Source: Candidatus Abzuiibacterium crystallinum
GTDB lineage: Bacteria; Omnitrophota; Omnitrophia; Omnitrophales; Abzuiibacteriaceae
Direction of reading: 5' to 3'
Length of the DNA: 64,000 nt
Assembly: GCA_002787155.1 (NCBI GenBank)
Contig: PCVY01000023.1
Span: forward strand, 6,828-70,827
Shown: positions 1 through 64,000 of the stretch, piece after piece
Layout: every line of letters begins with the position of its first letter
How positions within the stretch are numbered: position 1 is the first letter of the stretch
Position numbers and translations under genes: made by a program
Notes under the pieces: model-generated
What the model saw: the letters and a program-made list of their open reading frames with translations, nothing else
What the model was told of the DNA's origin: nothing
Databases searched by the model: none

Positions 1-728
1 TCGAGAAAGCGGCGCAGGAAAAAATCATCCAATTCAGTGCCAAGGGACAAATAGGCGAGCAGCGTGCTGTGGTGGATCAAATTTTAGTGGCGGTTGGCCG
101 CACGGTCAATGTGGAAGGGTTAGCGCTTGAGAAAGTCCGTGTGGCGTACGAAACGCGCCGCGGGGTGCAGGTGAACGATTATCTGCAAACAACAAACCCG
201 GATATCTATGCGGCCGGTGATATTTGCATGAATTGGAAATTTACGCATGCGGCTGATGCAGCGGCACGTATCGTAATCCAAAATACGCTCTTTGGCGGCA
301 AAAAAAAGTTAAGCAGTCTCACAATGCCGTGGTGTACTTATACAGATCCTGAAATTGCGCATGTCGGATTGTATGAGCATGATGCGAAGCAACGGGGCAT
401 CTCCATCACCACATTCACGCGAGAACTCAAACAAGCCGACCGGGCAGTTGCGGACGGTGAAACCGACGGATTAATTAAAGTGCATGTCAAAAAAGGGACG
501 GATCAGATTTTAGGCGCCACAATGGTCGCGCGTCATGCCGGTGAAATGATCAGCGAAGTCAGTGTTGCCATGGCCGCCAAAATGGGTTTAGGTCGATTGG
601 CAGCGGTGATCCATCCTTACCCGACCCAAGCAGAGATCATCAAGCAAATTGCCGATCAATACAACCGGACCCGCCTGACACCGGTCATTAAGACCTTATT
701 TAAGAAGTGGCTGACGTGGACTCGCTAA
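1..728 (+). CDS. Class I pyridine nucleotide-disulfide oxidoreductase (dihydrolipoamide dehydrogenase / glutathione- or mercuric-reductase-like), C-terminal part; 5' end lies outside the window
   Basis: Frame 3 is open from the window edge (EKAAQEKIIQFSAKGQ... precedes the listed ORF 69..728). It has the FAD-contact motif DIYAAGDI and the dimerisation-domain signature VIHPYPTQAEI typical of this family. Confidence 0.75.
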   Translation, partial: EKAAQEKIIQFSAKGQIGEQRAVVDQILVAVGRTVNVEGLALEKVRVAYETRRGVQVNDYLQTTNPDIYAAGDICMNWKFTHAADAAARIVIQNTLFGGKKKLSSLTMPWCTYTDPEIAHVGLYEHDAKQRGISITTFTRELKQADRAVADGETDGLIKVHVKKGTDQILGATMVARHAGEMISEVSVAMAAKMGLGRLAAVIHPYPTQAEIIKQIADQYNRTRLTPVIKTLFKKWLTWTR

Positions 729-834
729 GCGCTAAATTTCAATATCTCATTTCGAATTTCTGATTTGTTTAGGATTTTTCACCAAAGGGACGGATCGGCC
801 TTAGGCTGAAGATATTGGGATTTAGAATTTGAAA

Positions 835-1416
835 TTAGGGATATAACAACTGCTGTTTCCAGCTGCCCGCTTGACGGCTGTACAAAACACGTTCGTGCAA
901 ACGATCAGACTTGCCGTACCAAAATTCAATTCTTTCGGGGATCAACAAAAAACCAGACCAATGAGCCGGGCGGGGCACTTGCTTACCCTTGAATTTTTGC
1001 TCCACTTTTTTATATTCTGCCAACAACGTTTCGCGCGAGGTCAACGTTTTGCTTTGCTTGGATGCCCATGCGCCTAACTGGCTGCCTCTCGGCCTGGTGG
1101 CAAAATAAGCATCTGCTTCGGTGTCGCTCACACTTTCTACTTTACCTTCGGCTCGAATCTGTTGTTCCAAAGTCGGCCACCAGAAAGAAATAGCGGCGTG
1201 AGGATTTTTAAGTAATTCTGCGCCTTTGCGGCTGTTTAAATTGGTGTAAAAAACAAAACCACGCTCATCCACATGTTTTAAGAGCATCAGCCGCACGGCA
1301 GGTTTGCCTTGTTTGTCGCAGGTGGCGAGCGCCATCCCATTGGCAAGTGGTAAGCCTTTCTTTTCTGCCCGTTCGAGTGCTTTTTGGCATTCAAGAATAG
1401 GATCAAGAGTATTCAT
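835..1416 (-). CDS. pdxH: Pyridoxamine 5'-phosphate oxidase
   Basis: ORF 835..1455 (-). The sequence RLMLLKHVDERGFVFYTNLNSRKGAELLKNPHAAISFWWP...IEFWYGKSDRLHERVLY is a classic PdxH pattern. The likely start is the internal ATG giving MNTLDP (1416); the upstream MLDFFLFRFMMIH looks like read-through. Confidence 0.85.
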   Translation of the reverse strand: MNTLDPILECQKALERAEKKGLPLANGMALATCDKQGKPAVRLMLLKHVDERGFVFYTNLNSRKGAELLKNPHAAISFWWPTLEQQIRAEGKVESVSDTEADAYFATRPRGSQLGAWASKQSKTLTSRETLLAEYKKVEQKFKGKQVPRPAHWSGFLLIPERIEFWYGKSDRLHERVLYSRQAGSWKQQLLYP

Positions 1417-1665
1417 GTGTATCATCATAAATCGAAATAGAAAGAAGTCAAGCAACTCTACCCCTCTTTGCTAGGGTGTTGTTTCTACAGTATTTGTTAT
1501 TTGTAGAACAATATGGTTGGGTTTTTAATTAATCTTTTAGAAAAATCCGCTAAGTTGATTTTTGAAATTGACTTATCAAATTAACTTTGCTAGTCTTCAA
1601 TCCCATTGGTTTTTATGACCATCACACTACCGATTTAACGGCATCATTTCATCAGGAGGAATGAT

Positions 1666-2901
1666 ATGCACTCTATTAACACAGGCGATACTGCATGGGT
1701 CATGATTTCATCTGGGTTGGTTCTACTCATGACACCAGGACTTGCTTTTTTCTACGGTGGATTAGTCCGCCGCAAGAATTTTCTTTCCGTTTTAATGCAA
1801 TGTTTCATGATGATTTGTTTGATTACATTGCAATGGATCTTAATCGGTTATAGTTTGTCTTTCGGTCCTGATATCAAAGGATTCATTGGTAACTTAGATT
1901 GGTTTGGATTAAAAAACGTCGGTTTGGAGCCGTCTGCTCAATACGGCACAACGATTCCGCATATTGTTTTCATGATTTTTCAGGGCATGTTTGCCATCAT
2001 CACACCTGCTTTGATTTTGGGCGCTTTTGCGGAACGGATGAAATTTTCCGCCTTTTGTATTTTTTCGGTTCTTTGGGCAACTTTTGTTTACAATCCCATT
2101 TGTCATTGGGTATGGGGTGGCGGATTTCTGGGTGCGGATGGCGCGCTTGATTTTGCCGGCGGTACGGTGGTGCACATTAATGCGGGTGTCGCCGCTTTGG
2201 CGGCGGCGCTGGTACTTGGTAAGCGCAAGGGATATCCTCATAATGTTTCACCTCCGCACAACCTACCTTTTGCGGTTTTAGGTGCAGGACTTTTATGGTT
2301 TGGCTGGTTTGGTTTTAATGCGGGCAGTGCTTTGGCTGCTGATGGGATTGCGGGCAATGCTTTTGTAACGACGCATGTTTCTGCAGCAGCTGCGGGATTA
2401 ACTTGGTCAGTGCTGGATTGGAAATACAATGCCCGCCCAACGATGTTGGGTATGATCACAGGCGCCGTAGCGGGTTTGGTGGCCATTACACCTGCGGCAG
2501 GTTTTGTCGGTCCGTTGGATGCTATCTGGATCGGCGTCGGCTCGGCCATTGTTTGCTACATAGCGGTGGCTGTCATTAAAACAAAATTAGGCTACGATGA
2601 TTCATTGGATGCTTTTGGTGTGCACGGAGTTGGTGGTATATGGGGCGCCTTGGCAACCGGCTTGTGGGCTCATACGGCTGTGAATGCCAATGGTGCAGAT
2701 GGACTTTTTTACGGCAATCCGGAACTCGTGCAAATTCAATTAAAAGCAGTTATCGTCACCGTCATTTATTCTTTTGTCGTGAGCTTCGTTTTACTGAAAG
2801 CAATTGATATGGTGTTAGGTGTGCGTGTGAAAGACGAAGATGAACGTATCGGGCTTGATTTAACACAGCACCGCGAATCCAGCTACACCATGTTGGAATA
2901 A
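1666..2901 (+). CDS. amtB: Ammonium transporter (Amt family)
   Basis: 411 aa and polytopic. The N-terminus DTAWVMISSGLVLLMTPGLAFFYGGLVRRKN and the segment DFAGGTVVHINAGVAALAAALVLGKR are Amt signatures. A strong SD (AGGAGG) precedes the ATG, and a P-II gene follows. Confidence 0.92.
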   Translation: MHSINTGDTAWVMISSGLVLLMTPGLAFFYGGLVRRKNFLSVLMQCFMMICLITLQWILIGYSLSFGPDIKGFIGNLDWFGLKNVGLEPSAQYGTTIPHIVFMIFQGMFAIITPALILGAFAERMKFSAFCIFSVLWATFVYNPICHWVWGGGFLGADGALDFAGGTVVHINAGVAALAAALVLGKRKGYPHNVSPPHNLPFAVLGAGLLWFGWFGFNAGSALAADGIAGNAFVTTHVSAAAAGLTWSVLDWKYNARPTMLGMITGAVAGLVAITPAAGFVGPLDAIWIGVGSAIVCYIAVAVIKTKLGYDDSLDAFGVHGVGGIWGALATGLWAHTAVNANGADGLFYGNPELVQIQLKAVIVTVIYSFVVSFVLLKAIDMVLGVRVKDEDERIGLDLTQHRESSYTMLE

Positions 2902-2958
2902 AAAGCATGAGCAAATAATGGAATCCAAGAGTCTTTTCATCAAAGAAGGAGAATTATC

Positions 2959-3300
2959 ATGAAATATGTGATTGGCATTATTCAGCCCGATCGTTTGGAT
3001 GATGTGCTTGAGTGCTTGAACGAACGCGGCATCCATCTTGTGACGGTTACACCTGTTTTGGGGCGTGGACGGCAAAAAGGGGTTTCAGAAATCTATCGCA
3101 GCCATAAAGAAATGGGCGGCTTGCTTCGGAAAGTCAAAGTGGAAGTGGCTGTGAATGATGAATTTGTGGAACCTACGGTTGAGTGCATTGCCGGCGCCGG
3201 ACGGACGGGTAACATCGGTGACGGGAAAATTTTTATTCTCGATCTTCAAGAATGCATTCGCATTCGCACGGGTGAACGCAACGCGATCGCCATCGGTTAG
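2959..3300 (+). CDS. glnK: Nitrogen regulatory protein P-II
   Basis: 113 aa. MKYVIGIIQPDRLDDVLECL...GDGKIFILDLQECIRIRTGE is a P-II fold signature. It lies immediately downstream of amtB in the canonical amtB-glnK pairing. An SD (AAGGAG) precedes the start. Confidence 0.9.
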   Translation: MKYVIGIIQPDRLDDVLECLNERGIHLVTVTPVLGRGRQKGVSEIYRSHKEMGGLLRKVKVEVAVNDEFVEPTVECIAGAGRTGNIGDGKIFILDLQECIRIRTGERNAIAIG

Positions 3301-3311
3301 TTTTTTTCAGG

Positions 3312-3364
3312 TCGGTCCTAAAAAGACCAGTTTTTCATCTGACTGTATCTTATTTTAGGACCGA
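3312..3364 (+). terminator. Stem-loop after glnK; possible terminator or mRNA 3' stabiliser
   Basis: A perfect 12-bp inverted repeat, TCGGTCCTAAAA (3312-3323) / TTTTAGGACCGA (3353-3364), starts 12 nt after the glnK stop. A T-run lies on the 5' side only, so this is not a textbook intrinsic terminator. Confidence 0.35.
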
Positions 3365-3374
3365 TCCCCGCTAG

Positions 3375-3403
3375 TTGACAAACATCCTTCCCGGTATTAT
3401 GAT
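3375..3403 (+). promoter_or_regulatory. Sigma70-like promoter for the trehalose operon
   Basis: TTGACA (3375-3380), a 17-nt spacer, then TATGAT (3398-3403), about 50 nt upstream of the otsA ATG. Confidence 0.4.
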
Positions 3404-3452
3404 AAAAAACCATTTCAAAATAACTTACACCTAATTTTTATCTGTTAACCAT

Positions 3453-4937
3453 ATGTGGACAAAAGAACGCCTTCAAGAAATTATCGCTACTAAAATGTCC
3501 GACTATACACTGGTGGTTGTCTCGAATCGCCAGCCCTATAGTCATGTCTTAAAATCAGGCAAAGTAATTTGCCAAAGGCAGCCCGGCGGTTTGGTCACCG
3601 CTCTCAATCCCGTTTTACAAGCCACACAAGGTCTCTGGATCGGGGTTGGTATGAGTCCTTACGATCAGCAGGTGCTTGATGCAAGCGGTAAAGTTCGGGT
3701 ACCGCCTCAGGGTGATAATGGTTATTGGTTACGGCGGCTTTTTTTAAGTAAGGAAGACATGGACGGTTATTATTATGGTTATTCAAACGAAGGATTATGG
3801 CCGCTGGCACACATTGCTTACACACGGCCTAACTTTATCGAGTCTGATTGGCAGGCATACCAAAAAGTCAATCGCATGTTTGCGGATGCAATCTTGCAGG
3901 AAGTTGGGGACCGCAATGCCTTTGTGTGGGTTCAGGATTTTCATTTAACCTTGGTGGCTAAATATTTGCGCGAAGCCAACAAACCCAACATTGTCACATC
4001 ACTTTTTTGGCATATTCCTTGGCCCAATTCGGAAGTTTTTCGCATTTGCCCGCAAAAGAATGAAATCCTGGAAGGTTTGTTGGCTTATGATATGCTGGGT
4101 TTTCATATCCGTTACCATTGCGACAATTTTTTTGCTTCCGTAAACCGCGAACTCGAATGCCGCATTGATTACGAACGGCGTTCGGTCAGTATTCAAAATC
4201 ATGAAACCTTGGTGCGTCAATTTCCGATTTCGGTAGATGCGACGTACATTTCCCAAGAGGTGGAGCAGCCGGAGACGGTTGAAAGATGCAACCATTTGAG
4301 AGATCATTTTAACATTGGCGACCGCAAAATTATTTTAGGGATTGATCGCATTGATTACACCAAAGGCATTCCGGAAAAATTAAAAGCACTCAACCGATTC
4401 CTTGAAAAACACCCGGAGCAAAAAGGACAGTTTAGTTTCTTGCAATTGGGGCAAATCAGCCGTATTCATATTCCGCGTTACAAACAACTCAATGATGAAA
4501 TTAACGCCTTGGTAGAAGAGATTAACTGGAAACACTCTGAAGGTACCTGGCAGCCTATTATTTTAGACCGTTCCTACATTGATCAGGCCGACATCAATGC
4601 GCTTTATCGGATGTCGGATGTTTGTGTGGTGAGTTCGCTTCATGACGGCATGAATTTGGTGGCGAAAGAATTTGTGGCTTGCCGTCCCGATTTGAACGGG
4701 GTGTTGTTGCTCTCAGAGTTTACCGGTGCCGCGCGGGAATTAACGGATGCCGTTGTTTTTAATCCTTACGACACGGAATCATTTGCAGATGCTTTGCAAA
4801 TGGCTTTGACCATGCCGCTTGAAGAACAGGAACGCCGGATGCGGCGGATGCGGGAAATCGTTTTTCATAACAATATTTACCGCTGGGCAGGGAAAGTCCT
4901 TTCACAACTTTTAAAATTTGAGTTTCAAGAAATATAA
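3453..4937 (+). CDS. otsA: Alpha,alpha-trehalose-phosphate synthase (GT20)
   Basis: 494 aa. The sequence VVSNRQPY...GGLVTAL...[16 protein letters not shown]...VWVQDFHL...[10 protein letters not shown]...[14 protein letters not shown] is the GT20 OtsA motif series. Confidence 0.88.
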
Positions 4938-5746
4938 TGATGAAGCGTCTCAAGCATGAGTGGCAGACGCTATCCAAAAGACTTCAAACCGTTAATCTCG
5001 CCCTTTTCCTTGATTATGACGGCACGTTAACACCGATTGTTCGTCATCCGCGTCTGGCCAAACTTTCGAACCAACATCGGCAGATTTTACGCCGTTTGAA
5101 TCGTTGTCCTCATATTTGGATGGCCATTGTCAGCGGCCGAGAACTGAAGGAAGTGAAGCGTTTTGTCCGCATCCCTTCCATGACCTATGCCGGCAATCAC
5201 GGTTTCCAAGTCTCGGGACCTGGTCTACACTTGGTTCATCCGCAAGCTAAAAAAAGTGCCCGTTTATTTCAAAAATTGTTGCCGGCTTTACGCGCTGAGC
5301 TCAAAACCATTTCCGGTTTGTGGGTGGAAAACAAGCAATTAACTTTGAGCATTCACTACAGACAGGTGCGAGCCCGGGATGTTGCCAGAGCCAAACAGAC
5401 GCTCCAGAAGATTTTAAAGCCCTTTTTACGTCAAAGACGACTCAAAATGACTGAAGGAAAAAAAGTGTGGGAGCTCAGGCCGCCGGTGACATGGCATAAG
5501 GGCGAAGCCGTGAAATGGCTTTTGCGTCAAAAGCAATCCAAAAGCAAACGGCCTTGGCTGCCGATTTTTATAGGGGATGATGTGACGGATGAAGATGCTT
5601 TTAAGGCAGTGAAAGGGCATGGCATCGGGGTCAAAGTAGTATATAATTTAAAGAGAAAGCCGGTCAGGAGCCAAGCTTCCTATGGTGTCGCATCCGTACG
5701 AGAAGTATTTTGGTTTCTGCAGGTTCTACAGCAATTGAGGGGTTAA
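4937..5746 (+). CDS. otsB: Trehalose-6-phosphate phosphatase (HAD superfamily)
   Basis: 269 aa. It has HAD motif I LFLDYDGTLTPIV, then VSGR, then GDDVTDEDAF. The start overlaps the otsA stop (TAATGATG), which suggests translational coupling. Confidence 0.82.
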   Translation: MMKRLKHEWQTLSKRLQTVNLALFLDYDGTLTPIVRHPRLAKLSNQHRQILRRLNRCPHIWMAIVSGRELKEVKRFVRIPSMTYAGNHGFQVSGPGLHLVHPQAKKSARLFQKLLPALRAELKTISGLWVENKQLTLSIHYRQVRARDVARAKQTLQKILKPFLRQRRLKMTEGKKVWELRPPVTWHKGEAVKWLLRQKQSKSKRPWLPIFIGDDVTDEDAFKAVKGHGIGVKVVYNLKRKPVRSQASYGVASVREVFWFLQVLQQLRG

Positions 5747-5755
5747 CAATTCTTC

Positions 5756-6433
5756 ATGGGAAGTGACAAACGGCATCGCATTGAAAAACCATTTCGCTTT
5801 TATAGCCGTGTCCACCTCCTCGAATTAACCGGTCTTAAAGTTTCTAATCTTGAAGGGCTTTTGGAGCATATCAAAACCATTGATGGCGCTTCTATTTATC
5901 ATCACACACACCATTTTCTGCAACAACACCAATTTTCCTCACCGGAACCGCCTAATGACTTTGCTTTTTGGGTGACCAAAGCTTTAAATGATAAACGTTT
6001 GGGAGAAAAGCTGGCCGCAATTAACATATGCGAATTTGGTTCCATTAATACTTTACGGCAATCGATTGTCCATACGCTTGAAACTTACCTAAAGGCACAT
6101 CCGGAGGCAGCCAATCGCAGCGTCGTGGAGGGAGATGAATTTTATTTTCTAAAATCGGTTAGTTTTGTTTTTCCGCTGCCTTATGAAGTACAGTCGCTTG
6201 AAGCTTTTGCGGAAGTCATTCGAAAGATTACGATTCATTCCATTTACTTTCACATGTTTGAAGCACGCCTCAGGATGGCGAAAGGCACCAATGACTTTTC
6301 TTACTGGCTGGAAACGGCTGCTTGGGAAGGTGAGTTGGCCAAGCAAATTGCCCGATTAGACCCTTATACGTTTACGATGGAATCACTGAGAAAAAAAATC
6401 ATCGAGTTAATCGAGAAACGAATCAACTTATGA
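5756..6433 (+). CDS. Conserved hypothetical protein inside the trehalose cluster (possibly the DUF5752-type family often found next to TreT-like glycosyltransferases; from memory only)
   Basis: A 225-aa ORF packed tightly between otsB and the GT4 gene, with a 4-nt ATGA overlap with the downstream gene. I recognise no catalytic motif. Confidence 0.5.
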   Translation: MGSDKRHRIEKPFRFYSRVHLLELTGLKVSNLEGLLEHIKTIDGASIYHHTHHFLQQHQFSSPEPPNDFAFWVTKALNDKRLGEKLAAINICEFGSINTLRQSIVHTLETYLKAHPEAANRSVVEGDEFYFLKSVSFVFPLPYEVQSLEAFAEVIRKITIHSIYFHMFEARLRMAKGTNDFSYWLETAAWEGELAKQIARLDPYTFTMESLRKKIIELIEKRINL

Positions 6434-7662
6434 GCGTCAAAACTTTTCATTTGAAGGATTACGAAAAAATTGTCGGACATCAAGTGGTCGAAGAGCTTTA
6501 CTTGATTGGCGAAAGAACCAAAGGCTTAAAAATCCGCAATGTCAATTCCACGGCGGTGGGCGGAGGTGTGGCAGAGATTCTGACGCGCATGATTCCACTG
6601 TTAAAAGATGTCGGCGTGGATGCTTCGTGGGATGTCATTAAGGGCAACGCGCGGTTTTATCAGGCCACCAAACGATTTCATAACGCTTTACACGGCAATG
6701 CAGCCGATTTATCCGAAGAGGATTTCGATGCTTTCTTGGCAACCAGCGAGGAAAACGGCAAAGCCATGGACATGTCCGGAGACGTGCTTTTTATCCACGA
6801 TCCTCAACCAATTACTTTAATCGAACAAAAAAGCCGCCAAAAAGGCAAATGGGTTTGGCGGTGCCATGTGGATGTTTCCAATCCCGATCAACGTGTCTGG
6901 GATTTTCTAAGACGTTACATGGATCAATATGACGCCACAGTTTTCTCGGCGCCCATGTTCAGCCGCTCGCTGCCCAACCGCCAATTTTTGATTGCGCCTT
7001 CCATTGATCCGTTGGCCGAAAAGAATAAGGAACTCTCTGAGAAGACCATTCAATCCGTTTTAGATAAATACAAGCTTGATCTCTCCAAACCCATGGTGAC
7101 TCAGGTGTCGCGGTTTGATTATTTAAAAGATCCGATTGGGGTGATTGAGGCTGTTGAAATGGTGCAGCGTTATGTGGATTGCCAATTGGTTTTGGTGGGC
7201 GGGGAAGCCGCGGATGATCCTGAAAGTACCGAAGTGTTGGCAAAGGTGAGAGAGCGGGCACAGAAAAACCCTGATGTGCATGTGCTGGCCATTCCCTCGG
7301 GAAGTGATGTTGAGATTAATGCGCTTCAGCGCGCTTCCGCGGTGGTGGTTCAAAAGTCCATCAAAGAGGGTTTTGGCCTGACGGTTTCGGAGGCGCTTTG
7401 GAAGGCGAAACCGGTTGTGGCTTCGGCGGTCGGAGGCATTACACTTCAAATTACACATCAGTATTCGGGGCTCTTATGTCATAGCGTGGAAGGGGCAGCT
7501 CATCAGATTAAACAATTACTGCAAAATCCAAAATTTGCCGAAAAGCTGGGTAAAAACGGCCAAGAACATGTGAAGCAGAATTTCTTGTTAACCCGTCATC
7601 TGCGCGACTATCTGCTGTTGTTCCTTGCTTTAACCCATGACGGGGACGTAGTGCACTTGTAA
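6430..7662 (+). CDS. GT4 glycosyltransferase, trehalose glycosyltransferring synthase (TreT)-like
   Basis: 410 aa. The N-terminus VNSTAVGGGVAEILTRMIPLLKDVGVDASWDVIKGNARFYQATKRFHNALHG resembles TreT-type enzymes. The C-terminal EGFGLTVSEALWKAKPVVAS is the GT-B / GT4 E-x7-E region. Confidence 0.65.
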   Translation: MSVKTFHLKDYEKIVGHQVVEELYLIGERTKGLKIRNVNSTAVGGGVAEILTRMIPLLKDVGVDASWDVIKGNARFYQATKRFHNALHGNAADLSEEDFDAFLATSEENGKAMDMSGDVLFIHDPQPITLIEQKSRQKGKWVWRCHVDVSNPDQRVWDFLRRYMDQYDATVFSAPMFSRSLPNRQFLIAPSIDPLAEKNKELSEKTIQSVLDKYKLDLSKPMVTQVSRFDYLKDPIGVIEAVEMVQRYVDCQLVLVGGEAADDPESTEVLAKVRERAQKNPDVHVLAIPSGSDVEINALQRASAVVVQKSIKEGFGLTVSEALWKAKPVVASAVGGITLQITHQYSGLLCHSVEGAAHQIKQLLQNPKFAEKLGKNGQEHVKQNFLLTRHLRDYLLLFLALTHDGDVVHL

Positions 7663-7688
7663 ATTATCTTGAGGAAGAGAATCATTTC

Positions 7689-9716
7689 ATGAAAAACGGT
7701 TTTCAGCAGCGGTTGACTCAATTTTTTCCGACAGAGCGCATTATTTTCCCAACCTTATTGGCTACTTTGGTCGGCATTTCTATTGGTTTTGCGGTTGTGT
7801 TTTTTATTAAAACCATTGATCTAAGTGAATATCTTTTCTTTGGAGCAGGTCGAGGAAAACTGGGTCTGTTGGGACCTTATGCGGTGGTATTTATTCCTGC
7901 TTTAGGCGGTCTTTTAGTCGGGTTATTGGTGACGTTAGGTGCCAAGCAAGCCGGCGGTCATGGTGTGCCGGAGGTGATTAAAGCCATTGCCCTTAAGGGC
8001 GGAAAAATTCCTATTTTTTCTGTTTTGATTAAACTCATTGCTTCCGCTATTTCAATTGGTTCAGGCGCGTCTGTTGGCCGTGAAGGTCCTGCGGTTCATA
8101 TCGGCTCAGGCATTGCTTCATTTACCGCACGCATTTTTAAACAAAGTGAAGCACGCATCAAAAATTACGTCGCCTGCGGTGCGGCAGCCGGTATTTCGGC
8201 CGTTTTTAACGCACCCATTACGGGTGTGATGTTTGCTTCTGAAATTGTCATTCGCGACTTTGGTGCACGCGCGCTCAGCACAGTCGTGATTGCTTCGGTG
8301 TCTGCCAGTACGATCAGCCGTATGTTTTTGGGGCACTCACCGGCATTTACCGTTCCCGTTTATAGTGTCTGGCATCCTTTGGAACTAATTCTTTATTTTA
8401 CGTTGGGTATTTTATCTGCTTTTGTATCACTGTTCATGATTAGTTCGTTGGACCGTTTGGAGCGCGGATTTGAATCTTATCAAGTGCCGGCATGGTTAAA
8501 ACCGGCCGTGGGCGGTTTTATTGTCGGGTGTATCGGGCTTTACTATCCGCAAGTGTTCGGCATGGGTTTTCATTCCATTGAAGGCATGCTAAACGGTGCT
8601 TTGGGTTCGGTCATGCTGCTTTTAGCGCTGGTTTTCATGAAAGCCGTGGCAACCAATGTTTCCATTAGTTCGGGAAGTTCAGGCGGTGTTTTTGCTCCGG
8701 CACTTTTCATCGGAGCCGCGTTAGGCGGTGTCGTGGGAAAATTGTTTTATAACCATTTACCGTTTCCCGTGGCGCCTCCCGGTGCTTATGCTTTAGTAGG
8801 CATGGCGAGTGTGTTTGCGGGCGCTTTTCATGCTCCGGTGACGGCGATTTTGCTCGTGTTTGAAATGACGGGCGACTACCGAATGATATTGCCGATCATG
8901 ATTGCGGTAGTGGCTTCGACATCCATTTCACAGTTATTCAGCCGCGACTCGATCGATACAATCAGTTTAAGGCGGAGCGGCATTGACCCTGGTTTTTTTG
9001 AAGAAGTGAAGGTGCTCGGCGCTTTGCAGGTACGGGATGCGATGACAGCTCAATTTGCCACCGTTCACCGAGACTTGCCCGGAAAGTTGCTGCTCGACAA
9101 AATGGCGAAAGAAAAAGATAAAAGTATTTTTGTTGTGAATGACCAAGAGCAATTGGTAGGACTCATCAAACCCGAAGAGGTGCAAAAAGCGCTTTTTGGG
9201 GAAGACATGACGGCGATTGTGGCAGATGACCTTATGTATCCGTTGGAGGAGCATTGTTTTGAGGATGAACCGCTTAGCGAAGTAGCGCATTTTATGATGG
9301 AACGGCACATCACGCAAATGTCCGTCATGGATTCGGTTGATCCCAAAAAAGTGGTGGGGGTCATCAAAAGCGAAGACATTTTTCATGCTTACACGGAGGT
9401 AACCGAAAAACGTTCCAGTCTCCTTAGCCGGATGGAGCACGAAAGCAGTCATGCCAGCGGGATGGTTCAGATTCGCTTTGTCATTTCACCCCGCTCGACA
9501 GTCACCGGAAAACCCATTAAAGAAATTAATTTACCGGACGGCATTGTCCTGACCTCGATCAAACGCCGGCAAGCTGTTTTAATTCCCGAAGGCAACACGA
9601 TTTTGAAAGCCCGCGACAAAATTTGGGCTGTCATGATCCCGTCTCAGGAAGAAGTATTTCGCAGTTGGCTGAAAGATGCTCAGTTAGCGCCTTTTACTTT
9701 TGATGCGGCTTATTAA
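7689..9716 (+). CDS. ClC family chloride channel / H+-Cl- antiporter with a C-terminal CBS pair and a TrkA-C (RCK_C)-like domain
   Basis: 675 aa. ClC selectivity motifs are present: GHGVPEV, GREGPAVHIGSG, GVFAPALFIGA. A cytosolic tail follows, with CBS-like segments and a final beta-rich domain (VISPRSTVTGKPIKEINLPDGIVLTSIKR). Confidence 0.85.
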   Translation: MKNGFQQRLTQFFPTERIIFPTLLATLVGISIGFAVVFFIKTIDLSEYLFFGAGRGKLGLLGPYAVVFIPALGGLLVGLLVTLGAKQAGGHGVPEVIKAIALKGGKIPIFSVLIKLIASAISIGSGASVGREGPAVHIGSGIASFTARIFKQSEARIKNYVACGAAAGISAVFNAPITGVMFASEIVIRDFGARALSTVVIASVSASTISRMFLGHSPAFTVPVYSVWHPLELILYFTLGILSAFVSLFMISSLDRLERGFESYQVPAWLKPAVGGFIVGCIGLYYPQVFGMGFHSIEGMLNGALGSVMLLLALVFMKAVATNVSISSGSSGGVFAPALFIGAALGGVVGKLFYNHLPFPVAPPGAYALVGMASVFAGAFHAPVTAILLVFEMTGDYRMILPIMIAVVASTSISQLFSRDSIDTISLRRSGIDPGFFEEVKVLGALQVRDAMTAQFATVHRDLPGKLLLDKMAKEKDKSIFVVNDQEQLVGLIKPEEVQKALFGEDMTAIVADDLMYPLEEHCFEDEPLSEVAHFMMERHITQMSVMDSVDPKKVVGVIKSEDIFHAYTEVTEKRSSLLSRMEHESSHASGMVQIRFVISPRSTVTGKPIKEINLPDGIVLTSIKRRQAVLIPEGNTILKARDKIWAVMIPSQEEVFRSWLKDAQLAPFTFDAAY

Positions 9717-9772
9717 CGGGAGACAATCCTGGCCTCTGAAAGTTCCACTTCACAGCAGTCGATAATTGACAT

Positions 9773-11449
9773 ATGAATCTCGGCAGCATACTCAAAGAGC
9801 GCGGTCTTCTGAATGCGGATCAATTGATTAAGGCCGAATCTTACGCTCAATCGAAAAAAATACCGTTAGGTTCGGCGATTCAGCGCCTTAATCTTGCCGC
9901 CAAAGAGCAAATTTACATGACGGTAGCCGAATCCATCGGTGTTCCTTATGTGGATCTATCCAGCTATGAAATTTCTCCCGATTGCACAAAATTGATCGCG
10001 CAAGAAACCGCGCGGCGTTACCGGGCCATTCCGCTTTTCAAAATCCAACAAACACTCACAGTCGCCATGGAAGACCCCACCAAATTGGCGGCGATTGACC
10101 GGATCCGGCATGAATCCAAAATGGAAATCGAATTGTGTTTGGCCGCCCCTGAAGACGTGCAAGAAGCTTTAGACCGTTACTTTGGCGTTTCGGGGACCAT
10201 TTCGAAATTGCTGGCTTCTTTAGATGCCGAAGACAAAGTCCGCCGGCGCGGAAGTGCGCCGCCCAAAGCAAAGCCGCTTAGCTTTGAAGCAACGGGGGGT
10301 GAACAGCCGATTGTGCAATTGGTCAATTTGATAGTCGAAGAAGCCGTGGAGCGGGGCGCCAGTGACATTCATATTGAACCCGAAGCAAACGAACTGCGCG
10401 TTCGTTACCGCATTGATGGTGTTTTGCAGGAAGCTCCTTCGCCGCCCAAACACTATGAAAGCGCGATCGTGTCGCGCTTAAAAGTGTTGGCCAATTTAGA
10501 TATTGCCGAAACCCGCATGCCCCAGGACGGTCAAATGAAAATCCAAGTCAAGAGCCGGGCCATTGATATTCGTGTCTCGGTCGTCCCGACCATTTATGGG
10601 GAAAACGCGGTCTTACGTATTCTAGATACCAACCGCGCTTTGCTCGACTTAAAACAATTGGGTTTTGCCGATGCCATGCTCCATCAGTTTGAAGAACTCA
10701 TCCGAAAATCCTACGGCATGATTTTAGTCACAGGCCCTACGGGCAGCGGCAAAACCACTTCACTTTATGCAGCTTTAACAGCCATTAATTCGGTTGAGCG
10801 CAGCATTGTCACCATTGAAGACCCGGTGGAATTCAAATTATCCCTCATTCGCCAAATCCAAGTGAACCCCAAAGCACAGCTGACGTTTGCCAACGGGCTT
10901 CGTTCCATTGTGCGGCAAGATCCGGATGTCATTATGGTCGGTGAAATCCGTGACTCCGAAACGGCCCACATTGCTACGCAAGCGGCGCTCACGGGCCATT
11001 TGGTTTTTAGTACGCTGCATACGCAAAATGCGGCGGGAGCCATTACGCGATTAGATGACATGGGGGTTGAGCCGTTTTACATTTCCTCATCGCTTCTATG
11101 CGTGGTTGCGCAGCGGCTGGTGCGTACCATTTGCGGGCAATGTAAAAAAACATATGATCCGCCTTCGGATATTCTAAACGCGATTCCGGCCAAGCACCGT
11201 TCAGAGATGAAGTTCTATAAAGGAAAAGGCTGTCAAAAATGCCAGCAAACGGGTTATCGAGGCCGTATTGGTATTTTTGAATTGCTTCGCATGACCGATG
11301 CGATCCGCCGGATGATTGCCAAAAAAGCAGTCAGTGCCGACATCCAACAACAAGCCGAAGCTGATGGCATGCAAACTTTATTTCTTGATGGTTTGGAAAA
11401 AGTGAAAGCGGGTATTACCACCATTGATGAAATTTTGAAAGTGATGTAG
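9773..11449 (+). CDS. GspE/PilB-family secretion or pilus-assembly ATPase
   Basis: 558 aa. It has an N-terminal T2SE_N/MshEN-like domain, Walker A GPTGSGKTTSLYAAL, Asp/His boxes (IMVGEIRDSETA, GHLVFSTLHT) and a tetracysteine cluster CGQCKK...CQKCQQTGYRGRIGIFE. Confidence 0.92.
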   Translation: MNLGSILKERGLLNADQLIKAESYAQSKKIPLGSAIQRLNLAAKEQIYMTVAESIGVPYVDLSSYEISPDCTKLIAQETARRYRAIPLFKIQQTLTVAMEDPTKLAAIDRIRHESKMEIELCLAAPEDVQEALDRYFGVSGTISKLLASLDAEDKVRRRGSAPPKAKPLSFEATGGEQPIVQLVNLIVEEAVERGASDIHIEPEANELRVRYRIDGVLQEAPSPPKHYESAIVSRLKVLANLDIAETRMPQDGQMKIQVKSRAIDIRVSVVPTIYGENAVLRILDTNRALLDLKQLGFADAMLHQFEELIRKSYGMILVTGPTGSGKTTSLYAALTAINSVERSIVTIEDPVEFKLSLIRQIQVNPKAQLTFANGLRSIVRQDPDVIMVGEIRDSETAHIATQAALTGHLVFSTLHTQNAAGAITRLDDMGVEPFYISSSLLCVVAQRLVRTICGQCKKTYDPPSDILNAIPAKHRSEMKFYKGKGCQKCQQTGYRGRIGIFELLRMTDAIRRMIAKKAVSADIQQQAEADGMQTLFLDGLEKVKAGITTIDEILKVM

Positions 11450-11459
11450 TTTAGAGATA

Positions 11460-11626
11460 CCAGAAACCGGTTTCATAAGTCCTCGTAAACCTAATAAAGA
11501 CATGTCATTGCGAGCTGAAGGCGAAGCAATCTCAGGTTTTAAAGAGGGATTGCCGCGTCGCTCCTTCGGAGTTCCTCGCAATGACGTGAATAAGGTAACT
11601 TATGAAGCCGCTTCCAGAAACCGGTT
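11460..11626. mobile_element. MITE-like palindromic element between the ATPase and platform genes
   Basis: The core has nested inverted repeats: GTCATTGCGAG (11504-11514) / CTCGCAATGAC (11575-11585), and GAAGCAATC (11523-11531) / GATTGC (11548-11553). Outer inverted repeats are TTCATAAG (11472-11479) / CTTATGAA (11599-11606). A 13-nt direct repeat CCAGAAACCGGTT flanks it at 11460-11472 and 11614-11626. Confidence 0.6.
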
Positions 11627-11714
11627 GCCAGTCAGCAGGTTAGTGATTCAGAAAATTTCAGCGGCACCTGGATTCTGGTTGCTGTTTTCCGGTTACTTGC
11701 TAAAGGGAACACAC

Positions 11715-12956
11715 GTGCCCATTTATCGTTATAAAGTCAAAACCGCGCAAGGTGAAGTGGTCACCGGTGCGATTGATGTTGAGAACAAGGAGTCGCTTCA
11801 AAAACAGTTGCGCACGCAAGGCCTGAGGCTTTTAGCGGCACAATTGGTTTCCACCAAGCCTGTTCCGGATGAAGACCGGTCCCTTCTGGTCGAACAAAAA
11901 AGAATCCGCGTTTCAAAAGCCCGTGTCCGCGATGAAGATATTTTAATGTTTACCCGTGAATTGCACAGTCTGGTCCGCTCCGGCATTCCGATCTTAAGCG
12001 GACTGCATTCCATGGCAGCCTCCACGAGTCACCGGACGATTAAAAATGTTGTTCTGTCTTTAGCCAATGATGTGGAAGCGGGCGAGCGGCTCTCAGATGC
12101 CATGCGCCGTCATCCGAACGTTTTCGAAGAAGTCTATGTGAGCAGCGTGGTAGCCGGTGAAGCGGCAGGGCAATTGCCGGAAGTATTAAGTCATTTAATT
12201 TCACTGCTTGAGCACCGGATTGAAACGCGAGGCGATATTCAAACGGCGACCCGTTATCCGTTAATTGTTTTAATCACGCTCGGTATTGGGTTTGGGATTA
12301 TCATTAATTTTGTCATTCCAAAGTTTGCCGGTTTCTACGCCAAATTTAACGCCGAACTTCCGCTGCCGACAAGGTTTTTAATTGCCTTGGGTCATTTGAC
12401 TTCCCAGCACGGTCTCGCTATGTTGGTCGTGCTTACTATTTGTATTTTCGCGGTTCGTATTTTTCTGCGTACGCCGATCGGAAAAAGTAGGTGGGACCAG
12501 CTCACGCTTCAAGTGCCTGTTTTTGGTCCGCTGTATCATAAAATTGCGTTATCTACTTTTGCAGCAACACTTGAGATGCTATATCGAAGCGGTGTTCCTA
12601 TCACGGAAGCTTTGCGTGTTGCCGCGCATGTGACCGGTAATGATATCGTAAGGCGCGGTGTGATCGACGTGCGGGAAGGTGTTTTGGCAGGCGAACCGAT
12701 TGCGGCGGTCATGAAACGGCATGCGATTTTTCCTTCGCTCATGGTGCAAATGATGTCCACTGGGGAGCAGACGGGTAACTTGGATCAATTGTTGCGTGAT
12801 TTGGCCAATCATTACGACCGGCAAGTCAAATATGAAACCAAGAACCTGACCACTTTAATCGAGCCCATGCTGACCATTTTATTAGGAGGGATGGTGCTGG
12901 TATTTGCCCTGGGTATTTTCTTACCCATGTGGAACATGATTCATCTCTTCAGATAA
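11715..12956 (+). CDS. GspF/PilC-family inner-membrane platform protein
   Basis: The listed ORF is 11502..12956, but its first ~70 codons are the translated MITE (MSLRAEGEAIS...). A GTG at 11715 is preceded by AAGGGA 6 nt upstream and gives MPIYRYKVKTAQGEVVTG, a typical GspF N-terminus, for a product of ~413 aa. Two T2SSF repeats are evident. Confidence 0.85.
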   Translation: MPIYRYKVKTAQGEVVTGAIDVENKESLQKQLRTQGLRLLAAQLVSTKPVPDEDRSLLVEQKRIRVSKARVRDEDILMFTRELHSLVRSGIPILSGLHSMAASTSHRTIKNVVLSLANDVEAGERLSDAMRRHPNVFEEVYVSSVVAGEAAGQLPEVLSHLISLLEHRIETRGDIQTATRYPLIVLITLGIGFGIIINFVIPKFAGFYAKFNAELPLPTRFLIALGHLTSQHGLAMLVVLTICIFAVRIFLRTPIGKSRWDQLTLQVPVFGPLYHKIALSTFAATLEMLYRSGVPITEALRVAAHVTGNDIVRRGVIDVREGVLAGEPIAAVMKRHAIFPSLMVQMMSTGEQTGNLDQLLRDLANHYDRQVKYETKNLTTLIEPMLTILLGGMVLVFALGIFLPMWNMIHLFR

Positions 12957-12969
12957 TGCCTTGGGGTGT

Positions 12970-13095
12970 CTTGGGGTCAGCACCTGAAGTTCATTGACAT
13001 TATTTAATATTCTTAATGAAAGCTTCAGGTACAGTCCCAACCAACCCTTAATATATAAATTGGAAGGTTGGGACAGGTCGGGGTCTGACCCCAAG
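12970..13095 (+). repeat. 126-nt nested-palindrome element (predicted three-way junction) just after the platform gene
   Basis: Outer stem: CTTGGGGTCAG (12970-12980) / CTGACCCCAAG (13085-13095). Inner hairpin A: ACCTGAAGTTCATT (12982-12995) / AATGAA..CTTCAGGT (13015-13030). Inner hairpin B: GTCCCAACC (13034-13042) / GGTTGGGAC (13066-13074). Confidence 0.55.
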
Positions 13096-13099
13096 AGTA

Positions 13100-13127
13100 T
13101 TGAACTTAACGTATTCTGTGGTATGAT
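13100..13127 (+). promoter_or_regulatory. Sigma70-like promoter (extended -10) for the first pilin gene
   Basis: TTGAAC (13100-13105), a 16-nt spacer, then TGgTATGAT (13119-13127). It lies between the palindromic element and the SD/ATG of the first prepilin gene. Confidence 0.4.
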
Positions 13128-13211
13128 AATTAAAGTTCAGTAAGCAGTTTTAGTTTCTATGTTTTCATGACGTTATGTTATAAAGATATCACTGCAAACG
13201 GAGGTCGTGCA

Positions 13212-13727
13212 ATGAAAAGTCGTCGTTTATCCCGAAAAGGTTTTACCCCGTTAGAGAATGAATCAGTATTAATTGGAAGTCATGACAAAAAGCCTATTGA
13301 TTGTCAAAGTGGAAAAACCCGCTTGAGAAAGAAACGCTCTCTAACGGGGTTTACGTTAATTGAATTAGTGATGGTCATTGTTGTATTAGGTTTTCTAGCG
13401 GTTGCCGCATTGCCGTCCTACTTTGATATTTCAACCGCTGCCCAAACAGCCAATGAAGATGGTGTCGTTGGCGGTGTCCGAGCCGGCATTGCCACCCAAT
13501 TTGTATCAGTGTTTACCACCGGAATCGGAACGCCTACATTTCCGGCTTCATTGGATACAGTAGGTGTTGCAACTACCTGTGATTCGGCTAACCCATGTTT
13601 TTCAACAGTATTACCAGGCGGTGTAACAGACGGTAATTGGACAAAAACAACCGCCACGCAATACACGGGCCCAAACAGCGGAACGTATACTTACAATTCA
13701 TCAAACGGCACTTTTACATCACCCTAA
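13212..13727 (+). CDS. Prepilin-type N-terminal cleavage/methylation domain protein (candidate major pilin/pseudopilin) with an abnormally long, duplicated leader
   Basis: GGAGG (13200-13204) lies 7 nt before ATG 13212, inside listed ORF 13167..13727. The sequence has RSLTG|FTLIELVMVIVVLGFLAVAALP (class III signal plus hydrophobic helix). The C-terminus is Thr/Ser/Gly-rich. Confidence 0.8.
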   Translation: MKSRRLSRKGFTPLENESVLIGSHDKKPIDCQSGKTRLRKKRSLTGFTLIELVMVIVVLGFLAVAALPSYFDISTAAQTANEDGVVGGVRAGIATQFVSVFTTGIGTPTFPASLDTVGVATTCDSANPCFSTVLPGGVTDGNWTKTTATQYTGPNSGTYTYNSSNGTFTSP

Positions 13728-13918
13728 TTTATTTATTCTCTGTTTTTCCTGTTAAGTGCTGCTACTGATGGGAAACTATTATTTCCATGTGATAACATGT
13801 ATTTTCACACAAAAAGTATTACTCCGCCCACGGACGCTCAAACAGTTCTATCAATAATTAATAGAAAAACTTCCCTAACGCAATCCGTTAGCAACAGCAC
13901 TCTTCAGAACTTAACCTT

Positions 13919-14386
13919 ATGCTGAATTTTCGCGCTGAGCGATGCAACCGAGTTTCTCGCGGGGCGGGGTTTACGCTTATTGAGCTCACCATCATCATTG
14001 TGATTATCGGTGTTTTGGCTGCTGCTGCTATTCCGCGTTATCTTGATCTCACCAACGAAGCAAAATTAAATGCCACCAAAGGTATTTTAGGTAATATGCG
14101 TGCCGCCATTATGATGCAGCGTGTGGATAACATCATCAAAACAGGTCAAGACCGTTTTCCGTCGTTAGCAGATATTCAGGATAATCCTTTTCAAACGGGT
14201 TGTACCGTTTTAGAAACGGGGGATCTTCCCGACAATCCTTTTAGTACAGGCTCGGATCCGGACGGTGTGGTGAGTACCACAGGCCGCCCCGTACCGACCG
14301 GTACGGATGGGGCGTGGGCCTATGATCCGCGAACGGGCGGTTTTTACGCAAACACCAAGAGCGGGAATGGCGAGGAACTTTTCTAA
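13919..14386 (+). CDS. Prepilin-type pilin/pseudopilin (GspG/PilA-like)
   Basis: 155 aa. It has RGAG|FTLIELTIIIVIIGVLAAAAIPRYLDLTNEAK, with Glu at +5 and the typical alpha1 helix. Confidence 0.82.
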   Translation: MLNFRAERCNRVSRGAGFTLIELTIIIVIIGVLAAAAIPRYLDLTNEAKLNATKGILGNMRAAIMMQRVDNIIKTGQDRFPSLADIQDNPFQTGCTVLETGDLPDNPFSTGSDPDGVVSTTGRPVPTGTDGAWAYDPRTGGFYANTKSGNGEELF

Positions 14387-14399
14387 TTTAGTAACTTAT

Positions 14400-14969
14400 A
14401 TGGGGTCAGACCCTGACCTGACCCCAAGACTAAGGGTCAGGTCAGGGTCTGACCCCAGGAAGAAGCGTTCCCTGTCTCTAACGGGGTTTACCCTCATCGA
14501 AATCCTGGTTGTTTTCACCGTCATCGTTTTTCTTTCCGTTTTTGCACTGACTAATTTCATCGATTTCTCCGCAACCCGTATCGAGGGGGCTGCCAAACGC
14601 ATTCAAACCGACATTCGTTATATTCAGCAAATTGCGTTGGCGCAGCAAAGAAGAACGCGTATCACCTTTGATGCCGGCACGGATAGTTATGCGGCTGAAA
14701 TGGAAAACACGCCCAATGCGGAAGATTGGACGTCGATCAATGACCCGCTGACCCGCCAGACTTTTCAGGTTATTTTTAATACGGGCGACTATCAAGGGGT
14801 TGATATCACAGGGGTGACGCTTGGCAGCGGGGATGTTTTGATATTTGATGAGATGGGCGATCCTTATACGGATGGAAACGTCGCTTTGGTAGAACCCGCC
14901 AATATTGTTTTAAACGGGACGCGTCAGATCCAAATCACAAGGGAAACAGGCCGTGTTCAAATTGTTTAA
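14400..14969 (+). CDS. Minor pseudopilin, GspH/FimT-like
   Basis: In listed ORF 14307..14969, the ATG at 14400 follows the upstream stop (14386). It has SLSLTG|FTLIEILVV followed by AKRIQTDIRYIQQIALAQQRRTRITFD, a GspH/FimT-type domain pattern. Confidence 0.72.
   Translation: MGSDPDLTPRLRVRSGSDPRKKRSLSLTGFTLIEILVVFTVIVFLSVFALTNFIDFSATRIEGAAKRIQTDIRYIQQIALAQQRRTRITFDAGTDSYAAEMENTPNAEDWTSINDPLTRQTFQVIFNTGDYQGVDITGVTLGSGDVLIFDEMGDPYTDGNVALVEPANIVLNGTRQIQITRETGRVQIV
14401..14457. repeat. REP-like perfect palindrome (24-bp arms, 9-nt loop)
   Basis: TGGGGTCAGACCCTGACCTGACCC (14401-14424) and GGGTCAGGTCAGGGTCTGACCCCA (14434-14457) are exact reverse complements. Confidence 0.9.
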
Positions 14970-15013
14970 CCCGTTAGAGACGCACGGGGTCTGACCCCAG
15001 GAGTACTACTAAA

Positions 15014-15436
15014 ATGCTTATCCAATTTCAAGTTGGAAAGACGCAATTGCAAAAAAGACGCTCTCTAACGGGGTTTACCCTGATCGAAATCGTGATTGTC
15101 ATCGTGGTTCTTTCGCTGGTAGCAGCCACACTTCTGACGGTGATGGGTGCCATTAGTCAAAACGTGATCCTTCCTTTCATGACTCAAATTGCAACCGGGC
15201 TCGCTGAAGAGCAGTTTGAACGCGTGATCGGACTTCGGTTTTCACAAGTCACAGACGAAGGGCCGGCAGCATTTGCGTTTCCCTTTACGGATTATTCGTA
15301 TGAGATTACCGTGAGTCCCGTTCCGGCAAATCTTTTTAATGATCCTTCCATGACACGTTACAAACAAGTGGAAATTGAAGTGAGTCACGCCTTAGTTGGC
15401 CATGTGAATGTGTACACGGTGGTAACCAATCATTAA
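15014..15436 (+). CDS. Minor pseudopilin (GspI/PilV-like)
   Basis: 140 aa. It has KRRSLTG|FTLIEIVIVIVVLSLVAATLL, a prepilin signal. Confidence 0.72.
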   Translation: MLIQFQVGKTQLQKRRSLTGFTLIEIVIVIVVLSLVAATLLTVMGAISQNVILPFMTQIATGLAEEQFERVIGLRFSQVTDEGPAAFAFPFTDYSYEITVSPVPANLFNDPSMTRYKQVEIEVSHALVGHVNVYTVVTNH

Positions 15437-15453
15437 CGGAGGGCTCGGGGCGC

Positions 15454-15478
15454 GGGGTCAGGTCCCGGACCTGACCCC
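15454..15478. repeat. REP-like 25-nt perfect palindrome
   Basis: GGGGTCAGGTCC-C-GGACCTGACCCC. It lies 18 nt after the upstream stop (15436) and 4 nt before ATG 15483. Confidence 0.9.
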
Positions 15479-15482
15479 TGAA

Positions 15483-16043
15483 ATGGATGACATGTTAAGT
15501 CGAATGATGCAAAAAAGAAGAGGGTTTACCCTTGTCGAACTGGTGATGGTGATTGCCATCATCGGGATCATGGCAGGCCTCCTTGGCCCTTTTTTGATTG
15601 TCACCGCTGATGCGCTGGATTTAATGTCCGTACAGTCCAATCTACAGGAAAGCGCTCAGGCGGCACTGGAACGCATGAGCCGTGATATTCGGCGGCTTCG
15701 GGATGATGAAAGTGTGGTGAATGCATCTTCCAGCTTTTTTTGGTTTTATGATGTGGATGACCGTCAAATGATTTATATTTTGGTCGGCAATACTTTGGTC
15801 CGGGTGATTTTTCCCGTTACACTTCCGCTGACTGTTCTAGCCGATCACGTTCAAACACTTTTGTTTCGCTATTATGATGACGATGGAAACCTCATTCCTT
15901 CTCCTGTGGTCGGATTGGGAACCGCCACCAATATCCGCCGCGTTCAAGTCGATATTCTTTTTGCAGACGGCAGTAAAAATTTAGTCGTGGAAGATAACAT
16001 TAGACCGAGAAATTTAAGACATGAATCCGATCGATTCTTTTAA
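15483..16043 (+). CDS. Minor pseudopilin (GspJ/PilW-like)
   Basis: 186 aa. It has MQKRRG|FTLVELVMVIAIIGIMAGLL followed by LQESAQAALERMSRDIRRL, a GspJ/PulJ-type pattern. Confidence 0.72.
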   Translation: MDDMLSRMMQKRRGFTLVELVMVIAIIGIMAGLLGPFLIVTADALDLMSVQSNLQESAQAALERMSRDIRRLRDDESVVNASSSFFWFYDVDDRQMIYILVGNTLVRVIFPVTLPLTVLADHVQTLLFRYYDDDGNLIPSPVVGLGTATNIRRVQVDILFADGSKNLVVEDNIRPRNLRHESDRFF

Positions 16044-17517
16044 AAGCTTGGGGTCAGGTCCGGGACCTGACCCCAGGAAAAAAGGTGTTTCACTGATCGC
16101 AGCCGTTGTGCTCATGCTGTTATTGGGCCTTTCGGGTGCCATTGGTTCGGCCATTGTGGCCAATGCCGGCATCCGCACGGTGCATACAGCACAAAGTTTA
16201 CAAGCCTTAGGCATTGCGCATGCCGGCATCGAATGGTATTTGGAACAATTGGAAGACGATACCGATTGGACTGATCAAACAAATGAAGTTCGCTTATTTG
16301 GGCCGCCGAGCACAGTGAGTAGTTTTACAATCCAGATTAACAATGCGTCTGCTACGGAAGTGAATTTCACATCCCTAGGACTTTTGGCGGGTTTGGATGG
16401 ACGGACCATGCAGCGCCGTTTAACGGTCACGGCTCAAAAAATGCCGTCCGCTTTTCTTTTTGCCTTGTATCAAGGCGAAGACCCGGGGGCTAACTTGGAA
16501 ATCAGAAATTCTTCCGTGGTCACAGGGGACATGTGGTCGCGGGGTTCAGTCAATGTTTTTTCTGGTAACACGGTACAGAATGGTTTGGTGTATGTGCCTG
16601 ATACCGAAACGGTGAGTGGTGCCGGTACGTTTACCGCTAAACAAATGACAGCGCCCTATCCCGCGATGCCGCAGATCACAACCACCAGTTACACCACGCT
16701 CATGGATGGATACGACACTACGATTGATACCGCTTCTGGTGCGGGTGATGATCCGCGAAATAGCGATATATTTTTATCGGGCAATACCATTTTGGCCAGA
16801 AACTTTTCAACATCAGGCACCATGACCATTACCGGGCACGGCACGATCGTCGCATTTCGAAATATGGACCTGCATACCGGCAATGGCGGAACGCTCACCA
16901 TCACACCATCCGGTGGGGACATTGTTTTCTTAGCAGGCCGCAATCTGGAAATCGGTAATACCAATGGCAATTCCACAGTTACAGTGAATGGCTCTGTGAC
17001 ACCCGGCAGTACCTGCCGCTTTTATTCAGAAGCCATGACCAATGCGAGTCAGCGCGTGCGGGTAAGCGGCAGTAATACCAATGTACACGGAGCTAATTTT
17101 TATGCGCGCCGCCGCATCTCAGTGGATAATAATGCTGTCATTGATCAGGGGAGTCTGCTTTATATTGATCGCGCCTCTTCCGCCAATAACAACCAAATTG
17201 ATATTACGGGTTCCGCCACGGCAGTCATCGGCTCTGTGATTAGTACCGGTCGGAATAATCTAAACCTTAGGATCCGGAATCAAGCGACGGTAACCGGTCT
17301 TGTTTATTCGTATGACACGGGCGGCAACGGACGTTTAGAGCTCAACAATTGCACCGTAACGGGTGCGGCGGCGGCCCAAAATTTCCGTGTCGGTAATAAT
17401 AACAATCGGATTCAAAGCGCAGCCGTTACTTACAGCGCCAGCGCTTTACCTTCAAGTGTTCCGAATGGATTTGAGACTTATGTTGTCAAAAAACCGAATT
17501 CGTGGGATCCTTTATAA
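16021..17517 (+). CDS. Large PilX/GspK-like pilus-associated protein with a repetitive C-terminal region rich in Asn, Thr, Ser and Gly
   Basis: 498 aa. The N-terminus KKGVSLIAAVVLMLLLGLSGAIGSAIV...AQSLQALGIAHAGIEWYLEQL matches the PilX N-terminal pattern and has no G|FTLIE site. The remainder is N/T/S/G-rich with short periodic hydrophobic positions, suggesting a beta-solenoid. Confidence 0.6.
   Translation: MNPIDSFKSLGSGPGPDPRKKGVSLIAAVVLMLLLGLSGAIGSAIVANAGIRTVHTAQSLQALGIAHAGIEWYLEQLEDDTDWTDQTNEVRLFGPPSTVSSFTIQINNASATEVNFTSLGLLAGLDGRTMQRRLTVTAQKMPSAFLFALYQGEDPGANLEIRNSSVVTGDMWSRGSVNVFSGNTVQNGLVYVPDTETVSGAGTFTAKQMTAPYPAMPQITTTSYTTLMDGYDTTIDTASGAGDDPRNSDIFLSGNTILARNFSTSGTMTITGHGTIVAFRNMDLHTGNGGTLTITPSGGDIVFLAGRNLEIGNTNGNSTVTVNGSVTPGSTCRFYSEAMTNASQRVRVSGSNTNVHGANFYARRRISVDNNAVIDQGSLLYIDRASSANNNQIDITGSATAVIGSVISTGRNNLNLRIRNQATVTGLVYSYDTGGNGRLELNNCTVTGAAAAQNFRVGNNNNRIQSAAVTYSASALPSSVPNGFETYVVKKPNSWDPL
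16050..16074. repeat. REP-like 25-nt perfect palindrome
   Basis: GGGGTCAGGTCC-G-GGACCTGACCCC. It lies 7 nt after the upstream stop (16043), inside the 5' coding end of the next ORF. Confidence 0.9.
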
Positions 17518-17906
17518 TGATGAGTGAAAAAAATCAACCCAAACGCCAAATTAATTCGCGTCAGGTACCGCGGGTGCCTGTCCAAGGCAAAATCCAACTT
17601 GTCATTTCACCCCGTATGCAAAGTGCGGTTGGCTTGGTCCAGAAACGCATTGAGGGCGAACTGACCGATATGAGTACGCTGGGTTTGGGGATGACCTCCG
17701 GCATTTTTTTACCCAAAGGGTCAAGAATTCAAGGCCAAGTCAGCTCAGCAAGGATTTTTAAATCCCGGCCGCTCCGCTTTGTCGGCACGGTGATGAACAT
17801 TGGCATGCAATCGGGTCATCGTTACCGGGTTGGGATTAAGTTTGAACGGATCAAGTCTCATGATCGCGGCCTCATCCAAAACTTCATTGACCGTGAGTCA
17901 ATTTAA
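17517..17906 (+). CDS. PilZ domain protein (c-di-GMP receptor)
   Basis: RxxxR (RQVPR) and DxSxxG (DMSTLG) motifs are present at the correct spacing. The start MMSEKN overlaps the upstream stop (TAATG). Confidence 0.75.
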   Translation: MMSEKNQPKRQINSRQVPRVPVQGKIQLVISPRMQSAVGLVQKRIEGELTDMSTLGLGMTSGIFLPKGSRIQGQVSSARIFKSRPLRFVGTVMNIGMQSGHRYRVGIKFERIKSHDRGLIQNFIDRESI

Positions 17907-17911
17907 TTATC

Positions 17912-19771
17912 ATGACCAGGATGTCCCCGCGTTTTTCTCTGTCTCAAGATCATAAAAAGCTTGGGCCCTTTATCAGTTTCTTCCTCATGGCTTTGGTTTT
18001 GCTGGTATTTTTTCAGGTCCGCACGTTCGAATTCATTAATTACGACGATCAAACCTATGTAGCGGATAATCCCCATATCACAGACGGCCTCACGCCTCAA
18101 GGTGTTGCGTGGGCCTTCAAGGCCGATTTGGTGAGCGATTCGCCAAATGCCGATTATTGGCAGCCGCTCACTTTTATTTCGCGGATGATGGATATCTCGC
18201 TTTTTGATCACCGTCCGAGCGGTCATCATTTGATGAATGTTTGGTTTCATTTGTTTAATACGCTGATTCTTTTTGTCTGGCTGCGCCGCTCAACCGGATC
18301 CATTTGGGCAAGCGGACTTTGCGCCGCTTTATTTGCGGTTCATCCGCTGCAAGTCGAGCCGGTGGCTTGGGTCACTGCACGCAAAGACCTGTTGAGCACT
18401 TGTTTTGCTTTGCTTGCTTTGTGGCAATACGATGGTTATGTTCAGCACCGCCGGAAGGCTGCTTATGTTTTAGTTTTTGTCTTATTTCTGCTCGGCATTT
18501 TTGCCAAACCGATGGTGATGACACTGCCGATTTTGTTCTTGCTGTGCGACTTTTGGCCTTACAAACGTTTTAAACAAGCGACCGCCCGAAACTTGATTGT
18601 TGAGAAAGCGCCTTTTCTTATTTTGTCAATTTTTTCTCTTTTAGTGACACTCAGGACACAGTCCTTTGTTTATCAGCTTGATTCCTGGCTCGTCATGATG
18701 AAGCGTATACCGGCCGCATACGTCTGGTATCTATTTAAATTCTTCTTGCCATTCAACTTGGCTTTGCGAAACGGCCAGCTATTCTATGAACCGCTCATGT
18801 GGCAGTGGTTGTTAGCGGCAGGGTTTTTAGCGGGTTTGTTGACAGCGGCCATCCGGTATCACAAACAAGCGCCTTACGTTTTGTTTGGCGTCCTTTGGTT
18901 TCTCGTGACGCTTTCTTTGGTGACTTTCATGCGTGGTTTTAGCGACCGGTTTATGTATTTACCGATGATTGGACTGATCACAGCTTGTGTTTGGTTGGCT
19001 CATGATTTAATAAACTGTCTGTCATTGTCCGCCAAAGGCGGATCCGTCCTCCGGCGGACGAGTGTTCAAGCGACAGTTGTTTCTCTCGTCATTATTTTCT
19101 TAAGCTTCCTGTCATACCGCCAAACCCGTTACTGGAAAAACAGCATCACTTTATTCGAACATGCGATTGAGGTGACCCAGCACAATTACATTGCGAACAT
19201 CAATTTAGGCAGTGCTTTGGTGGTAGACGAATGGCGCCAAGAAGCCAAACAACCCAAACCGGATGTTCAAGAAACTGCAACGCATGATCCTGTGTTTCTC
19301 AATCAATTGGGATATGCATGGGATGAGAGGGGAGACTACGAAAAAGCCATCCGTTATTACCGTCAAGCTGTCGCGGTCAATCCTGATTATGTGTTTCCAT
19401 ATAATAATTTAGGTGTGACGCTTGGCAAACAAGAAAAATACCAAGAAGCCATTCAACAGTTTCAAAAAGCACTTGCCCTGAATCCTCAATACATTGCAGC
19501 GCGTTACAATTTAGCCAAAGCGTATGCCATTGAAGGTAAAATGGAAGACGCCAAAGCCGCTTACGAAAAAGTACTTTCAATCGATCCGGAACATGTTGAT
19601 GCCTTGACCAATCTAGGACACATCTTCACAAGCGAATCTCAATATGCCCAAGCGATTTCTTACTATGAACGTGCGCTTCGGATTTCTCCGCGTCACGGCA
19701 AAGCCCGCTACGGCCTTGGCGTGGCTGAGAGCCAACTCGCACATCTTACTCATTCCGGATTTGCCGAATAA
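17912..19771 (+). CDS. Polytopic membrane protein with C-terminal TPR repeats (TMTC/PMT-like GT-C glycosyltransferase candidate)
   Basis: 619 aa. The N-terminal ~400 aa has many TM segments, with YDDQTYVADNPHI and HHLMNVWFHLFNTLILFVWL, as in TPR-linked GT-C-like proteins. The C-terminus has at least five TPR units (AIRYYRQAVAVNPDY..., AIQQFQKALALNPQY..., AKAAYEKVLSIDPEH..., AISYYERALRISPRH). Confidence 0.6.
   Translation: MTRMSPRFSLSQDHKKLGPFISFFLMALVLLVFFQVRTFEFINYDDQTYVADNPHITDGLTPQGVAWAFKADLVSDSPNADYWQPLTFISRMMDISLFDHRPSGHHLMNVWFHLFNTLILFVWLRRSTGSIWASGLCAALFAVHPLQVEPVAWVTARKDLLSTCFALLALWQYDGYVQHRRKAAYVLVFVLFLLGIFAKPMVMTLPILFLLCDFWPYKRFKQATARNLIVEKAPFLILSIFSLLVTLRTQSFVYQLDSWLVMMKRIPAAYVWYLFKFFLPFNLALRNGQLFYEPLMWQWLLAAGFLAGLLTAAIRYHKQAPYVLFGVLWFLVTLSLVTFMRGFSDRFMYLPMIGLITACVWLAHDLINCLSLSAKGGSVLRRTSVQATVVSLVIIFLSFLSYRQTRYWKNSITLFEHAIEVTQHNYIANINLGSALVVDEWRQEAKQPKPDVQETATHDPVFLNQLGYAWDERGDYEKAIRYYRQAVAVNPDYVFPYNNLGVTLGKQEKYQEAIQQFQKALALNPQYIAARYNLAKAYAIEGKMEDAKAAYEKVLSIDPEHVDALTNLGHIFTSESQYAQAISYYERALRISPRHGKARYGLGVAESQLAHLTHSGFAE
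19028..19058. repeat. GC-rich motif TCCGCC..GGCGGATCCGTCCTCCGGCGGA, copy in the TPR membrane-protein gene
   Basis: The 22-nt core GGCGGATCCGTCCTCCGGCGGA lies at 19037-19058 and is read as GGSVLRR. The same core occurs three times in the giant gene. Confidence 0.8.
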
Positions 19772-19803
19772 TCATTAATAGGTTCTATTAACATTTCTAA
19801 CCG

Positions 19804-19960
19804 GTCATTCTGAGTCCCCTCTGCCGAAGGCAGTGGAGGACGAAGAATCCAGATAAAAAGAGATCCTTCACGGCGTTTACCCTGAGATGCTTCCCGCCAG
19901 AAGCGAGGCTCGCCAAAGGCGGGGCTTCGCTCAGCATGACATCGAAGGGCTCAGGGTGAC
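19804..19960. mobile_element. MITE-like palindromic element (GTCATTCTGAG ... CTCAGCATGAC type)
   Basis: Terminal inverted repeats: GTCATTCTGAG (19804-19814) versus CTCAGCATGAC (19930-19940), plus a second copy CTCAGGGTGAC (19950-19960). There is an inner GAAGAATCC / GATCCTTC pair. It is intergenic, and the antisense ORF 19797..20006 is its translation artefact. Confidence 0.6.
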
Positions 19961-20114
19961 GCTTTGCCATGGCAAACGTCAACAGAACCCAGTCTTTTCC
20001 CAACAAATTTTTCTCTTTTCGTTAAAGATTTCCGTCTCCTGTCGATATTTATGATAGTACAGGTAAGAGTACTTCCTTGTTCCTGGTTCCTGGTTTTAAA
20101 GAGAGCGACTCTGA

Positions 20115-20366
20115 ATGACATTGATCCGAAAAGGGCAGCTGGCAAAAGAGCTTAACATTCCTTGGCCGACCGTGAAGTATTACACGGCAGTGGGGCTTTT
20201 CCCCGTGGCGGGCAGAACGCCCAATGGTCAGCACTTGTACCACTTACCGCTCATTCGAGAAAAATACGAACGCATCAAAACGCTGAAACGTCAGCGTTTG
20301 ACGATCGGTGAAATTATCGATCGTCTCAAAATGGAGAGTATTGTCCAAGAAACAAGCGCGGTTTAA
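20115..20366 (+). CDS. MerR-family HTH DNA-binding protein
   Basis: 83 aa. [45 protein letters not shown]...[10 protein letters not shown] fits the MerR winged-HTH pattern. Confidence 0.7.
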
Positions 20367-20389
20367 GCGCGCGCGAGAGGAGAACGGCG

Positions 20390-21445
20390 ATGACGATTAT
20401 CACGATTGCAAACCAAAAGGGAGGTTGCGGCAAAACCACCACCACCGTTAATTTGAGTGCCAGCTTGGCCGAGCGCGGTTACAAAGTATTATTAGTTGAT
20501 CTTGATCCGCAGGCGCACGCCACGCTGGGTTTGGGTATTGATCCTTATGAGCTCAAAGAATCCATTTATGAGATTCTCATTCATCCCGACAGGCATATTT
20601 CGGAAGTGATCCGCCGCACCTGTGTGCCTAACCTTTTTATCGCGCCTTCCAACATTCTCTTATCCGGCGCGGATTTGGACCTCAACAATGTGGTGGGACG
20701 CGAAGGAGTTTTAAAAGACCACTTACGCAAGCTCGATCCGTCCTACGAGTTCGTTTTAATTGATTGTTCACCGTCGCTCAATATCGTGACGGTCAATGGG
20801 TTAACGACAGCCAATTATTTGTTGATCCCGGTGCAAGCGCAGTACTATGCCATGGAAGGGATGAAGCAGCTGTTTAATACCGTTGATATTGTGCGCCGGC
20901 ATCTCAATCATGAGTTAAAATTGCTCGGTATTTTACTCACCATGTATGACGGACGGACCAATATCTGCCGCGATGTCGCACGCGGGATTCGCGAGCATTT
21001 TCAAAACAAAGTCTTCCAAACCATGATCAATGTCAATGTCAAAATTACAGAAGCGCCCAGTGCCGGGAAACCCGTCACCATGTACGACCCTTGTTCGATT
21101 GGTGCGCGTGATTATCAACAATTGACAACGGAAGCTTTGGCCATTCTCAACGGACGCCCTTTTGCACGGCCCGAAATTCAGGAAAAAACCAACGGGGCGC
21201 TGCCGGCACCGGCCGTTGAAGTCACTTCCGAGCCCGCCGCGGAAAAAAGCGAAAATGCCGTAGTGCAGGAAGAAGTTCAGACAGAGAAAACGCCTGATCC
21301 ATCACCGGTTTCGCCGGCACCCGAACCCTCTGCCTCAGAGCCTGCTGAAATTGAAACCCAAACATCCAAAGTCCAAGAAACGCCAAAGACTGAAGAAACC
21401 GAATCCGTTGATATTGAAAAAAAAGACGAAGTAAGCGTCGAATAA
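20390..21445 (+). CDS. ParA/MinD-family P-loop ATPase with a long acidic Pro/Glu-rich C-terminal tail
   Basis: It has the deviant Walker [18 protein letters not shown], then [12 protein letters not shown], then VLIDCSPSL. The last ~100 aa are low-complexity P/E/T/S. Confidence 0.85.
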
Positions 21446-21454
21446 ATTATTCAC

Positions 21455-23320
21455 ATGGCTAAGAAACCGACAGGGCTCAACAAGAAAGTCTCATCCATTT
21501 TTTCGGGCATTCCTTCATTCGGTGAAGAGAAGGAATCATCGTCACCTGAAGTCAAGCCGGAGGCGCAGGCAGCTGCTTCACTGAGCGGCGCCAAACCTGC
21601 TCAATTGCCACGGCCCATGGAACCAGGCCATCCCATACCAAAGTCAGAATTAAAATTTAATCTTGGCTCTCTTTTTCAAGTGCAGCCTCGTCCCCGGTTA
21701 ATTTTTGATATCGGGTCCAGCAACGTCAAGGCTGTCTTAATGAAACCGGGCTTGCGGTCATGGACCATACAAGATGCGCGTGACAGTGAGTTTACCGTTG
21801 ATCATCAAGGTGTTCGGCGGGCAGCGGGGGATGACATGGTGCTGGCATTAAAAGAAATTGCGGCGGCGCTTGATCCCAAACATGAAGCGTCGGTAGGGAT
21901 GGTGATTGGCAGCGCGAACTCATTTTTCAAAGTGATCCCGGCACCCGAGGGGCCAGAGAACACGTGGCGCGAAGAAATCGTTTGGCAGTTAGCGGAAACA
22001 GCTCCCTTTTCTTTGGAAGAAGCCGAGGTGGAATGGGTGAAAGTGCCTCGGTTGAACTTGCCTCATATCAAAGGTGTGCCGCTGCTCGCTGCTGCGGTTG
22101 AACGTTTTGAATTAGACCGATGGATGACTATTTTTCGGAAAGCCGGTTTGCATCTGGAGCTGATTATCCCTGCACCGCTTGCGGTTGAATCAATGCTCAC
22201 CCGTTATCGCCAGCCGGCAGCCGAATCAATGTTGATTGCAGATTTTGGCGCCGAACACACGCAGTTTTACGTTTTTGTGAAGGGGCAGTTTGTACTCATG
22301 AGAGATATTTCGTTCGGAACAGAACTCGTGATTCGCTCTTTAATCGGACCAATTCAAATTGATAATGAACGAGTTGAAATCGGGTTTCAGGAAGCCAGCA
22401 CCTTGGTTCGGGAATATCAATTATTTGCCGGAATCGGGCAGTATGATTCTGCGCAGCCCAAGCGTTCCCAGTTGGCGGCCCGTGTTCGCCCGCACATGGA
22501 AAAATTGGTCAACGAAATCAAGCGGTCTATCACATATTACCAGACAGAATTTCATGGCCCCGAAGTTTCTAATGTTTTCATTATTGGCGGCGGCGCCGGT
22601 TTAGAGGGGATCGATCAATTTTTATCGCATGAACTCAATGCGTCGGTTTCACGCGTTGACTTGGTCAAAGATTTTACTTGGCACTTGGATCCGCATCTAT
22701 TGAAACACACCCCGTCACTTCGCAGGACTTTCGGGGTGGTGCTGGGCGGCGCATATGTTAAATCACCTCGTATTAATTTTGCTGATTGGCAGGACCGATG
22801 GGCCTCCGTTGCCGCCCAAATCAAACAATGGTCGAAAGTAGCCATGCTGGGTGTCATGGTTGTCGCCGGCATAGGCTGGTCGTCTTTGACTGTGCAGCAG
22901 ACATTGCTTGATCGTGAATTGAAGGCTGTGCAGCAGAAAATTGATCAAGCGGGTCCCGTGACGGCTAAATTAACCGAATTAGAAACGTTAGGGCAGCAAA
23001 TCGAATTACGCCAGTCGCTTCTTGCGCAGGCTTTTGGTTATGAGCCTTATTGGGGAGGTATATTGAGGGAATTGAGTCATTTGATTCCCCGGGAACTGGT
23101 TTTAGATACCTTCAGTGCGGCAGAGAACAAGGGAGTGCCCGAAATCATTTTAACCGGGCATGTTCAAGTTTCGTCCAGACCCAGTGACATGGTGGTATCG
23201 GAATTGCTGCATGTTCTAAACGAATCACCCTTTTTTTCTTCGGCCCAGTTGATTAAGCGAACTCAGCAGGAAGAAGAAACAACCAAAACGACTTTTAGTG
23301 TCAAAGCAGATTTAGCCTAA
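21455..23320 (+). CDS. PilM-PilN fusion (actin-like pilus assembly ATPase fused to a TM/coiled-coil PilN-like module; GspL-like topology)
   Basis: 621 aa. It has a low-complexity N-terminus, then a PilM-like region (LIFDIGSSNVKAVLM ... IADFGAEHTQFYVF ... IIGGGAGLEGI), then a TM helix (VAMLGVMVVAGIGWSSL) and a coiled coil. Confidence 0.7.
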   Translation: MAKKPTGLNKKVSSIFSGIPSFGEEKESSSPEVKPEAQAAASLSGAKPAQLPRPMEPGHPIPKSELKFNLGSLFQVQPRPRLIFDIGSSNVKAVLMKPGLRSWTIQDARDSEFTVDHQGVRRAAGDDMVLALKEIAAALDPKHEASVGMVIGSANSFFKVIPAPEGPENTWREEIVWQLAETAPFSLEEAEVEWVKVPRLNLPHIKGVPLLAAAVERFELDRWMTIFRKAGLHLELIIPAPLAVESMLTRYRQPAAESMLIADFGAEHTQFYVFVKGQFVLMRDISFGTELVIRSLIGPIQIDNERVEIGFQEASTLVREYQLFAGIGQYDSAQPKRSQLAARVRPHMEKLVNEIKRSITYYQTEFHGPEVSNVFIIGGGAGLEGIDQFLSHELNASVSRVDLVKDFTWHLDPHLLKHTPSLRRTFGVVLGGAYVKSPRINFADWQDRWASVAAQIKQWSKVAMLGVMVVAGIGWSSLTVQQTLLDRELKAVQQKIDQAGPVTAKLTELETLGQQIELRQSLLAQAFGYEPYWGGILRELSHLIPRELVLDTFSAAENKGVPEIILTGHVQVSSRPSDMVVSELLHVLNESPFFSSAQLIKRTQQEEETTKTTFSVKADLA

Positions 23321-23334
23321 ACACAGGACAACAG

Positions 23335-23946
23335 ATGGCGGTCAGACCCGAATCGCAAAAAATCGTTTTACAATGGGCTGTCAAAGAGAAAGTGGTATTG
23401 CACTTGTCTGTTTTGGCAGGGTTAATTGTTTTTGCAGCTTTCGCCGTGATAGGTCCGCGGATAGCTGATTTAAACAAACAAAAAGCAAAGTTAAAGGAGT
23501 TTAATTCTTTTTTACTGGGTACACAAGAAGCCGCGAAACGGCTGAGAAATCTAGAACAATTGCTCGCAGATCAGAGGCAGGCATTAAAAGAGCTCAACGC
23601 ACAAACGCTGAAACGAACTTCCATTGCTGCTATGCTGCAGAATTTTACGGCCGCTTCCGAATCACTGCCAATGACCATTTTGGACATCAGACCGGATGAG
23701 GCACCCGCGGTCAATGATCCAAAGGCCGTCGTGCCGGCCTGGAAAGAAAACGGCTTTGATCAAAAGTTATTGAATATTCATTTTCAATGCCGGTACCAAA
23801 CGCTGGGTCGTTTACTGGAACGCTTAGAAGAAACACCTTTAATTTATCATGTCACTAAACTTGAAATGGGGACCAAGGATTTAATCGCACCTAATTTGGA
23901 CATTTCATTAACGTTAGCTTCTTATGTGGAAAATTCACCTCACTAA
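23335..23946 (+). CDS. PilO-like pilus assembly protein
   Basis: 203 aa. It has one N-terminal TM helix, a coiled coil (KQKAKLKEFN...LEQLLADQRQALKELN) and a C-terminal ferredoxin-like region. The position after pilMN supports the call. Confidence 0.55.
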   Translation: MAVRPESQKIVLQWAVKEKVVLHLSVLAGLIVFAAFAVIGPRIADLNKQKAKLKEFNSFLLGTQEAAKRLRNLEQLLADQRQALKELNAQTLKRTSIAAMLQNFTAASESLPMTILDIRPDEAPAVNDPKAVVPAWKENGFDQKLLNIHFQCRYQTLGRLLERLEETPLIYHVTKLEMGTKDLIAPNLDISLTLASYVENSPH

Positions 23947-23955
23947 GCAGATACC

Positions 23956-24489
23956 ATGGCACTCAGCAAAAAAGATAAAATTCAATTAGGCATCATCGTG
24001 ATGATGGTCGGACTGATTATTTTTAAATTGCCGGACTTCGTGCGGTTCGTGAGCGGTACCACACAAAAAGCCTCCTCAGGCGTTCCAAATGCCTTACCGG
24101 CACTGCCCGAGAATGCGCCCGATTTTTTGAAGGCCATGGTCATGCAAGTACGCAGCGGCACCGCTCATCCTCATTTCAATTTAACGCAAGAGCGGGCTCT
24201 TAGAGAACAGCAAGCGCTTCTCAAAGAACAATCCTGGGGAAGAGATCCGTTTTTTTCGATCCCCATTGATGAATCGCGGTCCAAAAAAATCGAAGTCACC
24301 GACAGCTCCGAATTGGTTCTCAAAGCGATCTCATTAAAAGGCACAACCGCCATGGCCATTATTAACCAAACGGTCATTCATGTCGGTGATGAAATTTTGG
24401 GAATGACTGTCAAATCCATTGAGCGCGGTCGTGTGATTTTAGCGAACAGCGAACGCGAACGTGTTTTACGTTTTGGAGGCATGACATGA
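23956..24489 (+). CDS. PilP/GspC-like small periplasmic protein
   Basis: 177 aa. It has an N-terminal TM helix and a C-terminal beta-rich segment (LKAISLKGTTAMAIINQTVIHVGDEILGMTVKSIERGRVIL), as in PilP / GspC HR domains. It overlaps the secretin gene by 4 nt. Confidence 0.45.
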   Translation: MALSKKDKIQLGIIVMMVGLIIFKLPDFVRFVSGTTQKASSGVPNALPALPENAPDFLKAMVMQVRSGTAHPHFNLTQERALREQQALLKEQSWGRDPFFSIPIDESRSKKIEVTDSSELVLKAISLKGTTAMAIINQTVIHVGDEILGMTVKSIERGRVILANSERERVLRFGGMT

Positions 24490-26147
24490 CAAAACCAATC
24501 CAGTTTGGTTTTGTTTTTCTTATGGTGTTGGCATTAACCGTCTCGCAGGCACAGGCAGACTACTCGCCGTCAACCGTTCAAAGCGATGATTCATTGGTGA
24601 CGCTGGATGTTCAGCAAACTGATATCAGAAGCGTGCTTAATCTGCTTGCCGAGCAGTACGACTTGAATATGGTGATTGATGATGACGTGACCGGCCTGAT
24701 CACCATTCGTTTGCAGGATGTCTCACTGCACGGAGCGTTACAGGCCATTTTATTATCGCACGGGTACGATTATGAAACCGTGGATAACATTGTCCGGATC
24801 GCTCCGACCGAAGTCCTGGCAGGCGAAAGAGTCATTCGGCAGGAACGGCAGGGGATTGAACCGCTTGTTTCTGAGGTGATTACGCTGCAATATTTAGACG
24901 CCAGCGACATACGCCCAGCCATTGAGGCGCTTCTCTCAGAGCGCGGTTCCATCAGCGTGGTTGAACGCAAGAACTTTACCGGGTTTCAGTTTGGTGCGCA
25001 GGCTGTTCAAACCGGATCAAGCACTTCCGGCGCAGCTGGTGAAGGATTAATTCGTGATAGACGCAAAGGAGATTCTACTGCACGGTCACGATTTTTATTG
25101 GTGACCGATACGCGCAGCCATGTGGAACGCATCAAGAGCGTGATCCGCAATGTTGATGTCAGGCCGCCGCAAATCCTGATTGATGCCAAAATCTTAGAGG
25201 TAGAAACAGACACCTTAGAGGATTTGGGTATTGAGTTTGATTCGCAAGTGACGCCGCCGACAGAAAATGATCATAACAGCGTGTTAAATTTTGATTTTAA
25301 TCAGGGCGTGAGCGGCAAAACTTTTCCCACGTCAAGTGATCAAGGGCTGAATGTTCAGTTTCAAAAAATCATCGGTGAGAATTTTCAAGCGGTTTTACAT
25401 GCGCTGCTGCAGGATGAGCGAACACGAACGCTTTCCAGCCCGCGTATTTTGGTTTTAGACGGACAAGAAGCTGCCATTTTGGTAGGGGAACAGTTCCCGA
25501 TTTTCGAAAGCACCGTTTCCGATCAAGGAACGGCCACCGAATCACTTTCTTTTTTCCAACCGATCGGTATTAGTTTGCAAGTGATTCCGCAAATTACCGC
25601 TGACAATAATATCCAGATGATCATTCACCCGACCGTCAGCTCAGTCGGTAATTTTGTGACGGGCAGCACCGGGCTCACTCAGCCCCGTATTAACATTCGC
25701 GAAGCTGACACTCAAGTGCTCGTGAAGAACAGCGAAACGCTTGTGATCGGCGGGCTGCTCGAAGACATTACAGTCGAATCTGAATTTAAGGTGCCAATTT
25801 TAGGGTATATTCCTTATCTGGGAAAACTATTTACACGTACCCGGACCGATGTGGATCAAAGAAATCTCATTGTTTTTATTACGCCTCAAATCATCAGCCC
25901 GGATGTTGGGTTGAGTGACAAACGGGCCAAGGAGGCATTCCTGGGCATTGTGGATTCGGATCGTTACGGTTTCTTGCATGAAAGGCGTGAGAATGTTAAA
26001 ACACATATCCAAGAAGGTGTGCGTGCTTTTCATTTAGGTGATTACGAAGTGGCCCGGCAGGCATTTGAACGCGTTCTGCGCTTGGATGATCAAAATCAAA
26101 CCGCCCGTGAGTACCTCAATAAGATCTACAACGCCCTCAGAAATTGA
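24486..26147 (+). CDS. Secretin (PilQ/GspD family) with a C-terminal TPR-like extension
   Basis: 553 aa. It has a signal peptide (FVFLMVLALTVSQAQA), N-domains, and a secretin core: TRTLSSPRILVLDGQEAAILVG...LVIGGLLED...KVPILGYIPYLGKLFTRTRTDVDQRNLIVFITPQII. Confidence 0.9.
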   Translation: MTKPIQFGFVFLMVLALTVSQAQADYSPSTVQSDDSLVTLDVQQTDIRSVLNLLAEQYDLNMVIDDDVTGLITIRLQDVSLHGALQAILLSHGYDYETVDNIVRIAPTEVLAGERVIRQERQGIEPLVSEVITLQYLDASDIRPAIEALLSERGSISVVERKNFTGFQFGAQAVQTGSSTSGAAGEGLIRDRRKGDSTARSRFLLVTDTRSHVERIKSVIRNVDVRPPQILIDAKILEVETDTLEDLGIEFDSQVTPPTENDHNSVLNFDFNQGVSGKTFPTSSDQGLNVQFQKIIGENFQAVLHALLQDERTRTLSSPRILVLDGQEAAILVGEQFPIFESTVSDQGTATESLSFFQPIGISLQVIPQITADNNIQMIIHPTVSSVGNFVTGSTGLTQPRINIREADTQVLVKNSETLVIGGLLEDITVESEFKVPILGYIPYLGKLFTRTRTDVDQRNLIVFITPQIISPDVGLSDKRAKEAFLGIVDSDRYGFLHERRENVKTHIQEGVRAFHLGDYEVARQAFERVLRLDDQNQTAREYLNKIYNALRN

Positions 26148-26264
26148 TGATTTTTTACCCCCATCTCATCAGCCCTGATTTATAATAGAAATTAGCGCCG
26201 TGCGCGAGTTTCTCCCTTTCCCCTCAAATAAGGGGGAGAGGAAATTCGGAATGTCAAAAAATAG

Positions 26265-27749
26265 ATGATCTTATTACGAAAGATTATTTTTTACCTTTTT
26301 GTCGTCATTTACATTGTCGTTTGCCCCATGGTCATCATGTACGCGATTGGCTACATCTATCGCCCGGGCGCTCGGCAGGAACTTGTTCAGACCGGATTGA
26401 TTTACCTTTCTACGGTACCGCCGGGTGCTGCGGTGTATTTAGAGGGAAAACGTTTTGCTCAGAAAACACCCGCCATGATTCGTGATTTGTTCCCGGGGCA
26501 ATACCAAGTCACGATGTCATTGAAAGGGTATGAAGACTGGTCACAGTCCGTTCCGATTACGGCAGAGCAAGCTTCTGTGTTGGATCACGTGCTTTTCCAT
26601 CCTAAAAGATGGCCGATTCAAACATTATCAAGCGGCTCTTTTCACAATTTTCAAGTGATCCAAAATTTCCATGTGATTCCCAAATCAGACCTCTTTGTGC
26701 TTGAAACGGCTGATCGTCAGGTGGGCGGCCTTTACCTTTATGACACACAATCAAAGGAATTGAAACCGCTGATCGGAAGTGATTCGCCTTGGCGTTCTCA
26801 AAGTATTGAACATCTTTACGCCGTGAAAGAAAGCTCGCAATTAATTTTGTCTGCCAAAGATAAGGGAGATCTAATTTTTTTGTCTGTCAATTTAGATGAC
26901 AAACCGCCGGCCATTCGTGAAATAACGTCTTTGTTCCAAGAGGAGAAACCCAAATACTTATGGTGGAGTGCTGATAACAAGGAGAATCTATTTGTTTACC
27001 GGAATCGGCAGTTACATCGTTTGAACTTAAGGCGTTATGAAGTCAATCCTGAATTTGCCGAAGGCACACGCGGATTTGGCGTGATGAAAGACAGCGCTTA
27101 CATTTTGCGTTCAGACGGCATTTTTATGAAGCGTTCCATTAACGGGCAAGACGAAAAAATTCTCTTAAAAGATCAAGACCTCATGCATTCACTATTCGGA
27201 GACGAAGGATTTTTCAAGATTTATGCCTATCCGTCGGATTTGTTTCTTTTTTGGGGAGACAAAGGACAATTATTGACCAACAAATTACCTTATCAATTGG
27301 TCAGGCAAGGTGTGAAGGGTTTCGCTTATGACGTCAAGAAAGAACTGCTGCTGATTTGGCGGCGCCAAGACTTAGGCATCGTTGATTTTGCCACGCGGCC
27401 TTTTGAGCGTGATGATGTTTTTGAACCCGCTCCGCGGCTCAAGTGGGTCTATCATGGCGGTGATCAGATTAATCAAGCTTTCCTGGTCTATGAGGGATCC
27501 GCGGTGATATTTCGTGACGGCAATCAGGTGCTTTTGCTTGATTTAGAAACGTTTGAAGAACCTCATTTGAGCCCGGTGGTTGAAGTGTTCCCAAGGTCCG
27601 ATATCTATTATTCAGATGATTCCGGATTTTTGTACTATTTAGATCAGGCCAAGGGTCACTTCATGTCGCTTCAAGTGGTTCCCAAGGAGTCAGTGATCCA
27701 GTTTCCGGAATGGAAAGAAACTTTTAAAAGAAGAAAGAAGCTATCATGA
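26265..27749 (+). CDS. Membrane-anchored PEGA-domain protein with a large C-terminal beta-rich domain
   Basis: 494 aa. It has an N-terminal TM helix, a PEGA-like segment (YLSTVPPGAAVYLEGKRFAQKTPAMIRDLFPGQYQVTMSLKGYEDW), and a repetitive beta-strand-like remainder. Confidence 0.55.
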   Translation: MILLRKIIFYLFVVIYIVVCPMVIMYAIGYIYRPGARQELVQTGLIYLSTVPPGAAVYLEGKRFAQKTPAMIRDLFPGQYQVTMSLKGYEDWSQSVPITAEQASVLDHVLFHPKRWPIQTLSSGSFHNFQVIQNFHVIPKSDLFVLETADRQVGGLYLYDTQSKELKPLIGSDSPWRSQSIEHLYAVKESSQLILSAKDKGDLIFLSVNLDDKPPAIREITSLFQEEKPKYLWWSADNKENLFVYRNRQLHRLNLRRYEVNPEFAEGTRGFGVMKDSAYILRSDGIFMKRSINGQDEKILLKDQDLMHSLFGDEGFFKIYAYPSDLFLFWGDKGQLLTNKLPYQLVRQGVKGFAYDVKKELLLIWRRQDLGIVDFATRPFERDDVFEPAPRLKWVYHGGDQINQAFLVYEGSAVIFRDGNQVLLLDLETFEEPHLSPVVEVFPRSDIYYSDDSGFLYYLDQAKGHFMSLQVVPKESVIQFPEWKETFKRRKKLS

Positions 27750-29380
27750 AGTTTAATTATACCGCTCAAAACTTGAGTGTTGAGGAGTATAAGTGGCAGC
27801 GTTTTTTTGAGATTTTACCGGGGCTTACCAGCTGGCTGATCATCGTTGGCCTGGTTGTGTTGACAATTTTTCAGCCCATTTTGGGCGCTTGCGGTGTTAT
27901 TGCGCTCATGTTGTATTGGATCTTAAGACTTTCTTACCTGACCATTTTTCTGCTTATTTCTTTTTTCAGGTTTTCAATGGAAAAAGAAATTGATTGGTTG
28001 GCACTCGCACACCTCGCGAGCGGAACCGGTGATATGTCCCGGTCGAATCGGACGCGCAAGGGATTGCGTGCTTTTAAATATCGCTTAGCCTATTTGCTTC
28101 ACAAAAAAGAGATTGAGCAATTAAGAAAAAATACTCAACCAGTCCCGTCGATGGATAAACTGATTCATTTGGTCATGATACCCATTGTCAATGAGCCTAG
28201 TCAAATTTTGGAGCAAAGCATCCAAAGTCTTGCGGGAGGGTCATTTTCAGCCAAGCAATTACTCGTTGTTCTCGCTGTGGAGGAAAGATCATCTCAGACG
28301 ATACAAGAGAATGCCATTCGGCTGCAGAAAAGATTTCAAAAATATTTTTATGATTTTAAAATCATTGTCCATCCCGATGGCATACCCGGGGAAGCCAAGG
28401 TCAAGGGGGCAAATGTGACTTTTGCAGCCAAGAAAATGGCTGCTTACTTTAACGAAAAAGGTATTCAGTATGAAAATGTTATTTTGTCTTGCTTTGATGC
28501 CGACACGGTCGTGGATCCCCAGTACTTTGCCTGCCTGACTTATCAATTTTTAGTTTGTCCCGATCGATTGCAGTCTAGTTTTCAGCCGGTTCCGGTTTAT
28601 ACCAATAATATATGGCAAGCGCACGGGTTTACGCGCGTACTTGAAATGGGCGCCTCATTTTTCCAGCTCATTGAAGCCACCAATCCGGAAAAATTGGTCA
28701 CCTTTTCAAGTCACAGCATGAGTTTTAAGGTTCTCGCGGATATCAATTATTGGCCCGTTGATATGATTTCAGACGATTCCTCTATTTTTTGGAAAGCATT
28801 CATTTATTATGATGGTCATTACCAAGCTGTCCCGCTTTATGTGACGGTTTCAATGGATGTGGTCGATGCCGGTAGTTGGTGGAGAACAGCCGTGAATGTT
28901 TATAAACAAAAAAGAAGGTGGGCTTGGGGAATCGAAAATTTTCCTATTATCCTGCGGGCCTTTATGAAGGCTGAACAAATTTCATTTTATGATAAATTTC
29001 GCTATGCCTTTAAAATGTTCGAAAGTCATGTCTCATGGGCGACGTGGGCTTTCATTCTGTCGTTTGTCGGATGGGTTCCGGCGTTACTGGCCAGCCGCAC
29101 TTTCTCGGAAACCGTGCTTTATTACACAGCACCTCGGATTACACATTTAATTCTCAATCTTTCATTGGGCGCTTTGATCGTTAGTATTATCTTAAGTTTA
29201 TTGATGCTGCCCAAACGTAAAGTCAAACACTCTTTCCTTAAAAAAACGGGTTTTACTTTGCAATGGTTTTTGCTGCCATGGACTTTTATTTTCTTGGGAG
29301 CACTTCCGGCTTTGGATGCCCAAACGCGCTTAATGTTTGGAAAATACATGACCTTTTGGGTCACAGAAAAGAAAAGGTGA
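27746..29380 (+). CDS. Integral-membrane family 2 glycosyltransferase (processive synthase-like)
   Basis: 544 aa. TM helices flank a GT-A core: VMIPIVNEPSQILEQSI, CFDADTVVDPQYF (the D,D motifs) and QKRRWAWG (the Q-x-x-RW motif of processive beta-glycan synthases). Confidence 0.75.
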   Translation: MKFNYTAQNLSVEEYKWQRFFEILPGLTSWLIIVGLVVLTIFQPILGACGVIALMLYWILRLSYLTIFLLISFFRFSMEKEIDWLALAHLASGTGDMSRSNRTRKGLRAFKYRLAYLLHKKEIEQLRKNTQPVPSMDKLIHLVMIPIVNEPSQILEQSIQSLAGGSFSAKQLLVVLAVEERSSQTIQENAIRLQKRFQKYFYDFKIIVHPDGIPGEAKVKGANVTFAAKKMAAYFNEKGIQYENVILSCFDADTVVDPQYFACLTYQFLVCPDRLQSSFQPVPVYTNNIWQAHGFTRVLEMGASFFQLIEATNPEKLVTFSSHSMSFKVLADINYWPVDMISDDSSIFWKAFIYYDGHYQAVPLYVTVSMDVVDAGSWWRTAVNVYKQKRRWAWGIENFPIILRAFMKAEQISFYDKFRYAFKMFESHVSWATWAFILSFVGWVPALLASRTFSETVLYYTAPRITHLILNLSLGALIVSIILSLLMLPKRKVKHSFLKKTGFTLQWFLLPWTFIFLGALPALDAQTRLMFGKYMTFWVTEKKR

Positions 29381-29416
29381 TTTGATGAGACGGTCTGAGC
29401 GGTATGAGAGGGGCGC

Positions 29417-30064
29417 ATGAAATTTAAATTACCGATTGACCAAAGAGCTTGGCCGGGTTCGGCAATCCTCTTGGCGCTCTCTTTTTTGCTTTATTTTATA
29501 TGTCATCTGCCTGGCTGGGCGTTGGTTGTTTTTATTTTATGGATGGGGCATTTGGTTTTTTTCAGGGATTTGCCTTGCCGTCCTCAGGAAACGAATGTCA
29601 TTTATTCACCCGCCTGCGGCACGGTGGTTGACATTGAAACGGTGGCGGAAGATCAATTTTTAAAAACCGCCTGTATCAAAATAGGCATTTTTTTATCCAT
29701 TTTTGACGGACATGTAACTTTGGCGCCCTTAACGGGAGAAATCGATCACATTCAATATGTCCCGGGCAAGTTTTTGAATGCCCTTAAACAGGATTCGGCA
29801 CTCAAAAATGAGGCCAATTGGATCGTGTTGAAAAAGGAGGGAAAAAAAGTTGTCGTCAAGCAAATCACTGGTGCCATTGCCCGCCGCATTTATTGTGATG
29901 TGAAAGTTGGAGAAAAGGTTGCAGTTGGCCGGAAAATGGGTATTATCTGTTATGGTTCTCGTGTCGAAGTCTATATACCAGAGGGCATGAGCCGGTTACA
30001 GGTTCGCAAAGGGGATTATGTGCGTGCCGGTCAATCAATCTTAGGAGCATGGATAAATGAATGA
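29417..30064 (+). CDS. psd: Phosphatidylserine decarboxylase (short, Asd/Psd-type proenzyme)
   Basis: 215 aa. It has an N-terminal TM segment, then IFLSIFDGHVTLAPLTGEI and the self-cleavage-type YGSRVEVYIP. It is followed directly by pssA. Confidence 0.75.
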   Translation: MKFKLPIDQRAWPGSAILLALSFLLYFICHLPGWALVVFILWMGHLVFFRDLPCRPQETNVIYSPACGTVVDIETVAEDQFLKTACIKIGIFLSIFDGHVTLAPLTGEIDHIQYVPGKFLNALKQDSALKNEANWIVLKKEGKKVVVKQITGAIARRIYCDVKVGEKVAVGRKMGIICYGSRVEVYIPEGMSRLQVRKGDYVRAGQSILGAWINE

Positions 30065-30812
30065 TCAAATCGGGAGTGATCATCCAGGGCTGGCATCTTG
30101 GATTCCCAATATCCTGACGTTTCTCAACTTGTGTACGGGTTTTTTAGCTTTACTCAAGATACATCAGGGTTATTTTTTTCAGGCGGTTTGGTTAATCGTA
30201 TTGTGTCTTGTTTGGGATTCACTCGACGGAAACATTGCCCGGATATTTAAAGTGACTTCACAATTGGGCCGCGAGCTTGATTCTTTGGCGGATGCCGTTT
30301 CATTTGTAGTGGCGCCTACATTTTTGGTTACGATCTATATGTGGTCACAGTTAGATATCCAAGTTCTTTTCTTTGCCGGTATTTTCTTGGTGGCCGGCGT
30401 TTACCGTCTGGCTCGTTTCAATTTAAAACCACCCGTCGCTTATTACTTTAAAGGTTTGCCGACGCCTGCTGCTGCAATTGCTTTAAGCATGACCGTTCTG
30501 GCCCACATGAAAAGTGCCGATCTTCATCCCGAAATTTCCAATTTTTCTTTGTTGTTACTGATGATCTTGCTCAGTATCTTGATGGTCAGCAAAGTCCCTT
30601 ATCCCAAAATATCTGCTTTACCATTCAAGAATTGGCAGATTCTGTCTTATGCCAGCTTGATCATTTTTGCTCTCACAACCTGGATGGTTAATTTGGAATC
30701 TGGAGCGGTCATGATTATTTATCTTTTTTTAGCTTTTTCACCTTTTTGTCGTCAACCTGAATCACCGGCAGTGATGGATCCCTCCGGGGCGCACGCACCT
30801 ATCCCCAAATAA
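30057..30812 (+). CDS. pssA: CDP-diacylglycerol--serine O-phosphatidyltransferase
   Basis: It has the CDP-alcohol phosphatidyltransferase motif DSLDGNIARIFKVTSQLGRELDSLADAVSF (D-x2-DG-x2-AR...G-x3-D-x3-D). It is polytopic and overlaps psd by 8 nt. Confidence 0.85.
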   Translation: MNDQIGSDHPGLASWIPNILTFLNLCTGFLALLKIHQGYFFQAVWLIVLCLVWDSLDGNIARIFKVTSQLGRELDSLADAVSFVVAPTFLVTIYMWSQLDIQVLFFAGIFLVAGVYRLARFNLKPPVAYYFKGLPTPAAAIALSMTVLAHMKSADLHPEISNFSLLLLMILLSILMVSKVPYPKISALPFKNWQILSYASLIIFALTTWMVNLESGAVMIIYLFLAFSPFCRQPESPAVMDPSGAHAPIPK

Positions 30813-30822
30813 AGCAGATTTC

Positions 30823-31425
30823 ATGCTCATTAGTTTTCTCCTTGGTTTCGTCGTTGCTTTGCTTAGTTGGCAGGTTAATTTAATTGCGACACATCAAGGA
30901 TTGCGCTACCGCCGGAGCGCAGCTTTCGCCGCAGGGATTGGTGCTACCTTTGGGGATTTGATTTACTTAGCGATTGCGCTCACCGGCAGCATTCGATTAG
31001 AACAGTTTCCGCAAGCCTGGTGGCTCATTAAATGGATCAGTGCGCTCGTTATTATTTTTATGGCTGCGCGCATGTTTTTTTACCCCATCGAATTAGCAGA
31101 TTCTCAAATGACGGCTGAAAAAGCGCATGTGCATAGTTTCGCGTTTGGTTTCATTCTGGTCGTCGGAAATCCGTTAATTCTTCTCATTTGGTTCGTGATT
31201 GTTAATTCTTTTTTGGAAGAAGTATTAAACCTTCATCGTCCCATGATGCAGGTCTTCATTTTGGCAGGTTTTTTCTTGGGCAGCTTATCCTGGTTTGCTC
31301 TATTAGCAGGTTTTCTGCTCGAGAAGATAAATCGTTTGGAAACGAAGTATCTGCAACAATTCTCGCGCGCAGGCGGTATCCTCCTCTTATTTGCCGGCAT
31401 CATGACACTACTGAAACATATCTAA
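30823..31425 (+). CDS. LysE/RhtB-type small-molecule exporter (tentative)
   Basis: 200 aa with ~6 TM helices. GIGATFGDLIYLAIALTG resembles the LysE family N-terminal pattern. There is no peptidase A24 motif, so it is not the missing prepilin peptidase. Confidence 0.4.
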   Translation: MLISFLLGFVVALLSWQVNLIATHQGLRYRRSAAFAAGIGATFGDLIYLAIALTGSIRLEQFPQAWWLIKWISALVIIFMAARMFFYPIELADSQMTAEKAHVHSFAFGFILVVGNPLILLIWFVIVNSFLEEVLNLHRPMMQVFILAGFFLGSLSWFALLAGFLLEKINRLETKYLQQFSRAGGILLLFAGIMTLLKHI

Positions 31426-31444
31426 ACAGTTCTTCACTATTCCG

Positions 31445-31526
31445 TATATATATGAGTCATCGGGGAATCAATCCCCGCTGGCTCAGGGTGAGAGGTCTGG
31501 AAACTCCCAGACCCCTCATATATATA
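31445..31526. repeat. 82-nt nested palindrome (outer 12-bp AT stem plus two GC hairpins) downstream of the LysE-like gene and upstream of the giant gene
   Basis: Outer stem: TATATATATGAG (31445-31456) / CTCATATATATA (31515-31526). Hairpin 1: CGGGGA-atcaa-TCCCCG (31461-31477). Hairpin 2: GGTCTGG-aaactc-CCAGACC (31494-31513). Confidence 0.6.
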
Positions 31527-31701
31527 AAATATGACCTAATATATGACTATTATAAAATAGAATTATATTATATTAATGTAAGTTGTTTATATATAATGAC
31601 TTACATATCATATTTTTTTCATTTCTATCCTTGTAATTTACCGGATATGCGGTAGACTTTCTAAAGTGCTTTAGTAAGTCAGTTCGCATGGTAAATAATG
31701 C

Positions 31702-34700
31702 ATGTTCATCCCTAAAAATATCCAGAGAGCCATAGCCTTTTTTCTTGCCATTTCATTCTCTTTATCGAATGGCCCAACGCTTTTACTTGCCGAAACTTAT
31801 CCGGGAAGCAGCCTGCCATACCATGCGAGCTCTGTGAATCCAAATGCTATTTTGGATTCCCTTAAGCTTCCCGGTGAGTTAGGCATTGTTCAAGAGGTTT
31901 ATAGCGCGGTACCAGGTACAACGGTGCCAGGTTCACAGAACCCGGCACCGGCTGTACCTGGTACCGGAATTGGTTTCAAAGTTAATCAACTGGTCATCCT
32001 CGTGCAAAATGCCCACGCCAATTATGATTCAGAGTCAAACGTCCGCAAAATCATCCAGTTCTTCCAAGAGCACTATCAATTAGGACTTGTTTTACTGGAA
32101 GGCGGGGAAGGCAAGTTAGACCCGCTTTTTTTTAAATCTTTTCCCGATGGCAAAATAAAAGAAAAACTGCTGGATCAATATTTAAAACATGGGGATTTAC
32201 AAGGCGGTGAAGCAGCAGCCATTTTGAATCATTCAAACAACCCAACGAGTTATTGGGGCATTGAAGATGAAACTTTGTACCAGCAAAACAAAGCGGCCTT
32301 CTTAAAAGCCATTGTTCAAACGGATCAAATCTTAAAACAGCTTACTCAAAAAGAAGCCGCACTCGAGGAAAACATTGCTTCATTGCCTGAATCATCACAA
32401 ACCTTTTACAAGGCTTGGCAGGCTTTTCATGCGGATGAGATGAATTTGCTGGAATACGTGAAAACGTTAGCTGAGCATACATCGGGTACCGGTTCTGTTG
32501 ACAGTGTCATTCCCGCTCGTCTTTGGCGGGAATCTACTGTGATCGGTGCTCTTGTGCGCTCATTTCCCGAACTTGCCAAATTGTTGGAAGTAGAGAAAGG
32601 CGAGCAAGCCCTCCAAAAAAGCGAAATTGACATGACCGTCAACCAACTGTTGAAAGAATTTCAATCAACTGCGCTGCCGGCGCTGTCAGTCGAATCACAG
32701 AAAGAATGGGGCCAGCGGATCCAGGATTATCAAACCGGCCGGCTCGGCGTGGGTTTTTTGATCAAACAGCTTGAAAGTTTTCTTACCATTCCCGATGTTC
32801 TAAAACCTGCTATTCAGCACGCCCAAACCATTTCTTCCGTCCGGGGAACAGAAATATTCCATGAACTTGAGCATTTAGAGAATGCTGTTCGCGATCAATT
32901 GCCGGGGCGTGAGCGCCTTCATCAAGTTAACGAACTGCATCTCTTGAAACGGTTTGCGCGTTTAGAAATTACACATGAAGAGTGGAAGGTCATTGCGAGC
33001 GCAGCGAAGCAATCTCAAGACCAAGGATTGCTTCGGTCATTTCATTCCCTCGCAATGACAGAAATGCTTAAGAACCATTTCACTTTCTACCAACTCGCAC
33101 TCAAGCGTGACGGCATTTTATCCGGCCGCATTCTCGAAATCATGCGCCGTGAATCTCAAAAAGTTTCGCTCGTGGTGACCGGCGGTTTTCATGAAAGCGG
33201 TATCAAAGAGCGCCTCCGGGCAAACGGCACCGCTTATGTTTTGATTTCTCCTGCGATTCAGGAAGTCGGATCAAACGAGGCTTACCTCAATGCCATGCAC
33301 GACAAGCGTTCTTTTATGAAATATTTTCAAGGCAGTTATTGGGATGCTTTGGCAAAGGATTACATGCAGCAATCGTCAGCGGCTGCGGGTCCGCAGGAAG
33401 AAAAGTTTATTTTTAAGCAGTGGCGCGATCAACTCATCCAAAACACGCTGCAGGAGGGCAGAATCACGCAGGCAACGCGTTACACGCGCTATTTGGATTC
33501 ATTTTTACAAACCGAGGGAAAACCAGCGGATGACAAAGTTGGCAGAAAAACTCAATTAGAAGGTGCTTTCGAAAGTTTCCTTTCAACTTATTTTAAACAG
33601 CATCAAGCTGATTTGAATGCCAAGCTTGATCATTTTGCGGCAGGTTTCAAAAATATGCTCACACAGGGCACCTTCACGCAAGGGGCGGTCGAAGCCTTGT
33701 TGCGTCAAACACAAGTCCTGCAAACGGCTCAACTCGCACCGGATCTCGCTTTGATTCCGGCCTGGAACCAATTTCATTTAAGTGAAGCAACGATTGAAAC
33801 ACTGCCTGATATCAACCAACCTCTTTGGCTCGAGCACAAGCAAAAATCCGAACTCAGGAGTGAAGAGGTAGACTCTGATTATTGGTATGCTTATGGTGAG
33901 GAATTCCTTATTTTGATGGAAGAGGTGGGGTACCGGATAGATGAAACTGACCTTGAAGGTGATATAACTCTGGAGGTAGAGACAGTATCAGACGATCGCT
34001 TTCCTAAAGATTTTAGCAAATTAGCTAAAAGTGTTCCCGAATCGGACCTCACACGTTTACGCGACACATATATCCATATTCTAAAGAATGCCATTGGGAA
34101 AAGTCGAACACTTGAGGAGATAGTTGAAGGCTTGAGCACTTTAATATTAAGGCAGGCAGGAATTCGATTAAATGACAGAAAATTAATTGAAGCCATTACT
34201 GATATTTTACTAACCTATAAAGAAAAAGGGGTGACGGGACCCACCCTGCAGCTGCGCCACGTTTATCTATTTCCAAGATATGGTGATGTGAATGAAATCA
34301 TTCAATTACTGGCCAACCATCGAGGGAAACGCGGAACCTTGAGCCAAACCCAACGGCAACTGATTGCACAGCAACTCGAAAACATGAAAGAGCAATGGCA
34401 AGCAAATTACGAAAGAGCTCAAGCCGAAAAAACCGAAGAACCTAAGGTTGATGGTCAACCCAAAACCGGTGAATCGCTTTGGCTGGAGGGTCAACCAAAA
34501 CCCGAACTCAGAAACGCAAAAGATTATACTCAGATGAGTGTCAAAGAATTGCTTGTAGAACTTCAATCAACTCGAAGTCAAAGTAGTCAAGTCAATTTTA
34601 AAATACTTAGGATTACCAGCGAGCTGGAGCAGCGCTCAGAGAAGATGTTAGACAGCGAGATAGTGGCGACTATCAATGCTTTACTTTCTGCATTGATGTT

Positions 34701-37700
34701 AATTGAGCCATCCAGCGAGGATGCGCTTCACGCTCACACTTCATTGAGGGCGGTGTTAGAACGATTGATAGAGGAAGTCTCTCAAGATGAGCTTGTTTCT
34801 ATAATCCCTGTTTTACATACAACACTTGAACAAATTCACGGAACGAGCAGTCAAGCCAATATGGCCAGAGTAACCATTACACGAATATTGGAAAAACTCT
34901 CGAAAAAGGTTCCTCTCCCTGCGTTGGCCAGTATTCAGAATGCCTTACTTTTAGCGCTCAAATTGACCGAAGGTTCAGATATTGATACAAGTCACACCAG
35001 AAATAACATAGCTCATTGCTTGGCTTTGGTCACACTGCGTTATTATCAGGTTATTCATTTGACTGATAATAGGTTACCCTTCATCAGTTTAGAAAAACTT
35101 TTGTCAATGGTAAGTTCCGGTCCGGATCGTATTTCACTTTTTCCTATTTATGGGGATCTTGAAGTGATTGGTCAAATCCTGCAATCTCAAGACCAGACAA
35201 ACATGATACAACAACTGAATGCTTACCGGGAACAATTGATGGCACAGTATCAAAGGGAACAGAGATCAGGGATCAGGGGACAGGGAACAGGGAACAGCTT
35301 GCCGGATCATGATCCGCTTTGGACAGCGGGGGTTGCCGGCGGCGTGAATGCGGGAGCAGGAGCTGACCGAGCAGAATTAAGAAACAAAAACTATTCCCAA
35401 ATGACAGCAGACGAACTGCTGCAAGCGCTCAAGTCTGTTCAAGGGACGAATGAAGCGTCGACGGATACTAGACGAGCTCTTTCAAATGCGCTGAATGCTG
35501 CTTTCAGAAGAATGAATCAAGAAGAACTACCCGCCATTTTTCAGGACTCGCTCGCCGCGATCAAAGAAATTGGTGAAAGTGATGAGCGCACTCAAGCTAG
35601 AGATTGGATTGCCATGCCACTCTTTGCCCTCATCCAAAAGATTGACGAGGATCAGCTTGCTTTCGTCTTTGAAAATCTGATAGCTGTTCTAAGAGAAATA
35701 AAAGGATCGAGTCATGCGGCGATTCAAGTACGATTCAGCATCATACAAAATTTAATCTTGATTGTGCACCGCCGTCATCATCGATCTTACACAAGCCCCG
35801 GGGATAAACTCGCTCAGGCGCTTCACGTCCTTTTCTCAGCTGCTTCTTCAAAAGTCTGGGTTTTTGAAACGTATGGCAGTTTACATGCGTTGGATCAAAT
35901 CTTTGAATCCAAAGATGACAAAACAATCATTGCAAAACTGAGCGCTTACAGGGAACAATTAATCGCACTGTCTCTAAGGGAAGAAGCGCCGCGGGTCAAG
36001 GGTCAAGAGCAGCAAGACACGGGCGGCGGATCAGGGGACACGGATCAAAATGATTCCATCTGGGCAGCCACTGTCTTGGGGCCTGCGAATGTGAGCGCCT
36101 CTATCAAAATTCATTCATCACGGTCTGAATTACGCATGAAACGCCGTTTGGATCCTTTAGATCAACTCTTGAATGATCTTAAGTCACTCAAAGGTTCGGG
36201 TGATACCACAAACGGCATCAGGGCAGATCTTGCGGATGCCCTGACAACATTGGGCAGAAAATTAACCGAATCTCAATTATTTCTTATCGTTGATCCCATC
36301 ATTACACAATTAGAACAAATTGAAGGATCACGATATACGGCCAATCGGGCAAAACTGGCCATTACCTCATTCATTAATATGGCAGCATCGCGCCTTTCGC
36401 CTACTCAACTGGGCGGTTTGGTTAAGCCATTATTTAACCAAATTGTGTTCAAACGTGAACTGGAAGAATTGACTTCAAACATACCAGTTTCATTTGGCGA
36501 CAGTTTGCTGGAAGTTGTCAGAGAAATCGATCAAACCCAATTACAGGAAGTGGCACGTTTACTGTTTGATTATTTAACAAATCTTCCGGATGACTTGGAA
36601 TACACAAATCTAAGTCTACGTTCTATTTGCCGGGCTTTGACAATGGTATTTAAACGTATCGATACCTTCCCATGGTCGGAAGCAGTTGCTGCGTTTAAAA
36701 CATTACACAGAAACACTGAGCAGACCCGAACATTCTACCCAGCCTTTCCATGGATTTCAGATGTTTTAGCCATGGCGCTCCTCAGAATGCACCAGATTGA
36801 AATTGAAAAAGGGAGGGACAGCCTTTTTTCTGCGCTTTCCCGTCTTTTGGAGTTTCATAAGGACGACACGGTTCTTTTTCTGCGTCATGGAGATTTTAAC
36901 GAAGTTAATTCCATCCTCCAGTCTCACGCGGATCGTTCTACCAAAACCGCGCAACTCAATCATTACCGCGAACAATTACTGGCCTTACATCAAAGGGAAC
37001 AGGGAGCAGGGAGCAGGGAACAGGGAACTCCGCCACACAGCGTCGGGCGGATCCGTCCTCCGGCGGAAGGGATCAGGTCACAGGATACGGATCACGAACT
37101 CTGGCTCAGCGGACCGGTGGGGGCAGGAGCAGTTGGTGTTGGCGCAGCAGTGTTGAATACCAAATCGGAGCTCCGAACTCATGGAGATGATGAATATGAT
37201 GTCATGGGTTTTGAGTCAAAATATTGGAAAATGGATTTAAACGAGTTACTCGATGAACTTTGGTTCATCTTATGGTTCAACGAAGAAGGGTGGGGAAAAA
37301 GTTTTGATAGGAACACCATTATTGAAATTACCGATCATATTCAAAGGAAAAGTAAGGAAGCCGATCAAGATGAACTTGTTCCTGCCGCCCGGCGGCTTTT
37401 TGATGCTTTGGAAAAAACGGTGAAGTATTTCAATCGTGACACGGCGGCACCGCACTTGGCGGTTGCCAGAGCGCTTGCGGCCGTTCATTGGAAGATTCAT
37501 GGTTTCAATACTTCGGAATGGTCAAACGAGTTATTTTTGACGCTCGAAGATATTTTTGTAATTGCCATCGGTGAGAAATCACTTTTCTTAAGTTACAGCA
37601 GCCCGGCTGCCATTAAGCAAATTCTTGAGCTCAAAGATCAAAATGCCATGATTTACCAACTCAAAGCGCTGCGCGAACAAATTCTTGCCGCCTATCAAAG

Positions 37701-40700
37701 AGAACAGGGAACAGGGGACTCCGCCGCACATCGTCGGGCGGATCCGTCCTCCGGCGGAAGGGAGCAGGAACCGCGGGACACGGGATCACATGAGCCTCTT
37801 TGGACTGCAGGGGTAGGCGCCGGCGTTCTGCTATCGGCCAAATCAGAATTACGCGTGCAATTTTTTCAGATTGCTTTAACAAAGCTCGTTGACTTTGCAA
37901 GACAAAACGCATCTCTTTTCTTTCGATATGTCATCAACCGTCAGAAGGTTGTTGAGCGGGATGATGACGATTATGAAAAAATGAGTACCGATGAACTATT
38001 AGACGACCTTCAATTTATTCACCTGGCTTATGCTTTTCGCCATGTCCCGCCTCAGCGCAGGTGGGATATTTCACTTTCGCTTGGGTGGCGCGTGCAAAAA
38101 ATGACAAAACCCGAACTTCTCGACTTTTCAAGAAAACTTCTCACTATCTTAACAACCACAAAAGGTTCTAGTGAAAACGCACATCAAATAAGAAGTGCCG
38201 CTGCCGGAGTCTTTAAGGAAGTGGTTAGAATTATTCCAGATACCGAATTATTAGCTATCTTTAAGGCGCTTTTTTCAGCATTAAAAATAACGCACCAGTC
38301 GCTTAGCGTTGCCTTTAGTCACGCCGCCAGGATTGAAGAGCGTGCAATCACAGACACTTTTGAAATAATACGTAAAAGAATGCCTAAAGCTGATTTTTCG
38401 CAAGTGGTTGACGAATACTTGGCAGTGTTGGAAGAAATAAAGAATCGAAAATTTCTTTTCTGGGAAAAAACAATACAACACCAAACTCTCCATTTAATGG
38501 GGGAAGCAGTCTATTCCTTTCCGGAAGCTCAACTGAGGCGAACGGCTAAAGAATTGATCGCTATTTTACGAGCTCTCAAGGACCAGGGCGGAAATGTGAA
38601 CGAAATTCGAATTTTATTACTTTATGTTTTTCGGAACATCGTCGAGCGTTTACCCGAAGCTGATCTGGGCGGCTATGTGACTGAATTACTCTCAACGTTT
38701 GATGCTATCAAAGGATCGAACGAACACGCTGGAGAAGCAAAAGGAGACATAGGTCATATTTTGTCGAAAGCAGCTGAACGGATGCCGCCCTCAGAACTAC
38801 CTCATTTTGCGGATGAAGCATTGATCAGGCTAGAGTCAACGCCAAATCGGGGAAATCAAGCTTATCAGACAACGCGAGCGATGGCGGAGGCTCTTTGGGG
38901 TTTTGCAAAGGCAGTTGATCCCGAAAAGGCGGATCCGCAAAAGATGTCTAAAATCATGAATCTACTTCTTGAAAAATTAAAGCTGATCAAAGGAAAAGGT
39001 GACAATGAGGAGTGGGCCAAAATACATATCTTGCTCGCTTTAGGAGCCATAGCTAAAAAAATCCCACATCAAGAGCTTCCCGGGCTTTCCAATGCAATTC
39101 TTTCAGAGTTAACGCATTATGAGTTTAATGACGGACTCAAAGGCCGTTTAATTGATGTGCTGATAGCAATTGCAGACAGCATTGATCTTGCTGAGCTGCC
39201 AAAGATATCAAACGAGCTTCTGGATGTTTTAAAAGAGATGGGAGAATTAAATGATGACGAAGATGGAGGGTATCAAACACTCGTCACTATAGCTGTATTT
39301 TTTGAACAGATCACACCCAAAATCTCAGAAACAGAACTCCCTCGTATTTCAAAAGCATTTCTCACTGCACTCGCCGCCATCAAAGGATCTAGTTACAATC
39401 TAGACCGTGTGAGAAGGTTTGTCGGAGACGTGCTGGCTTTGATATCACTGAGGATCAATCACTTACCATTGGATAATAAGCCATTAATTGAACAGCTTCA
39501 AAAGTTCTTCTCGCTTGCTCCGGCTAGTCATTCACTTTTTCCGATGTACGGCGACCTAAATGAAATTGGGCATATTTTAAAGCTTGAAGATCACAAGCAA
39601 GTAATAGCCCAACTCAATGCCTACCAGGCACAATTACTGGCACGGTATCAAAGGGAACAGGGAACTCCGCCACACAGCGTCGGGCGGATCCGTCCTCCGG
39701 CGGAAGGGAACAGGGAACAGGGGACGGGGATCAGGTCACAAGACACGGATCACGATCTCTGGCTCAGCGGACCGGTAGGGGCGGGTATCCGGGCAGAATT
39801 AAGAAACAAAGACTATTCCAAAATGACGATCGATGAATTGTTACAGGCACTTCAAATGGGAAGGTCTGATCAAGAAGCTCAGGAACTTAAAATTGGAATT
39901 GCCAAAGTTTTAAAAGAATCAGCTAAAACCATGCAACCAACGGAACTTCAGCATCTTTCTAATAGGCTCCTTTTACTGCTAGAGGCAGCACCGGCAAAGG
40001 GGAGGGCGGGCCGGCAAACCATTCAAGCAGTTGCAGATATTTATCAAGTGATTGCGATGAAAATTGACCCTGCCGAATTGCCTAAGATTTTAGAGGCACT
40101 GCTTACCGCCTCAAAACTACCGCTCAAATATGACGTTGACGGCAGAGATGCTAAAAGGTTCATTACGATTGCATTGACAAAAGTTGCTGAACGAATCCCA
40201 GAAGAAAAACTTCCTACCATATTAAATTATGCGCTTCTTGAATTAAGCCATTATGATTTGGATGATCAATTAACATACAGTTTAATTTTTGTGCTCGATG
40301 CAGTTGCTAACCGAATCCAACCAACCGAACTGCCAAGAATTTTGCATGCCTTACTCGATAAGCTTAAAACAATCAAATCATTAGATGATAAAGATGAAGA
40401 GGATCTCATTTGGCAGGTAGTGATGATAGCAGCATTTACCTTTAAATCGATTGCCGCCAGAATGAGCGCAACGGAACTACCGGCCATTTCGAAAAGACTT
40501 CTCGAAATACGCTCGCTTGCCAAAAGAGATAGCACTCAGGCGGAAAAAACAAGAGACGCTCTCTTAGCGCCTTTTCCTGCCATTGCTGCCCGTATAGACA
40601 AAAAAGAATTACCTAACTTATTTGATCAATTTGTTGACATTTTGAAAAATACACACCGAACAGACGCATCGCCGGGATCAAGTTCTAACATGAGATTGCG

Positions 40701-43700
40701 TTCGCGCAAAGTATTGGCAATTATTTTTCTCAGGAACCATCAATTACCTCTGGATGATGAAACCTTGGCCAAAGCGCTTGAGAACCTCTTGGGCATTCAC
40801 TCTCCTACCGATTCACTTTTTCCCATTTATGGTGAGTTCTCCGAAATCGACCGCATTTTACGATTGCCAGGCCGTGAACAAATGATTGCTCAGCTCACTA
40901 TTTACCGGAAACAATTAATCGCACAGTCTCAAAGGGATCAGGGAACAGGGAACAGGGAACAGGGAACAGGGGACGGGGAACAGGGGACGGGGATCAGGTC
41001 ACAAGACACAGAATCAAATGATACGCTTTGGGTAATTAGTCCTGCTGTCGAACGCTCCGAACTCAGAACCAAAGATTATTCCCGCATGAGCGTTGATGAA
41101 TTGTTAAACGAACTTCAGTCAATCAAAGGATCAACTATTGATGTCAATTGGGCAAGAGAGGCCATTGCCGATACCCTCACAGAAATATTAAAAAGAATTG
41201 ATCCAACCAAACTTCCCGCTATTTCACAAGCCTTGTTGACCGCTTTAAAAGAAATCAAAGGATTTGCTGATGATGCTAATCGGACAAGATGGGCCATTAC
41301 CTTTTCCTTCCCAGAAATATTGCAAAGAATTGATCCAACCGAACTCCCCGCTATTTCACAAGCGTTGTTGATCACTTTAAAAGAAATCAAAGGATTATCT
41401 AATGCGACCAATGAGGCAAGACGGACCATTACCTTTTCCTTCCCAGAAATATTGCAAAGAATTGATCCAACCGAACTCCCCGCTATTTCACAAGCCTTGT
41501 TGATCGCTTTAAAAGAAATCGAAGGATCAACTGATGCTGCCAATCAGGCAAGATGGGTTATTGCCGATGCCTTCAGAGAAATGCCAAAAAGAATTGATAA
41601 GTCTGAACTTCCCGCTATTTCACAAACCCTCTTAGCTGCTTTAAAAGAAATCAAAGGATCAACTATTGGTGCCAATCAGGCAAGAGAAGCTATTGGCAAA
41701 ACCCTAGCTGTTATTGTCTTTCGTCATCATCAAATCCCTGTCACCGATGAGACAAATGATTTATTGAGCGCTCTTCAAGATGTCTTTACACTTGAAATGA
41801 ACGGTGTTTCCATCTATCCCATAGAAAACCATCATCCATTGAACAACCCGGACAATCCCATTCATCAAATCTTTAAACAACATGATCAAGATTACGCACA
41901 AATCATGAGCCAGCTCAATCGTTACAGGGAACAATTGAGCGCACAGCATCAAAGGGATCAGGGAACAGGGAACAGGGAACAGGGGACGGGGATCAGGTCA
42001 CAAGACACGGATCACGATCTCTGGCTCAGCGGACCGGTAGGGGTGGGTGCTGGTTTAACAAAAGCCGGTCGACAGTCCGCAGACCATGATAAAAGGGTAG
42101 AACTGCGAAATGAATCACCCAACCTAGAAGACTTGAGTCCAACCGATGAGGCCCGTGAAGTTGAAGTGGTCATTAAGGCAATTCATGCATTGACAGATTC
42201 GGTTTGGAAGCAACCGCTGCCCCGTCTCAATACCCGATCGAACGCAGGAGCTGAACTTGCTTCATTAGTGAACCAGTGCGTTCACTTGATACGGGATACA
42301 AAGATGACGGTTAACGAGCAAATACAATTGGTGAAGGCGTTCCTGCATTTGCTCGAGTCTTTCGAGTCCTTATACTTGAAGACACTGGTTGGAAGTGCGA
42401 GTCATTTGCAACTGCATTGGCTGCTTAGGCACGTCATGACGGCAATACCGTTCGGGCAAATCACGCCTATCCGTCATGAGATCTATTTATCCCAAGAAAT
42501 AGCCAGAAGGCAGGGTCCTTCCCGTAACACAACCTTGCATATAGATTTTCTAAGCGAAATATTAATCATGCTTGCATTGAAGCAAGCAGGTTTTAAAGGA
42601 ACGTGGGATACGTTAGCCGTTGATAAAATATACAACACAAACGTGTGGAAAGAATTGGGTGATTTCTATTCGGGAACTGTCAGGGTGCGGAGGGAAGGTA
42701 TCGGATTCCTGCATCAATATGCTGATGATGCTGAAATTAACAAGATTATAAATATCTGGCTGGATGATAGCGGCAATCTTGATCACACGCGTGCAGAACA
42801 AGTCATCACTCAACTTAAGCTCTATATCGATCAGTTGCTTCATCAAATTAAAATAAAAGCAAATGAAGAACCCGGGACCGATGATGCTGAACAATCAGCT
42901 GACTCTCGTCCGGAAGATATTTGGCTGCGGGGCTCGTTCCGCCCTCAAGGCGGATTGGGGCCTTCAAAATCTGAATTGCGCACGGCCAAGTCAAAATCTG
43001 ACCTTGGAAAGCGCTTAACCCAATTAGCAAAAGATTTAGAAGCCGAGGTTGAAGCGCGGCAGATAAAAGGATTGGCAAAGCAATTGCTTGAGAATAAAAG
43101 CACCCGCACAAAAACAGATGCCCAAATCGAATCAGAGATCAAAGAAAAAGCGGCGGATGATGCCGCTATGGACCGGTTAATTGCTCATTTAAAAATTGCG
43201 CGCGCTCTTAAGGAAGCGGGAAATGATTTTTTGAGGGATTATGAACAAACGCATTATCTCAAATTAGCTAAAATTCAGCAGCCAAACGCTGTTTTGTGGG
43301 GTCTGCGCTTTCTGGATCTTGATGATATCCAGGATCCGGAAATTCGCCGGTTGATGGGGAAACTTCAGTCACTTTTGATGGTGAACGAGTTCTTTGGGCG
43401 TTCTAGCGCCGCCTTTGTCGAAAGCGTGCTGACGGAATTTATTGTCAACACCGTGATCGGAGATGATTTTGGCATGACGGAACTCTTGACGTCTCTTGAT
43501 CCTAACCAAAACCTGATCGAATTGTTTCAAGATTGGGGCGTTAACGTTCAGCTCAAATACAGCCGGGAGCACACGGGCATTCAAGCGCTCTATGACATAG
43601 CACGTCTTTATTCCAAGGTGTTCCCGGAGTTCAACAATAATGCACGTACCGGTTTTATCACGCATGATTTCAAGGAAATGCTGAGGGAGCCTGAAGGGGA

Positions 43701-46700
43701 TGCCGATCGAAATCAGCAGGCACGCGCGTTGGCAAGGGGAGGAGCCGCGCAAGCACTCAATCTGTTAACCATTCGCTTGCTGGGTTTGCCAGCGGGGCGC
43801 ACCATGGAACAACAGTGGCAGGAACTTTTTAAAATCACCGAAAAAGGAATTCCCAATCTTCAGAAACCGGAACATTTAAACGGCGCGCGCGCCGAAGATA
43901 TTTTGGCGGGTCTGGCAGAAATTTCCAAGACGTCTCAAGGACAACTCAAAGAAGTGGTGGCTGAGCTCATCCAGGGACGGTTTAAATTGCTGGTGAATCA
44001 CGATGTCGAACGGTTTAAACAAATTGGCATCATCATTGGTTTTACGGGGATTGACGGTTTTGCAAAGATTCCGTTCGGCCGCTTGCGGGAAAAATATCAT
44101 CTGACCGAAGGCAGTGAAGAGGAAGGCCGGCTGCTCAAAATCGTTGCCCAAATTTCCAGAACAGCCCGGGAAGGGACAGGCGGCCTCATTGAAGAAGTGT
44201 TTGATCTTTACAGCCAAGAAGCCGGCGAACATTTGGACGATTTGAACAAACTGCTTCAGGCATTTAGTTACTTTGTGCGGCTTGTGAATTTTCACCACGA
44301 TTATGAACGGCTTGTCTTAGAAGGTGATATCGGCAAGGTGAACAATGAAGCGCTCTTTGTCAGCTTGCGGGATTTGAAGCGCACACTTGATATCGTGAAG
44401 AAAAACGATGCCAAAGGGATGGACATTCGCGATGCCATTGCTTCTGCTGTCAAGCGCCGCTATTACAACCGCTTGAGCATCGAAGATCGGGGTATTGTTC
44501 GTGATTTAATGGCGAGACACCGGCTGATTCATGAAAACGATCTCCTGGATTTTGATTATGTGATTGATGGTTTCAAAAACGGCAGTTCCCGAATTCGTAT
44601 CTATCGCAAACGTAAATCAGGCCCGGCGCGGTTTAAACGAACGGAAGTCAAGCCCGGCGAATATAAGATGGAATTAATTCAAGAAAGCGTGGGAAAACCC
44701 GAACTGCTGCTCGAGATTCCGCTGGCTCAGCCGCTTGCCAACGTTGACCCGAAAATTATTTTAAACGAAACGACCCGCCGTAACCTGGCCAATATTCTGG
44801 ATGCATTGGAAGTGGAGGAGGGAAAGCGCTTTAATCCGGTGCTCGAATTTGGCGTGACTTCAGGCGGCAAAAGTACGACGGCAGCGTTGGTTGCCAAGAT
44901 TCTGGGCGTTGGTTTTACGCGCATTCAAATCAATGAACGCACCGATGAATTTGACCTTTTCGGATCGTTTCAGCCTTATGAAATCAATATCACGTTAGAA
45001 GAAGCCATCCAGCTTTTGCAGGAAGCGCTGGCCACGAACAATTATAACGGTCTTGAGGATGTGTTTAGTCGTTTAAAGTCGGATCAAACGGGACAATTTT
45101 GGGAAAATTATTTCAATGCTCAAGAACGACAGACAATCGAGCTTGGAAAGGACAGCCGTTATCCCCAGCGTTCGGTATTGGAGCGTCAACGAGCCGCCAT
45201 TCGTGATAAATTAAAACAATTGGCGGATAAACAGTTAGAACTTGCTCAATCGCTCAAAAGTTTAAGCGCTCAGGAACGCCGCCTCATTGATTCCAAGACA
45301 GATAACCCTGTCTGGCAAGCGCAGCTTGCCCAGCTGCGCCGGGAAGAAGCGGAAGGTTTTGATCAGCTGAACCGCATCAAATCCATTGCATTTATGTTAA
45401 ACCACGAGGTGGGCCTTCGGTATAAGGAAGGGCGTTTTCTCACGGCTTACAAGCGCGGAGATCTCATTCTGCTTGATGAAGTGAATTTAGCCAACGAAGA
45501 AATGCTGGGCGTGCTTTATCAATTACTCACTTTGGGTTATTTGGAATATAACGGCAAAGTGATCGAACCGCCTTTGGGCAAACAAGCCCGCATTCTAGCC
45601 ACGGCCAATCCCTCCGGTTATGCGGGCCGCAGACGCATGAGCGAAGCTTTTATGAACCGTTTTGAAATTATCCATGTTGATGAAATGACGGATGAGGAAA
45701 TGCGCGATATCGTGGTTGGGCAAATGATGAAAGATCTCATCGCCTCAGGCCGCTATACAGCCGGGGATTTTGAACAAAACTCGGATGAAGCGCCGGAAGT
45801 ATGGGATAAAAAAATCAACAAGATTTTACAGGAAGAATATGGTATTACGCGCGAAAGCACTCGATTGTTAGCTGGAGTTCAGCGAAAATTTAACAGCATT
45901 TTGGCGACGGGCAGTTTTCCGCGCATGGGATCCGACTCCAATTATGTCTTCACGCTTCGGAATCTTCAACGGATCGCCGGCGATGTGAAAGAACGCAAAG
46001 AAAATGGCGAACGCATCACCCTTGAAACCTGGATTCGGGAAGCGTACGGCGAATATGCCGGCGTCCTCATGCGGCCCAGCACACAGCCTTCCTACACCGC
46101 AGAGCGGCTTAAGCCTGATGAATCATTGCCGGCGGAACATCATTTATGGGATGATCCGGATTACAAAACCATTCGGCGGGTATTTACGACTTTCATGGGT
46201 GAATTGATTGCCGGAGAAAGTCATCAAAGTTACGATGACGCTTTTGACGAACTCATTCGCCGGCATTTTGAAACCATTCCGTATGTCTATGACTCAACCG
46301 CCCATGCCATCAAGCTGGACGGTCTTCTTACCCAAGGTGCTGAGCCAAACGATCAAAACCCCATTGAACCTTTAATCGAAGTGGGGTCAACCAAAATGGT
46401 TCAAAGGCAAATTTTAAAAGGCATTCGCCGGAATATCCCAACGCTCCTTGTCGGTCAATCCGGCGGCGGTAAAACAGAAATCATCGGCGACTTAGTCAAT
46501 CGCCTTGGCCGTCAATATATCAGCGTGTCTTTGGGCGATGCCACACTGGAAAGTCTGATCGGCACCATGGAATACAACCGAATGGAAAAACGTTTTGTTT
46601 ATCGGCGGGGTGTGCTCGTCAAAGCCATGGAAGAAGGTTCGGTTTTGGTGCTGGAAGAACTCAACATGGCTAAATCGGGCATATTAGAAATTTTGAATGA

Positions 46701-49700
46701 ATATTTCGATGACGGAACGTTTACCAACCCGTTTACCCTAAAACAGGTAGCGGTACACCGTGACTTCCGGTTGTTCGCTACCATGAACCCGATTCAGGGT
46801 GAGACGGGAGAAAATTTAGGCCGCGTGAGTTTGTCGCCCGCTCTCAGAAACCGCTTTCGGGAAATTTGGGTGCCGCACAAGAAAACGGACGCTGAAATGA
46901 ACGAAATTTTAATCGGAAAATTCAAGCAATTGGGTGTTGAAAAAATCGAAAAAGCAACAGGCGCCAAAATCATCGGCTTTTTCCGTGCCTATGAAGAGGC
47001 TTTTAAAGATCAAGCTGATCCGGTGTATTACACCAGTCTGCGCGATTTGAATCGGATTGCCAAAATCATGGCTTATTTAATCAATGAGCTCGACATGCAT
47101 GAGTCGGATGCATTGGCGCGCGCCATTGACCGCGTTTACCGTTTACGCATGCAAAACAGCGGCGCCTTGGCAGTGGTCGATCAAATTCTCATTGAGCTTA
47201 AAATCAAGATCCCGGGTGCCGGTCAATTGTCGTACCAGTCTCGGAATGGCGTCTTGGAAGTGCGCGATGGTCAAACACTGGTTGCCAAATTAGACCTTTC
47301 TTTGATACAGGCCAAGCTTCGCGACCGCATCCGCGGAGAACTCAGTGCTGATACGGATCCGGCAGAACTTGAAGCACTGACAGAGAAGCGTCTAAAAACT
47401 CTCTTGGATGAAGCTGTCTTGGTAGAAAATCCGCGCACGAAGGCTCATCTGCTGGATTTAATGGAAGCCGTCACGCTTCCTTCCGGCGAAGTGAAAAAAG
47501 GAAAATTTAACCCGATTTTTCTTTTGGGTGAGACCGCCGGCGGGAAAAGCTCCCTTACCAAATATTTGGCACTCCATCTTTTGGGCCAAAACTATACGCG
47601 CATTCAATTCAACGAACGCACGGATGAGTTCGACCTTTTTGGCGCCTATGAACCGCGCGAGCTTCACATGGGTCTGGACCGCGCTTTTCGGATTGTTCAA
47701 AATGCGATGGAACAAGGGGAGTGGGTCAAAATCAAGAAAGCCTTGAAGCTTTGGCAAACGGGGGCATTGACCGAAGATGATCTGTCCGAACTTGAAATGA
47801 TTGAGAAGGTGGAAGAGCGCATTCGCACGGTAGATTTAGAGGCCTCTCAACAGATCACAAAGATCTTAAAGGATGCTTCCGAGGAAGATGTCTTAGGTGA
47901 CCCCGGTCAGAAACGTGAAGCCGAACGCAAACTCAAAACCATTGCGTTTTTGATTGAAAATAACATGTTAAATGTCGAGCTGGAATTTCGCGAAGGCAGG
48001 TTATTACAGGCGATCAGGCGCGGCGATGTGGTGGTGCTGGATGAAATGAACCTGGCGAATGAAGAAGCGCTCGCTGTTTTATATCAACTCCTGACTCTGG
48101 GTTATGTGGAGTATTACCACAAAGATACCCGGCAAGTCGAACGCATTACCCCGGCACCGGGCTTTAAACTCATGGCGACCGCAAACCCCGCCTCATATGC
48201 GGGTCGTCATCGGTTGAGTGAAGCCTTAATGAACCGGTTTGAGATTCATTATGTGATGAACATGACACCCCAAGAAATGACCGAGATTCTGCGCGGTGAA
48301 AATAGTCATGAACCAGTGTTCGAACGCGATCAGTCATTTCAGACCACTGTTGAGAAACTGACATTGCTTCAAGAAAATATCAATGAAGCGCTCCGAAACG
48401 GTCAATTTCCCGAAGTGAGTTCCGACCAAGTGCAAGGCTATTTATTTACGCTTCGCAATTTGAAACGTGTTTTACGGAATACAGCAGAACTCTTACGCCA
48501 AGGCGACAGTTCGCCGCCATCTGAGTCACTCATTCGACAAGCCTACCTTGAATACTTAGGCGTCCTCGGACGTTCAGACGCCTCCATCAAAACGCTGCAG
48601 TCTCTTTTCAAAGCGCCAAAACAATTTCCCCAATTTAACCCTGATTTTCGAATTTCCTTTGAGTCAATGACTATGCCCAACGGTCAATCGGGTATTTTAG
48701 CGGGTGGTTTCAAAGTCGTGAGACGTTTTTATGAAGATGAGGCAGAAGGCGTTTCGCACGATGCAGATGTCATTGAAGAGCTTGAAGAGGGTGCAACGAC
48801 TAATTTGATCCGCCAAGCAATTGCGAAAGGACTGTTAGATTCTCGGATGGCGGTTTTGCTGGTGGGGCAAAGCGGCGGGGGTAAAACAGAAATGATCGGT
48901 GATTTAGCAAGGCGTCTGGGCTGGCGCTACCGCTCCGTTTCGCTTGGTAATGCCACCCTGGAGAGTTTAGTCGGCGGTTATGCCATGGACCACGAAACAA
49001 AAAAATTCCGTTATATCCCCGGGATTTTAATCCAGGCCATGCGCGAAGGCGCCATTTTGGTTTTGGAAGAAATGAATATGGCACCGTCCGGACTATTAGA
49101 AATTCTGAATGAATATTTTGACGAAAGTACCTTTACCAATCCCATGACGGGACAGAAAGAAAAAATTCATCCCAATTTTCGGTTATTTGCCACCATGAAT
49201 CCGGAAAAAGGTGTGACGAGTACCAGCGAAGGCCGTGTCGGCTTGTCGCCCGCTCTTCGCAGCCGTTTCTCAGAAGTATGGGTGCCCCATATACGGACGC
49301 AGGCGGAAACAGAGAGAATTATTCGTAAGAAATTCAGCAATCGAGGGGTAAGCCATGTACCGCCCAAAGTGACGGAAGATATTTACCGCGTCTATGACCA
49401 ATACCGCCGGTTTGTTGAAGAAGGCAAAATTGGCCAAGAAAGCAACGAAGGCTATTACGTCGGTTTGCGTGATGTGGTGAAAATAATTGACCTGGTAGCG
49501 CAGGATCAATCGCGCGGCATTCCAATGGAAGAAGCGCTGCGTTTTGCCTTCAAACGAATTTTTTATTTACGCCTCAATAGCGATGCGGACCGCAAAACAG
49601 TTCAAGAAGAGATTCTAAAAACATACGACATGAGCAAGACGGAATACCAATGGAAAAGTGTGAATGACCATTGGGTGGTTAAGCGCACTCAGTGGCAAAC

Positions 49701-52700
49701 GGCAGAAGTTCCGAAGGCACTTTTGAAGGAAAAAGGATTTATTTTAACGCCGCAAAGCCAAGAAGAGCTCGCGCTTCTGCTAGAGGCAATGCAGCGCGGC
49801 GTGACTATTCAGGGCAAAGCAGCCGCGCGTTCCTTTAATCCCATGATGCTGTTTGGTGAGACTTCCGGAGGAAAGTCTACCTTGGTTGAAATTGCCGCCA
49901 GTATTTTCCGGACCCCCTTTACCCGTATTCAAATGAATCAACGAACCGATGAATACGATTTGTTGGGCAGTTACCATCCTGTTGAAGTGAAGTTGACATT
50001 TGAACAAGCCTATGAAGTCGTTCAATCGGTTATTCGCCAAAATCAAACACTGCGTACCGCACAAGTGCTGCGGGCTTTACACATCACGGATGATCACGTG
50101 AAATCGGTTTTGCGCATAAACCCTGATCAAACGATGCCCTTAGAGCAGCTTCAAAAGCGCTTTTTAGAAGAACATGTTTTGGCAAATGCACGGCAGGGAA
50201 ATCCCAAGAGCATTGAACAAATGAAAGATATCGGCGCACTCCTCTTGAACGGCGTTGCCGGCATTGAACTTATTTTCCGTGAAGGCATGCTGCTTCAGGC
50301 CATGGGCGACCGTGAAACCGGTCGACCGGGTCAAGTGGTTCTGTTGGATGAATTTAATTTAGCCAATGAAGAAGCAATCGGCATTCTTTATCAACTGCTA
50401 ACGCTGGGATATATCGAATTTCAAGGGCGGAAAATCTTTCCCGGTAAAGGGTTTCAATTAATTGTGAGCGGCAACCCTTCCCGCTACTCGGGCCGAAGGC
50501 GGATGAGTGAAGCTTTTATGAACCGCTTTGAGATCTTGAACCGTCCTTCAATGACCAAAGAGGAAATGGTTAAAATCTTGACGGAGAAATATGCTTTAGA
50601 AGCATCGGGGATTTCGAAATCCGGCATCGAAGCCCTGGTTGATTTGCAGTTCGACATCGAAGAAACGGCTCAGTCCATCGGTTTTGACTTTTTCAACCAA
50701 GATAACACGTACCGATTTAGTTTGCGGAACTTGGAACGTATTGTGCAGGATTTGAAAAAACGGATGGAAGTGGAGCCCGAACGTTCCGTGCAAGTCATGT
50801 TGCGCGAAGAGGCCTATTTAGAATATGCCGGTTTGCTTTCACAGTCCACCGATGAGGATGATCCGAAGAAGAATAATTTGAAAGTCTTAGCAGGTCTTTT
50901 TAAGAAACACTTCAATTGGGAGATCGATCCGGAAACGGTTTTACCCGAATTCAAGAAGCAGACGCTTGTTAAAGGAGAAGACGAATGGATTTCCTTAAAC
51001 GGGGTGCGTGTGAGAAAACTCTCACCGCATCAAATGTTAGAGAGTTTGCAGTTGGAATTAAATGAAGAAATCAGAAGCGGCGCCTTGGCAGATGATGATG
51101 GCGGAAAATTAGTGCTTTTAACAGAGGCGAATCTTGTGCGCATTTTAGCGCAGGTAGAAAAACGGCTCGCCAGTCATGATCCGCTTTCAAGAAAAGAAAT
51201 CATGCGCGAGGAAGCGCGCACGGAATATCTTAAGATGCTGGGGGAATCGCCTCGTTTGGTCAAGCGCTTAGACGAACTGATTAACCAGCATTTTTATACT
51301 CAAGCCGAGCGCATCGAGCCTTTGGTAGAACTCAAATCAACACGTTTGGTGCGCATGCAAATTTTAAAAGGCTTCCGTGACGGCGGCGTGATTCGTTCTC
51401 GTGATACGGAAGGACGGGAGGTTTTGAATCATCGTTCGCAGCCCGTGCTTTTAGTCGGACAATCGGGCGGCGGTAAAACCGAAGAAATTGCCGATGCGGC
51501 CAGGGAGCTCAACCGGCCTTATATTTCGGTGGCGTTGGGTGCGGCGACCATTGAATCGTTAATCGGCAGCTTTGTGCTGAATAGCGAAACGGGCACTTTT
51601 GAATTTCGAAAAGGGATTATGGTGCGCGCGATGGAAGAAGGGAGCGCGCTCACGCTCGAAGAGCTCAATATGGCGGAAAGCAGCATTATCGAAGTGCTGA
51701 ATGAATATTTTGATCGAGGAACGATGACGATTCAAGAGCGGAATGTTCCCATCCGCATTCATCCCAACTTCCGCTTGTTTGCGACAATGAATCCGACCGA
51801 AGGCAGAACCGGCAGAAATGCGGGACGTATCCCGCTGTCTCCTGCGCTGAGAAGCCGGTTTCGGGAAGTCTGGGTCCGCAATGAACGCAATAAGGGCGAA
51901 CAATACCGCCTCATGTTAGGCGGGATTCACGCGCTTGTTTCTTCTTTAATTACAAGAGGTCTGCCGGAAGATAGGCCGGATGAATTGGAAAACTTAGAGC
52001 TTGATTGGACACGCCGAAGATTGGCTGAGACCGCCGGGCAGCAGGTGCAATTCGCAAGCAGCGAGTCATTGTCCGCCGCATTAAAGGCGGGTCCGTCCAT
52101 TACACTGCCTCGCCATGACAGTTCAGCTATCCGCATGGCCAAAGCATCTGAAGACGGAACGCCCAAAGAAAAACCCACATCAAAGGAATGGGAGCGTATG
52201 GCTATCAATGAAAGAAAACGCATTTATGAAGAACAGTTTCGGATTGTGAGCCACGGCATCATGAACATCATGTCTTCCGATGAAGCCATCGAGTTAGGCC
52301 TATCAAGAGATGGAAGCCATCATTGGGCGTATGCACCTAGTATCAATACATTAATTTATAACAGCCGGGAAATCATGACTTTGAGCTTGGATGCGTTAAT
52401 CGGTGTCGGCGTTCATGAATCGATGCACCGTTACGGCACCCGGTATACGTCTCTTTTTGCAGACTTTTTAGATGCACAGAGTTTGGCGGGCAGTTTTTTT
52501 AATATTTTAGAAGACGGACGCATTGAAAATTGGGCACGTTATCGATTCCGGGGCGTGGAGCGGCCGCTGCGCACACTGAATGATGAAATTATTTTTGATT
52601 TTGAAGATGATAATGAAATGGTTGAGCGCATGATTAAAACTTCTAAAGATGGTAAAGACATAGGTCATGCCGGTGCCATCGGTAATTTCTTTCTTTATCT

Positions 52701-55700
52701 CGCAAAACGCGGATCAGATCCGGGCGCCGGCAAAGTCATCGAAAAGTTCTTAAAAGCGTTTGAAGAAAGAGATCCGGCTTTGAAAGAGGATATAGAAAAT
52801 CTCATGCAAGCCGGCTATTTTGGCGGTGCCAGAGACGAAGATATTATTGATGCGGCACGGCAGCGCAAAGCACAAGGCGTTTTTTCAGCTATTCCAGTCT
52901 CGCCTGATGATGTGGGTGTTTATCGTGTGGATCCCAATCCTTCGGAAGAAACAATTTTGCAATTGGCCATTCACCAAGGTATTTTGATTCGCGATTTTAT
53001 CATGCCCGTTGTTTACAAATGGGCGGTGCTCCAAGCCGAAGGCGAAGGAAGCGGGAAAAGCGGTTCGGGCGGCGCGCCGGGTAGAGGGAAAATCGTCATT
53101 CGGCCGGGCAAACCCGGCGAAGAAAGCACGCCTATTTCACCGCGTGAGTGGAAAAAAATTTGGGATTCATTATCTGAAAATGACAAAAAGAAAATTCTGG
53201 ATACGCTGGATGATCTCAAGAAAAAAGCCCAGGACCGCACAGCCAAAGATTCTATCGATCATAAGAACGCCGCCATCGATGCGGAAATTACCGAACCTAA
53301 GAGCGAGCGCGACCGCTTGATGAGCCAAATGGGCAAGATGATTCATGAGTTGGCAGGATATCTGAGAGATCTTATTCAAAATACGATTCGGCCCAAAGAA
53401 ATTACCGGCCTCAAAAAAGGCCGTATCGACGTCCGGCGTCTCATGAACGCCATGGCGCGCGGTTTTACCGACATGCGTTTTTACAAACAGCGCATCATCC
53501 CTGACAAAAAGGATATCAAATTTACCTTAATCATTGATGAAAGCGGCAGTATGGCAGGGATGGGTGAGTCCGGCAAAGGTCCTGAGGACAATGCGGCAGC
53601 CAAAGGTTACCGCACCTTAATGGGCGCCGCCCTATTAATGGAAGTCCTTGAAACTTTAGGCATTGATTTTGCAGTCCGTGGTTACGGGGATGACACTTTT
53701 CTGCATAAGCGATTTAAAGGACAGCGTATCGAACTATCCGATCAGCGCGCTCACTTTCCGCCGGTGCCGGATGGTTATGCCACACGCAAAGAAAAAGATA
53801 CTTTAATCGATGACTTATACGGTTCTATCGGTAACCATGGCGGCAACAACGAAGGGCCGGCGCTTCAAGCCGCGATTCGGGATATCTTAAAGGCAGGCGG
53901 TGAAAAACATTTTGTCATCGTGATTACCGATGCGATGGGTGACACCAAAGCCATACAAGAGATTTTAGACGAAGTCAGAGCTAAAAAAGGCATGATTGGT
54001 TCCACACAAACCGAGTTCATTGCCATTGGTTTGGGTAATGATACGGAATCGGTGCCGGAGGTCTACGGCAGCGAACACGGATTTTGGCTGCATGATGACG
54101 AAGTCCACAAACTGCCTTCCGAAATTAAAAAGCTGCTGCAAAACGTGATCCGCGGTGTTTATGCACCCGGCAGCGGAACCCCCAGCCGTTTTTCACAGTT
54201 CGGCAAACGGATGACTGATAGTGCTTCAATGGCGGGTGCGGCGGGTGTCGGTGCAAGTACTGCTTCTGCTTCGAGCGCAGCCCGCTCGCACTCAGAGCTG
54301 CGTGCAGATGATTTGGAGTCAAAGGTGCGGAAGATCATTATTCGCTTAGCGCGTTCCCAAGGCGATGGTTTATCTGCTGAACAAGAGCACACGGATATGC
54401 TCAGGCGGTTAGGGGTGCTGGCCAATCGAAGATCACCAGAGGAAGTTTTTGAAATTGTGATCGAAATGATGGCAGACGAGACAGTTGGTTTTAGTCGAAA
54501 AGAAAATGCGATTCGCCGCGCTATCATGGAAGCGTTTCTGAAAGAACTGACACCATCGGCTGTCCTAACCTCGAGCGCGATTAATGAGTTACAAGATTTA
54601 ATGCACACTTTAGCCAGGGAAGCCCACTCACCGGAGGCTCAAGCAGAAATTGACGTGATCAAGAGTCGCATCAAAGAGCTCAGGCTTAAACTGATCATGC
54701 GTCAAGAGGTCTTTACTTATGCCAAAATCACCCAACTTTTGTCTCTCGATCCCTCTGAGACGGTTGATTTATTTCTTGAATCTCTTTTAAGCGGCGATTA
54801 CAGCTCGGGAGTTGATCGTAAAAGAATGGCTAGTAATTTTGGAAATTTGATCTCAAACCTAAACGGCGAACTATTGTTGCAAACAACCGAGCAAATCATT
54901 GAAGCTATCCGGACAGATCCTCGAGCTCACATTGATCCTTATGAGAACCTTGAGAAATATGGGTCAAAGATAGCTTACGAACGACATTCGATTCTGTTGG
55001 AAGGTTTATTGGTGGCTGTGAAAAAGGTGGATCGTTCTATATTGCAGTCAATTGTTGATTGCATGGTTCAAGACTTGCAATATGAGAGGAGCAAGAAACT
55101 CAAGGCGGAAATTTTAGCTATTGCTTTGTTGCGTCAGGAAAATATTATTACTACCAATCCATCTCAAGAAGAAAAAAGTCTCATTAATGCATTAGTAAAC
55201 TTGCCGGGACGTTCCACTTTTCAAACCAGTGATCTAAAAGAAATAACGCTCATGTTGCAGCATGCCAAACCAAAACGAGGGCGCCTGTCAAGCCAAGCCA
55301 TTAAAGTCCTGAGGGAACAGATTAAGAATTTTGATGAGCAAATCAGAGCCCGGGCAACACGCGCACAAAATGAAAATGAACAGCGTTCTGAAGACAATTT
55401 GTTGCCTCCGGATACTGAATCTGAGCTTTGGTTAGAAAATCCTCGCGCGGAACTCCGTACCGAAAATGATGGCAGCAGACGTGTCGATCAATTGTTAAAA
55501 GAACTTCAATCGATTCAGGGATCAAGCGATGAAGCGAATCGCATCAGGCGCGACATTGGGCGGGCTTTAAAGAAGACGGTGGAAGAAAATGCAATCATTG
55601 ATCCCTCTCACGCTGCCCAAGTTCTCATCTCAACGCTTCATCAAATCAAAGGGTCAAACGCCGGGGCTTATAAAGCCAAAGAAGCCATCGGATGGGCGCT

Positions 55701-58700
55701 GGCCGAAGTAGCCAAAAAAATTGAAACAACGGAACTTCCCAAGATTTCTCAAGCTTTTATTTCGGTTCTTGAAGCAATAGAAGGATCGAGTGCTGCCGCC
55801 ACTAATTTGAGATTAAACGCTGCGTGGATGCTGGACGGAACCGCTCAAAGAATTGATTTAACCGAACTCCCTGCCATTTTCCAGGCGCTCATTTCAGCAC
55901 TTGGTCAATTAAGAGGGTCAGATGCCGGCACCAGGAATGGCAGAACAGATTTTGGCTTTGTGCTTACCGATATCGTGTTTCGTTACCATCAGCTTGCTCC
56001 TTATTTAGAAAGCAGTGAAAGTGAGTTACATTCAGCAATGAGAAACCTGATGACAATGCTTTCCTTTTCCGATGATGTTCCTCTTTTTCCTCGATATGGT
56101 GACTGGGACACTCTTCATCAAATTTTTGAGATGGGGGATTCAAAAAAAATTATTCAAAACTTAAAGAAATTCCGGGAACAAATTTTTGCACAGTATCAAA
56201 GGGAACAGAGATCAGGGGACAGGGAACAGGGGACGAGGGACAGGTTACAGGACACGGGAACAAATGAAACCCTTTGGACGGCGGGGGTTGCCGGCAGCGT
56301 GAGTGCGGGAGCTTTCGTTCCCGCTGCCCGCAGTGAGCTTAGGACCAAAAATTATTTTCGAACGGCAGTTGATAAATTATTAAGAAAACTTAGATCCATG
56401 AGAGTTCATAGATTATTAAGAGAACTCAAAGGATTAATTGGTAATACAACGTCTGATGCCCATTGGGCAAGATTGGACATTGCCGGCGCCCTCATAAGAA
56501 TATCAAAAAAAACTGATTCAACGGATCTTCCCGCTGTTACACAAGCCTTGTTTTTAGTACTCAGTACAACTGAAAGATCATCTTCTCTTGGTCTTGAAGA
56601 GGAAAGAAGGTTAGGTGTTTTTCGTGCATTAAGAGAAATATCAAAAAGAATTGATTCAGCAGAGCTTTCCGCTATCTTACATGCTTTGTTTTCAGTCTTA
56701 AGAGAAACTAAGGGATCATTTGTTTCTGCTGCTTATGAAAGAAGGGCCATTGCCAATATATTCATAGAAATATCACGAAGAATTGATCAAACAGAACTTC
56801 CTGCCATGATGCAAGGCCTGCTGAGCGTTCTTCTGGAAGTATTTGAAGATTCAGGTTCTGCGGACCATGATGCAATAGAGGCCGTTGCCGGCGTATTAAA
56901 CGAAATTTCAAAAAGAATTGATCAAGCCAATCTTCTCAATTTCACGCAAGCTCTGCTTTTAGCGCTAAGTGAAATTAAAGGATCAAATCAGGATGCCAGT
57001 ACGGCAAGAACAAAAATTGCCATCGTATTAAGGGAAATATCAAAAAGCATTGCTGACACGGAACTTCCTACCGTCACCCAAGCCCTGCTTAAAGCGCTAA
57101 ATGAGAGTGAAGGATTCGATACGTATGCCAGTGATGCAAGAGCGCAAATTGCCGTTGCATTAGAAGAAATATTAAAACGCATCGATGAAACAGAACTTCC
57201 CGCTGTCGCCCAAGCTCTGATTTCGATCTCGAACAAATTTAAAAGCTTAGGTTATAGCTTTTGGCCAAATTCGACCATTCAAGAGGCTCTTGCTGTTATT
57301 GTCTTTCGTCATCATCAAATGCCTGTTACAGATGAAACAAATGATTTATTGAGCGCTCTTCAAGATGTCTTTACACTTGAAATGAACGGTGTTTCCATCT
57401 ATCCCATAGAAAACCATCATCCGTTGAACAACCCAGACAACCCCATTCATCAAATCTTTAAACAACATGGTCAAGATCACGCACAAATCATGAGCCAACT
57501 CAATCGTTACAGGGAACAATTGAGCGCACAGCATCAAAGGGAACAGAGATCAGGGGACAGGGGACAGGGAACAGGGAACAGCTTGCCGGATCAGGATTCG
57601 CTTTGGGCAGCGGGAGTGGGTTTGGGTACTTTCTTGTTCACTGCTCGCAACGAACTTAGAAACGGATGGTTGGCTGAGCGGGGACACTATCTTGTTCACC
57701 GCTTTGTTCACATGGTTTATGGGATCCGGATTAAATTTAGAAAGAAAGATCATATTACCGAAAGAGTGCTTGCGCTCATTAACGAACTTAAATCATTAAA
57801 AGGATCTGGCCCGGATGTTGTTCAATCCATCACGGATCTTGCCACTTCATTAGTCGAGAATTTAAAGCACATCGATCAAAAGGATCTGCCTTATGTGCTA
57901 GATGTGCTTCTTTCAACTCTCAAACAAATCAAAGGCTCAGATGATCGAGCGACCGATGCGCGAGTGTGGATAACAACTGTATTGGGCACAATGGTGGATC
58001 GCCTTGATAAGAAGGAACGGACTAAACTGGTAAAAGAATTCCTTTCCATTTCTCGACAAATGAAAGGAACCATGGTGAACAACATTTTTGTTTGGACCAA
58101 TATCTTGCAAACGTTTGCGGCCATGTTGGCATATCTGGATGATCATGAGCGTCCCTTGATTATCGAAGAGTTGGTGACAGCTCTCAAGGACATAGAAGAT
58201 CCTACTGGGAATGCGGATCTGATTCGCAAAAATATCAGTGAAACTTTAAGTATTTTCTTCTTTCATCGCCATGGTTATCCTGATCTGGAAAATAAAGATC
58301 CGCTATTTGTTGCTTTAAAAAAGCTTTTTGGAGCAACACAAAACGCTGTTTCGCTCTTCCCGCGTTATGGTGATTTAACGGAAGTAGACAGGATTTTACA
58401 ACTTGAAGACCGTGAGAAAATTATTTCTCAACTTAACGCTTACAGGGAACAATTGATGGCACAGTATCAAAGGGATCAGAGATCAGGGAACAGGGATCAG
58501 GTGTCAGGGGATGGGGGGCAGGGATCAGGGAACAGGTCGCAAGATATGAACGATGATCTTTGGTTGGTCGGATTAGCCGGAGCGGCAGCTGTTCATCGGA
58601 CCGAATTAAGAGGCGTCGAGTCGCTTTTTAGGCAGTTGATTAATCTTGTTCGCTCAGCACTTGGCCGCAAGCAGCCGGCCGGCTCGTTAAAAACAAAACT

Positions 58701-61700
58701 TCATGCGCTGATCGGCATGCGGACCGAGGAGGCACATCAACAACGTGCATCACTTTTGGTGCAGCTTAAAAATGAAGTGTCTTATGCAAGCCTCAGTGAA
58801 CTGACAGTCATCATTTCTGTTCTCTTCGATTTAATAAAGGCATATGAAGATTCAAGCCAAAGCGAGCAGGCGCTGATCCGGTCGATTTTCAAAAAGGTGA
58901 TTAAACGTCTTGATCAAACAGAACTGCTCCATCTGAGCCAACGCTTGTTAGGTGTTTTCCAATCGATGGATAGTTCCGAATATTTGGCGCATCAAGCCCG
59001 AGAATCGTTGGTAAAAGCTTTTATTGCGGTCACGCAAAACATTGATTACTCAGCTTTTCCGCGCGTGATTGAAATCATGCTTAATTTTGCGCAATCACGT
59101 GAGCTGCAATATGATATCGGCGGCACACGTGGGGAGCCGGCAAGGTTAAGATTTGAGTTGGCACCCGCTCTCGCGGCTATGGTGAAGCGTGTTCCGCGAA
59201 ATAAGCGTCTTCAAACCATTCAATTTTTGCTTGATCATCTTCGTTTGATGGCTCAAACGTACGAAACCGTGAATATGGGTTCAGAGATCGTCCGGTATTC
59301 GTTGAATGAGATAACAGAGCAAATGGATTCCCGCGCGTTGCTTGATCTGACTCAATTATTATGGCGCACATTGGAATTACTGGAAGATTCAAGCAGGTCT
59401 GCCTTTGATGTGAAGTTTAGGATTCTTTATGTTTTGGATGATGTGATAGGGAAAGAGGCCGAAGTAAACTCTAGCCGTTTGACGGAAGACTGGCGTCACA
59501 GGATTGATCAATTGATATCGTATTTACGTCGGACACCTAATCACAAGAGAGATACATTTGATATCAGATGGATGGTCAGACGGATTTTAATGACCATTAC
59601 CTCAAAACTTGAGGGGCCTAGACTTAACGATGCTGTTGCCGGGCTTTTAGATCAACTGGAGTCTATCCATGACTCTGATGATGTCAGTAACGGCGCCAGG
59701 CAGGTGATAGCGGATGTTTTGGCTAAAGCCGTTCATGGTTATGATAAGGCGTTATTGTCTCGTGCGGCATCCGTGCTTTTTGAAACGTCAAAATTAATTG
59801 TCACGCAAAATCAAGAAGCCAATCAAGCAAAAGCCGCATATGGAAAAGTATTAGTGGAAATTGTTTTACGGCTGGATGAATCCGCATTGTCTGCCCTGGT
59901 AGCGCCTCTCGGGCAATTACTCGATTCCGTTATCCCTATACACAAAGATAGAGTGATTCAGTACGAGAGAGATTCGCTTGGCGCAGCTTTATCAATTGTT
60001 ATTTTGCGATTACACCAGATTAATTTTCATTATGTAAGAGATCCCAGCGCTTATCCAGATCCCAATGATTATATTGATTTTTTACAATATAACATCGCAA
60101 TGCTATTTAACCTCTATATCGAAGACCCTTCTTTTTCCGCGCAGACTAAATGGGATGCCATTGAGCAATTCACTCGAGATGTTATGGGTGACGATCAAGT
60201 GCTTCCGGAAGCAAAGCGCGAGGCCCTGATGGGAAAAATTGGCACATACCGTGAACAGTTGGATGCTGCTTACAAAAGGCATCAGTCCGAGGAAGGCGGC
60301 AGCCAAGACACCGGCCCTGAAGTCCAGGATGAACCGGGCGATTCGCTTTGGTTGGCACGTGCTTCTACCGGAAAGTCAGAACTCAGGGAGGATGCGCTAA
60401 GTCGGATGACAGAGAATCAGTTATTTGATGCATTAATATCCATATCATTTCATGACGACACAACCATTTTTCATCGTTATGCAGGTCCTTTGATATGGGA
60501 ATTGGCCGCAAGGGTAAGGCGTATTAAGAACCCGCTTAGTCAGGAGGTTTTGCTTCAGATGGTGCCAAAACTCCTGGAAGTTTACTTGAGGCATAAAGTT
60601 GTTGAGGAATGGCTTGATCAATTAAGGCAGGAAATCGATCATACACTCAGCGACATTGCCAAACGGTTAAAAAATCAAGAACGTACAGAAATGTTGAAGA
60701 TGATTTTGGATTTCTTGTATTCATTCCCAGGCGCCGGGGTTGAGCTGAATCGCGTCCGGGTAACTGCGGGAGACGTTTTGCGGGAAATCGCAAGAGGCAC
60801 TGATGCCGAAGAACTGCCTGATTTATTAAATTCGGTTTTATCCATTTATCAAGCAATCAAAGGATCAGACAGAGATGCCAATCAAGCCAGATGGAGAATG
60901 GGAAGTGCGTTAAAAGAAATCGCTAAACGTATTGATTCATCCCAATTACTTCCCTTGGTTACACCTCTTTTGGATTCTCTTTCACTGATGGCAGATCCAA
61001 GAGACCCGTCAAGCGCGTACGCAAATACGGCATACCGCACTGTTGCCAATATTTTAAGAACCATCGTGAAACGCATAGATCCCCATCAACTGCCTGAAAT
61101 AAAAGCGCCGCTTTTAGGTGCGCTGACGCATATACAAGGCGACACCGAAGCTGCGCGTTTTGCACGGGGTGATATTAGCAGATTGCTTGCGGAACATTAT
61201 TTACGCTCACATGGATTAGCCTTAAGCGGACGCGGGGGTAATTTACTCAAAGCTTTTGCGGATGTTTTTGCGGCCGCATCACCGGACGGAATATCGGTAT
61301 TTCCTCTCTATGGTGATCAAAAAGAAATTGATCGTCTTTTTCAAAGTGCCGCAGACAAAAATGGCCGCATAGCACCTCAAATGCGTCAGCAACTCATTTC
61401 ACAACTTCAAACTTACCAAGAACAATTAATCGCCGCGTATCAAAGGGATCAGAGATCAGGGAACAGGGATCAGGGGACAGGGAACAGGTCACAAGACACG
61501 GGAACAGATGAGACGCTTTGGGCGGCGGGGGTTGCCGGCAGCGTGAGTGCGGGAGCCATCGCGTCCGCGGCCCGCAGTGAACCATCGACTCGCAGCGAAC
61601 TGCGCTCAAAAGATTATTTCCATCAGGCAACAGAGAACTTGCTGCGCGAATTGGCCGCGCTTCAAGGGTCTAGCGATGATGTCAATCAACGCAGGAAATG

Positions 61701-64000
61701 GATGGCGGATGCGCTGGACGGAGAGGTTATTAAGAGAGTACAGTCTTCGATGCTTCCCGTGTTTTTATATCCGCTCCTCCGCCAGCTTGATGCGATTGAA
61801 AACGCCGGTGTATTAGCCAACCAAGCCAGAGCATCTCTTGGGAATCATTTGGTAACCATCGCCGTCTATGTTGATGCCGGTCATTTACCGGCCATGTCAG
61901 GAGTTACGATGAAAGCTTTGGCGCGAATTCAGGGGGATGATCCCGCAGCTAATAATGCCAGAGGCGTGATGACATCGATTTTAAGACAAGTTACAAGACG
62001 CATCGAACCGCATGAACTGCTTCAAATCAAAGGGGCGTTTCTCGCAGAACTCGCAAAACCTCTGGGCAATGGTCAAGAAGCACGCTATGTAAGGTGGGGT
62101 ATTTTTTATTCATTAGAAGAGCTTGCTAAACGGATTGACACGGCAGAACTGCCGCACTTAACGGCCGTGATGCTGAATGAACTAGTGAATACGGCTGAGC
62201 GAACGGATGATACTGCCAATGAAACCAAGCAATCGGTCGGAAGGGTTTTAAAAGAAATTGCTCATCGTATTGATTCTGATGCCCTGCCCGGTCTGATAGC
62301 GCCTGTCGTGGCGGCGTTGGATGGTGTCACAGACCTCAGCAAATCTGCCTACGAAGTTCAAAGCTCTCTCACATCGGCGTTGACAGCAATCGCAAATCGT
62401 GTGCATGAACGGGAACTTCCCCAACTGATTCCGCCGCTTCTTGGGACATTAAAAAAGATTTCGGAAGCAAAAGGCGAAGATGAAAAAAAGGCGGCTGATG
62501 ATGTGAGACTGCACGCGGCGGTTGCCGTCCAGGCAGTGTCTCGGCGTGTTGCTGATGTTCGTGAGATTGATCTGCTTGCTGCGTCCATGACGGATGAACT
62601 TGCGAAATTCAAAGACCCGAATCATTCAACGTTAGCCACACTAAGAGCGGTTGCAGAAGCGCTTGCCGTTATTTATATGAGGCTTCACGATCTTTCATTA
62701 AAAAATGAACCGTTATTTCACGCCCTCAGAGATCTTTTGAAAGTGGAATATGTAGTTGACGCAAAGCTCTTTCCCGCTTATGGAAGCTTGGAAAATGTTA
62801 AACAGATCCTCCAACACGCAGATCCGGCACGGATGACTGCCCAATTGAACGCTTACCGCAAACAATTAATCGCTGAGTATCAAAGAGATCAGGGAACAGG
62901 GATCAGGGATCAGGTGTCGGGGGATGGGGATCAGGGGACGGGGAACAGGTCAAAAGACACGAGAACAAATGAAACCCTTTGGACGGCGGGGGTTACCGGC
63001 GGTGTGAGTGCGGGAGCGGAGATTACAGGAAGAAGTGAAATGCGGAAAAAAGTAGACAGCACTGCCGGTTCTCGCTCCGAACCCCACTTGAGTCCAACCG
63101 ACTCAAGTGCTGTCCGTCCCGAAAAGCCAACCGCTTTTCGAGCGGAACTGCGAACCAAAGATTATTCCCGCATGAGCGTTGATGAATTGTTAAATGAACT
63201 TCAGTCAATCAAAGGATCAACTGATGATGCCAATTGGGCAAGACGAGTCATTACCGATGTCTTCACAGAAATATCAAAAAGAATTGATGAAACCGAACTT
63301 CCCGCTATTTCACAAGCGTTGTTGATCACTTTAAAAGAAATCAAAGGATCAACTATTTATGCCAATATTTATGCCAATTGGGCAAGACGGGCCATTGCCG
63401 ATGCCCTCGGAGAAATATCAAAAAGAATTGCTGAAACCGAACTTCCCGCTCTTTCACAAGCCTTGTTGATTGCTTTAAAAGAAATCAAAGGATCAACTTT
63501 TGATGCCCATCCGGCAAGACGGGCCATTGCTGATGCCTTCCGAGAAATATCAAAAAGAATTGATGAAACCGAACTTCCCGCTATTTCACAAGCCTTGTTG
63601 ATCGCTTTAAAAGAAATCGAAGGATCAACTGATGATGCCAAGCATATGAGATGGGTCATTGTCGATGCCCTCAGAGAAATATCAAAAAGAATTGATGAAA
63701 CTGAACTCATCGCTATTTCACAAGCCTTGTTGGCAGCTTTGAAGAAAATCAAAGGATCAACAACTGATGATTATGCTCATGGTGCAAGAGAGGCTATTGG
63801 CAAAACCCTAGCTGTTATTGTGTTGCGATATCATCAAATCCCTATTTCAGATGAGAGAAATGATTTATTGAGCGCTCTTCAAGATGTCTTTACACTTGAA
63901 ATGAACGGTGTTTCCATCTATCCCATAGAAAACCATCATCCATTGAATAACCCAAACAATTCCATTCATCAAATCTTTAAACAACATGGCCAAAACCACG
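31702..64000 (+). CDS. Giant modular protein, 3' end outside the window (at least 10,766 codons visible): signal/anchor, N-terminal domain, many ARM/HEAT-like repeat cassettes, central hexa-AAA+ (midasin/dynein/MoxR type), HExxH segment, VWA(MIDAS), then more cassettes
   Basis: Frame +1 has a TAA at 31696-31698, an ATG at 31702, and then no stop that I found. I hand-translated about 40 separate 60-nt rows between 31.7 and 64.0 kb. All read sensibly in frame +1 (position mod 3 = 1), for example 35401 MTADELLQALK, 44851 GVTSGGKSTT, 53536 DESGS, 63961 SIHQIFKQHGQNH. The ORF track lists no frame +1 ORF of 60 aa or more here, which is what a single ORF with no stop codon in the window would give. 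All listed + ORFs in this span are frame 2, and the rest are antisense. Confidence 0.9.
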   Translation, partial: MFIPKNIQRAIAFFLAISFSLSNGPTLLLAETYPGSSLPYHASSVNPNAILDSLKLPGELGIVQEVYSAVPGTTVPGSQNPAPAVPGTGIGFKVNQLVILVQNAHANYDSESNVRKIIQFFQEHYQLGLVLLEGGEGKLDPLFFKSFPDGKIKEKLLDQYLKHGDLQGGEAAAILNHSNNPTSYWGIEDETLYQQNKAAFLKAIVQTDQILKQLTQKEAALEENIASLPESSQTFYKAWQAFHADEMNLLEYVKTLAEHTSGTGSVDSVIPARLWRESTVIGALVRSFPELAKLLEVEKGEQALQKSEIDMTVNQLLKEFQSTALPALSVESQKEWGQRIQDYQTGRLGVGFLIKQLESFLTIPDVLKPAIQHAQTISSVRGTEIFHELEHLENAVRDQLPGRERLHQVNELHLLKRFARLEITHEEWKVIASAAKQSQDQGLLRSFHSLAMTEMLKNHFTFYQLALKRDGILSGRILEIMRRESQKVSLVVTGGFHESGIKERLRANGTAYVLISPAIQEVGSNEAYLNAMHDKRSFMKYFQGSYWDALAKDYMQQSSAAAGPQEEKFIFKQWRDQLIQNTLQEGRITQATRYTRYLDSFLQTEGKPADDKVGRKTQLEGAFESFLSTYFKQHQADLNAKLDHFAAGFKNMLTQGTFTQGAVEALLRQTQVLQTAQLAPDLALIPAWNQFHLSEATIETLPDINQPLWLEHKQKSELRSEEVDSDYWYAYGEEFLILMEEVGYRIDETDLEGDITLEVETVSDDRFPKDFSKLAKSVPESDLTRLRDTYIHILKNAIGKSRTLEEIVEGLSTLILRQAGIRLNDRKLIEAITDILLTYKEKGVTGPTLQLRHVYLFPRYGDVNEIIQLLANHRGKRGTLSQTQRQLIAQQLENMKEQWQANYERAQAEKTEEPKVDGQPKTGESLWLEGQPKPELRNAKDYTQMSVKELLVELQSTRSQSSQVNFKILRITSELEQRSEKMLDSEIVATINALLSALMLIEPSSEDALHAHTSLRAVLERLIEEVSQDELVSIIPVLHTTLEQIHGTSSQANMARVTITRILEKLSKKVPLPALASIQNALLLALKLTEGSDIDTSHTRNNIAHCLALVTLRYYQVIHLTDNRLPFISLEKLLSMVSSGPDRISLFPIYGDLEVIGQILQSQDQTNMIQQLNAYREQLMAQYQREQRSGIRGQGTGNSLPDHDPLWTAGVAGGVNAGAGADRAELRNKNYSQMTADELLQALKSVQGTNEASTDTRRALSNALNAAFRRMNQEELPAIFQDSLAAIKEIGESDERTQARDWIAMPLFALIQKIDEDQLAFVFENLIAVLREIKGSSHAAIQVRFSIIQNLILIVHRRHHRSYTSPGDKLAQALHVLFSAASSKVWVFETYGSLHALDQIFESKDDKTIIAKLSAYREQLIALSLREEAPRVKGQEQQDTGGGSGDTDQNDSIWAATVLGPANVSASIKIHSSRSELRMKRRLDPLDQLLNDLKSLKGSGDTTNGIRADLADALTTLGRKLTESQLFLIVDPIITQLEQIEGSRYTANRAKLAITSFINMAASRLSPTQLGGLVKPLFNQIVFKRELEELTSNIPVSFGDSLLEVVREIDQTQLQEVARLLFDYLTNLPDDLEYTNLSLRSICRALTMVFKRIDTFPWSEAVAAFKTLHRNTEQTRTFYPAFPWISDVLAMALLRMHQIEIEKGRDSLFSALSRLLEFHKDDTVLFLRHGDFNEVNSILQSHADRSTKTAQLNHYREQLLALHQREQGAGSREQGTPPHSVGRIRPPAEGIRSQDTDHELWLSGPVGAGAVGVGAAVLNTKSELRTHGDDEYDVMGFESKYWKMDLNELLDELWFILWFNEEGWGKSFDRNTIIEITDHIQRKSKEADQDELVPAARRLFDALEKTVKYFNRDTAAPHLAVARALAAVHWKIHGFNTSEWSNELFLTLEDIFVIAIGEKSLFLSYSSPAAIKQILELKDQNAMIYQLKALREQILAAYQREQGTGDSAAHRRADPSSGGREQEPRDTGSHEPLWTAGVGAGVLLSAKSELRVQFFQIALTKLVDFARQNASLFFRYVINRQKVVERDDDDYEKMSTDELLDDLQFIHLAYAFRHVPPQRRWDISLSLGWRVQKMTKPELLDFSRKLLTILTTTKGSSENAHQIRSAAAGVFKEVVRIIPDTELLAIFKALFSALKITHQSLSVAFSHAARIEERAITDTFEIIRKRMPKADFSQVVDEYLAVLEEIKNRKFLFWEKTIQHQTLHLMGEAVYSFPEAQLRRTAKELIAILRALKDQGGNVNEIRILLLYVFRNIVERLPEADLGGYVTELLSTFDAIKGSNEHAGEAKGDIGHILSKAAERMPPSELPHFADEALIRLESTPNRGNQAYQTTRAMAEALWGFAKAVDPEKADPQKMSKIMNLLLEKLKLIKGKGDNEEWAKIHILLALGAIAKKIPHQELPGLSNAILSELTHYEFNDGLKGRLIDVLIAIADSIDLAELPKISNELLDVLKEMGELNDDEDGGYQTLVTIAVFFEQITPKISETELPRISKAFLTALAAIKGSSYNLDRVRRFVGDVLALISLRINHLPLDNKPLIEQLQKFFSLAPASHSLFPMYGDLNEIGHILKLEDHKQVIAQLNAYQAQLLARYQREQGTPPHSVGRIRPPAEGNREQGTGIRSQDTDHDLWLSGPVGAGIRAELRNKDYSKMTIDELLQALQMGRSDQEAQELKIGIAKVLKESAKTMQPTELQHLSNRLLLLLEAAPAKGRAGRQTIQAVADIYQVIAMKIDPAELPKILEALLTASKLPLKYDVDGRDAKRFITIALTKVAERIPEEKLPTILNYALLELSHYDLDDQLTYSLIFVLDAVANRIQPTELPRILHALLDKLKTIKSLDDKDEEDLIWQVVMIAAFTFKSIAARMSATELPAISKRLLEIRSLAKRDSTQAEKTRDALLAPFPAIAARIDKKELPNLFDQFVDILKNTHRTDASPGSSSNMRLRSRKVLAIIFLRNHQLPLDDETLAKALENLLGIHSPTDSLFPIYGEFSEIDRILRLPGREQMIAQLTIYRKQLIAQSQRDQGTGNREQGTGDGEQGTGIRSQDTESNDTLWVISPAVERSELRTKDYSRMSVDELLNELQSIKGSTIDVNWAREAIADTLTEILKRIDPTKLPAISQALLTALKEIKGFADDANRTRWAITFSFPEILQRIDPTELPAISQALLITLKEIKGLSNATNEARRTITFSFPEILQRIDPTELPAISQALLIALKEIEGSTDAANQARWVIADAFREMPKRIDKSELPAISQTLLAALKEIKGSTIGANQAREAIGKTLAVIVFRHHQIPVTDETNDLLSALQDVFTLEMNGVSIYPIENHHPLNNPDNPIHQIFKQHDQDYAQIMSQLNRYREQLSAQHQRDQGTGNREQGTGIRSQDTDHDLWLSGPVGVGAGLTKAGRQSADHDKRVELRNESPNLEDLSPTDEAREVEVVIKAIHALTDSVWKQPLPRLNTRSNAGAELASLVNQCVHLIRDTKMTVNEQIQLVKAFLHLLESFESLYLKTLVGSASHLQLHWLLRHVMTAIPFGQITPIRHEIYLSQEIARRQGPSRNTTLHIDFLSEILIMLALKQAGFKGTWDTLAVDKIYNTNVWKELGDFYSGTVRVRREGIGFLHQYADDAEINKIINIWLDDSGNLDHTRAEQVITQLKLYIDQLLHQIKIKANEEPGTDDAEQSADSRPEDIWLRGSFRPQGGLGPSKSELRTAKSKSDLGKRLTQLAKDLEAEVEARQIKGLAKQLLENKSTRTKTDAQIESEIKEKAADDAAMDRLIAHLKIARALKEAGNDFLRDYEQTHYLKLAKIQQPNAVLWGLRFLDLDDIQDPEIRRLMGKLQSLLMVNEFFGRSSAAFVESVLTEFIVNTVIGDDFGMTELLTSLDPNQNLIELFQDWGVNVQLKYSREHTGIQALYDIARLYSKVFPEFNNNARTGFITHDFKEMLREPEGDADRNQQARALARGGAAQALNLLTIRLLGLPAGRTMEQQWQELFKITEKGIPNLQKPEHLNGARAEDILAGLAEISKTSQGQLKEVVAELIQGRFKLLVNHDVERFKQIGIIIGFTGIDGFAKIPFGRLREKYHLTEGSEEEGRLLKIVAQISRTAREGTGGLIEEVFDLYSQEAGEHLDDLNKLLQAFSYFVRLVNFHHDYERLVLEGDIGKVNNEALFVSLRDLKRTLDIVKKNDAKGMDIRDAIASAVKRRYYNRLSIEDRGIVRDLMARHRLIHENDLLDFDYVIDGFKNGSSRIRIYRKRKSGPARFKRTEVKPGEYKMELIQESVGKPELLLEIPLAQPLANVDPKIILNETTRRNLANILDALEVEEGKRFNPVLEFGVTSGGKSTTAALVAKILGVGFTRIQINERTDEFDLFGSFQPYEINITLEEAIQLLQEALATNNYNGLEDVFSRLKSDQTGQFWENYFNAQERQTIELGKDSRYPQRSVLERQRAAIRDKLKQLADKQLELAQSLKSLSAQERRLIDSKTDNPVWQAQLAQLRREEAEGFDQLNRIKSIAFMLNHEVGLRYKEGRFLTAYKRGDLILLDEVNLANEEMLGVLYQLLTLGYLEYNGKVIEPPLGKQARILATANPSGYAGRRRMSEAFMNRFEIIHVDEMTDEEMRDIVVGQMMKDLIASGRYTAGDFEQNSDEAPEVWDKKINKILQEEYGITRESTRLLAGVQRKFNSILATGSFPRMGSDSNYVFTLRNLQRIAGDVKERKENGERITLETWIREAYGEYAGVLMRPSTQPSYTAERLKPDESLPAEHHLWDDPDYKTIRRVFTTFMGELIAGESHQSYDDAFDELIRRHFETIPYVYDSTAHAIKLDGLLTQGAEPNDQNPIEPLIEVGSTKMVQRQILKGIRRNIPTLLVGQSGGGKTEIIGDLVNRLGRQYISVSLGDATLESLIGTMEYNRMEKRFVYRRGVLVKAMEEGSVLVLEELNMAKSGILEILNEYFDDGTFTNPFTLKQVAVHRDFRLFATMNPIQGETGENLGRVSLSPALRNRFREIWVPHKKTDAEMNEILIGKFKQLGVEKIEKATGAKIIGFFRAYEEAFKDQADPVYYTSLRDLNRIAKIMAYLINELDMHESDALARAIDRVYRLRMQNSGALAVVDQILIELKIKIPGAGQLSYQSRNGVLEVRDGQTLVAKLDLSLIQAKLRDRIRGELSADTDPAELEALTEKRLKTLLDEAVLVENPRTKAHLLDLMEAVTLPSGEVKKGKFNPIFLLGETAGGKSSLTKYLALHLLGQNYTRIQFNERTDEFDLFGAYEPRELHMGLDRAFRIVQNAMEQGEWVKIKKALKLWQTGALTEDDLSELEMIEKVEERIRTVDLEASQQITKILKDASEEDVLGDPGQKREAERKLKTIAFLIENNMLNVELEFREGRLLQAIRRGDVVVLDEMNLANEEALAVLYQLLTLGYVEYYHKDTRQVERITPAPGFKLMATANPASYAGRHRLSEALMNRFEIHYVMNMTPQEMTEILRGENSHEPVFERDQSFQTTVEKLTLLQENINEALRNGQFPEVSSDQVQGYLFTLRNLKRVLRNTAELLRQGDSSPPSESLIRQAYLEYLGVLGRSDASIKTLQSLFKAPKQFPQFNPDFRISFESMTMPNGQSGILAGGFKVVRRFYEDEAEGVSHDADVIEELEEGATTNLIRQAIAKGLLDSRMAVLLVGQSGGGKTEMIGDLARRLGWRYRSVSLGNATLESLVGGYAMDHETKKFRYIPGILIQAMREGAILVLEEMNMAPSGLLEILNEYFDESTFTNPMTGQKEKIHPNFRLFATMNPEKGVTSTSEGRVGLSPALRSRFSEVWVPHIRTQAETERIIRKKFSNRGVSHVPPKVTEDIYRVYDQYRRFVEEGKIGQESNEGYYVGLRDVVKIIDLVAQDQSRGIPMEEALRFAFKRIFYLRLNSDADRKTVQEEILKTYDMSKTEYQWKSVNDHWVVKRTQWQTAEVPKALLKEKGFILTPQSQEELALLLEAMQRGVTIQGKAAARSFNPMMLFGETSGGKSTLVEIAASIFRTPFTRIQMNQRTDEYDLLGSYHPVEVKLTFEQAYEVVQSVIRQNQTLRTAQVLRALHITDDHVKSVLRINPDQTMPLEQLQKRFLEEHVLANARQGNPKSIEQMKDIGALLLNGVAGIELIFREGMLLQAMGDRETGRPGQVVLLDEFNLANEEAIGILYQLLTLGYIEFQGRKIFPGKGFQLIVSGNPSRYSGRRRMSEAFMNRFEILNRPSMTKEEMVKILTEKYALEASGISKSGIEALVDLQFDIEETAQSIGFDFFNQDNTYRFSLRNLERIVQDLKKRMEVEPERSVQVMLREEAYLEYAGLLSQSTDEDDPKKNNLKVLAGLFKKHFNWEIDPETVLPEFKKQTLVKGEDEWISLNGVRVRKLSPHQMLESLQLELNEEIRSGALADDDGGKLVLLTEANLVRILAQVEKRLASHDPLSRKEIMREEARTEYLKMLGESPRLVKRLDELINQHFYTQAERIEPLVELKSTRLVRMQILKGFRDGGVIRSRDTEGREVLNHRSQPVLLVGQSGGGKTEEIADAARELNRPYISVALGAATIESLIGSFVLNSETGTFEFRKGIMVRAMEEGSALTLEELNMAESSIIEVLNEYFDRGTMTIQERNVPIRIHPNFRLFATMNPTEGRTGRNAGRIPLSPALRSRFREVWVRNERNKGEQYRLMLGGIHALVSSLITRGLPEDRPDELENLELDWTRRRLAETAGQQVQFASSESLSAALKAGPSITLPRHDSSAIRMAKASEDGTPKEKPTSKEWERMAINERKRIYEEQFRIVSHGIMNIMSSDEAIELGLSRDGSHHWAYAPSINTLIYNSREIMTLSLDALIGVGVHESMHRYGTRYTSLFADFLDAQSLAGSFFNILEDGRIENWARYRFRGVERPLRTLNDEIIFDFEDDNEMVERMIKTSKDGKDIGHAGAIGNFFLYLAKRGSDPGAGKVIEKFLKAFEERDPALKEDIENLMQAGYFGGARDEDIIDAARQRKAQGVFSAIPVSPDDVGVYRVDPNPSEETILQLAIHQGILIRDFIMPVVYKWAVLQAEGEGSGKSGSGGAPGRGKIVIRPGKPGEESTPISPREWKKIWDSLSENDKKKILDTLDDLKKKAQDRTAKDSIDHKNAAIDAEITEPKSERDRLMSQMGKMIHELAGYLRDLIQNTIRPKEITGLKKGRIDVRRLMNAMARGFTDMRFYKQRIIPDKKDIKFTLIIDESGSMAGMGESGKGPEDNAAAKGYRTLMGAALLMEVLETLGIDFAVRGYGDDTFLHKRFKGQRIELSDQRAHFPPVPDGYATRKEKDTLIDDLYGSIGNHGGNNEGPALQAAIRDILKAGGEKHFVIVITDAMGDTKAIQEILDEVRAKKGMIGSTQTEFIAIGLGNDTESVPEVYGSEHGFWLHDDEVHKLPSEIKKLLQNVIRGVYAPGSGTPSRFSQFGKRMTDSASMAGAAGVGASTASASSAARSHSELRADDLESKVRKIIIRLARSQGDGLSAEQEHTDMLRRLGVLANRRSPEEVFEIVIEMMADETVGFSRKENAIRRAIMEAFLKELTPSAVLTSSAINELQDLMHTLAREAHSPEAQAEIDVIKSRIKELRLKLIMRQEVFTYAKITQLLSLDPSETVDLFLESLLSGDYSSGVDRKRMASNFGNLISNLNGELLLQTTEQIIEAIRTDPRAHIDPYENLEKYGSKIAYERHSILLEGLLVAVKKVDRSILQSIVDCMVQDLQYERSKKLKAEILAIALLRQENIITTNPSQEEKSLINALVNLPGRSTFQTSDLKEITLMLQHAKPKRGRLSSQAIKVLREQIKNFDEQIRARATRAQNENEQRSEDNLLPPDTESELWLENPRAELRTENDGSRRVDQLLKELQSIQGSSDEANRIRRDIGRALKKTVEENAIIDPSHAAQVLISTLHQIKGSNAGAYKAKEAIGWALAEVAKKIETTELPKISQAFISVLEAIEGSSAAATNLRLNAAWMLDGTAQRIDLTELPAIFQALISALGQLRGSDAGTRNGRTDFGFVLTDIVFRYHQLAPYLESSESELHSAMRNLMTMLSFSDDVPLFPRYGDWDTLHQIFEMGDSKKIIQNLKKFREQIFAQYQREQRSGDREQGTRDRLQDTGTNETLWTAGVAGSVSAGAFVPAARSELRTKNYFRTAVDKLLRKLRSMRVHRLLRELKGLIGNTTSDAHWARLDIAGALIRISKKTDSTDLPAVTQALFLVLSTTERSSSLGLEEERRLGVFRALREISKRIDSAELSAILHALFSVLRETKGSFVSAAYERRAIANIFIEISRRIDQTELPAMMQGLLSVLLEVFEDSGSADHDAIEAVAGVLNEISKRIDQANLLNFTQALLLALSEIKGSNQDASTARTKIAIVLREISKSIADTELPTVTQALLKALNESEGFDTYASDARAQIAVALEEILKRIDETELPAVAQALISISNKFKSLGYSFWPNSTIQEALAVIVFRHHQMPVTDETNDLLSALQDVFTLEMNGVSIYPIENHHPLNNPDNPIHQIFKQHGQDHAQIMSQLNRYREQLSAQHQREQRSGDRGQGTGNSLPDQDSLWAAGVGLGTFLFTARNELRNGWLAERGHYLVHRFVHMVYGIRIKFRKKDHITERVLALINELKSLKGSGPDVVQSITDLATSLVENLKHIDQKDLPYVLDVLLSTLKQIKGSDDRATDARVWITTVLGTMVDRLDKKERTKLVKEFLSISRQMKGTMVNNIFVWTNILQTFAAMLAYLDDHERPLIIEELVTALKDIEDPTGNADLIRKNISETLSIFFFHRHGYPDLENKDPLFVALKKLFGATQNAVSLFPRYGDLTEVDRILQLEDREKIISQLNAYREQLMAQYQRDQRSGNRDQVSGDGGQGSGNRSQDMNDDLWLVGLAGAAAVHRTELRGVESLFRQLINLVRSALGRKQPAGSLKTKLHALIGMRTEEAHQQRASLLVQLKNEVSYASLSELTVIISVLFDLIKAYEDSSQSEQALIRSIFKKVIKRLDQTELLHLSQRLLGVFQSMDSSEYLAHQARESLVKAFIAVTQNIDYSAFPRVIEIMLNFAQSRELQYDIGGTRGEPARLRFELAPALAAMVKRVPRNKRLQTIQFLLDHLRLMAQTYETVNMGSEIVRYSLNEITEQMDSRALLDLTQLLWRTLELLEDSSRSAFDVKFRILYVLDDVIGKEAEVNSSRLTEDWRHRIDQLISYLRRTPNHKRDTFDIRWMVRRILMTITSKLEGPRLNDAVAGLLDQLESIHDSDDVSNGARQVIADVLAKAVHGYDKALLSRAASVLFETSKLIVTQNQEANQAKAAYGKVLVEIVLRLDESALSALVAPLGQLLDSVIPIHKDRVIQYERDSLGAALSIVILRLHQINFHYVRDPSAYPDPNDYIDFLQYNIAMLFNLYIEDPSFSAQTKWDAIEQFTRDVMGDDQVLPEAKREALMGKIGTYREQLDAAYKRHQSEEGGSQDTGPEVQDEPGDSLWLARASTGKSELREDALSRMTENQLFDALISISFHDDTTIFHRYAGPLIWELAARVRRIKNPLSQEVLLQMVPKLLEVYLRHKVVEEWLDQLRQEIDHTLSDIAKRLKNQERTEMLKMILDFLYSFPGAGVELNRVRVTAGDVLREIARGTDAEELPDLLNSVLSIYQAIKGSDRDANQARWRMGSALKEIAKRIDSSQLLPLVTPLLDSLSLMADPRDPSSAYANTAYRTVANILRTIVKRIDPHQLPEIKAPLLGALTHIQGDTEAARFARGDISRLLAEHYLRSHGLALSGRGGNLLKAFADVFAAASPDGISVFPLYGDQKEIDRLFQSAADKNGRIAPQMRQQLISQLQTYQEQLIAAYQRDQRSGNRDQGTGNRSQDTGTDETLWAAGVAGSVSAGAIASAARSEPSTRSELRSKDYFHQATENLLRELAALQGSSDDVNQRRKWMADALDGEVIKRVQSSMLPVFLYPLLRQLDAIENAGVLANQARASLGNHLVTIAVYVDAGHLPAMSGVTMKALARIQGDDPAANNARGVMTSILRQVTRRIEPHELLQIKGAFLAELAKPLGNGQEARYVRWGIFYSLEELAKRIDTAELPHLTAVMLNELVNTAERTDDTANETKQSVGRVLKEIAHRIDSDALPGLIAPVVAALDGVTDLSKSAYEVQSSLTSALTAIANRVHERELPQLIPPLLGTLKKISEAKGEDEKKAADDVRLHAAVAVQAVSRRVADVREIDLLAASMTDELAKFKDPNHSTLATLRAVAEALAVIYMRLHDLSLKNEPLFHALRDLLKVEYVVDAKLFPAYGSLENVKQILQHADPARMTAQLNAYRKQLIAEYQRDQGTGIRDQVSGDGDQGTGNRSKDTRTNETLWTAGVTGGVSAGAEITGRSEMRKKVDSTAGSRSEPHLSPTDSSAVRPEKPTAFRAELRTKDYSRMSVDELLNELQSIKGSTDDANWARRVITDVFTEISKRIDETELPAISQALLITLKEIKGSTIYANIYANWARRAIADALGEISKRIAETELPALSQALLIALKEIKGSTFDAHPARRAIADAFREISKRIDETELPAISQALLIALKEIEGSTDDAKHMRWVIVDALREISKRIDETELIAISQALLAALKKIKGSTTDDYAHGAREAIGKTLAVIVLRYHQIPISDERNDLLSALQDVFTLEMNGVSIYPIENHHPLNNPNNSIHQIFKQHGQNH
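32989..33059. mobile_element. MITE-like palindrome embedded in frame in the giant ORF
   Basis: GTCATTGCGAG (32989-32999) / CTCGCAATGAC (33049-33059), with inner GAAGCAATC (33006-33014) / GATTGCTTC (33026-33034). It is the same family as the intergenic copy at 11504-11585. It is translated as VIASAAKQSQDQGLLRSFHSLAMT. Confidence 0.7.
37029..37067. repeat. GC-rich motif, copy 1 in the giant gene
   Basis: TCCGCCACACAGCGTCGGGCGGATCCGTCCTCCGGCGGA. The core lies at 37046-37067 and is read as (G)RIRPPAE, shifted by one nucleotide relative to the 19037 copy. Confidence 0.8.
37720..37758. repeat. GC-rich motif, copy 2 in the giant gene
   Basis: TCCGCCGCACATCGTCGGGCGGATCCGTCCTCCGGCGGA, with the core at 37737-37758. 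Confidence 0.8.
39666..39704. repeat. GC-rich motif, copy 3 in the giant gene
   Basis: TCCGCCACACAGCGTCGGGCGGATCCGTCCTCCGGCGGA is identical to copy 1 over 39 nt. Confidence 0.8.
40939..40994 (+). repeat. Heptanucleotide microsatellite (CAGGGAA)4 plus two degenerate 14-mers, coding for an inter-cassette linker
   Basis: There are four perfect CAGGGAA units (40939-40966), then CAGGGGACGGGGAA and CAGGGGACGGGGAT. The translation cycles through all three phases (QGTGNREQGTG...). Confidence 0.85.
41120..41710 (+). repeat. Tandem 132-bp (44-aa) ARM/HEAT-like coding repeats, ~5 units
   Basis: TGCAAAGAATTGATCCAACCGAACTCCCCGCTATTTCACAAGC recurs at 41321 and 41453, exactly 132 nt apart. The unit consensus is a.R.aIa.a..EI.KRID.TELPAISQALL.ALKEIKGS. 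Confidence 0.85.
41959..41993 (+). repeat. Heptanucleotide microsatellite (CAGGGAA)3 plus one 14-mer, a paralogous linker
   Basis: There are three perfect units (41959-41979), then CAGGGGACGGGGAT. The flanks match the 40939 tract but the unit count differs. Confidence 0.85.
44770..45740 (+). other. AAA+ module 1 (type A, AAA_5/dynein-midasin-MoxR type) of the giant protein
   Basis: Walker A GVTSGGKST (44851-44877). It has RIQINERTDEFDLFGSF and Walker B LILLDEVNLA (DE at 45475-45480). It also has ATANPSGYAGRRRMSEAFMNRFEIIHV. Confidence 0.85.
46390..46960 (+). other. AAA+ module 2 (type B)
   Basis: Walker A GQSGGGKTE (46453-46479). The Walker B-like motif VLVLEELNMA has EE at 46654-46659. It has FRLFATMNP...GRVSLSPALRNRFREIWV. 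Confidence 0.85.
47500..48300 (+). other. AAA+ module 3 (type A)
   Basis: Walker A GETAGGKSS (47527-47553). It has RIQFNERTDEFDLFGAY and Walker B VVVLDEMNLA (DE at 48040-48045). It also has ATANPASYAGRHRLSEALMNRFEIHYV. Confidence 0.85.
48790..49330 (+). other. AAA+ module 4 (type B)
   Basis: Walker A GQSGGGKTE (48865-48891). The motif ILVLEEMNMA has EE at 49066-49071. It has FRLFATMNP...GRVGLSPALRSRFSEVWV. Confidence 0.85.
49780..50590 (+). other. AAA+ module 5 (type A)
   Basis: Walker A GETSGGKST (49855-49881). It has RIQMNQRTDEYDLLGSY and Walker B VVLLDEFNLA (DE at 50347-50352). It also has SGNPSRYSGRRRMSEAFMNRFEILN. Confidence 0.85.
51350..51900 (+). other. AAA+ module 6 (type B)
   Basis: Walker A GQSGGGKTE (51457-51483). 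The motif ALTLEELNMA has EE at 51658-51663. It has FRLFATMNP...GRIPLSPALRSRFREVWV. Confidence 0.85.
52300..52570 (+). other. HExxH zincin-like segment of the giant protein
   Basis: LIGVGVHESMHRYGT carries HESMH at 52414-52428. NILEDGRIENW follows ~25 residues later. The pattern resembles the putative metallopeptidase module found N-terminal to some VWA-like domains (DUF2201_N type, from memory). Confidence 0.5.
53500..54130 (+). other. von Willebrand factor A domain with a MIDAS motif
   Basis: KDIKFTLIIDESGSMAG carries the DxSxS motif DESGS at 53536-53550. Later it has GGNNEGPALQAAI and FVIVITDAMGD, which fit the remaining MIDAS-loop positions. Confidence 0.8.
56440..57240 (+). repeat. Array of ~44-46-aa ARM/HEAT-like coding repeats (~6 units, more diverged)
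   Basis: The pattern ...ISK(R/K)ID..(E/D)L(P/S)A..QAL...L.E.KGS... recurs through this span. The antisense ORF 56988..57236 is its shadow. Confidence 0.7.
63190..63800 (+). repeat. Tandem ~132-bp (44-aa) ARM/HEAT-like coding repeats, ~5 units; paralogous to 41120-41710
   Basis: GAAATATCAAAAAGAATTGATGAAACCGAACTTCCCGCTATTTCACAAGCC recurs with few changes. The antisense ORF 63369..63752 is its shadow. Confidence 0.85.

Follow-up and report, generated by a model that had tools for sequence, protein, structure and literature searches.

The TIKI / erythromycin-esterase superfamily is taken to include TraB/PrgY/GumN, ChaN, EreA-C, RRSP and HopBA1. The first motif of TraB/GumN/Tiki proteins is usually G-x-x-H. 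EreA, EreB, EreC and the Bacillus cereus proteins Bcr135 and Bcr136 (PDB 6XCQ, 6XCS, 2RAD, 3B55, 2QGM) are stand-alone enzymes of ~400 aa, and the published description of EreC distinguishes a major from a minor lobe (PMC7979712). Among TIKI-fold effectors, which also include HopBA1 (5T09) and PMT C1/C2 (2EBF), RRSP of MARTX toxins (5W6L) is an internal module that is freed in host cells. Giant proteins have been described in Omnitrophota (West-Roberts et al. 2023 preprint; 2026 complete-genome preprint); signal peptides are reported as common among them and AAA_5 is listed, and according to the 2023 preprint the N-termini of the giants "generally lack identifiable domains".

Repeats that form hairpins are known to insert into bacterial reading frames. 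The closest known repeats to those described here are the CGTC-REPs (Di Nocera et al. 2013, PMC3733652; Rickettsia RPE-4 and RPE-6; also REPINs), which are mostly intergenic and lie near the 3' end of the upstream gene; some are found in ORFs, where each dimer contributes 20-30 aa, and uvrA is among the genes repeatedly hit (PMC3733652). The RPE-1 palindromes of Rickettsia (Ogata et al. 2000, as reviewed in PMC10969869) are found in frame in many genes, at sites where fold and function are predicted to tolerate them. RPE-1 is ~150 bp long, belongs to another sequence family and, according to that review, is confined to Rickettsia.

We analysed a 64,000-nt stretch of contig PCVY01000023.1 (the window), in which positions 31702-33860 are the N-terminal head region of a giant Candidatus Omnitrophica gene. 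The first start codon to follow an in-frame TAA (31696-31698) is the ATG at 31702, and the frame that it opens runs without a stop for 10,766 codons to the end of the window, such that the protein exceeds 10,766 aa; it comes from the same phylum as the described Omnitrophota giants and is of the same scale. The translation begins MFIPKNIQRAIAFFLAISFSLSNGPTLLLAETYPG, with VILVQNAHANYDSE...GLVLLEGGEG at aa 98-137 and LVVTGGFHESGI...AYVLISP at aa 490-517; on checking the ORF, its translation and the palindrome arms, we found every sequence feature listed in a preliminary description of this DNA where that description had placed it. Residues 1-3358 match the partial Candidatus Omnitrophica "hypothetical protein" PIW65547.1 at 100% identity. 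That record is the sole other one of the gene, and may derive from the same data. We consider it likely that 31702-33860 encodes the head of an exported giant protein, consisting of a TIKI/Ere-type domain whose loops contain translated passenger hairpins (Table 1).

Table 1. Features of the head region and related elements in the window (positions are those of the 64,000-nt window)
Feature	Position	Strand	Residues and basis
Second copy of the site 3 REP-dimer family, intergenic, 82 bp	11504..11585	.	between T2SSE and T2SSF genes
Predicted Sec signal peptide	31702..31791	+	aa 1-30; layout and family conservation
Head domain, TIKI / erythromycin-esterase-type alpha/beta core split by helical lobe (modelled)	31849..33306	+	aa ~50-535
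Insert site 1, 60-bp palindrome	31907..31966	.	aa ~69-89; hairpin, occupancy, pLDDT
Core, N-terminal half	31975..32301	+	aa 92-200; Q102, H105, E133
Q102	32005..32007	+	conserved 94% (153 sequences)
H105	32014..32016	+	conserved 99% (153 sequences)
E133	32098..32100	+	conserved 99% (153 sequences)
All-helical lobe between core halves	32302..33066	+	aa 201-455; insert sites 2 and 3; model secondary structure
Insert site 2, single CGTC-type REP unit	32501..32540	.	aa ~267-280; hairpin, occupancy, pLDDT
Insert site 3, 71-bp head-to-head dimer of CGTC-type REPs	32989..33059	.	aa 430-453
Core, C-terminal half	33067..33306	+	aa 456-535; F462-Y463, R469, D470, G494-G495-F496-H497
R469	33106..33108	+	conserved 99% (153 sequences)
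H497	33190..33192	+	conserved 99% (153 sequences)
Helical C-terminal extension of head	33307..33816	+	aa 536-705; alignments, column occupancy, models
Junction motif, first copy, PLWLEHKQKSELR	33820..33858	+	aa 707-719; ends N-terminal region

Structure comparison of the head model indicates an alpha/beta core in which helices flank a central parallel beta-sheet. Both of the best two Foldseek matches were EreC (probability 0.66 and 0.51), and the same six structures ranked top for an independent model of P0001, one of the shortest homologues. Sequence profiles gave no comparable signal. Scans of aa 1-720 against Pfam and NCBIfam returned noise and nothing at curated cut-offs, PDB searches with two profiles (A1 and A4) returned no relevant match, and no sequence-profile similarity was detectable between Ere proteins and the window head. 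Neither the window protein nor any of the 24 family members tested had a significant profile match to PF01963 (TraB/PrgY/GumN/Tiki), PF05139 or PF04187 (ChaN family, Tiki superfamily), and no tested member reached the Pfam gathering threshold for PF01963 or PF04187; a weak match to PF04187 (E = 0.032) was seen in 2 of the 24. The likeness to TraB/GumN/Tiki proteins that the preliminary description proposed is thus upheld for the fold and the catalytic motifs, but not for sequence profiles. At the level of modelled fold and motif, the head (~480 aa) represents a very large, previously undescribed family within the TIKI / erythromycin-esterase superfamily. A term search of the 2023 and 2026 Omnitrophota preprints gave no match for TraB, palindromes, SELR or a description of the head domain, and in the 2026 preprint none for Tiki, MITE or cleavage.

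The family comprises at least 9,298 protein clusters (clustered at 50% identity) at E <= 1e-3, and the head domain is nearly always N-terminal among the best 150 matches. The 153 homologues in our alignment share 20-47% identity with the window protein, with conservation of the helical extension (aa 536-705) limited to closer relatives. A large class of giant N-termini thereby gains an assignment: a predicted Sec signal with a hydrolase-like domain of TIKI/Ere fold behind it. Several features set this family apart from its described relatives. Its first motif is Q-[DN]-A-H, and its helical insertion is large compared with those of TraB and ChaN; the lobe of ~255 aa in the window protein is also far larger than that of Ere. 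Whereas Ere proteins stand alone, the window head follows a signal peptide at the N-terminus of multi-thousand-residue proteins, and whereas RRSP is internal to its toxin, the window head lies directly after the predicted Sec signal. We detected no membrane-localisation domain in the window head.

The spacing of conserved residues reproduces that of characterised enzymes. The intervals Q-3-H, H-28-E and R-28-H of the window protein equal those of E47/H50/E78 and R261/H289 in EreC (PMC7979712), and the H-28-E interval is also that of H85/E113 in Bcr135 and H3902/E3930 in RRSP (PMC6254334). By sequence, the head therefore has the set of two His, two Glu and an oxyanion Arg, with the exception that the first Glu, Glu47 of EreC, is replaced by Gln102. 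By analogy with EreC and RRSP, H105, oriented by Q102, would place and activate a water molecule together with E133 and H497, and R469 would steady the oxyanion; the bond attacked may be an ester or a peptide, and the helical lobe between the core halves could serve as a substrate-binding lid. We infer from these parallels that the head domain is probably a hydrolase. TIKI folds can also be non-enzymatic, as in ChaN, which binds haem, or in PMT C1/C2, and the head might likewise be a binding or scaffold module. We consider this unlikely, since retention of H105, E133, R469 and H497 at 99% across 153 diverged sequences is what catalytic residues would be expected to show, and since the reproduced EreC set includes the Arg that stabilises the oxyanion. 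The intact predicted catalytic set of the putative hydrolase makes the head experimentally approachable, and raises the question of whether such giant proteins undergo processing.

The signal or anchor segment noted at the N-terminus in the preliminary description has the layout of a Sec (SPase I) signal peptide. The positively charged n-region contains K5 and R9, the h-region is AIAFFLAISFSL, within the usual 7-15 residues, and the polar c-region is SNGPTLLLA, with cleavage predicted after A30 (LLA|E) and E31 as the next residue. These n-, h- and c-regions are conserved in the family: K or R fills position 9 in 133 of 153 sequences, hydrophobic residues make up positions 10-21, an aromatic residue lies at -2 and Ala occupies -1 in 106 of 153, giving the consensus K/R, 12 hydrophobic residues, N/S/T, [S/A/G/L]-[Y/F/W]-A, cut, Q/E. 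A simple test of charge plus hydrophobicity was passed by 119 of 132 complete N-termini. The window copy follows the -3/-1 rule with a caveat: with Leu at -3 as well as at -2, it is weaker than the family consensus, and Leu at -3 is tolerated but not ideal. Our call was made from such rules and from conservation. Exported proteins often exclude cysteine. The giant protein contains 4 Cys in 10,766 aa, whereas the Cys content of 22 neighbouring ORFs in the window is 0.7%, a ~19-fold depletion that fits export. We infer that aa 1-30 form a cleavable Sec signal peptide that would direct export.

Six AAA_5 ATPase modules lie on the same polypeptide, and their need for ATP is hard to square with simple periplasmic export. 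The N-terminus could instead be an uncleaved membrane anchor or targeting helix, leaving the AAA+ ring or the bulk of the protein on the cytoplasmic side or tethered to the membrane. Consistent with this, no TM-like segment was found in the 10,766-aa ORF at KD >= 1.9 (19-residue window) that might bring an exported chain back to the cytoplasm, and the L-L-A site of the window copy is a weak match to the -3/-1 rule. Nevertheless, an anchor seems doubtful. The h-region of ~12 residues has the length of a signal peptide, with a 19-residue hydropathy of only 1.65; the positive charges ahead of it predict an N-in/C-out orientation; [S/A/G]-[Y/F/W]-A followed by Q/E is conserved in the manner of a cleavage site; and Cys is depleted across the giant protein. 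Hydrophobic stretches that we considered as TM candidates were rejected: Gly/Ala-rich ones, such as those near aa 1800 and aa 9939, are portions of the recurring LW...SELR junction motif, and another, at aa 6608, belongs to an AAA_5 module.

Three hairpin-forming repeats are inserted in surface loops of the head domain; two are CGTC-tagged REPs, one a single unit and the other a head-to-head dimer. The dimer, at site 3, is the in-frame palindrome of the preliminary description, and its coordinates, its arms and its translation as VIASAAKQSQDQGLLRSFHSLAMT all stand; the hairpin inserts at sites 1 and 2, in the same N-terminal region, were absent from that description. In site 3, the outer arms (GTCATTGCGAG / CTCGCAATGAC) are 11 nt long and the inner arms (CGAAGCAATC / GATTGCTTCG) 10 nt, each pair being 100% complementary, and the 24 aa that the element encodes lie 9 aa upstream of the F462-Y463...R469 motif. 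Compared with shuffled controls, the element forms a far more stable fold (z = -3.9 as RNA, z = -5.2 as DNA). The arms of site 1, CGGTACCAGGTACA / TGTACCTGGTACCG, are 14 nt long and 100% complementary, with an inner pair GGTGCC / GGCACC; the DNA fold has an energy of -29.6 kcal/mol (z = -8.1), and the translation is AVPGTTVPGSQNPAPAVPGT. Site 2 consists of the tag TGTC, a stem ATTCCCGC, a 9-nt loop, a stem GCGGGAAT and the tail CTA, flanked by ACAGT / ACTGT (z = -3.5 as DNA), and is translated as ..SVIPARLWRES..

Homologues align to the window protein on either side of every insert, and sites 1 and 2 are missing from ~90% of them. The site 1 loop has 30 aa in the window protein compared with a median of 8 aa in homologues; alignment occupancy is 6-11% at aa 71-90, and 10% at aa 271-280 in site 2. 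All three inserts are low-confidence loops of the window model, with pLDDT <50 at aa 73-91 (site 1) and aa 262-280 (site 2) and block-mean pLDDT of 49-63 at model residues 401-420, equivalent to aa 436-455 (site 3), and the model of P0001, which has no inserts, has no such loops. Site 3 differs from the other two in its context. The element is missing from the shortest homologues, such as P0001. The linker at this position ranges from 14 to 162 aa and varies in all homologues, so there is no clean contrast of insert versus none. Removing the 24 aa would leave just 9 aa, and hence native sequence was probably displaced or worn away by the element rather than simply extended by it. A metagenome scan for an empty-site allele, with flanks joined at a gap of 0-30 nt, found none.

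The 71-bp palindrome had been classed as MITE-type. It is indeed palindromic and in frame, but the whole element is a hairpin of two REP units rather than terminal repeats around unrelated sequence, and inspection revealed no consistent direct repeat beside the copies that would indicate target-site duplication. Judged by its sequence, the element is better labelled a head-to-head dimer of CGTC-tagged REPs as defined in PMC3733652. The stem beginning with AT, the CCA-like tail and the head-to-head dimer that makes one long hairpin are common to CGTC-REPs and the window elements, and a CGTC or TGTC tag is found in most genome copies of the site 3 family. This family is present in at least 120 genome contigs; among 124 genome copies, the base before GTC is C in 88 and T in 28 (C or T in 116), the stem opens with AT, the tail is CCA in 69 and CTC in 16, and the two units are oriented head-to-head. 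In the window, the tags are TGTC (intergenic copy and site 2) and GGTC (site 3), the stems are ATTGC.../...GCAAT and ATTCCCGC/GCGGGAAT, and the tails are CTC and CTA, making the G before GTC and the CTC tail of site 3 atypical of CGTC-REPs. The loop of the ATTGC-type unit is mostly 12 nt and at times 18, compared with the 4-5 nt described (PMC3733652), where odd loops are also noted for Bradyrhizobium CGTC-1. The site 2 peptide 'VIPAR..' resembles the in-frame peptide 'VIPAKAGI' of R. conorii CGTC-1 (PMC3733652 supplement). The exact ATTGCGAG-type unit had no string match in the text or tables of PMC3733652, whose survey covered host phyla other than Omnitrophota, and a literature search with REP-arm strings returned primer coincidences only. 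Rfam (at gathering thresholds) and tRNA scans of the whole window gave no match, indicating that the palindromes are not known RNA families.

In-frame insertion of REPs is already known; what is unusually frequent is its recurrence in this protein family. The site 3 REP family occurs in frame in the heads of relatives L128 (sites 1 and 2), L130 (sites 1 and 3), L131, L147 and L179, and the gammaproteobacterial proteins UvrA and GuaA contain it in frame as well. Across the head-domain family, the same three loops have been hit repeatedly, whether by one REP family or by several different ones. In other genomes, 18% of REP copies fall within ORFs of 300 aa or more, compared with 64% of random positions (a qualitative comparison, given the spurious long ORFs of GC-rich genomes). 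Present-day copies would then be survivors, which kept the frame, introduced no stop codon and fell in loops tolerant of 12-24 extra residues, so that they are translated as loop extensions. We conclude that the three inserts are probably passengers outside the fold proper.

Retention of the palindromes for a function of the nucleic acid, such as pausing during co-translational export, protection of the transcript or transcription attenuation, would account for the perfection of their arms in coding DNA (11/11 and 10/10 at site 3, 14/14 at site 1), and REPs are thought to have RNA-structural roles in other bacteria (PMC3733652). Moreover, at the loci of 80 relatives, all seven full dimers lie in coding DNA of the head region (six in the core domain and that of L179 just beyond it) and none in the flanks. 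Single REP arms occur in the flanks too, so the apparent enrichment is weak, and we do not claim that REPs are enriched in head-domain DNA relative to its flanks. Most family members lack the inserts, and position, frame and element type vary among relatives, as expected of independent, recent, neutral insertions filtered by selection; we therefore regard a nucleic-acid function as quite unlikely.

At site 3, aligned residues are found in 79% of homologues at aa 431-440 and in 53% at aa 441-450, as they would be if the 24 aa were an ancestral part of the fold and the palindromic DNA a coincidence. These residues belong to unrelated linkers of several length classes, however, and the segment matches arm for arm both the intergenic repeat of the window and a repeat in at least 120 unrelated genomes; its 26-nt head was matched in 0 of 100 shuffles of the window, and model confidence falls at the segment. 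An ancestral origin is thus very improbable. Repeats can create chimeric joins in metagenome assemblies, and PIW65547.1 may share source data, but an assembly join or pseudogene produced by repeat-induced misassembly can be given almost no credence, since both flanks of the palindrome are colinear with two halves of a single domain in all homologues, another 10,300 codons stay open downstream, and independent assemblies of relatives carry in-frame inserts of the same kind.

The junction motif that closes the N-terminal region occurs 17 times in the ORF, where 1.9 copies would be expected. Of 120 long family members, 35 have such a motif after the head domain, and across the family it is ~4-fold over-represented. 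The head could conceivably be a built-in maturation protease of a secreted polyprotein, cutting at '...LW-(G/A-rich)-(R/K)SELR...', a speculative proposal to which we attach little probability. If it were true, such Omnitrophota giant genes would be operon-like exported polyproteins, cut into modules that include a six-AAA motor. As a further possibility, loops filled with REPs may provide fast-evolving surface variation on the putative protease.

In-frame REP insertion, known from Rickettsia and other surveyed phyla, now extends to Omnitrophota, and the repeated hits on three loops constitute a natural series on the tolerance of a protein to insertion of selfish DNA. In total, the 64-kb window contains two REP dimers and one single unit. 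The intergenic dimer, which the preliminary description did not include, overlaps the nominal ATG of ORF 11502. As this ORF illustrates, REP peptides such as VIAS..AKQS..RND and VIPA..AGI may mislead homology searches and calls of gene starts.

The 71-bp palindrome at site 3 has perfect outer arms of 11 nt and perfect inner arms of 10 nt, and relative to shuffled controls its fold scores z = -3.9 as RNA and z = -5.2 as DNA. It lies in an open frame, as the preliminary description had claimed, and is translated as VIASAAKQSQDQGLLRSFHSLAMT. By translation, the giant ORF that contains it follows an in-frame stop codon and stays open to the final base of the window (10,766 codons). Database comparison showed residues 1-3,358 to be identical to GenBank PIW65547.1, and all peptides cited in the preliminary description are found in the translation from ATG 31702. 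Since alignment showed that the protein is colinear with its homologues on either side of each insert, and about 10,300 codons remain open downstream, we exclude misassembly or a pseudogene at the inserts.

We scanned species-representative genomes for two arms positioned 35-65 nt apart, and detected matches on at least 120 contigs. The matches listed come from Alpha-, Gamma- and Deltaproteobacteria, Bacteroidota, Chloroflexi, Planctomycetota, Cyanobacteria, Patescibacteria, Zixibacteria and Rickettsiales. Loci L005-L124, from at least 120 genomes spread over many phyla, carry REP dimers whose 11-nt arms are identical; such cross-phylum identity is unusual, as REPs are normally lineage-specific. 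Among the matches listed, 124 copies of 62-87 bp share a layout of arm, variable bulge, GAAGCAATC, variable central stem-loop, GATTGCTTC, bulge and arm. In these 124 copies, GTC is preceded by C 88 times and by T 28 times, and 69 have a CCA tail. The arms embed GCGAAGC, an unusually stable DNA mini-hairpin. The same family is read in frame in uncultured Gammaproteobacteria, at L042 2835-2921 (VIASKAKQSHSTGSANNGIATSPLAPRND) and L037 4466-4543 (VIARPRSGAAISKNSEIASEGAPRND); judging by eye from the flanking sequence, we take these ORFs to be UvrA-like and GMP-synthase-like (GuaA), respectively.

The copies resemble an established class. CGTC-tagged REPs have a stem starting with A-T pairs and a CCA-like tail, form mostly head-to-head dimers, have no associated transposase, and occur in several phyla; their counterparts in Rickettsia are RPE-4 and RPE-6 (Di Nocera et al. 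2013, PMC3733652). Some lie inside ORFs, where a dimer corresponds to 20-30 aa; one of the repeatedly targeted genes is uvrA (PMC3733652). Given the match to this class, the features of the 124 copies and the in-frame uvrA and guaA copies, "REP dimer" fits better than the MITE label first applied to the palindrome. The palindrome is a member of a known REP class for which in-frame insertion is already documented in other bacteria. A second copy lies between the T2SSE and T2SSF genes and overlaps the nominal ATG of the T2SSF ORF (11502..12956). With this nominal start inside the REP dimer, the first ~28 residues (MSLRAEGEAISGFKEGLPRRSFGVPRND, window 11502-11588) derive from the REP, and translation probably begins further downstream, e.g. 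at the in-frame GTG 11586.

Features of the window and in-frame REP dimers at related loci (residues in window-protein numbering)
Feature	Window position	Residues	Details
T4 pilus / T2SS-like cluster	9773-26147		upstream of giant gene, same strand; T2SSE, T2SSF, ParA-like AAA_31, PilM, secretin, PEGA-domain protein
Second copy of 71-bp element family	11504-11585
Other palindromic repeat families, intergenic	13245-13350, 14401-14457, 14970-15072, 15454-15478, 16049-16075
Intergenic region	31426-31701		276 bp, AT-rich, TATATA runs
Inverted repeat	31445-31466 / 31505-31526		22 nt, imperfect, 82% complementary
In-frame TAA	31696-31698
Giant ORF	31702-63999
Site 1	31907-31966	about 69-89	60-bp palindrome, perfect 14-nt arms, DNA fold z = -8.1
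Site 2	32501-32540		single CGTC-type unit: TGTC, ATTCCCGC, loop, GCGGGAAT, CTA
Site 3	32989-33059	430-453	71-bp palindrome
First SELR motif	33820-33858	707-719	closes region under study
SELR motif positions		717, 935, 1225, 1476, 1823, 2049, 2699, 3120, 3758, 7532, 7917, 8212, 8968, 9560, 9966, 10446, 10482
AAA_5 stretches	46384-49269, 51442-51861	~4895-5856, 6581-6720	weaker AAA_6, AAA_7, DYN_lid matches
L128, site 1		71-97	SLR..PRND
L128, site 2		263-285	VIAR..PRND
L130, site 1		75-93	SLR..PRND
L130, site 3		431-449	VIAR..ARND; loop shared with window protein
L131, site 1		71-93	SLR..PRND
L147		364-382	VIAS..PRND
L179		after 532	SLR..ARND

The inserts occupy three loops of the head, the N-terminal domain of the giant protein (aa ~50-535). 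Site 2 encodes ..SVIPARLWRES.., and R. conorii CGTC-1 REPs encode "VIPAKAGI" (PMC3733652 supplement). Alignment occupancy among homologues is 6-11% at aa 71-90 and 10% at aa 271-280; hence, sites 1 and 2 are clearly lineage-specific. Lineage specificity had also been proposed as a check on the 24-aa segment at site 3, but this site differs from the other two: every homologue has a linker of variable length (14-162 aa; lengths cluster near 25-26 aa and 47-48 aa, among others), and 24 of the 33 linker residues in the window protein are REP-derived. Hence, the REP has probably taken the place of native linker. In the model of the window protein, low-confidence stretches (aa 73-91, 262-280 and 440-445) coincide with the three inserts; the model of homologue P0001, which has no inserts, contains no low-confidence stretch within the domain, and its strands and helices follow one another in the same order.

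Other family members carry peptide signatures of several REP families at these three loops, including VIAS..AKQS..RND, SLRG..RSNP..PRND, VIPAEAGIH..FRGND, VILSEAKDL, CHSERSEES and RGQTRV..GLTP. In the DNA of 80 related metagenome loci, we identified in-frame full dimers of the 71-bp element's family at the positions listed in the table. The L128, L130 and L131 proteins are 35-39% identical to the window protein, and their REP arms are still consensus. Because the consensus is kept despite this divergence, and frames and sites differ, the simplest reading of these sequences is that the inserts in relatives are independent insertions. A metagenome scan for insert flanks joined with a gap of 0-30 nt found no empty-site allele. 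Single REP arms are also present in the flanks of these loci; hence, we dropped the idea that head-domain DNA is a preferred REP target.

A word-indexed homology search with the head returned a handful of relatives with 22-43% identity, and an exhaustive profile search identified 9,298 representatives of protein clusters at E <= 1e-3, 6,126 of them at E <= 1e-30. In the best 150 of the 9,298 matches, the aligned region almost always begins inside the first ~80 residues; these proteins reach 7,864 aa, and versions of about 500-550 aa may be stand-alone proteins. Complete proteins headed by the domain include P0006 (1,758 aa), P0007 (1,833 aa), which also has a GT1 glycosyltransferase domain, and P0005 (1,077 aa). 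Of 24 short family members in alignment A4, not counting the window protein, 10 match PF23202 (PAH_ZNF598, paired amphipathic helix; best E 3.4e-6).

The preliminary description had loosely, and with low confidence, likened the head to TraB/GumN/Tiki-like proteins. Pfam and NCBIfam scans of aa 1-720 gave no match, so no sequence-profile link to TraB/GumN-like families was obtained; the best profile result was PF04187 (E = 0.032, in 2 of 24 family members), and PDB profile searches returned nothing relevant. Structure comparison did support the likeness, matching Ere-like proteins of B. cereus (2rad_A, 9.5; 2qgm_A, 9.0), HopBA1 (5t09_A, 9.2), ChaN (2g5g_X, 8.8), EreC (6xcq_A, 8.7), a TraB-family protein (8bqs_DQ, 8.6), RRSP (5w6l_A, 7.8) and PMT (2ebf_X, 6.6), all members of the TIKI superfamily (PMC6254334). 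In a 153-member alignment, Q102 is conserved at 94% and H105, E133, R469 and H497 at 99% each; A104, G134, G168, G186, E188, Y193, F462, Y463, D470, G494, G495, F496 and P517 are also conserved. Known catalytic residues are E47, H50, E78, R261 and H289 in EreC, H85 and E113 in Bcr135, and E3900, H3902, E3930 and H4030 in RRSP (PMC6254334, PMC7979712). In the head, Q102, H105, E133, R469 and H497 match the EreC pattern, with identical spacings of 3, 28 and 28 (Arg to second His). A major and a minor lobe are reported for EreC (PMC7979712), and the core of the head is interrupted by an all-helical lobe of ~255 residues (aa 201-455). Based on the structure matches and EreC-type spacings, we place the head in the TIKI superfamily; since no sequence-profile test run on it gave a significant link, it is a new, very large family within that superfamily. 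By analogy, it would hydrolyse an ester or peptide bond independently of metal, using His/Glu-activated water.

In residues 1-30, the basic residues K5 and R9 come with a hydrophobic core of 12 residues (AIAFFLAISFSL), and E31 is preceded by polar sequence that ends in LLA. Across the 153-member alignment, position 9 is K/R in 133 sequences, positions 10-21 are hydrophobic, and the residue aligned to A30 is Ala in 106 and Gly/Ser in 23 more; its neighbours are aromatic at -2 and mostly small at -3, followed by Q/E. A simple charge-plus-hydrophobicity test is passed by 119 of 132 complete N-termini. As judged from sequence, the conserved pattern is the canonical signal peptidase I substrate layout, and we infer that the signal peptide of the giant protein is cleaved. 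The signal or anchor reading is supported along with the TIKI-type domain and the in-frame palindrome, the three interpretations originally attached to this confirmed observation. A hydropathy scan found no later segment anywhere in the giant ORF that reaches a transmembrane-like level. Cysteine accounts for 4 of 10,766 residues (0.04%) in the giant ORF, against 61 of 8,657 (0.7%) in the 22 other ORFs counted in the window; family members have a median Cys content of 0.075%. Both the scarcity of Cys and the lack of a later transmembrane-like segment fit export. However, the giant ORF chain includes six Pfam AAA_5 modules, and such ATPase modules cannot function in the periplasm. The protein either reaches an ATP-containing place, e.g. 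a prey cell, or has a topology that goes beyond a simple signal peptide. The AAA_5 stretches (dynein/midasin/MoxR-type) suggest a midasin-like six-AAA ring inside the giant protein.

A junction motif, (D/E)xLW(L/T)xG - G/A-rich - (R/K)(S/A)ELR(T/N)(K)(D/N)Y..M..DELL, occurs 17 times in the giant ORF (1.9 expected). In the family as a whole, [SAPT]E[LM]R is found 279 times, about four-fold more than the 69 expected, with Arg at -1 in 67%. Directly past the head its density rises sharply, and a copy falls at aa 600-850 in 35 of 120 long members. The motif may be a module boundary or processing site; that the head is the protease processing it is speculation, and we consider it improbable. Term searches of two Omnitrophota giant-gene preprints turned up no account of the head domain, motif or REP inserts. 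In the papers searched, we did not find Omnitrophota described as a host, nor recurrence at three loops, nor a link of this head to giant proteins and the SELR motif.

The intergenic region in front of the giant gene has no excess of promoter-like matches over shuffled sequence, and no obvious Shine-Dalgarno sequence precedes ATG 31702. Upstream genes also encode phosphatidylserine decarboxylase, CDP-alcohol phosphatidyltransferase and a LysE-type transporter. The other palindromic repeats in intergenic DNA are an element with perfect 24-nt arms (TGGGGTCAGACCCTGACCTGACCC), two hairpins (GGGGTCAGGTCC/GGACCTGACCCC) and two ~100-bp elements with CCCGTTAGAGA arms. Site 1 of the homologue P0023 carries the RGQTRV..GLTP peptide of the 24-nt-arm palindrome type.

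Follow-up and report, generated by a model that had tools for sequence, protein, structure and literature searches.

Are the giant proteins predicted in Omnitrophota one chain or a set of pieces and, if they are cut, what marks the cuts? The longest predicted proteins known are found in this phylum, with maxima of 85,804 aa and 147,155 aa given for them. Relatives of the giant studied here reach more than 100,000 aa, and Omnitrophota proteins of at least 10,000 aa number 5,761 (10.64898/2026.06.07.730766). The cleavage of such giants has been raised as an open question, with the cleavage points called unknown and their absence preventing module-wise structure prediction (10.1101/2023.11.21.568195). 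We addressed this at a locus of Candidatus Abzuiibacterium crystallinum, in a window of 64,000 nucleotides (the whole stretch of DNA analysed) where frame 0 is free of stops between a stop at nt 31696 and the window end. With its first ATG at 31702, the resulting giant ORF (31702..64000, on the + strand, as are all features given below) encodes at least 10,766 aa within the window and has its 3' end beyond it; the locus also lies on an ENA contig (ERZ27293413, k141_303988), where the full-length protein is called at 11,094 aa, 328 residues more. PilM/N, secretin and PEGA genes are its immediate upstream neighbours. Its modules are a TIKI/TraB-like domain at the N-terminus, 16 all-alpha cassettes built of 44-residue repeats and one midasin-like motor of six AAA domains plus a MIDAS/VWA-like region. 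Scans of the N- and C-terminal thirds against Pfam and NCBIfam gave zero family matches, which places cassettes and junctions outside every described family, and a Pfam scan of the whole window ORF found AAA-type families only, with no RTX repeats and no C80, C39 or other peptidase family.

An earlier note had reported an invariant Glu-Leu-Arg (ELR) triplet at 18 module boundaries, and we find it at all 18, each time at the end of a linker and directly before the next module. With the two preceding residues, it reads KSELR at 33844..33858, where it closes the N-terminal module, and then KPELR (34498..34512), RAELR (35368..35382), RSELR (36121..36135), KSELR (37162..37176), KSELR (37840..37854), RAELR (39790..39804), RSELR (41053..41067), RVELR (42094..42108) and KSELR (42967..42981), at which the motor module starts. 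The motor ends at HSELR (54289..54303), followed by RAELR (55444..55458), RSELR (56329..56343), RNELR (57646..57660), RTELR (58597..58611), KSELR (60373..60387), RSELR (61591..61605, with a degenerate RSEPS closely upstream at nt 61573) and RAELR (63139..63153). The ORF holds 19 ELR triplets against 7.2 expected from its composition, the 19th (nt 54676) lying within a helix and not at a junction. When the junctions are aligned on the triplet, all 18 have E, L and R, and all 18 have R, K or H at position −2; position −1 is S in ten junctions, A in four and P, V, N or T in the others, T, N or S predominate at position +3, and all remaining columns within 12 residues on either side are variable. 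The full boundary motif of the giant ORF is [KR]-[S/A]-E-L-R. Autoproteolysis by a Ser nucleophile before ELR was rejected, Ser occupying that position in only 10/18 junctions.

The 9-nt stretch encoding ELR occurs as 12 distinct strings (GAA and GAG, five Leu codons and five Arg codons), which indicates selection at the protein level, and on account of this codon variation we also rejected an internal translation start or Shine–Dalgarno sequence at ELR. The linkers themselves are in part very alike, some being 93–99% identical in DNA (99% for 39705-39786 compared with 41967-42048), and the similarity of linkers and of their Leu-Trp (LW) segments is therefore owed in part to recent homogenisation. 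Such homogenisation does not account for the invariance of ELR. A functionless relic of cassette duplication, its similarity maintained by gene conversion, would fit these near-identical linkers and the two cassette pairs that are 55–73% identical, but ELR is invariant while cassettes otherwise share 25–40% pairwise identity, its codons take 12 forms, it also bounds the non-repeated N-terminal and motor modules, and equivalent motifs bound unrelated enzymes in distant genomes. The present data already contradict this hardly credible account.

Alignment bore out the other features of the architecture that had been described from the sequence, namely the cassette end SLFPxYGDxxEIxxIL ... QLNAYREQLxAQYQREQ with its low-complexity linker, and the KDYSxMSxDELLxELQSIKGS start, which follows about 7–8 of the junctions. 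The resemblance of ELQSIKGS to the double-glycine leader pattern EL-xx-I-x-GG was considered and rejected: the window ORF has no C39 domain, and the ELxxIxGS-like string comes back every 44 residues within the cassettes as an element of their helical repeat, which sets it apart from a leader of the LSxxELxxIxGG type placed before a cleaved cargo.

We then searched databases with a junction profile, as the earlier note had proposed, exhaustively covering 1.84 billion cluster representatives, and found 38 related proteins, the long ones having the same repeated architecture. A word-indexed protein search with cassette and linkers gave no match, probably because low-complexity words saturated the candidates. 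Each long profile match carried one motif at 10–20 times expectation with the other essentially absent (RxExR 12 times against 0.6 expected in P0021; xSLG 11 times against 0.8 expected in P0019). A genome scan for the N-terminal domain, with a six-sequence alignment as the query, located it at 78 genomic loci, nearly all in Omnitrophota MAGs and mostly opening giant ORFs. Among ORFs of at least 1,500 aa with this domain, 45/61 were significantly enriched (p<1e-3) for one version of the motif, such as the GARLA-type sites of L065 (15 against 0.11 expected). Giant ORFs with this N-terminal domain in dozens of further Omnitrophota genomes each carry a single version, RSE[LVAM]R, GARLA or xSLG, enriched 10- to 100-fold; ASSAV is probably a further one, and about a quarter of the giants with the N-terminal domain have none of the four. 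A [small]-x-Leu core is common to the aligned logos (R-S-E-L-R, G-A-R-L-A, A/K-S-L-G), and the median spacing of 250–420 aa is the size of an ordinary bacterial protein. The motif version tracks the clade of the N-terminal domain, as is equally expected from plain common descent. In P0030 and P0033, which have no AAA motor, xSLG brackets phosphoglucomutase, galactokinase, histidine phosphatase, GNAT and HAD modules. Loss of the motif from homologous giants, named beforehand as evidence that would count against a function, is not what we see: homologues keep it at the same architectural position.

Where the motif lies in the fold was examined by AlphaFold2 (AF2) prediction of a junction, which placed the motif in a predicted disordered linker between helical domains: the linker through ELR has pLDDT <50 (below 50 over residues 145–183 of the model for the junction at 41053..41067) and is flanked by two confident helical domains. 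Foldseek with the junction/cassette model returned only generic helical bundles and transporters, leaving the cassettes without a fold assignment. Since pLDDT climbs from 39 to 73 across ELR, which abuts the first helix of the next module, and many cassette starts (KDYSxMSxDELL...) are conserved too, ELR might be a structural element, an N-terminal cap or hinge that lets each module fold independently during a very long translation with neither partner nor cleavage. We consider this decidedly improbable: the same motif precedes unrelated folds (cassettes, motor and the assorted enzymes of relatives) and varies by lineage, not by fold, its own residues are modelled as disordered, and no structural position of a cassette comes anywhere near its 18/18 invariance. 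Lineage-specific versions and the bracketing of unrelated single enzymes make recognition or processing a better explanation than a cap tied to one fold. Of the proposal that the motif has a function of its own, protein-level selection, the disordered linker position and retention in homologous giants all speak in favour, and the interpretation is partly supported. Our best reading, that these giants are polyprotein-like and the motif a processing or recognition site, is in our judgement evenly balanced for and against.

The segment upstream of the motif can be described more exactly than before. An [LI]W dipeptide does precede 17/18 junctions, as had been noted, but the distance of 5–45 residues given for it needs a small correction: it lies 8–27 residues upstream of ELR in 16 junctions, is absent from the junction at 54295 and, at 63145, has its W 56 residues upstream, with the pseudo-site RSEMR (63031) in between, immediately past the LW/Gly-Ala segment. 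In the ORF as a whole, 17/30 [LI]W dipeptides lie at most 60 residues upstream of a junction. The hydrophobic stretch at junctions is 3–20 residues long, and in five junctions LW and motif are separated by only 3–8 polar residues. Conceivably this LW/Gly-Ala-Val-rich segment and the basic residue form a membrane-inserting or membrane-associating element, with ELR as a flank in the style of the positive-inside rule, and such segments would then be the 'many transmembrane helices' predicted in Omnitrophota giants, for which surveys give about one per 370–1000 residues (10.64898/2026.06.07.730766). One junction segment, LWLSGPVGAGAVGVGAAVL (nt 37099), indeed passes the hydropathy threshold, but it is the only one of the 18 with a 19-residue mean >1.5, five junctions have the short polar stretches in its place, GARLA lineages lack the segment, and an alternating topology would put ATPase and sugar-kinase modules outside the cell; we rate a membrane role very unlikely. 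True transmembrane segments at the junctions were rejected on length and hydropathy, and many of the 'transmembrane helices' reported for giants may be linker elements. A C-terminal sorting signal (LPXTG, PEP-CTERM, GlyGly-CTERM) was likewise rejected, given that such signals combine a signature motif, a full transmembrane helix and a basic cluster at the C-terminus, whereas the elements here are internal and repeated and their hydrophobic stretch is only 3–20 residues, above the hydropathy threshold in 1/18 junctions.

The claim that the motif brackets the central motor proved correct (junctions 42973 and 54295). The motor module (42982..54288) spans 3,774 aa with no internal boundary motif and matches AAA_5, of the dynein/MoxR/midasin type, with E 8e-108 in eight matched stretches; its six Walker A motifs (nt 44851, 46453, 47527, 48865, 49855 and 51457) indicate six tandem domains. 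A MIDAS/VWA-like region follows at about 53350-54050, matching the midasin MIDAS of 6qt8 only at E 0.019 and VWA at E 0.0014 (19.4 bits, under the 23.8-bit cut-off). Six tandem AAA_5 domains are shared with midasin (Rea1)/MoxR AAA_5 + MIDAS proteins, and the MIDAS/VWA-like region after them would be a second likeness; unlike midasin, the motor here is embedded in a giant bacterial protein with the boundary motif on both flanks. A lone HExxH (52414-52428), placed between the sixth AAA domain and the MIDAS/VWA-like domain, had been put forward as a possible cognate protease. We find no support for this in a single copy inside the motor with no peptidase family match, and giants that bear the motif without a motor also disfavour it.

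MIDAS domains bind an acidic residue of their ligand. An uncleaved docking or recognition short linear motif, with the giant intact and the motifs as periodic handles, might accordingly be bound by the putative MIDAS domain of the protein's own motor; a chaperone and the type II/IV-pilus-like secretion machinery encoded next door are other candidate partners. The disordered linker position, the invariant Glu, the presence of six AAA_5 domains and a MIDAS/VWA-like region on the same polypeptide, and the PilM/N, secretin and PEGA genes directly upstream agree with docking, yet we think it unlikely, as the GARLA and xSLG versions lack an acidic residue, the xSLG giants P0030 and P0033 are complete without an AAA motor, and what constantly accompanies the motif is not the motor but the TIKI-like domain at the N-terminus. 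Given these motor-less xSLG giants, binding to MIDAS cannot be what the motif does in general; the motor is one module among many and not its explanation.

That constant companion, the TIKI/TraB/ChaN/Ere-like domain with a large helical insertion (31816..33405), is our candidate cognate protease. It follows a signal-peptide-like segment (MFIPKNIQRAIAFFLAISFSLSNGPTLLLA/ETYP, 31702..31800), the top hydrophobic segment near the N-terminus and one also found in homologues; a hydropathy scan of the ORF beyond the N-terminus revealed no clear membrane span. With an N-terminus resembling a Sec signal peptide and no later span, both the TIKI domain and the ATP-dependent motor would lie outside the cytoplasm, a topology that speaks against our reading. 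The domain has an alpha/beta core with a central parallel beta-sheet, as in all TIKI/TraB/ChaN/Ere members, and three residues invariant across 14 aligned sequences: H67 (nt 32014), E95 (nt 32098, +28 residues) and H459, the His of GGFH (nt 33190), which are H105, E133 and H497 of the whole protein. The TIKI/TraB/PrgY/ChaN/erythromycin-esterase superfamily likewise has an invariant His, a Glu 28 residues on and another His within a GxxH-type motif, and the 28-residue spacing matches that in Bcr135 (H85-E113) and RRSP, whose 2His/2Glu catalytic set is E3900, H3902, E3930 and H4030. In contrast to the superfamily, the core is split by a helical insertion of about 290 residues, and the first catalytic Glu, two residues ahead of the first His, is replaced by Asn in this protein and by Asp in most homologues. 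Moreover, the PF01963, PF04187 and PF05139 HMMs gave no match to the domain above their curated cut-offs, sub-threshold matches among the 14 members being to Cofac_haem_bdg (2/14, E 0.08) and Erythro_esteras (1/14, E 0.11). The window protein itself has no Pfam/NCBIfam match in this domain, the domain profile found nothing relevant among PDB sequences, and Foldseek gave no significant match to the PDB. The superfamily includes sequence-specific endopeptidases (Tiki, RRSP), and the N-terminal domain is the most likely protease for the motif, ahead of the HExxH segment; because esterases and a haem-binding protein also have the TIKI fold, the fold alone is no proof of protease activity.

We propose that gene-sized modules are strung in one ORF in polyprotein style and joined by disordered linkers, each ending in [KR]-[S/A]-E-L-R, which we read as a recognition site. 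Most probably the motif would serve proteolytic processing, with a dedicated protease recognising it and diversifying alongside it, and cutting may be by the TIKI-superfamily domain at the N-terminus of the giants, followed in the chain by the first motif copy. Cleavage might occur at RS|ELR, and the new C-termini would then resemble a natural [S/A]-A C-terminus; alternatively, it could follow the Leu common to all motif versions. Complete ORFs end in [S/A/N]-A in 17/24 cases, as do all seven complete proteins among the protein-search matches, which end in AA (7/7), and these ends resemble the upstream side of the motif. That Omnitrophota giants are true bacterial polyproteins cut by an N-terminal TIKI/TraB-type protease (at RS|ELR, GA|RLA, xS|LG or similar) is a tentative proposal that we consider plausible but somewhat doubtful; its substrate, unlike those in the TIKI superfamily, would be the protein's own downstream linkers.

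Known systems offer parallels. MARTX toxins are likewise very large bacterial proteins of discrete functional modules and unstructured linkers, and a protease domain within the polypeptide itself sets their modules free (PMC6254334). The TIKI fold seen in the N-terminal domain here is also that of a MARTX effector, RRSP. Cuts by the cysteine protease domain of MARTX toxins fall after Leu in the linkers, reminiscent of the Leu common to all motif versions. Unlike MARTX, the giant has no C80 cysteine protease domain or RTX/glycine-rich repeats (Pfam, window ORF), its candidate protease is N-terminal and of a different superfamily, and its modules are helical scaffolds, a midasin-like motor or, in relatives, metabolic enzymes and not known toxins; giants of this kind are 2–30 times longer, their site motif is longer and lineage-specific, and the giant is known from sequence and not as a toxin delivered to cells. 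Viral polyproteins (picornavirus, flavivirus, potyvirus) also comprise gene-sized units in one ORF, between which flexible linkers carry a short conserved site; its sequence depends on lineage and matches the specificity of a protease of the same ORF. Here too we find discrete modules and flexible linkers with a recurrent short site. A TIKI-fold domain with conserved catalytic-type residues is the candidate for a protease on the same polypeptide, and the window matched no recognised peptidase family. In contrast to the viral proteins, this is a cellular, chromosomal bacterial gene whose cleavage is a proposal, and its scale is at least 18 sites in 11,094 aa. To our knowledge, no viral polyprotein protease has a TIKI fold.

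Published Omnitrophota giants (West-Roberts et al., 2023; Nielsen and Lui, 2026) belong to the same phylum and are the same kind of gene, also with type II secretion-like neighbours, a repeated architecture and a signal peptide. Cleavage was put forward there as a possibility, with peptidase domains of the C39 or S8 type suggested for it; neither paper mentions a boundary motif, a TIKI-like N-terminal domain or polyproteins, and the literature searched yielded no report of polyproteins or of cleavage sites in Omnitrophota. The ELR-type motif is the first concrete candidate for the cut sites of Omnitrophota giants and, with a conserved N-terminal candidate protease, makes the choice between one chain and pieces directly testable. 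It also provides a rule by which giants can be divided before the structure and function of their modules are predicted. If cleavage occurs, viral polyproteins would have their cellular counterpart in these giants, and TIKI-fold enzymes would gain a new class of substrate; if the polyprotein reading is correct, they would be operon-like strings of ordinary-sized proteins in one chain, with a first cleavage map and a new, self-directed role of the TIKI fold. For proteomics, the motif predicts exact neo-termini. The V. archaeovorus metaproteome paper contains nothing on processing; a proteomic dataset for this organism is available as PRIDE PXD025008.

The giant ORF opens in frame 0 of the window, with a stop at nt 31696, a first ATG at 31702 and an open frame to the window end, and hence encodes at least 10,766 residues. 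Its locus is carried by 17 public contigs, a truncated copy is present in NCBI assembly GCA_002781965.1, and on an ENA contig the protein is 11,094 aa long (its final 328 residues lie beyond the window end); among named proteins, its nearest relative comes from Candidatus Omnitrophota. The ORF contains 19 ELR triplets, with 7.2 expected. Eighteen coincide exactly in position with the recurrent [LI]W...ELR junctions claimed in the earlier note; the remaining one, at nt 54676, falls at an unremarkable place within a helix. The claim is confirmed, with a small correction for the upstream [LI]W, which lies 8-27 residues from ELR at 16 junctions, 56 residues away at one, and is absent from the junction closing the AAA_5 motor module. 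Aligned on ELR, all junctions agree in these three residues and have R/K/H at -2 (18/18); at -1, ten have S, four have A and four some other residue, and the remaining columns within +/-12 vary. The effective motif is therefore [KR]-[S/A]-E-L-R. Neutral duplication as the origin of the repetition is excluded, since ELR is encoded by 12 distinct nine-base strings across the junctions. Degenerate copies directly follow the LW/Gly-Ala segment at two places, RSEPS (61573-61587) and RSEMR (63031-63045), where the canonical ELR comes 8 and 38 residues later, respectively; they look as if a site had been duplicated with one copy decaying.

The junction alignment revealed a common grammar: SLFPxYGDxxEIxxIL at the cassette end, QLNAYREQLxAQYQREQ as a long helix, a low-complexity linker rich in acidic residues and Gly, D-x-L-W, 3-20 residues rich in Gly/Ala/Val, [KR][SA]ELR, and then the next module, which often starts with KDYSxMSxDELLxELQSIKGS. 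Cassettes consist of a helical repeat of 44 residues (132 nt) in arrays; they are mostly 25-40% identical to one another and matched no Pfam or NCBIfam family, nor did the cassette/junction model significantly match any solved fold. Several linkers share 93-99% DNA identity (39705-39786 vs 41967-42048; also 37015-37090, 37706-37781 and 39652-39727); these GGGAACAGGGGAC-type repeats encode REQGTG... and suggest that gene conversion or slippage has acted recently, within linkers only. Part of the linker similarity is therefore recent homogenisation, which does not explain the invariance of ELR. An AlphaFold junction model built on the alignment of 16 paralogous junctions (pLDDT 81.9) has confident helices on either side, and residues 145-183, from the linker through ELR, have pLDDT <50, so that ELR is a short linear motif ending a disordered linker, outside any folded domain. 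That the junction segments are true transmembrane segments is unlikely, as the hydropathy threshold is passed by only 1/18 and in five the hydrophobic stretch is nearly missing; they may nevertheless be what topology predictors count in Omnitrophota giants.

An exhaustive search of 1.84 billion cluster representatives with a profile of 16 junctions matched 38 proteins (E <1e-30 for 13) and carried the recurrent junction beyond the window: the long matches keep the architecture and a boundary motif, the form of which is lineage-specific. The motif is RSEVR/RSEAR/RSEMR in P0003, P0005 and P0013, RSE[FLTMV]R in P0007, xSELR or xEMR in P0008, P0012, P0017 and P0023, and xSLG in P0004, P0006, P0014, P0019, P0030 and P0033, with one version per protein at 10-20x expectation and the other essentially absent (RxExR vs xSLG). 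In P0035 (3301 aa; N-terminus missing), [A/S]-S-S-A-[V/I] was seen by eye ~10x between unrelated modules and is a probable further version. Many matches share with the window protein an N-terminal domain, and a genome scan with it, using one genome per species, yielded 78 loci, nearly all in Omnitrophota MAGs and assigned to giants because most of the ORFs extend past the 10-kb flank. This uncovered another version, G-A-R-L-A (or AARMA), with 15 copies in locus L065 (0.11 expected) and 12-13 in L043 and L048. Of the 61 domain-bearing ORFs that reach 1,500 aa, 45 are significantly enriched for one version (p<1e-3). Versions track N-terminal-domain clusters, the GARLA cluster being contiguous and the window grouping with RxExR proteins, and giants of one genome have the same version. 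Aligned on Leu, the logos (A/S)-R-S-E-[LVAM]-R-(A/T/S) (n=135 sites), (S/A)-G-A-R-L-A (n=127) and (A/G)-(A/K/S)-S-L-G (n=45) have in common a [small]-x-Leu core. None of the four versions was found in the giants L027, L028, L038, L050, L061 and P0034, which possess the domain and may use different motifs or lack one; in P0034, true hydrophobic segments recur instead (PLWVGVPAFAAMLAMLGVISPG).

Median motif spacing is 350 (RxExR), 252 (GARLA) and 418 (xSLG) residues, and the modules are thus gene-sized. In the complete proteins P0030 and P0033, xSLG brackets single enzymes: phosphoglucomutase (after 693), galactokinase (2338-2822), histidine phosphatase (2795-3046), GNAT (3695-4153) and HAD hydrolase (4153-4473). 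A fold-specific cap is an unlikely role for a motif that stands ahead of such unrelated folds and is modelled as disordered. In the window, junctions 10 and 11 enclose a module of 3,774 residues with six AAA_5 domains (E 8e-108), six Walker A motifs and a weak MIDAS/VWA-like region, hence a midasin-like motor. The invariant Glu would suit a non-cleaved docking motif with this MIDAS/VWA-like region as candidate partner, but GARLA and xSLG have no acidic residue and non-Glu versions occur in giants without a motor, so docking to it fails as a general explanation; P0030 and P0033 lack the AAA motor, and the role of the motif is therefore independent of it. Nor was the earlier speculation that an HExxH segment is the cognate protease borne out: the motif (VHESMHRYGTRY, 52414-52428) occurs once, after the sixth AAA domain of the motor module and before its MIDAS/VWA-like region, and matched no peptidase family. 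MoxR-associated VWA proteins sometimes have a putative metallopeptidase domain (DUF2201_N).

The common N-terminal domain (~530 residues) follows a signal-peptide-like segment and always precedes the first motif, which lies 78-369 residues past its GGFH. Invariant in 14 sequences are A66, H67, E95, G130, G148, E150, Y155, E350, F424, Y425, R431, G456, G457, F458, H459 and P479, counted from residue 39 of the protein. Its AlphaFold model (pLDDT 80.7) has an alpha/beta core split by a helical insertion of ~290 residues, and its comparison list comprises ChaN (9.4), HopBA1 (9.4), Bcr135 (9.2), Bcr136 (8.7), RRSP (8.6) and EreC (8.3). Individual members weakly matched the ChaN/Tiki and erythromycin-esterase families in Pfam. 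As modelled, the domain has a TIKI fold; no TIKI-superfamily HMM matched it above the curated cut-off. Active TIKI-family enzymes, among which Tiki and RRSP are site-specific endopeptidases, have a 2His/2Glu set (E3900, H3902, E3930 and H4030 in RRSP; the Bcr135 pair is H85-E113) (PMC6254334). In our domain a His, a Glu 28 residues later and the His of GGFH are all invariant; at position -2 from the first His, the Glu of that set is replaced by Asp or Asn.

Gene-sized modules strung on flexible linkers, each ended by a recognition site, would amount to a polyprotein-like design, the simplest account of motif, linkers and modules, in which the site sequence would have diversified along with the TIKI-fold domain heading every such protein. 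We give the junction motif an even chance of being a processing site and, with less confidence, consider the TIKI-like domain its most likely candidate protease. Complete ORFs end in [S/A/N]-A in 17/24 cases (among L012-L088), and all seven complete search matches end in AA (P0004, P0014, P0017, P0019, P0021, P0030, P0033). The conserved C-termini consist of a shared module of ~170-350 residues and then the ending, which resembles the upstream side of the boundary motif and, equally, an ssrA-like ...AA tail. Cutting after the small second residue (between RS and ELR, or GA and RLA) would therefore leave module C-termini like the natural [S/A/N]-A, a hint at this predicted scissile bond; by analogy, the cut could instead follow the shared Leu, as with the MARTX cysteine protease domain and Tiki on Wnt3a. 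The main difficulty is topology: with a Sec-signal-peptide-like N-terminus and no convincing membrane span in later segments of the window protein, the TIKI domain, the ATP-dependent motor and the sugar kinases of relatives would all lie on one side of the membrane.

From the closest known systems, MARTX toxins and viral polyproteins, this case is set apart by protease family, scale and module content and by a lineage-specific site of five residues; the MARTX hallmarks (C80 protease, RTX repeats) are absent from the window ORF. Published studies of Omnitrophota giants consider C39 or S8 peptidase domains for possible cleavage, and say that analysis by module was prevented because no cleavage points were known (10.1101/2023.11.21.568195); neither they nor a 2026 survey (10.64898/2026.06.07.730766) mention a boundary motif, linkers, a polyprotein or a TIKI-like domain. 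The motif makes this stated open question of giant-protein cleavage directly testable.

In P0021 (4362 aa; RSEVR/RAELR-type), real transmembrane helix clusters start many modules right after the motif, and some lineages thus combine it with true membrane modules. Tandem giant genes, each with its own TIKI-like domain, occur at L015 + L018 (MHFR01000053.1) and L063 + L065 (CAZSGP010000005.1), and genes of this kind number at least five in MAG CAZSGP01, all GARLA-type. Directly upstream of the window ORF, on the same strand, is a type IV pilus/type II secretion-like cluster (20390-29380) encoding a ParA/AAA_31 ATPase, a PilM-PilN fusion (621 aa), two small unknown ORFs, a secretin (553 aa), a PEGA-domain protein and a 544-aa protein without family, followed by phosphatidylserine decarboxylase, CDP-alcohol phosphatidyltransferase and LysE; according to published work, giant genes often adjoin type II secretion genes.

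Follow-up and report, generated by a model that had tools for sequence, protein, structure and literature searches.

A giant reading frame in an Omnitrophota genome carries, in eleven of the linkers between the helical cassettes of its product, short arrays of CAGGGAA-type heptanucleotides. We consider it likely, with a probability of about 0.7, that these tracts are slippage-derived, recombination-homogenised disordered spacers of an Archaeovorin-like protein with a six-module AAA_5 core, encoded beside a secretin/PilM cluster.

The host gene

The gene and its principal domains occupy the following positions in the window, by which we mean the whole stretch of 64,000 nucleotides that was analysed.

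31702 to 64000, plus strand: giant open reading frame, more than 10,766 codons, running past the window end
About 44,800 to 51,900, plus strand: six AAA_5 ATPase modules (AAA_5, E 2.4e-108 over 8 stretches)
About 53,500 to 54,100, plus strand: probable VWA region (20.5 bits against a cut-off of 23.8 bits, E 6e-4)

When the window is translated, the frame is open from 31699 (ATG at 31702) through 64000, where the window ends, a length of more than 32.3 kb. The product has at least 10,766 amino acids in the window and 11,094 as a gene call in an independent assembly (ERZ27293413). It is laid out as an N-terminal region, helical cassettes, six AAA_5 ATPase modules, the VWA region and further cassettes, and the cassettes, which are 44-residue helical repeats by eye, appear in the DNA as 132-nt arrays. 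Five P-loops of the AAA_5 modules were found by pattern search and the sixth (GVTSGGKST) by reading the translation, which also contains a DESGSM motif. The Midasin AAA lid is below threshold (18.5 bits against a cut-off of 22.7). At maximum Pfam E values of 0.01 (first two-thirds of the protein), 0.001 (final third) and 0.1 (a single cassette), neither a HEAT nor a SecA domain was matched in the part of the protein within the window, the C-terminus lying beyond it; Rfam gave no match in the 64-kb window.

Residues 1-3,358 correspond to PIW65547.1, an NCBI partial protein from Candidatus Omnitrophica bacterium that is a singleton in its 90% cluster, and the nearest loci for the AAA region are in Omnitrophota genomes, at 60-85% identity. 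Genes for a secretin, PilM/PilN, a ParA-like ATPase and a PEGA protein lie upstream of the giant gene.

Heptanucleotide tracts

Eleven linkers carry tracts, and three linkers at equivalent junctions of the same gene serve as comparators.

35257 to 35316, plus strand: linker 1 (EQRSGIRGQGTGNSLPDHDP); tract 35260-35294, 5 units
36997 to 37098, plus strand: linker 2; 4 units (37000-27), a 39-nt block (37028-37066), then AAGGGAT CAGGTCA
37702 to 37797, plus strand: linker 3; 2 units (37705-18), then the 39-nt block (37719-37757)
39655 to 39756, plus strand: linker 4; 1 unit, the 39-nt block (39665-39703), then 5 units (39704-39738)
40936 to 41025, plus strand: linker 5; tract 40939-41001, 9 units, with the longest perfect run (4 x CAGGGAA)
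41956 to 42018, plus strand: linker 6; tract 41959-42000, 6 units, 3 x CAGGGAA, mosaic
56203 to 56271, plus strand: linker 7; tract 56206-56247, 6 units
57541 to 57600, plus strand: linker 8; tract 57544-57578, 5 units
58474 to 58557, plus strand: linker 9; tract 58477-58539, 9 units, degenerate
61447 to 61515, plus strand: linker 10; tract 61450-61491, 6 units
62887 to 62976, plus strand: linker 11; tract 62890-62952, 9 units, degenerate
35980 to 36057, plus strand: comparator linker; no CAGGGAA array, only GGGTCAA twice and a shared CAAGACACGG piece
42856 to 42918, plus strand: comparator linker; heptamer array absent
60280 to 60345, plus strand: comparator linker; heptamer array absent

Units of the types CAGGGAA, CAGGGGA, CAGGGAT and CAGAGAT are present, within one open reading frame, at all eleven linker sites that the initial annotation had proposed, with only two units at the site near 37700. 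At each of them Tandem Repeats Finder detects an array of period 7 with AGGGAAC or AGGGATC as its consensus (35254, 36994, 37702, 39705, 40933, 41953, 56200, 57538, 58471, 61444 and 62887). A search for CAGGGAACAGGGRA with at most one mismatch gave 28 matches, every one on the plus strand and within a linker, where 0.01 would be expected from shuffles. The tract starts in codon phase 0, directly after a conserved Glu or Asp codon, in 11 of 11 cases, and consecutive units then cycle through the three phases to give the peptide Q-G-T-G-N-R-E; the annotation's statement that the array is read in all three phases thus stands. Interruptions are heavy. No more than four identical units follow one another and only two of the eleven tracts have three or more; the annotation's counts of perfect units, four at 40939 and three at 41959, are correct. 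The comparator linkers are of similar length to the tract-bearing ones and lack the heptamers. In an AlphaFold2 model of a junction, a helix extends to ...YQREQ, residues 65-107 are coil with pLDDT below 50, and helices follow.

All 12 canonical G-quadruplex motifs in the window are on the plus strand, with none on the minus strand and 0.3 expected from shuffles; 11 of them lie in linkers and one just downstream of the linker at 57541. Folding of the linkers revealed no structure beyond that of shuffled sequences (z -1.3 to +0.6). No minus-strand copies of the arrays were found that could form inverted partners, and inverted repeats occur only as a 10-nt palindrome in the 39-nt block.

Codon usage and unit number

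Glycine is encoded in the tracts by GGR in 45 of 45 codons (37% in the rest of the gene), glutamine by CAG in 24 of 24 (30%) and arginine by AGR in 23 of 23 (29%), and the codons of 40939-41001 have, given their peptide, a log10 probability of -13. It is because of this codon usage that we place the origin of the periodicity in the DNA: the 7-nt period is a property of the DNA and not of the peptide. That the QGTGNRE peptide was itself selected was considered and rejected in view of the tract codon usage, the reading of the 39-nt block in two frames and the absence of the tracts in relatives.

Paralogous linkers had been said to differ in unit number, and they do so in steps of three units. 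If units are counted as far as CAGGTCA, there are 6 or 9 of them in six simple linkers, and 6 each in the linkers at 36997 and 39655 once the 39-nt block is taken out; the two linkers that end in CAGCTTG have 5 units and the CAGCTTG unit. The tracts at 40939 and 41959 (9 and 6 units up to the CAGGTCA unit) thus differ in length by 21 nt, and their linkers by 27 nt over the whole length.

The 39-nt block, common to linkers 2, 3 and 4, is a clear case of a single DNA block translated in two frames. It stands in codon phase 1 in linkers 2 and 4 and in phase 2 in linker 3, so that its peptide is TPPHSVGRIRPPAEG in linker 2 and DSAAHRRADPSSGGRE in linker 3. Linker 3 has two fewer units (14 nt) upstream of the block, which puts the block in another frame, and the frame is restored downstream; a change by other than a multiple of three nucleotides was thus compensated. 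To judge from this comparison of paralogous sequences, past changes in unit number did occur, and they include a non-3n change that was compensated downstream in linker 3. The arrangement at 40939 relative to 41959 is explained most simply by one gain of one unit and one of two units, which hints at past out-of-frame intermediates and counts against our preferred explanation. The prediction that single-unit changes would truncate the protein also agrees with computation, in which a change of one or two units leads to termination 16-84 codons downstream of where the tract begins.

Linker similarity

The cores of the linkers resemble one another far more closely than do the surrounding cassettes, and similarity partners switch at the tracts. 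Linkers 1 and 8 (35257 and 57541) have 93% identity, against about 50-57% in their flanks, where the cassettes show no relationship in DNA. Ahead of 41956, a stretch of 252 nt has 95.6% identity to the corresponding stretch ahead of 57541, and this likeness stops exactly at the tract; the 3' part of the tract at 41956 and the sequence downstream of it match 39655 exactly over 77 nt. Near-identical cassette tails are found before 41956, before 57541 and at 63701-63988, and exact common strings of 24-77 nt reach from tract into flank. The cores are mosaics, and recombination breakpoints fall at the tracts.

Assemblies and relatives

The window, GCA_002781965.1 and ERZ27293413 are three near-identical assemblies of one population of an uncultured organism, and the first five tracts, which are the comparable ones, are identical in all three. 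The claim that slippage is ongoing is not upheld by this identity. The tracts are in frame, 11 of 11, in the window and also in ERZ27293413, as follows from the 11,094-aa gene call there. The stop of that call (contig k141_303988) lies about 1 kb past the window end and 116 nt short of the end of its contig; it may be the true C-terminus or result from a frameshift at a further tract. An assembly artefact was rejected, since the three assemblies agree.

Orthologues and relatives in Omnitrophota keep a conserved LW…SELR junction motif and have linkers rich in P, S, A, E and K; no CAGGGAA arrays were found in the linkers of these orthologues and related Omnitrophota giant proteins. Because relatives keep the motif but lack the repeats, the tracts are young and lineage-specific. 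In a second Omnitrophota lineage (L013), the junction linkers carry other heptamer units, which have no GGG, and such linkers thus tolerate arrays of this kind. Hairpin-forming repeats were also observed in frame in the L013 junctions and in MiaB of L012. A search of genome contigs with the junction alignment found no relative. Protein homologue searches with the junction alignment and with a 497-aa stretch holding the two most perfect tracts gave no match, in a collection that apparently returns not even the fragments of this protein. Metagenomes scanned for an anchored pattern of the tract yielded 16 loci, all heptamer arrays of other organisms and none related to the window.

Proposed origin of the tracts

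We propose that each tract is a heptanucleotide microsatellite, short and degenerate, located in the disordered spacer between helical cassettes. Arrays would arise when replication slips in a linker that is under little constraint at the amino-acid level, and the similarity pattern suggests that short-patch intragenic recombination (gene conversion) then spreads and homogenises them among junctions. Purifying selection that keeps the 32-kb frame open would purge variants that differ by other than a multiple of three nucleotides, except where the frame is restored by a second change. The role of a tract would then be that of a flexible hydrophilic spacer and not of a dedicated genetic switch. 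It is in line with this that heptanucleotides are the most abundant of the longer simple repeats (units of 5-11 nt) in most of the prokaryotic genomes surveyed, according to the part of PMC4679880 that relays an earlier survey.

This proposal bears on how the low-complexity linkers of giant proteins are made and renewed: slippage would create them, gene conversion would spread them and selection on a 32-kb frame would filter them. The tracts also mark, together with the LW…SELR motif, the cassette boundaries of an Archaeovorin-like protein and could help in its dissection; the authors who described Archaeovorins state that information on cleavage points is lacking (bioRxiv 10.1101/2023.11.21.568195). 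The terms linker, frameshift, slippage and heptanucleotide are absent from that paper and from a 2026 preprint on long proteins of Omnitrophota.

Alternative explanations

The initial annotation had offered simple linker evolution and a contingency mechanism side by side; the former fits the evidence best, and the latter is unsupported by tracts that are short and interrupted, all in frame, and missing from relatives. As a contingency locus, the gene would be switched off downstream of any of the 11 tracts by slippage of one or two units, giving heritable and reversible truncated variants. The unit length is indivisible by 3, the tracts lie in phase inside the reading frame, frameshifts meet an early stop, and a past non-3n change was compensated. 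There is precedent too in neuO, which is on only when n in (AAGACTC)n is divisible by 3 (PMC13001214), and in an intragenic (AATTTTG)14 with a frameshift in hmw1A of H. influenzae (PMC2651432). However, the longest identical run is four units, and the permissive threshold of three uninterrupted units that is used for H. influenzae (PMC2651432) is reached by only two of the 11 tracts, whereas in neuO the number of units is 3-53, with 20 the commonest, and the gene is off in 65.6% of genomes (PMC13001214). All tracts of the giant gene are in frame in both the window and the independent assembly, the five comparable ones do not vary within the population, and paralogues share their interruptions, which indicates that the tracts are decaying and are not being kept perfect. 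Truncation would moreover remove the AAA core and leave products of no evident function, and we regard a contingency locus as improbable. Instability of the tracts in populations would make this the first truncation switch with multiple sites to be described for a giant gene, a prospect that the present evidence makes unlikely.

The tracts might instead be selected recombination joints, that is, in-phase arrays kept at cassette boundaries for the in-frame exchange, duplication and deletion of cassettes, and they would then drive the modular evolution of the giant gene. The codon phase of the tract start is the same throughout, similarity partners change exactly at tracts, exact strings of 24-77 nt are shared across tract and flank, and neighbouring cassettes are duplicated, as the 132-nt arrays and near-identical cassette tails attest. 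Yet breakpoints at microhomology are expected even without selection for them, the outcome is in frame only for exchanges in a register of 3n units, and relatives make similar multi-cassette proteins with no such arrays; we regard selected joints, too, as improbable. A selected plasticity device would combine both ideas, with single-unit slippage giving reversible truncations and nested N-terminal products, and in-register recombination shuffling, duplicating or deleting cassettes in frame. It is compatible with the evidence because non-3n changes and breakpoints located at tracts both happened, and we consider it unlikely in the same degree. The G-rich sense-strand units in all eleven tracts could reflect a selected nucleic-acid property, and this counts against our preferred explanation. 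G-quadruplexes of (GGGAACA)n in mRNA or in non-template DNA at cassette boundaries might, for example, pause ribosomes for cassette folding, and all 12 motifs of the window lie in or beside tracts on the plus strand. Such motifs follow automatically from a unit that contains GGG, though, and they are absent at other junctions of the giant gene and at the junctions of related genes; the L013 units are without GGG and the tracts show no significant Watson-Crick folding, which makes this reading very improbable. We think it just as remote that the tracts are relics of a mobile palindromic heptamer-array element inserting in frame, comparable to the hairpins in the L013 junctions and the L012 MiaB gene. 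Those L013 and L012 elements do fold significantly (z -2.4 to -3.6), and one copy is an insertion of about 18 aa in a MiaB loop (L012). The 39-nt block behaves as a clean in-frame insertion and contains the palindrome GGGCGGATCCGTCC. Within a set of 71 loci, the 12-mer ATCCGTCCTCCG is confined to the three block-bearing linkers and two hairpins at L013 junctions, with the frame unchanged (IRPP). The common 12-mer is weak evidence, however, and the CAGGGAA arrays have no inverted partner, lie on a single strand and fold no better than shuffles; a mobile element could account at most for the 39-nt block and not for the arrays.

Comparison with known systems

Phase-variable genes offer parallels in reading frame. 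In neuO, the O-acetyltransferase gene of the CUS-3 prophage in E. coli K1, a 7-nt unit is likewise in frame, encodes a 7-aa peptide repeat through three phases and keeps the frame only with a unit number divisible by three (PMC13001214). The neuO tract is single, long and perfect, lies in the 5' coding region and is polymorphic between genomes and within cultures (PMC13001214), whereas the giant gene has 11 short, interrupted tracts, all in frame, with no polymorphism seen in three assemblies of the same population. Heptanucleotides are likewise found at the genes of large surface proteins in H. influenzae, as promoter repeats of hmw1A and hmw2A and as the intragenic (AATTTTG)14 of hmw1A in strain PittAA, the latter accompanying a frameshift and lying deep within a reading frame of 7.3 kb (PMC2651432). 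The hmw tracts consist of 13-38 copies without interruption and differ from strain to strain (PMC2651432); those of the giant gene are far shorter and degenerate. As to the length that high slippage rates require, the giant gene has 2-9 degenerate units, at most four of them perfect, against about 13-53 in known heptanucleotide cases.

Heptamer-array hairpin elements consist of an array and its inverted complement, whereas the tracts have neither a partner array nor significant folding. The intergenic heptamer direct repeats of Cyanobacteria and Beggiatoaceae (e.g. TAACTGA arrays) have the same 7-nt period, and metagenome arrays (L056-L071) are long arrays of the tract's own unit in other organisms, with (REQGTGN)n in short predicted proteins. 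Both are mostly intergenic, often with an inverted array, and have no BLAST relation to the window, while the tracts are coding, short and in one orientation. Rickettsia palindromic elements are in-frame selfish insertions in protein-coding genes. Their likeness is limited to the in-frame hairpins of the L013 junctions and the L012 MiaB gene, the CAGGGAA tracts of the window not being palindromic.

The protein itself recalls two known architectures. Six tandem AAA_5 modules are shared with Midasin/Rea1, and the VWA/MIDAS region that follows the AAA ring there has a counterpart in the giant protein only below threshold (20.5 against 23.8 bits). Archaeovorins have at least 30,000 aa and SecA DEAD-like domains, neither of which is seen in the part of the protein within the window, and HEAT repeats are their commonest domain; Pfam matched no HEAT repeat in this part, although its cassettes are helical repeats by eye and the AlphaFold2 model is helical on both sides of the linker. 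In other respects the giant Omnitrophota protein is Archaeovorin-like. Its gene likewise belongs to Omnitrophota, is very long, encodes AAA_5 domains and helical repeat cassettes, and adjoins a gene cluster resembling those for type II secretion and type IV pili; AAA_5 domains and an adjacent type II secretion-like cluster are both features of Archaeovorins (West-Roberts et al., bioRxiv 10.1101/2023.11.21.568195).

Heptamer arrays in the cassette linkers

The heptamer observation in 11 linkers is confirmed: every site listed in the initial annotation contains CAGGGAA-type units, and Tandem Repeats Finder returns a period-7 array at each. With at most one mismatch, CAGGGAACAGGGRA has 28 matches (0.01 expected), all on the plus strand and all within these linkers. 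The translated tracts read QGTGNRE and variants, as had been stated, and every tract starts in codon phase 0 immediately 3' of a Glu or Asp codon. On codon usage, the period of seven is a property of the DNA, since the tract codons are one-sided relative to the rest of the gene; given the peptide, the codons of 40939-41001 have a log10 probability of -13.

Codon choice in the tracts and elsewhere in the gene
Gly as GGG or GGA: tracts 45/45; elsewhere 37%
Gln as CAG: tracts 24/24; elsewhere 30%
Arg as AGA or AGG: tracts 23/23; elsewhere 29%

The linkers sit at cassette boundaries, at least 14 of which share the architecture …LFPxYGD…QLNAYREQLxAQYQR(E/D), linker, (D/E)xLW…G/A-rich…SELR.KDYSxMxxDELL.

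ELR motif starts in the window (plus strand)
33847, 34501, 35371, 36124, 37165, 37843, 39793, 41056, about 42090
42970, 54292, 55447, 56332, 57649, 58600, 60376, 61594, 63034/63142

Eleven of these junction linkers carry an array. Linkers 35980, 42856 and 60280 (named by start coordinate) have similar length and composition and no heptamer array, and translation of the junctions with ELR motifs at 34501 and 55447 gives no QGTGNRE-type peptide. An AlphaFold2 junction model built on 14 paralogous junctions shows helix to …YQREQ, coil over residues 65-107 with pLDDT below 50, and helices again after ELR; this low-confidence coil between helices places the tracts in a predicted disordered spacer.

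The motif at every boundary, (D/E)xLW, a short G/A-rich stretch and (S/A)E(L/V/M)R, in many cases with KDYSxMxxDELL after it, has W, E and R invariant across 14 paralogues and is kept in other Omnitrophota giant proteins (L010, L012-L015, L021 and P0002-P0012), some with a …SLG variant. The motif may mark a site of processing or docking, and its G/A-rich stretch may explain a share of the numerous transmembrane helices that Archaeovorins are predicted to have. The junction after the eleventh linker has an extra segment at 63055-63151 (…SRSEPHLSPTDSSAVRPEKPTAFRAELR) that duplicates the SE(L/M)R motif, contains imperfect inverted repeats (26 nt at 73%, 19 nt at 74%) and may be a further small insertion.

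Unit numbers and a compensated frameshift

Simple linkers were parsed in sevens, counting units up to a common CAGGTCA unit. Six units precede it in linkers 41956, 56203 and 61447 and nine in 40936, 58474 and 62887; linkers 35257 and 57541 have five units plus CAGCTTG. The other three contain a 39-nt block, CTCCGCCRCACAKCGTCGGGCGGATCCGTCCTCCGGCGG.

Copies of the 39-nt block (plus strand)
37028-37066, inside linker 36997
37719-37757, inside linker 37702
39665-39703, inside linker 39655

Without the block, linkers 36997 and 39655 are six-unit linkers; the block follows unit 4 in 36997 and unit 1 in 39655 (±3 units per side). It behaves like a segment inserted cleanly, and in frame, within a six-unit array. 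Linker 37702 has just two units 5' of the block, which is therefore read in codon phase 2 as DSAAHRRADPSSGGRE, as against phase 1 and TPPHSVGRIRPPAEG in 36997 and 39655, and the frame is regained through a length difference farther downstream. Translation of one block in two frames shows directly that a unit change not divisible by three happened and was then compensated, and that the linker amino-acid sequence is barely constrained. Historical slippage, including one compensated frameshift, is demonstrated.

Inferred recombination among linkers

Apart from one exception, the cassette bodies flanking the junctions show no more than background DNA identity (about 48-60%), and the linker cores stand well above this (35257/57541 93%, 40936/62887 86%, 56203/61447 84%). 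Similarity partners also change at the tract: the 252 nt 5' of 41956 are 95.6% identical to those 5' of 57541, the likeness stopping at the first tract base, and the 3' half of tract 41956 with its downstream sequence is identical to 39655 over 77 nt. From the linker-core likeness and this partner switch we infer short-patch intragenic recombination, with breakpoints that would lie within the arrays.

A cassette tail (…IYPIENHHPLNNPDNPIHQIFKQH…) occurs in three copies, at 41600-41955, 57289-57540 and 63701-63988 (DNA identity 95.6% and 87%). Since each copy precedes a linker, a twelfth heptamer tract probably lies just beyond the window end. A 132-nt (44-aa) helical repeat (…ELPAISQALLxALKEIKGS…) forms tandem arrays at 41121-41686, 56895-57219 and 63227-63761; the first holds, at 41364-41425, the only cluster of differences from ENA assembly L001, which suggests that repeat register or copy number differs between assemblies.

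Relatives and other organisms

A dimer of the CAGGGAA-type unit is absent from all 48 related loci. The orthologous giant genes L010, L012-L015 and L021 keep the (D/E)LW…[SA]E[LVM]R junction with P/S/A/E/Q-rich linkers, and in a full junction-profile scan of 1.84 billion representative proteins the true relatives (P0002-P0012) have K/A/E/P/S-rich linkers lacking QGTGNRE. That relatives keep the junction but not the arrays shows that the arrays are young and confined to the window's lineage. The same scan returned about 50 short predicted (REQGTGN)n proteins from elsewhere, and a metagenome scan found CAGGGAA arrays unrelated to the window, apparently non-coding, several followed by inverted heptamer arrays; this unit thus undergoes microsatellite expansion elsewhere too, in other organisms. 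Long CAGGGAA or GATCAGG arrays on unrelated metagenomic contigs (L056-L071; P0011, P0014, P0016-P0031) are frequently mispredicted as short proteins composed of (REQGTGN)n or (GIRDQGS)n. In the window itself, an intergenic TTCCTGG x3.3 at 20073-20095 (complement CCAGGAA, near the linker unit) lies directly upstream of a small gene in which another assembly annotates a faint MerR match.

L013, a second Omnitrophota lineage, has in-frame GACGGAT and GCGCAAC heptamers in its junction linkers, paired with inverted copies and folding significantly.

Hairpin-forming heptamer elements (in frame; folding z -2.4 to -3.6)
L013: 14146-14300, 17290-17540, 19414-19520, 20349-20386
L012: 18956-19025

Such elements resemble a palindromic selfish element that inserts in frame. 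In L012, a third genome, the same GCGCAACGCACAACG…CGTTGACCGTTGCGCG element as in L013 lies in frame in a MiaB loop, where it adds about 18 aa compared with PDB 7mjv. The orthologous giant gene there has three tandem cassettes (13,000-15,300, 768-nt spacing) whose last ~130 residues, linker and junction included, are identical; its frame stops at 17764, far nearer the VWA region than the window's frame end.

The giant gene

A single plus-strand frame begins at 31699 (ATG 31702) and extends over more than 10,766 codons without having closed by 64000. Residues 1-3,358 match PIW65547.1 exactly (Candidatus Omnitrophica bacterium, assembly GCA_002781965.1). Six tandem AAA_5 modules (E 2.4e-108) precede a probable VWA region scoring under the Pfam threshold; the remaining helical cassettes have no Pfam match. 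At ~44,800-54,100 the layout is midasin-like within a bacterial giant protein, with AAA_5 modules of two alternating types and then a DESGSM-containing region with sub-threshold VWA and Midasin AAA-lid matches.

Genes upstream of the giant frame
TPR protein, ParA-like ATPase, PilM/PilN, secretin, PEGA protein
Phosphatidylserine decarboxylase, CDP-alcohol phosphatidyltransferase, LysE-type transporter

Among species-representative genomes the AAA-region loci of highest similarity are from Omnitrophota (60-85% identity); together with AAA_5 and the secretin/PilM-type neighbours, this places the gene with the Omnitrophota Archaeovorins, which have AAA_5 domains, HEAT repeats and a type II secretion-like cluster nearby (bioRxiv 10.1101/2023.11.21.568195). 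The length seen here is well below 30,000 aa, and no HEAT or SecA domain turned up in the window's part of the protein.

Origin of the arrays and comparison with known systems

We propose, with a probability of about 0.7, that these are disordered linkers in which slippage would generate the arrays, recombination would homogenise them and selection would preserve the reading frame. All 12 canonical G-quadruplex motifs in the window are on the sense strand, 11 in linkers and one just 3' of linker 57541, which could point to a structural role; they follow, however, from the GGG in the unit, are missing from the relatives' junctions, and the linkers' Watson-Crick folding is not significant. The 39-nt block may be the relic of a mobile hairpin element, as it holds a palindrome, GGGCGGATCCGTCC, and a 12-mer, ATCCGTCCTCCG, that recurs in matching frame in the L013 junction hairpins and nowhere else among 71 loci, although the CAGGGAA arrays themselves are non-palindromic.

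The initial annotation also raised a contingency switch, in which slippage by one or two units truncates the giant protein. Such a change would bring a stop 16-84 codons past the tract start, so that a switch is possible in principle. However, no run exceeds four identical units, and only two tracts reach the permissive Haemophilus influenzae threshold of three uninterrupted units, far from the 13-38 copies of functional heptanucleotide tracts there (PMC2651432). All 11 tracts are in frame, an independent assembly has an uninterrupted 11,094-aa gene call with the same start, and the five tracts comparable across three assemblies, which represent one population, are identical, the only differences being at 26867 and inside the 132-nt repeat. 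Paralogous tracts also have interruptions in common, which indicates that perfect repeats are decaying and not being maintained. We regard the switch as improbable, unsupported rather than refuted.

The arrays have a counterpart in neuO, likewise a coding microsatellite whose unit length is not divisible by three. Its tracts are long and variable, unlike those here, a difference that also speaks against a switch: they have between 3 and 53 units, with 20 the most frequent number, 65.6% of the study's genomes are out of frame and cultures are visibly mixed (PMC13001214). The kind is thus already known; what is unusual is its presence in 11 paralogous linkers of one giant gene.
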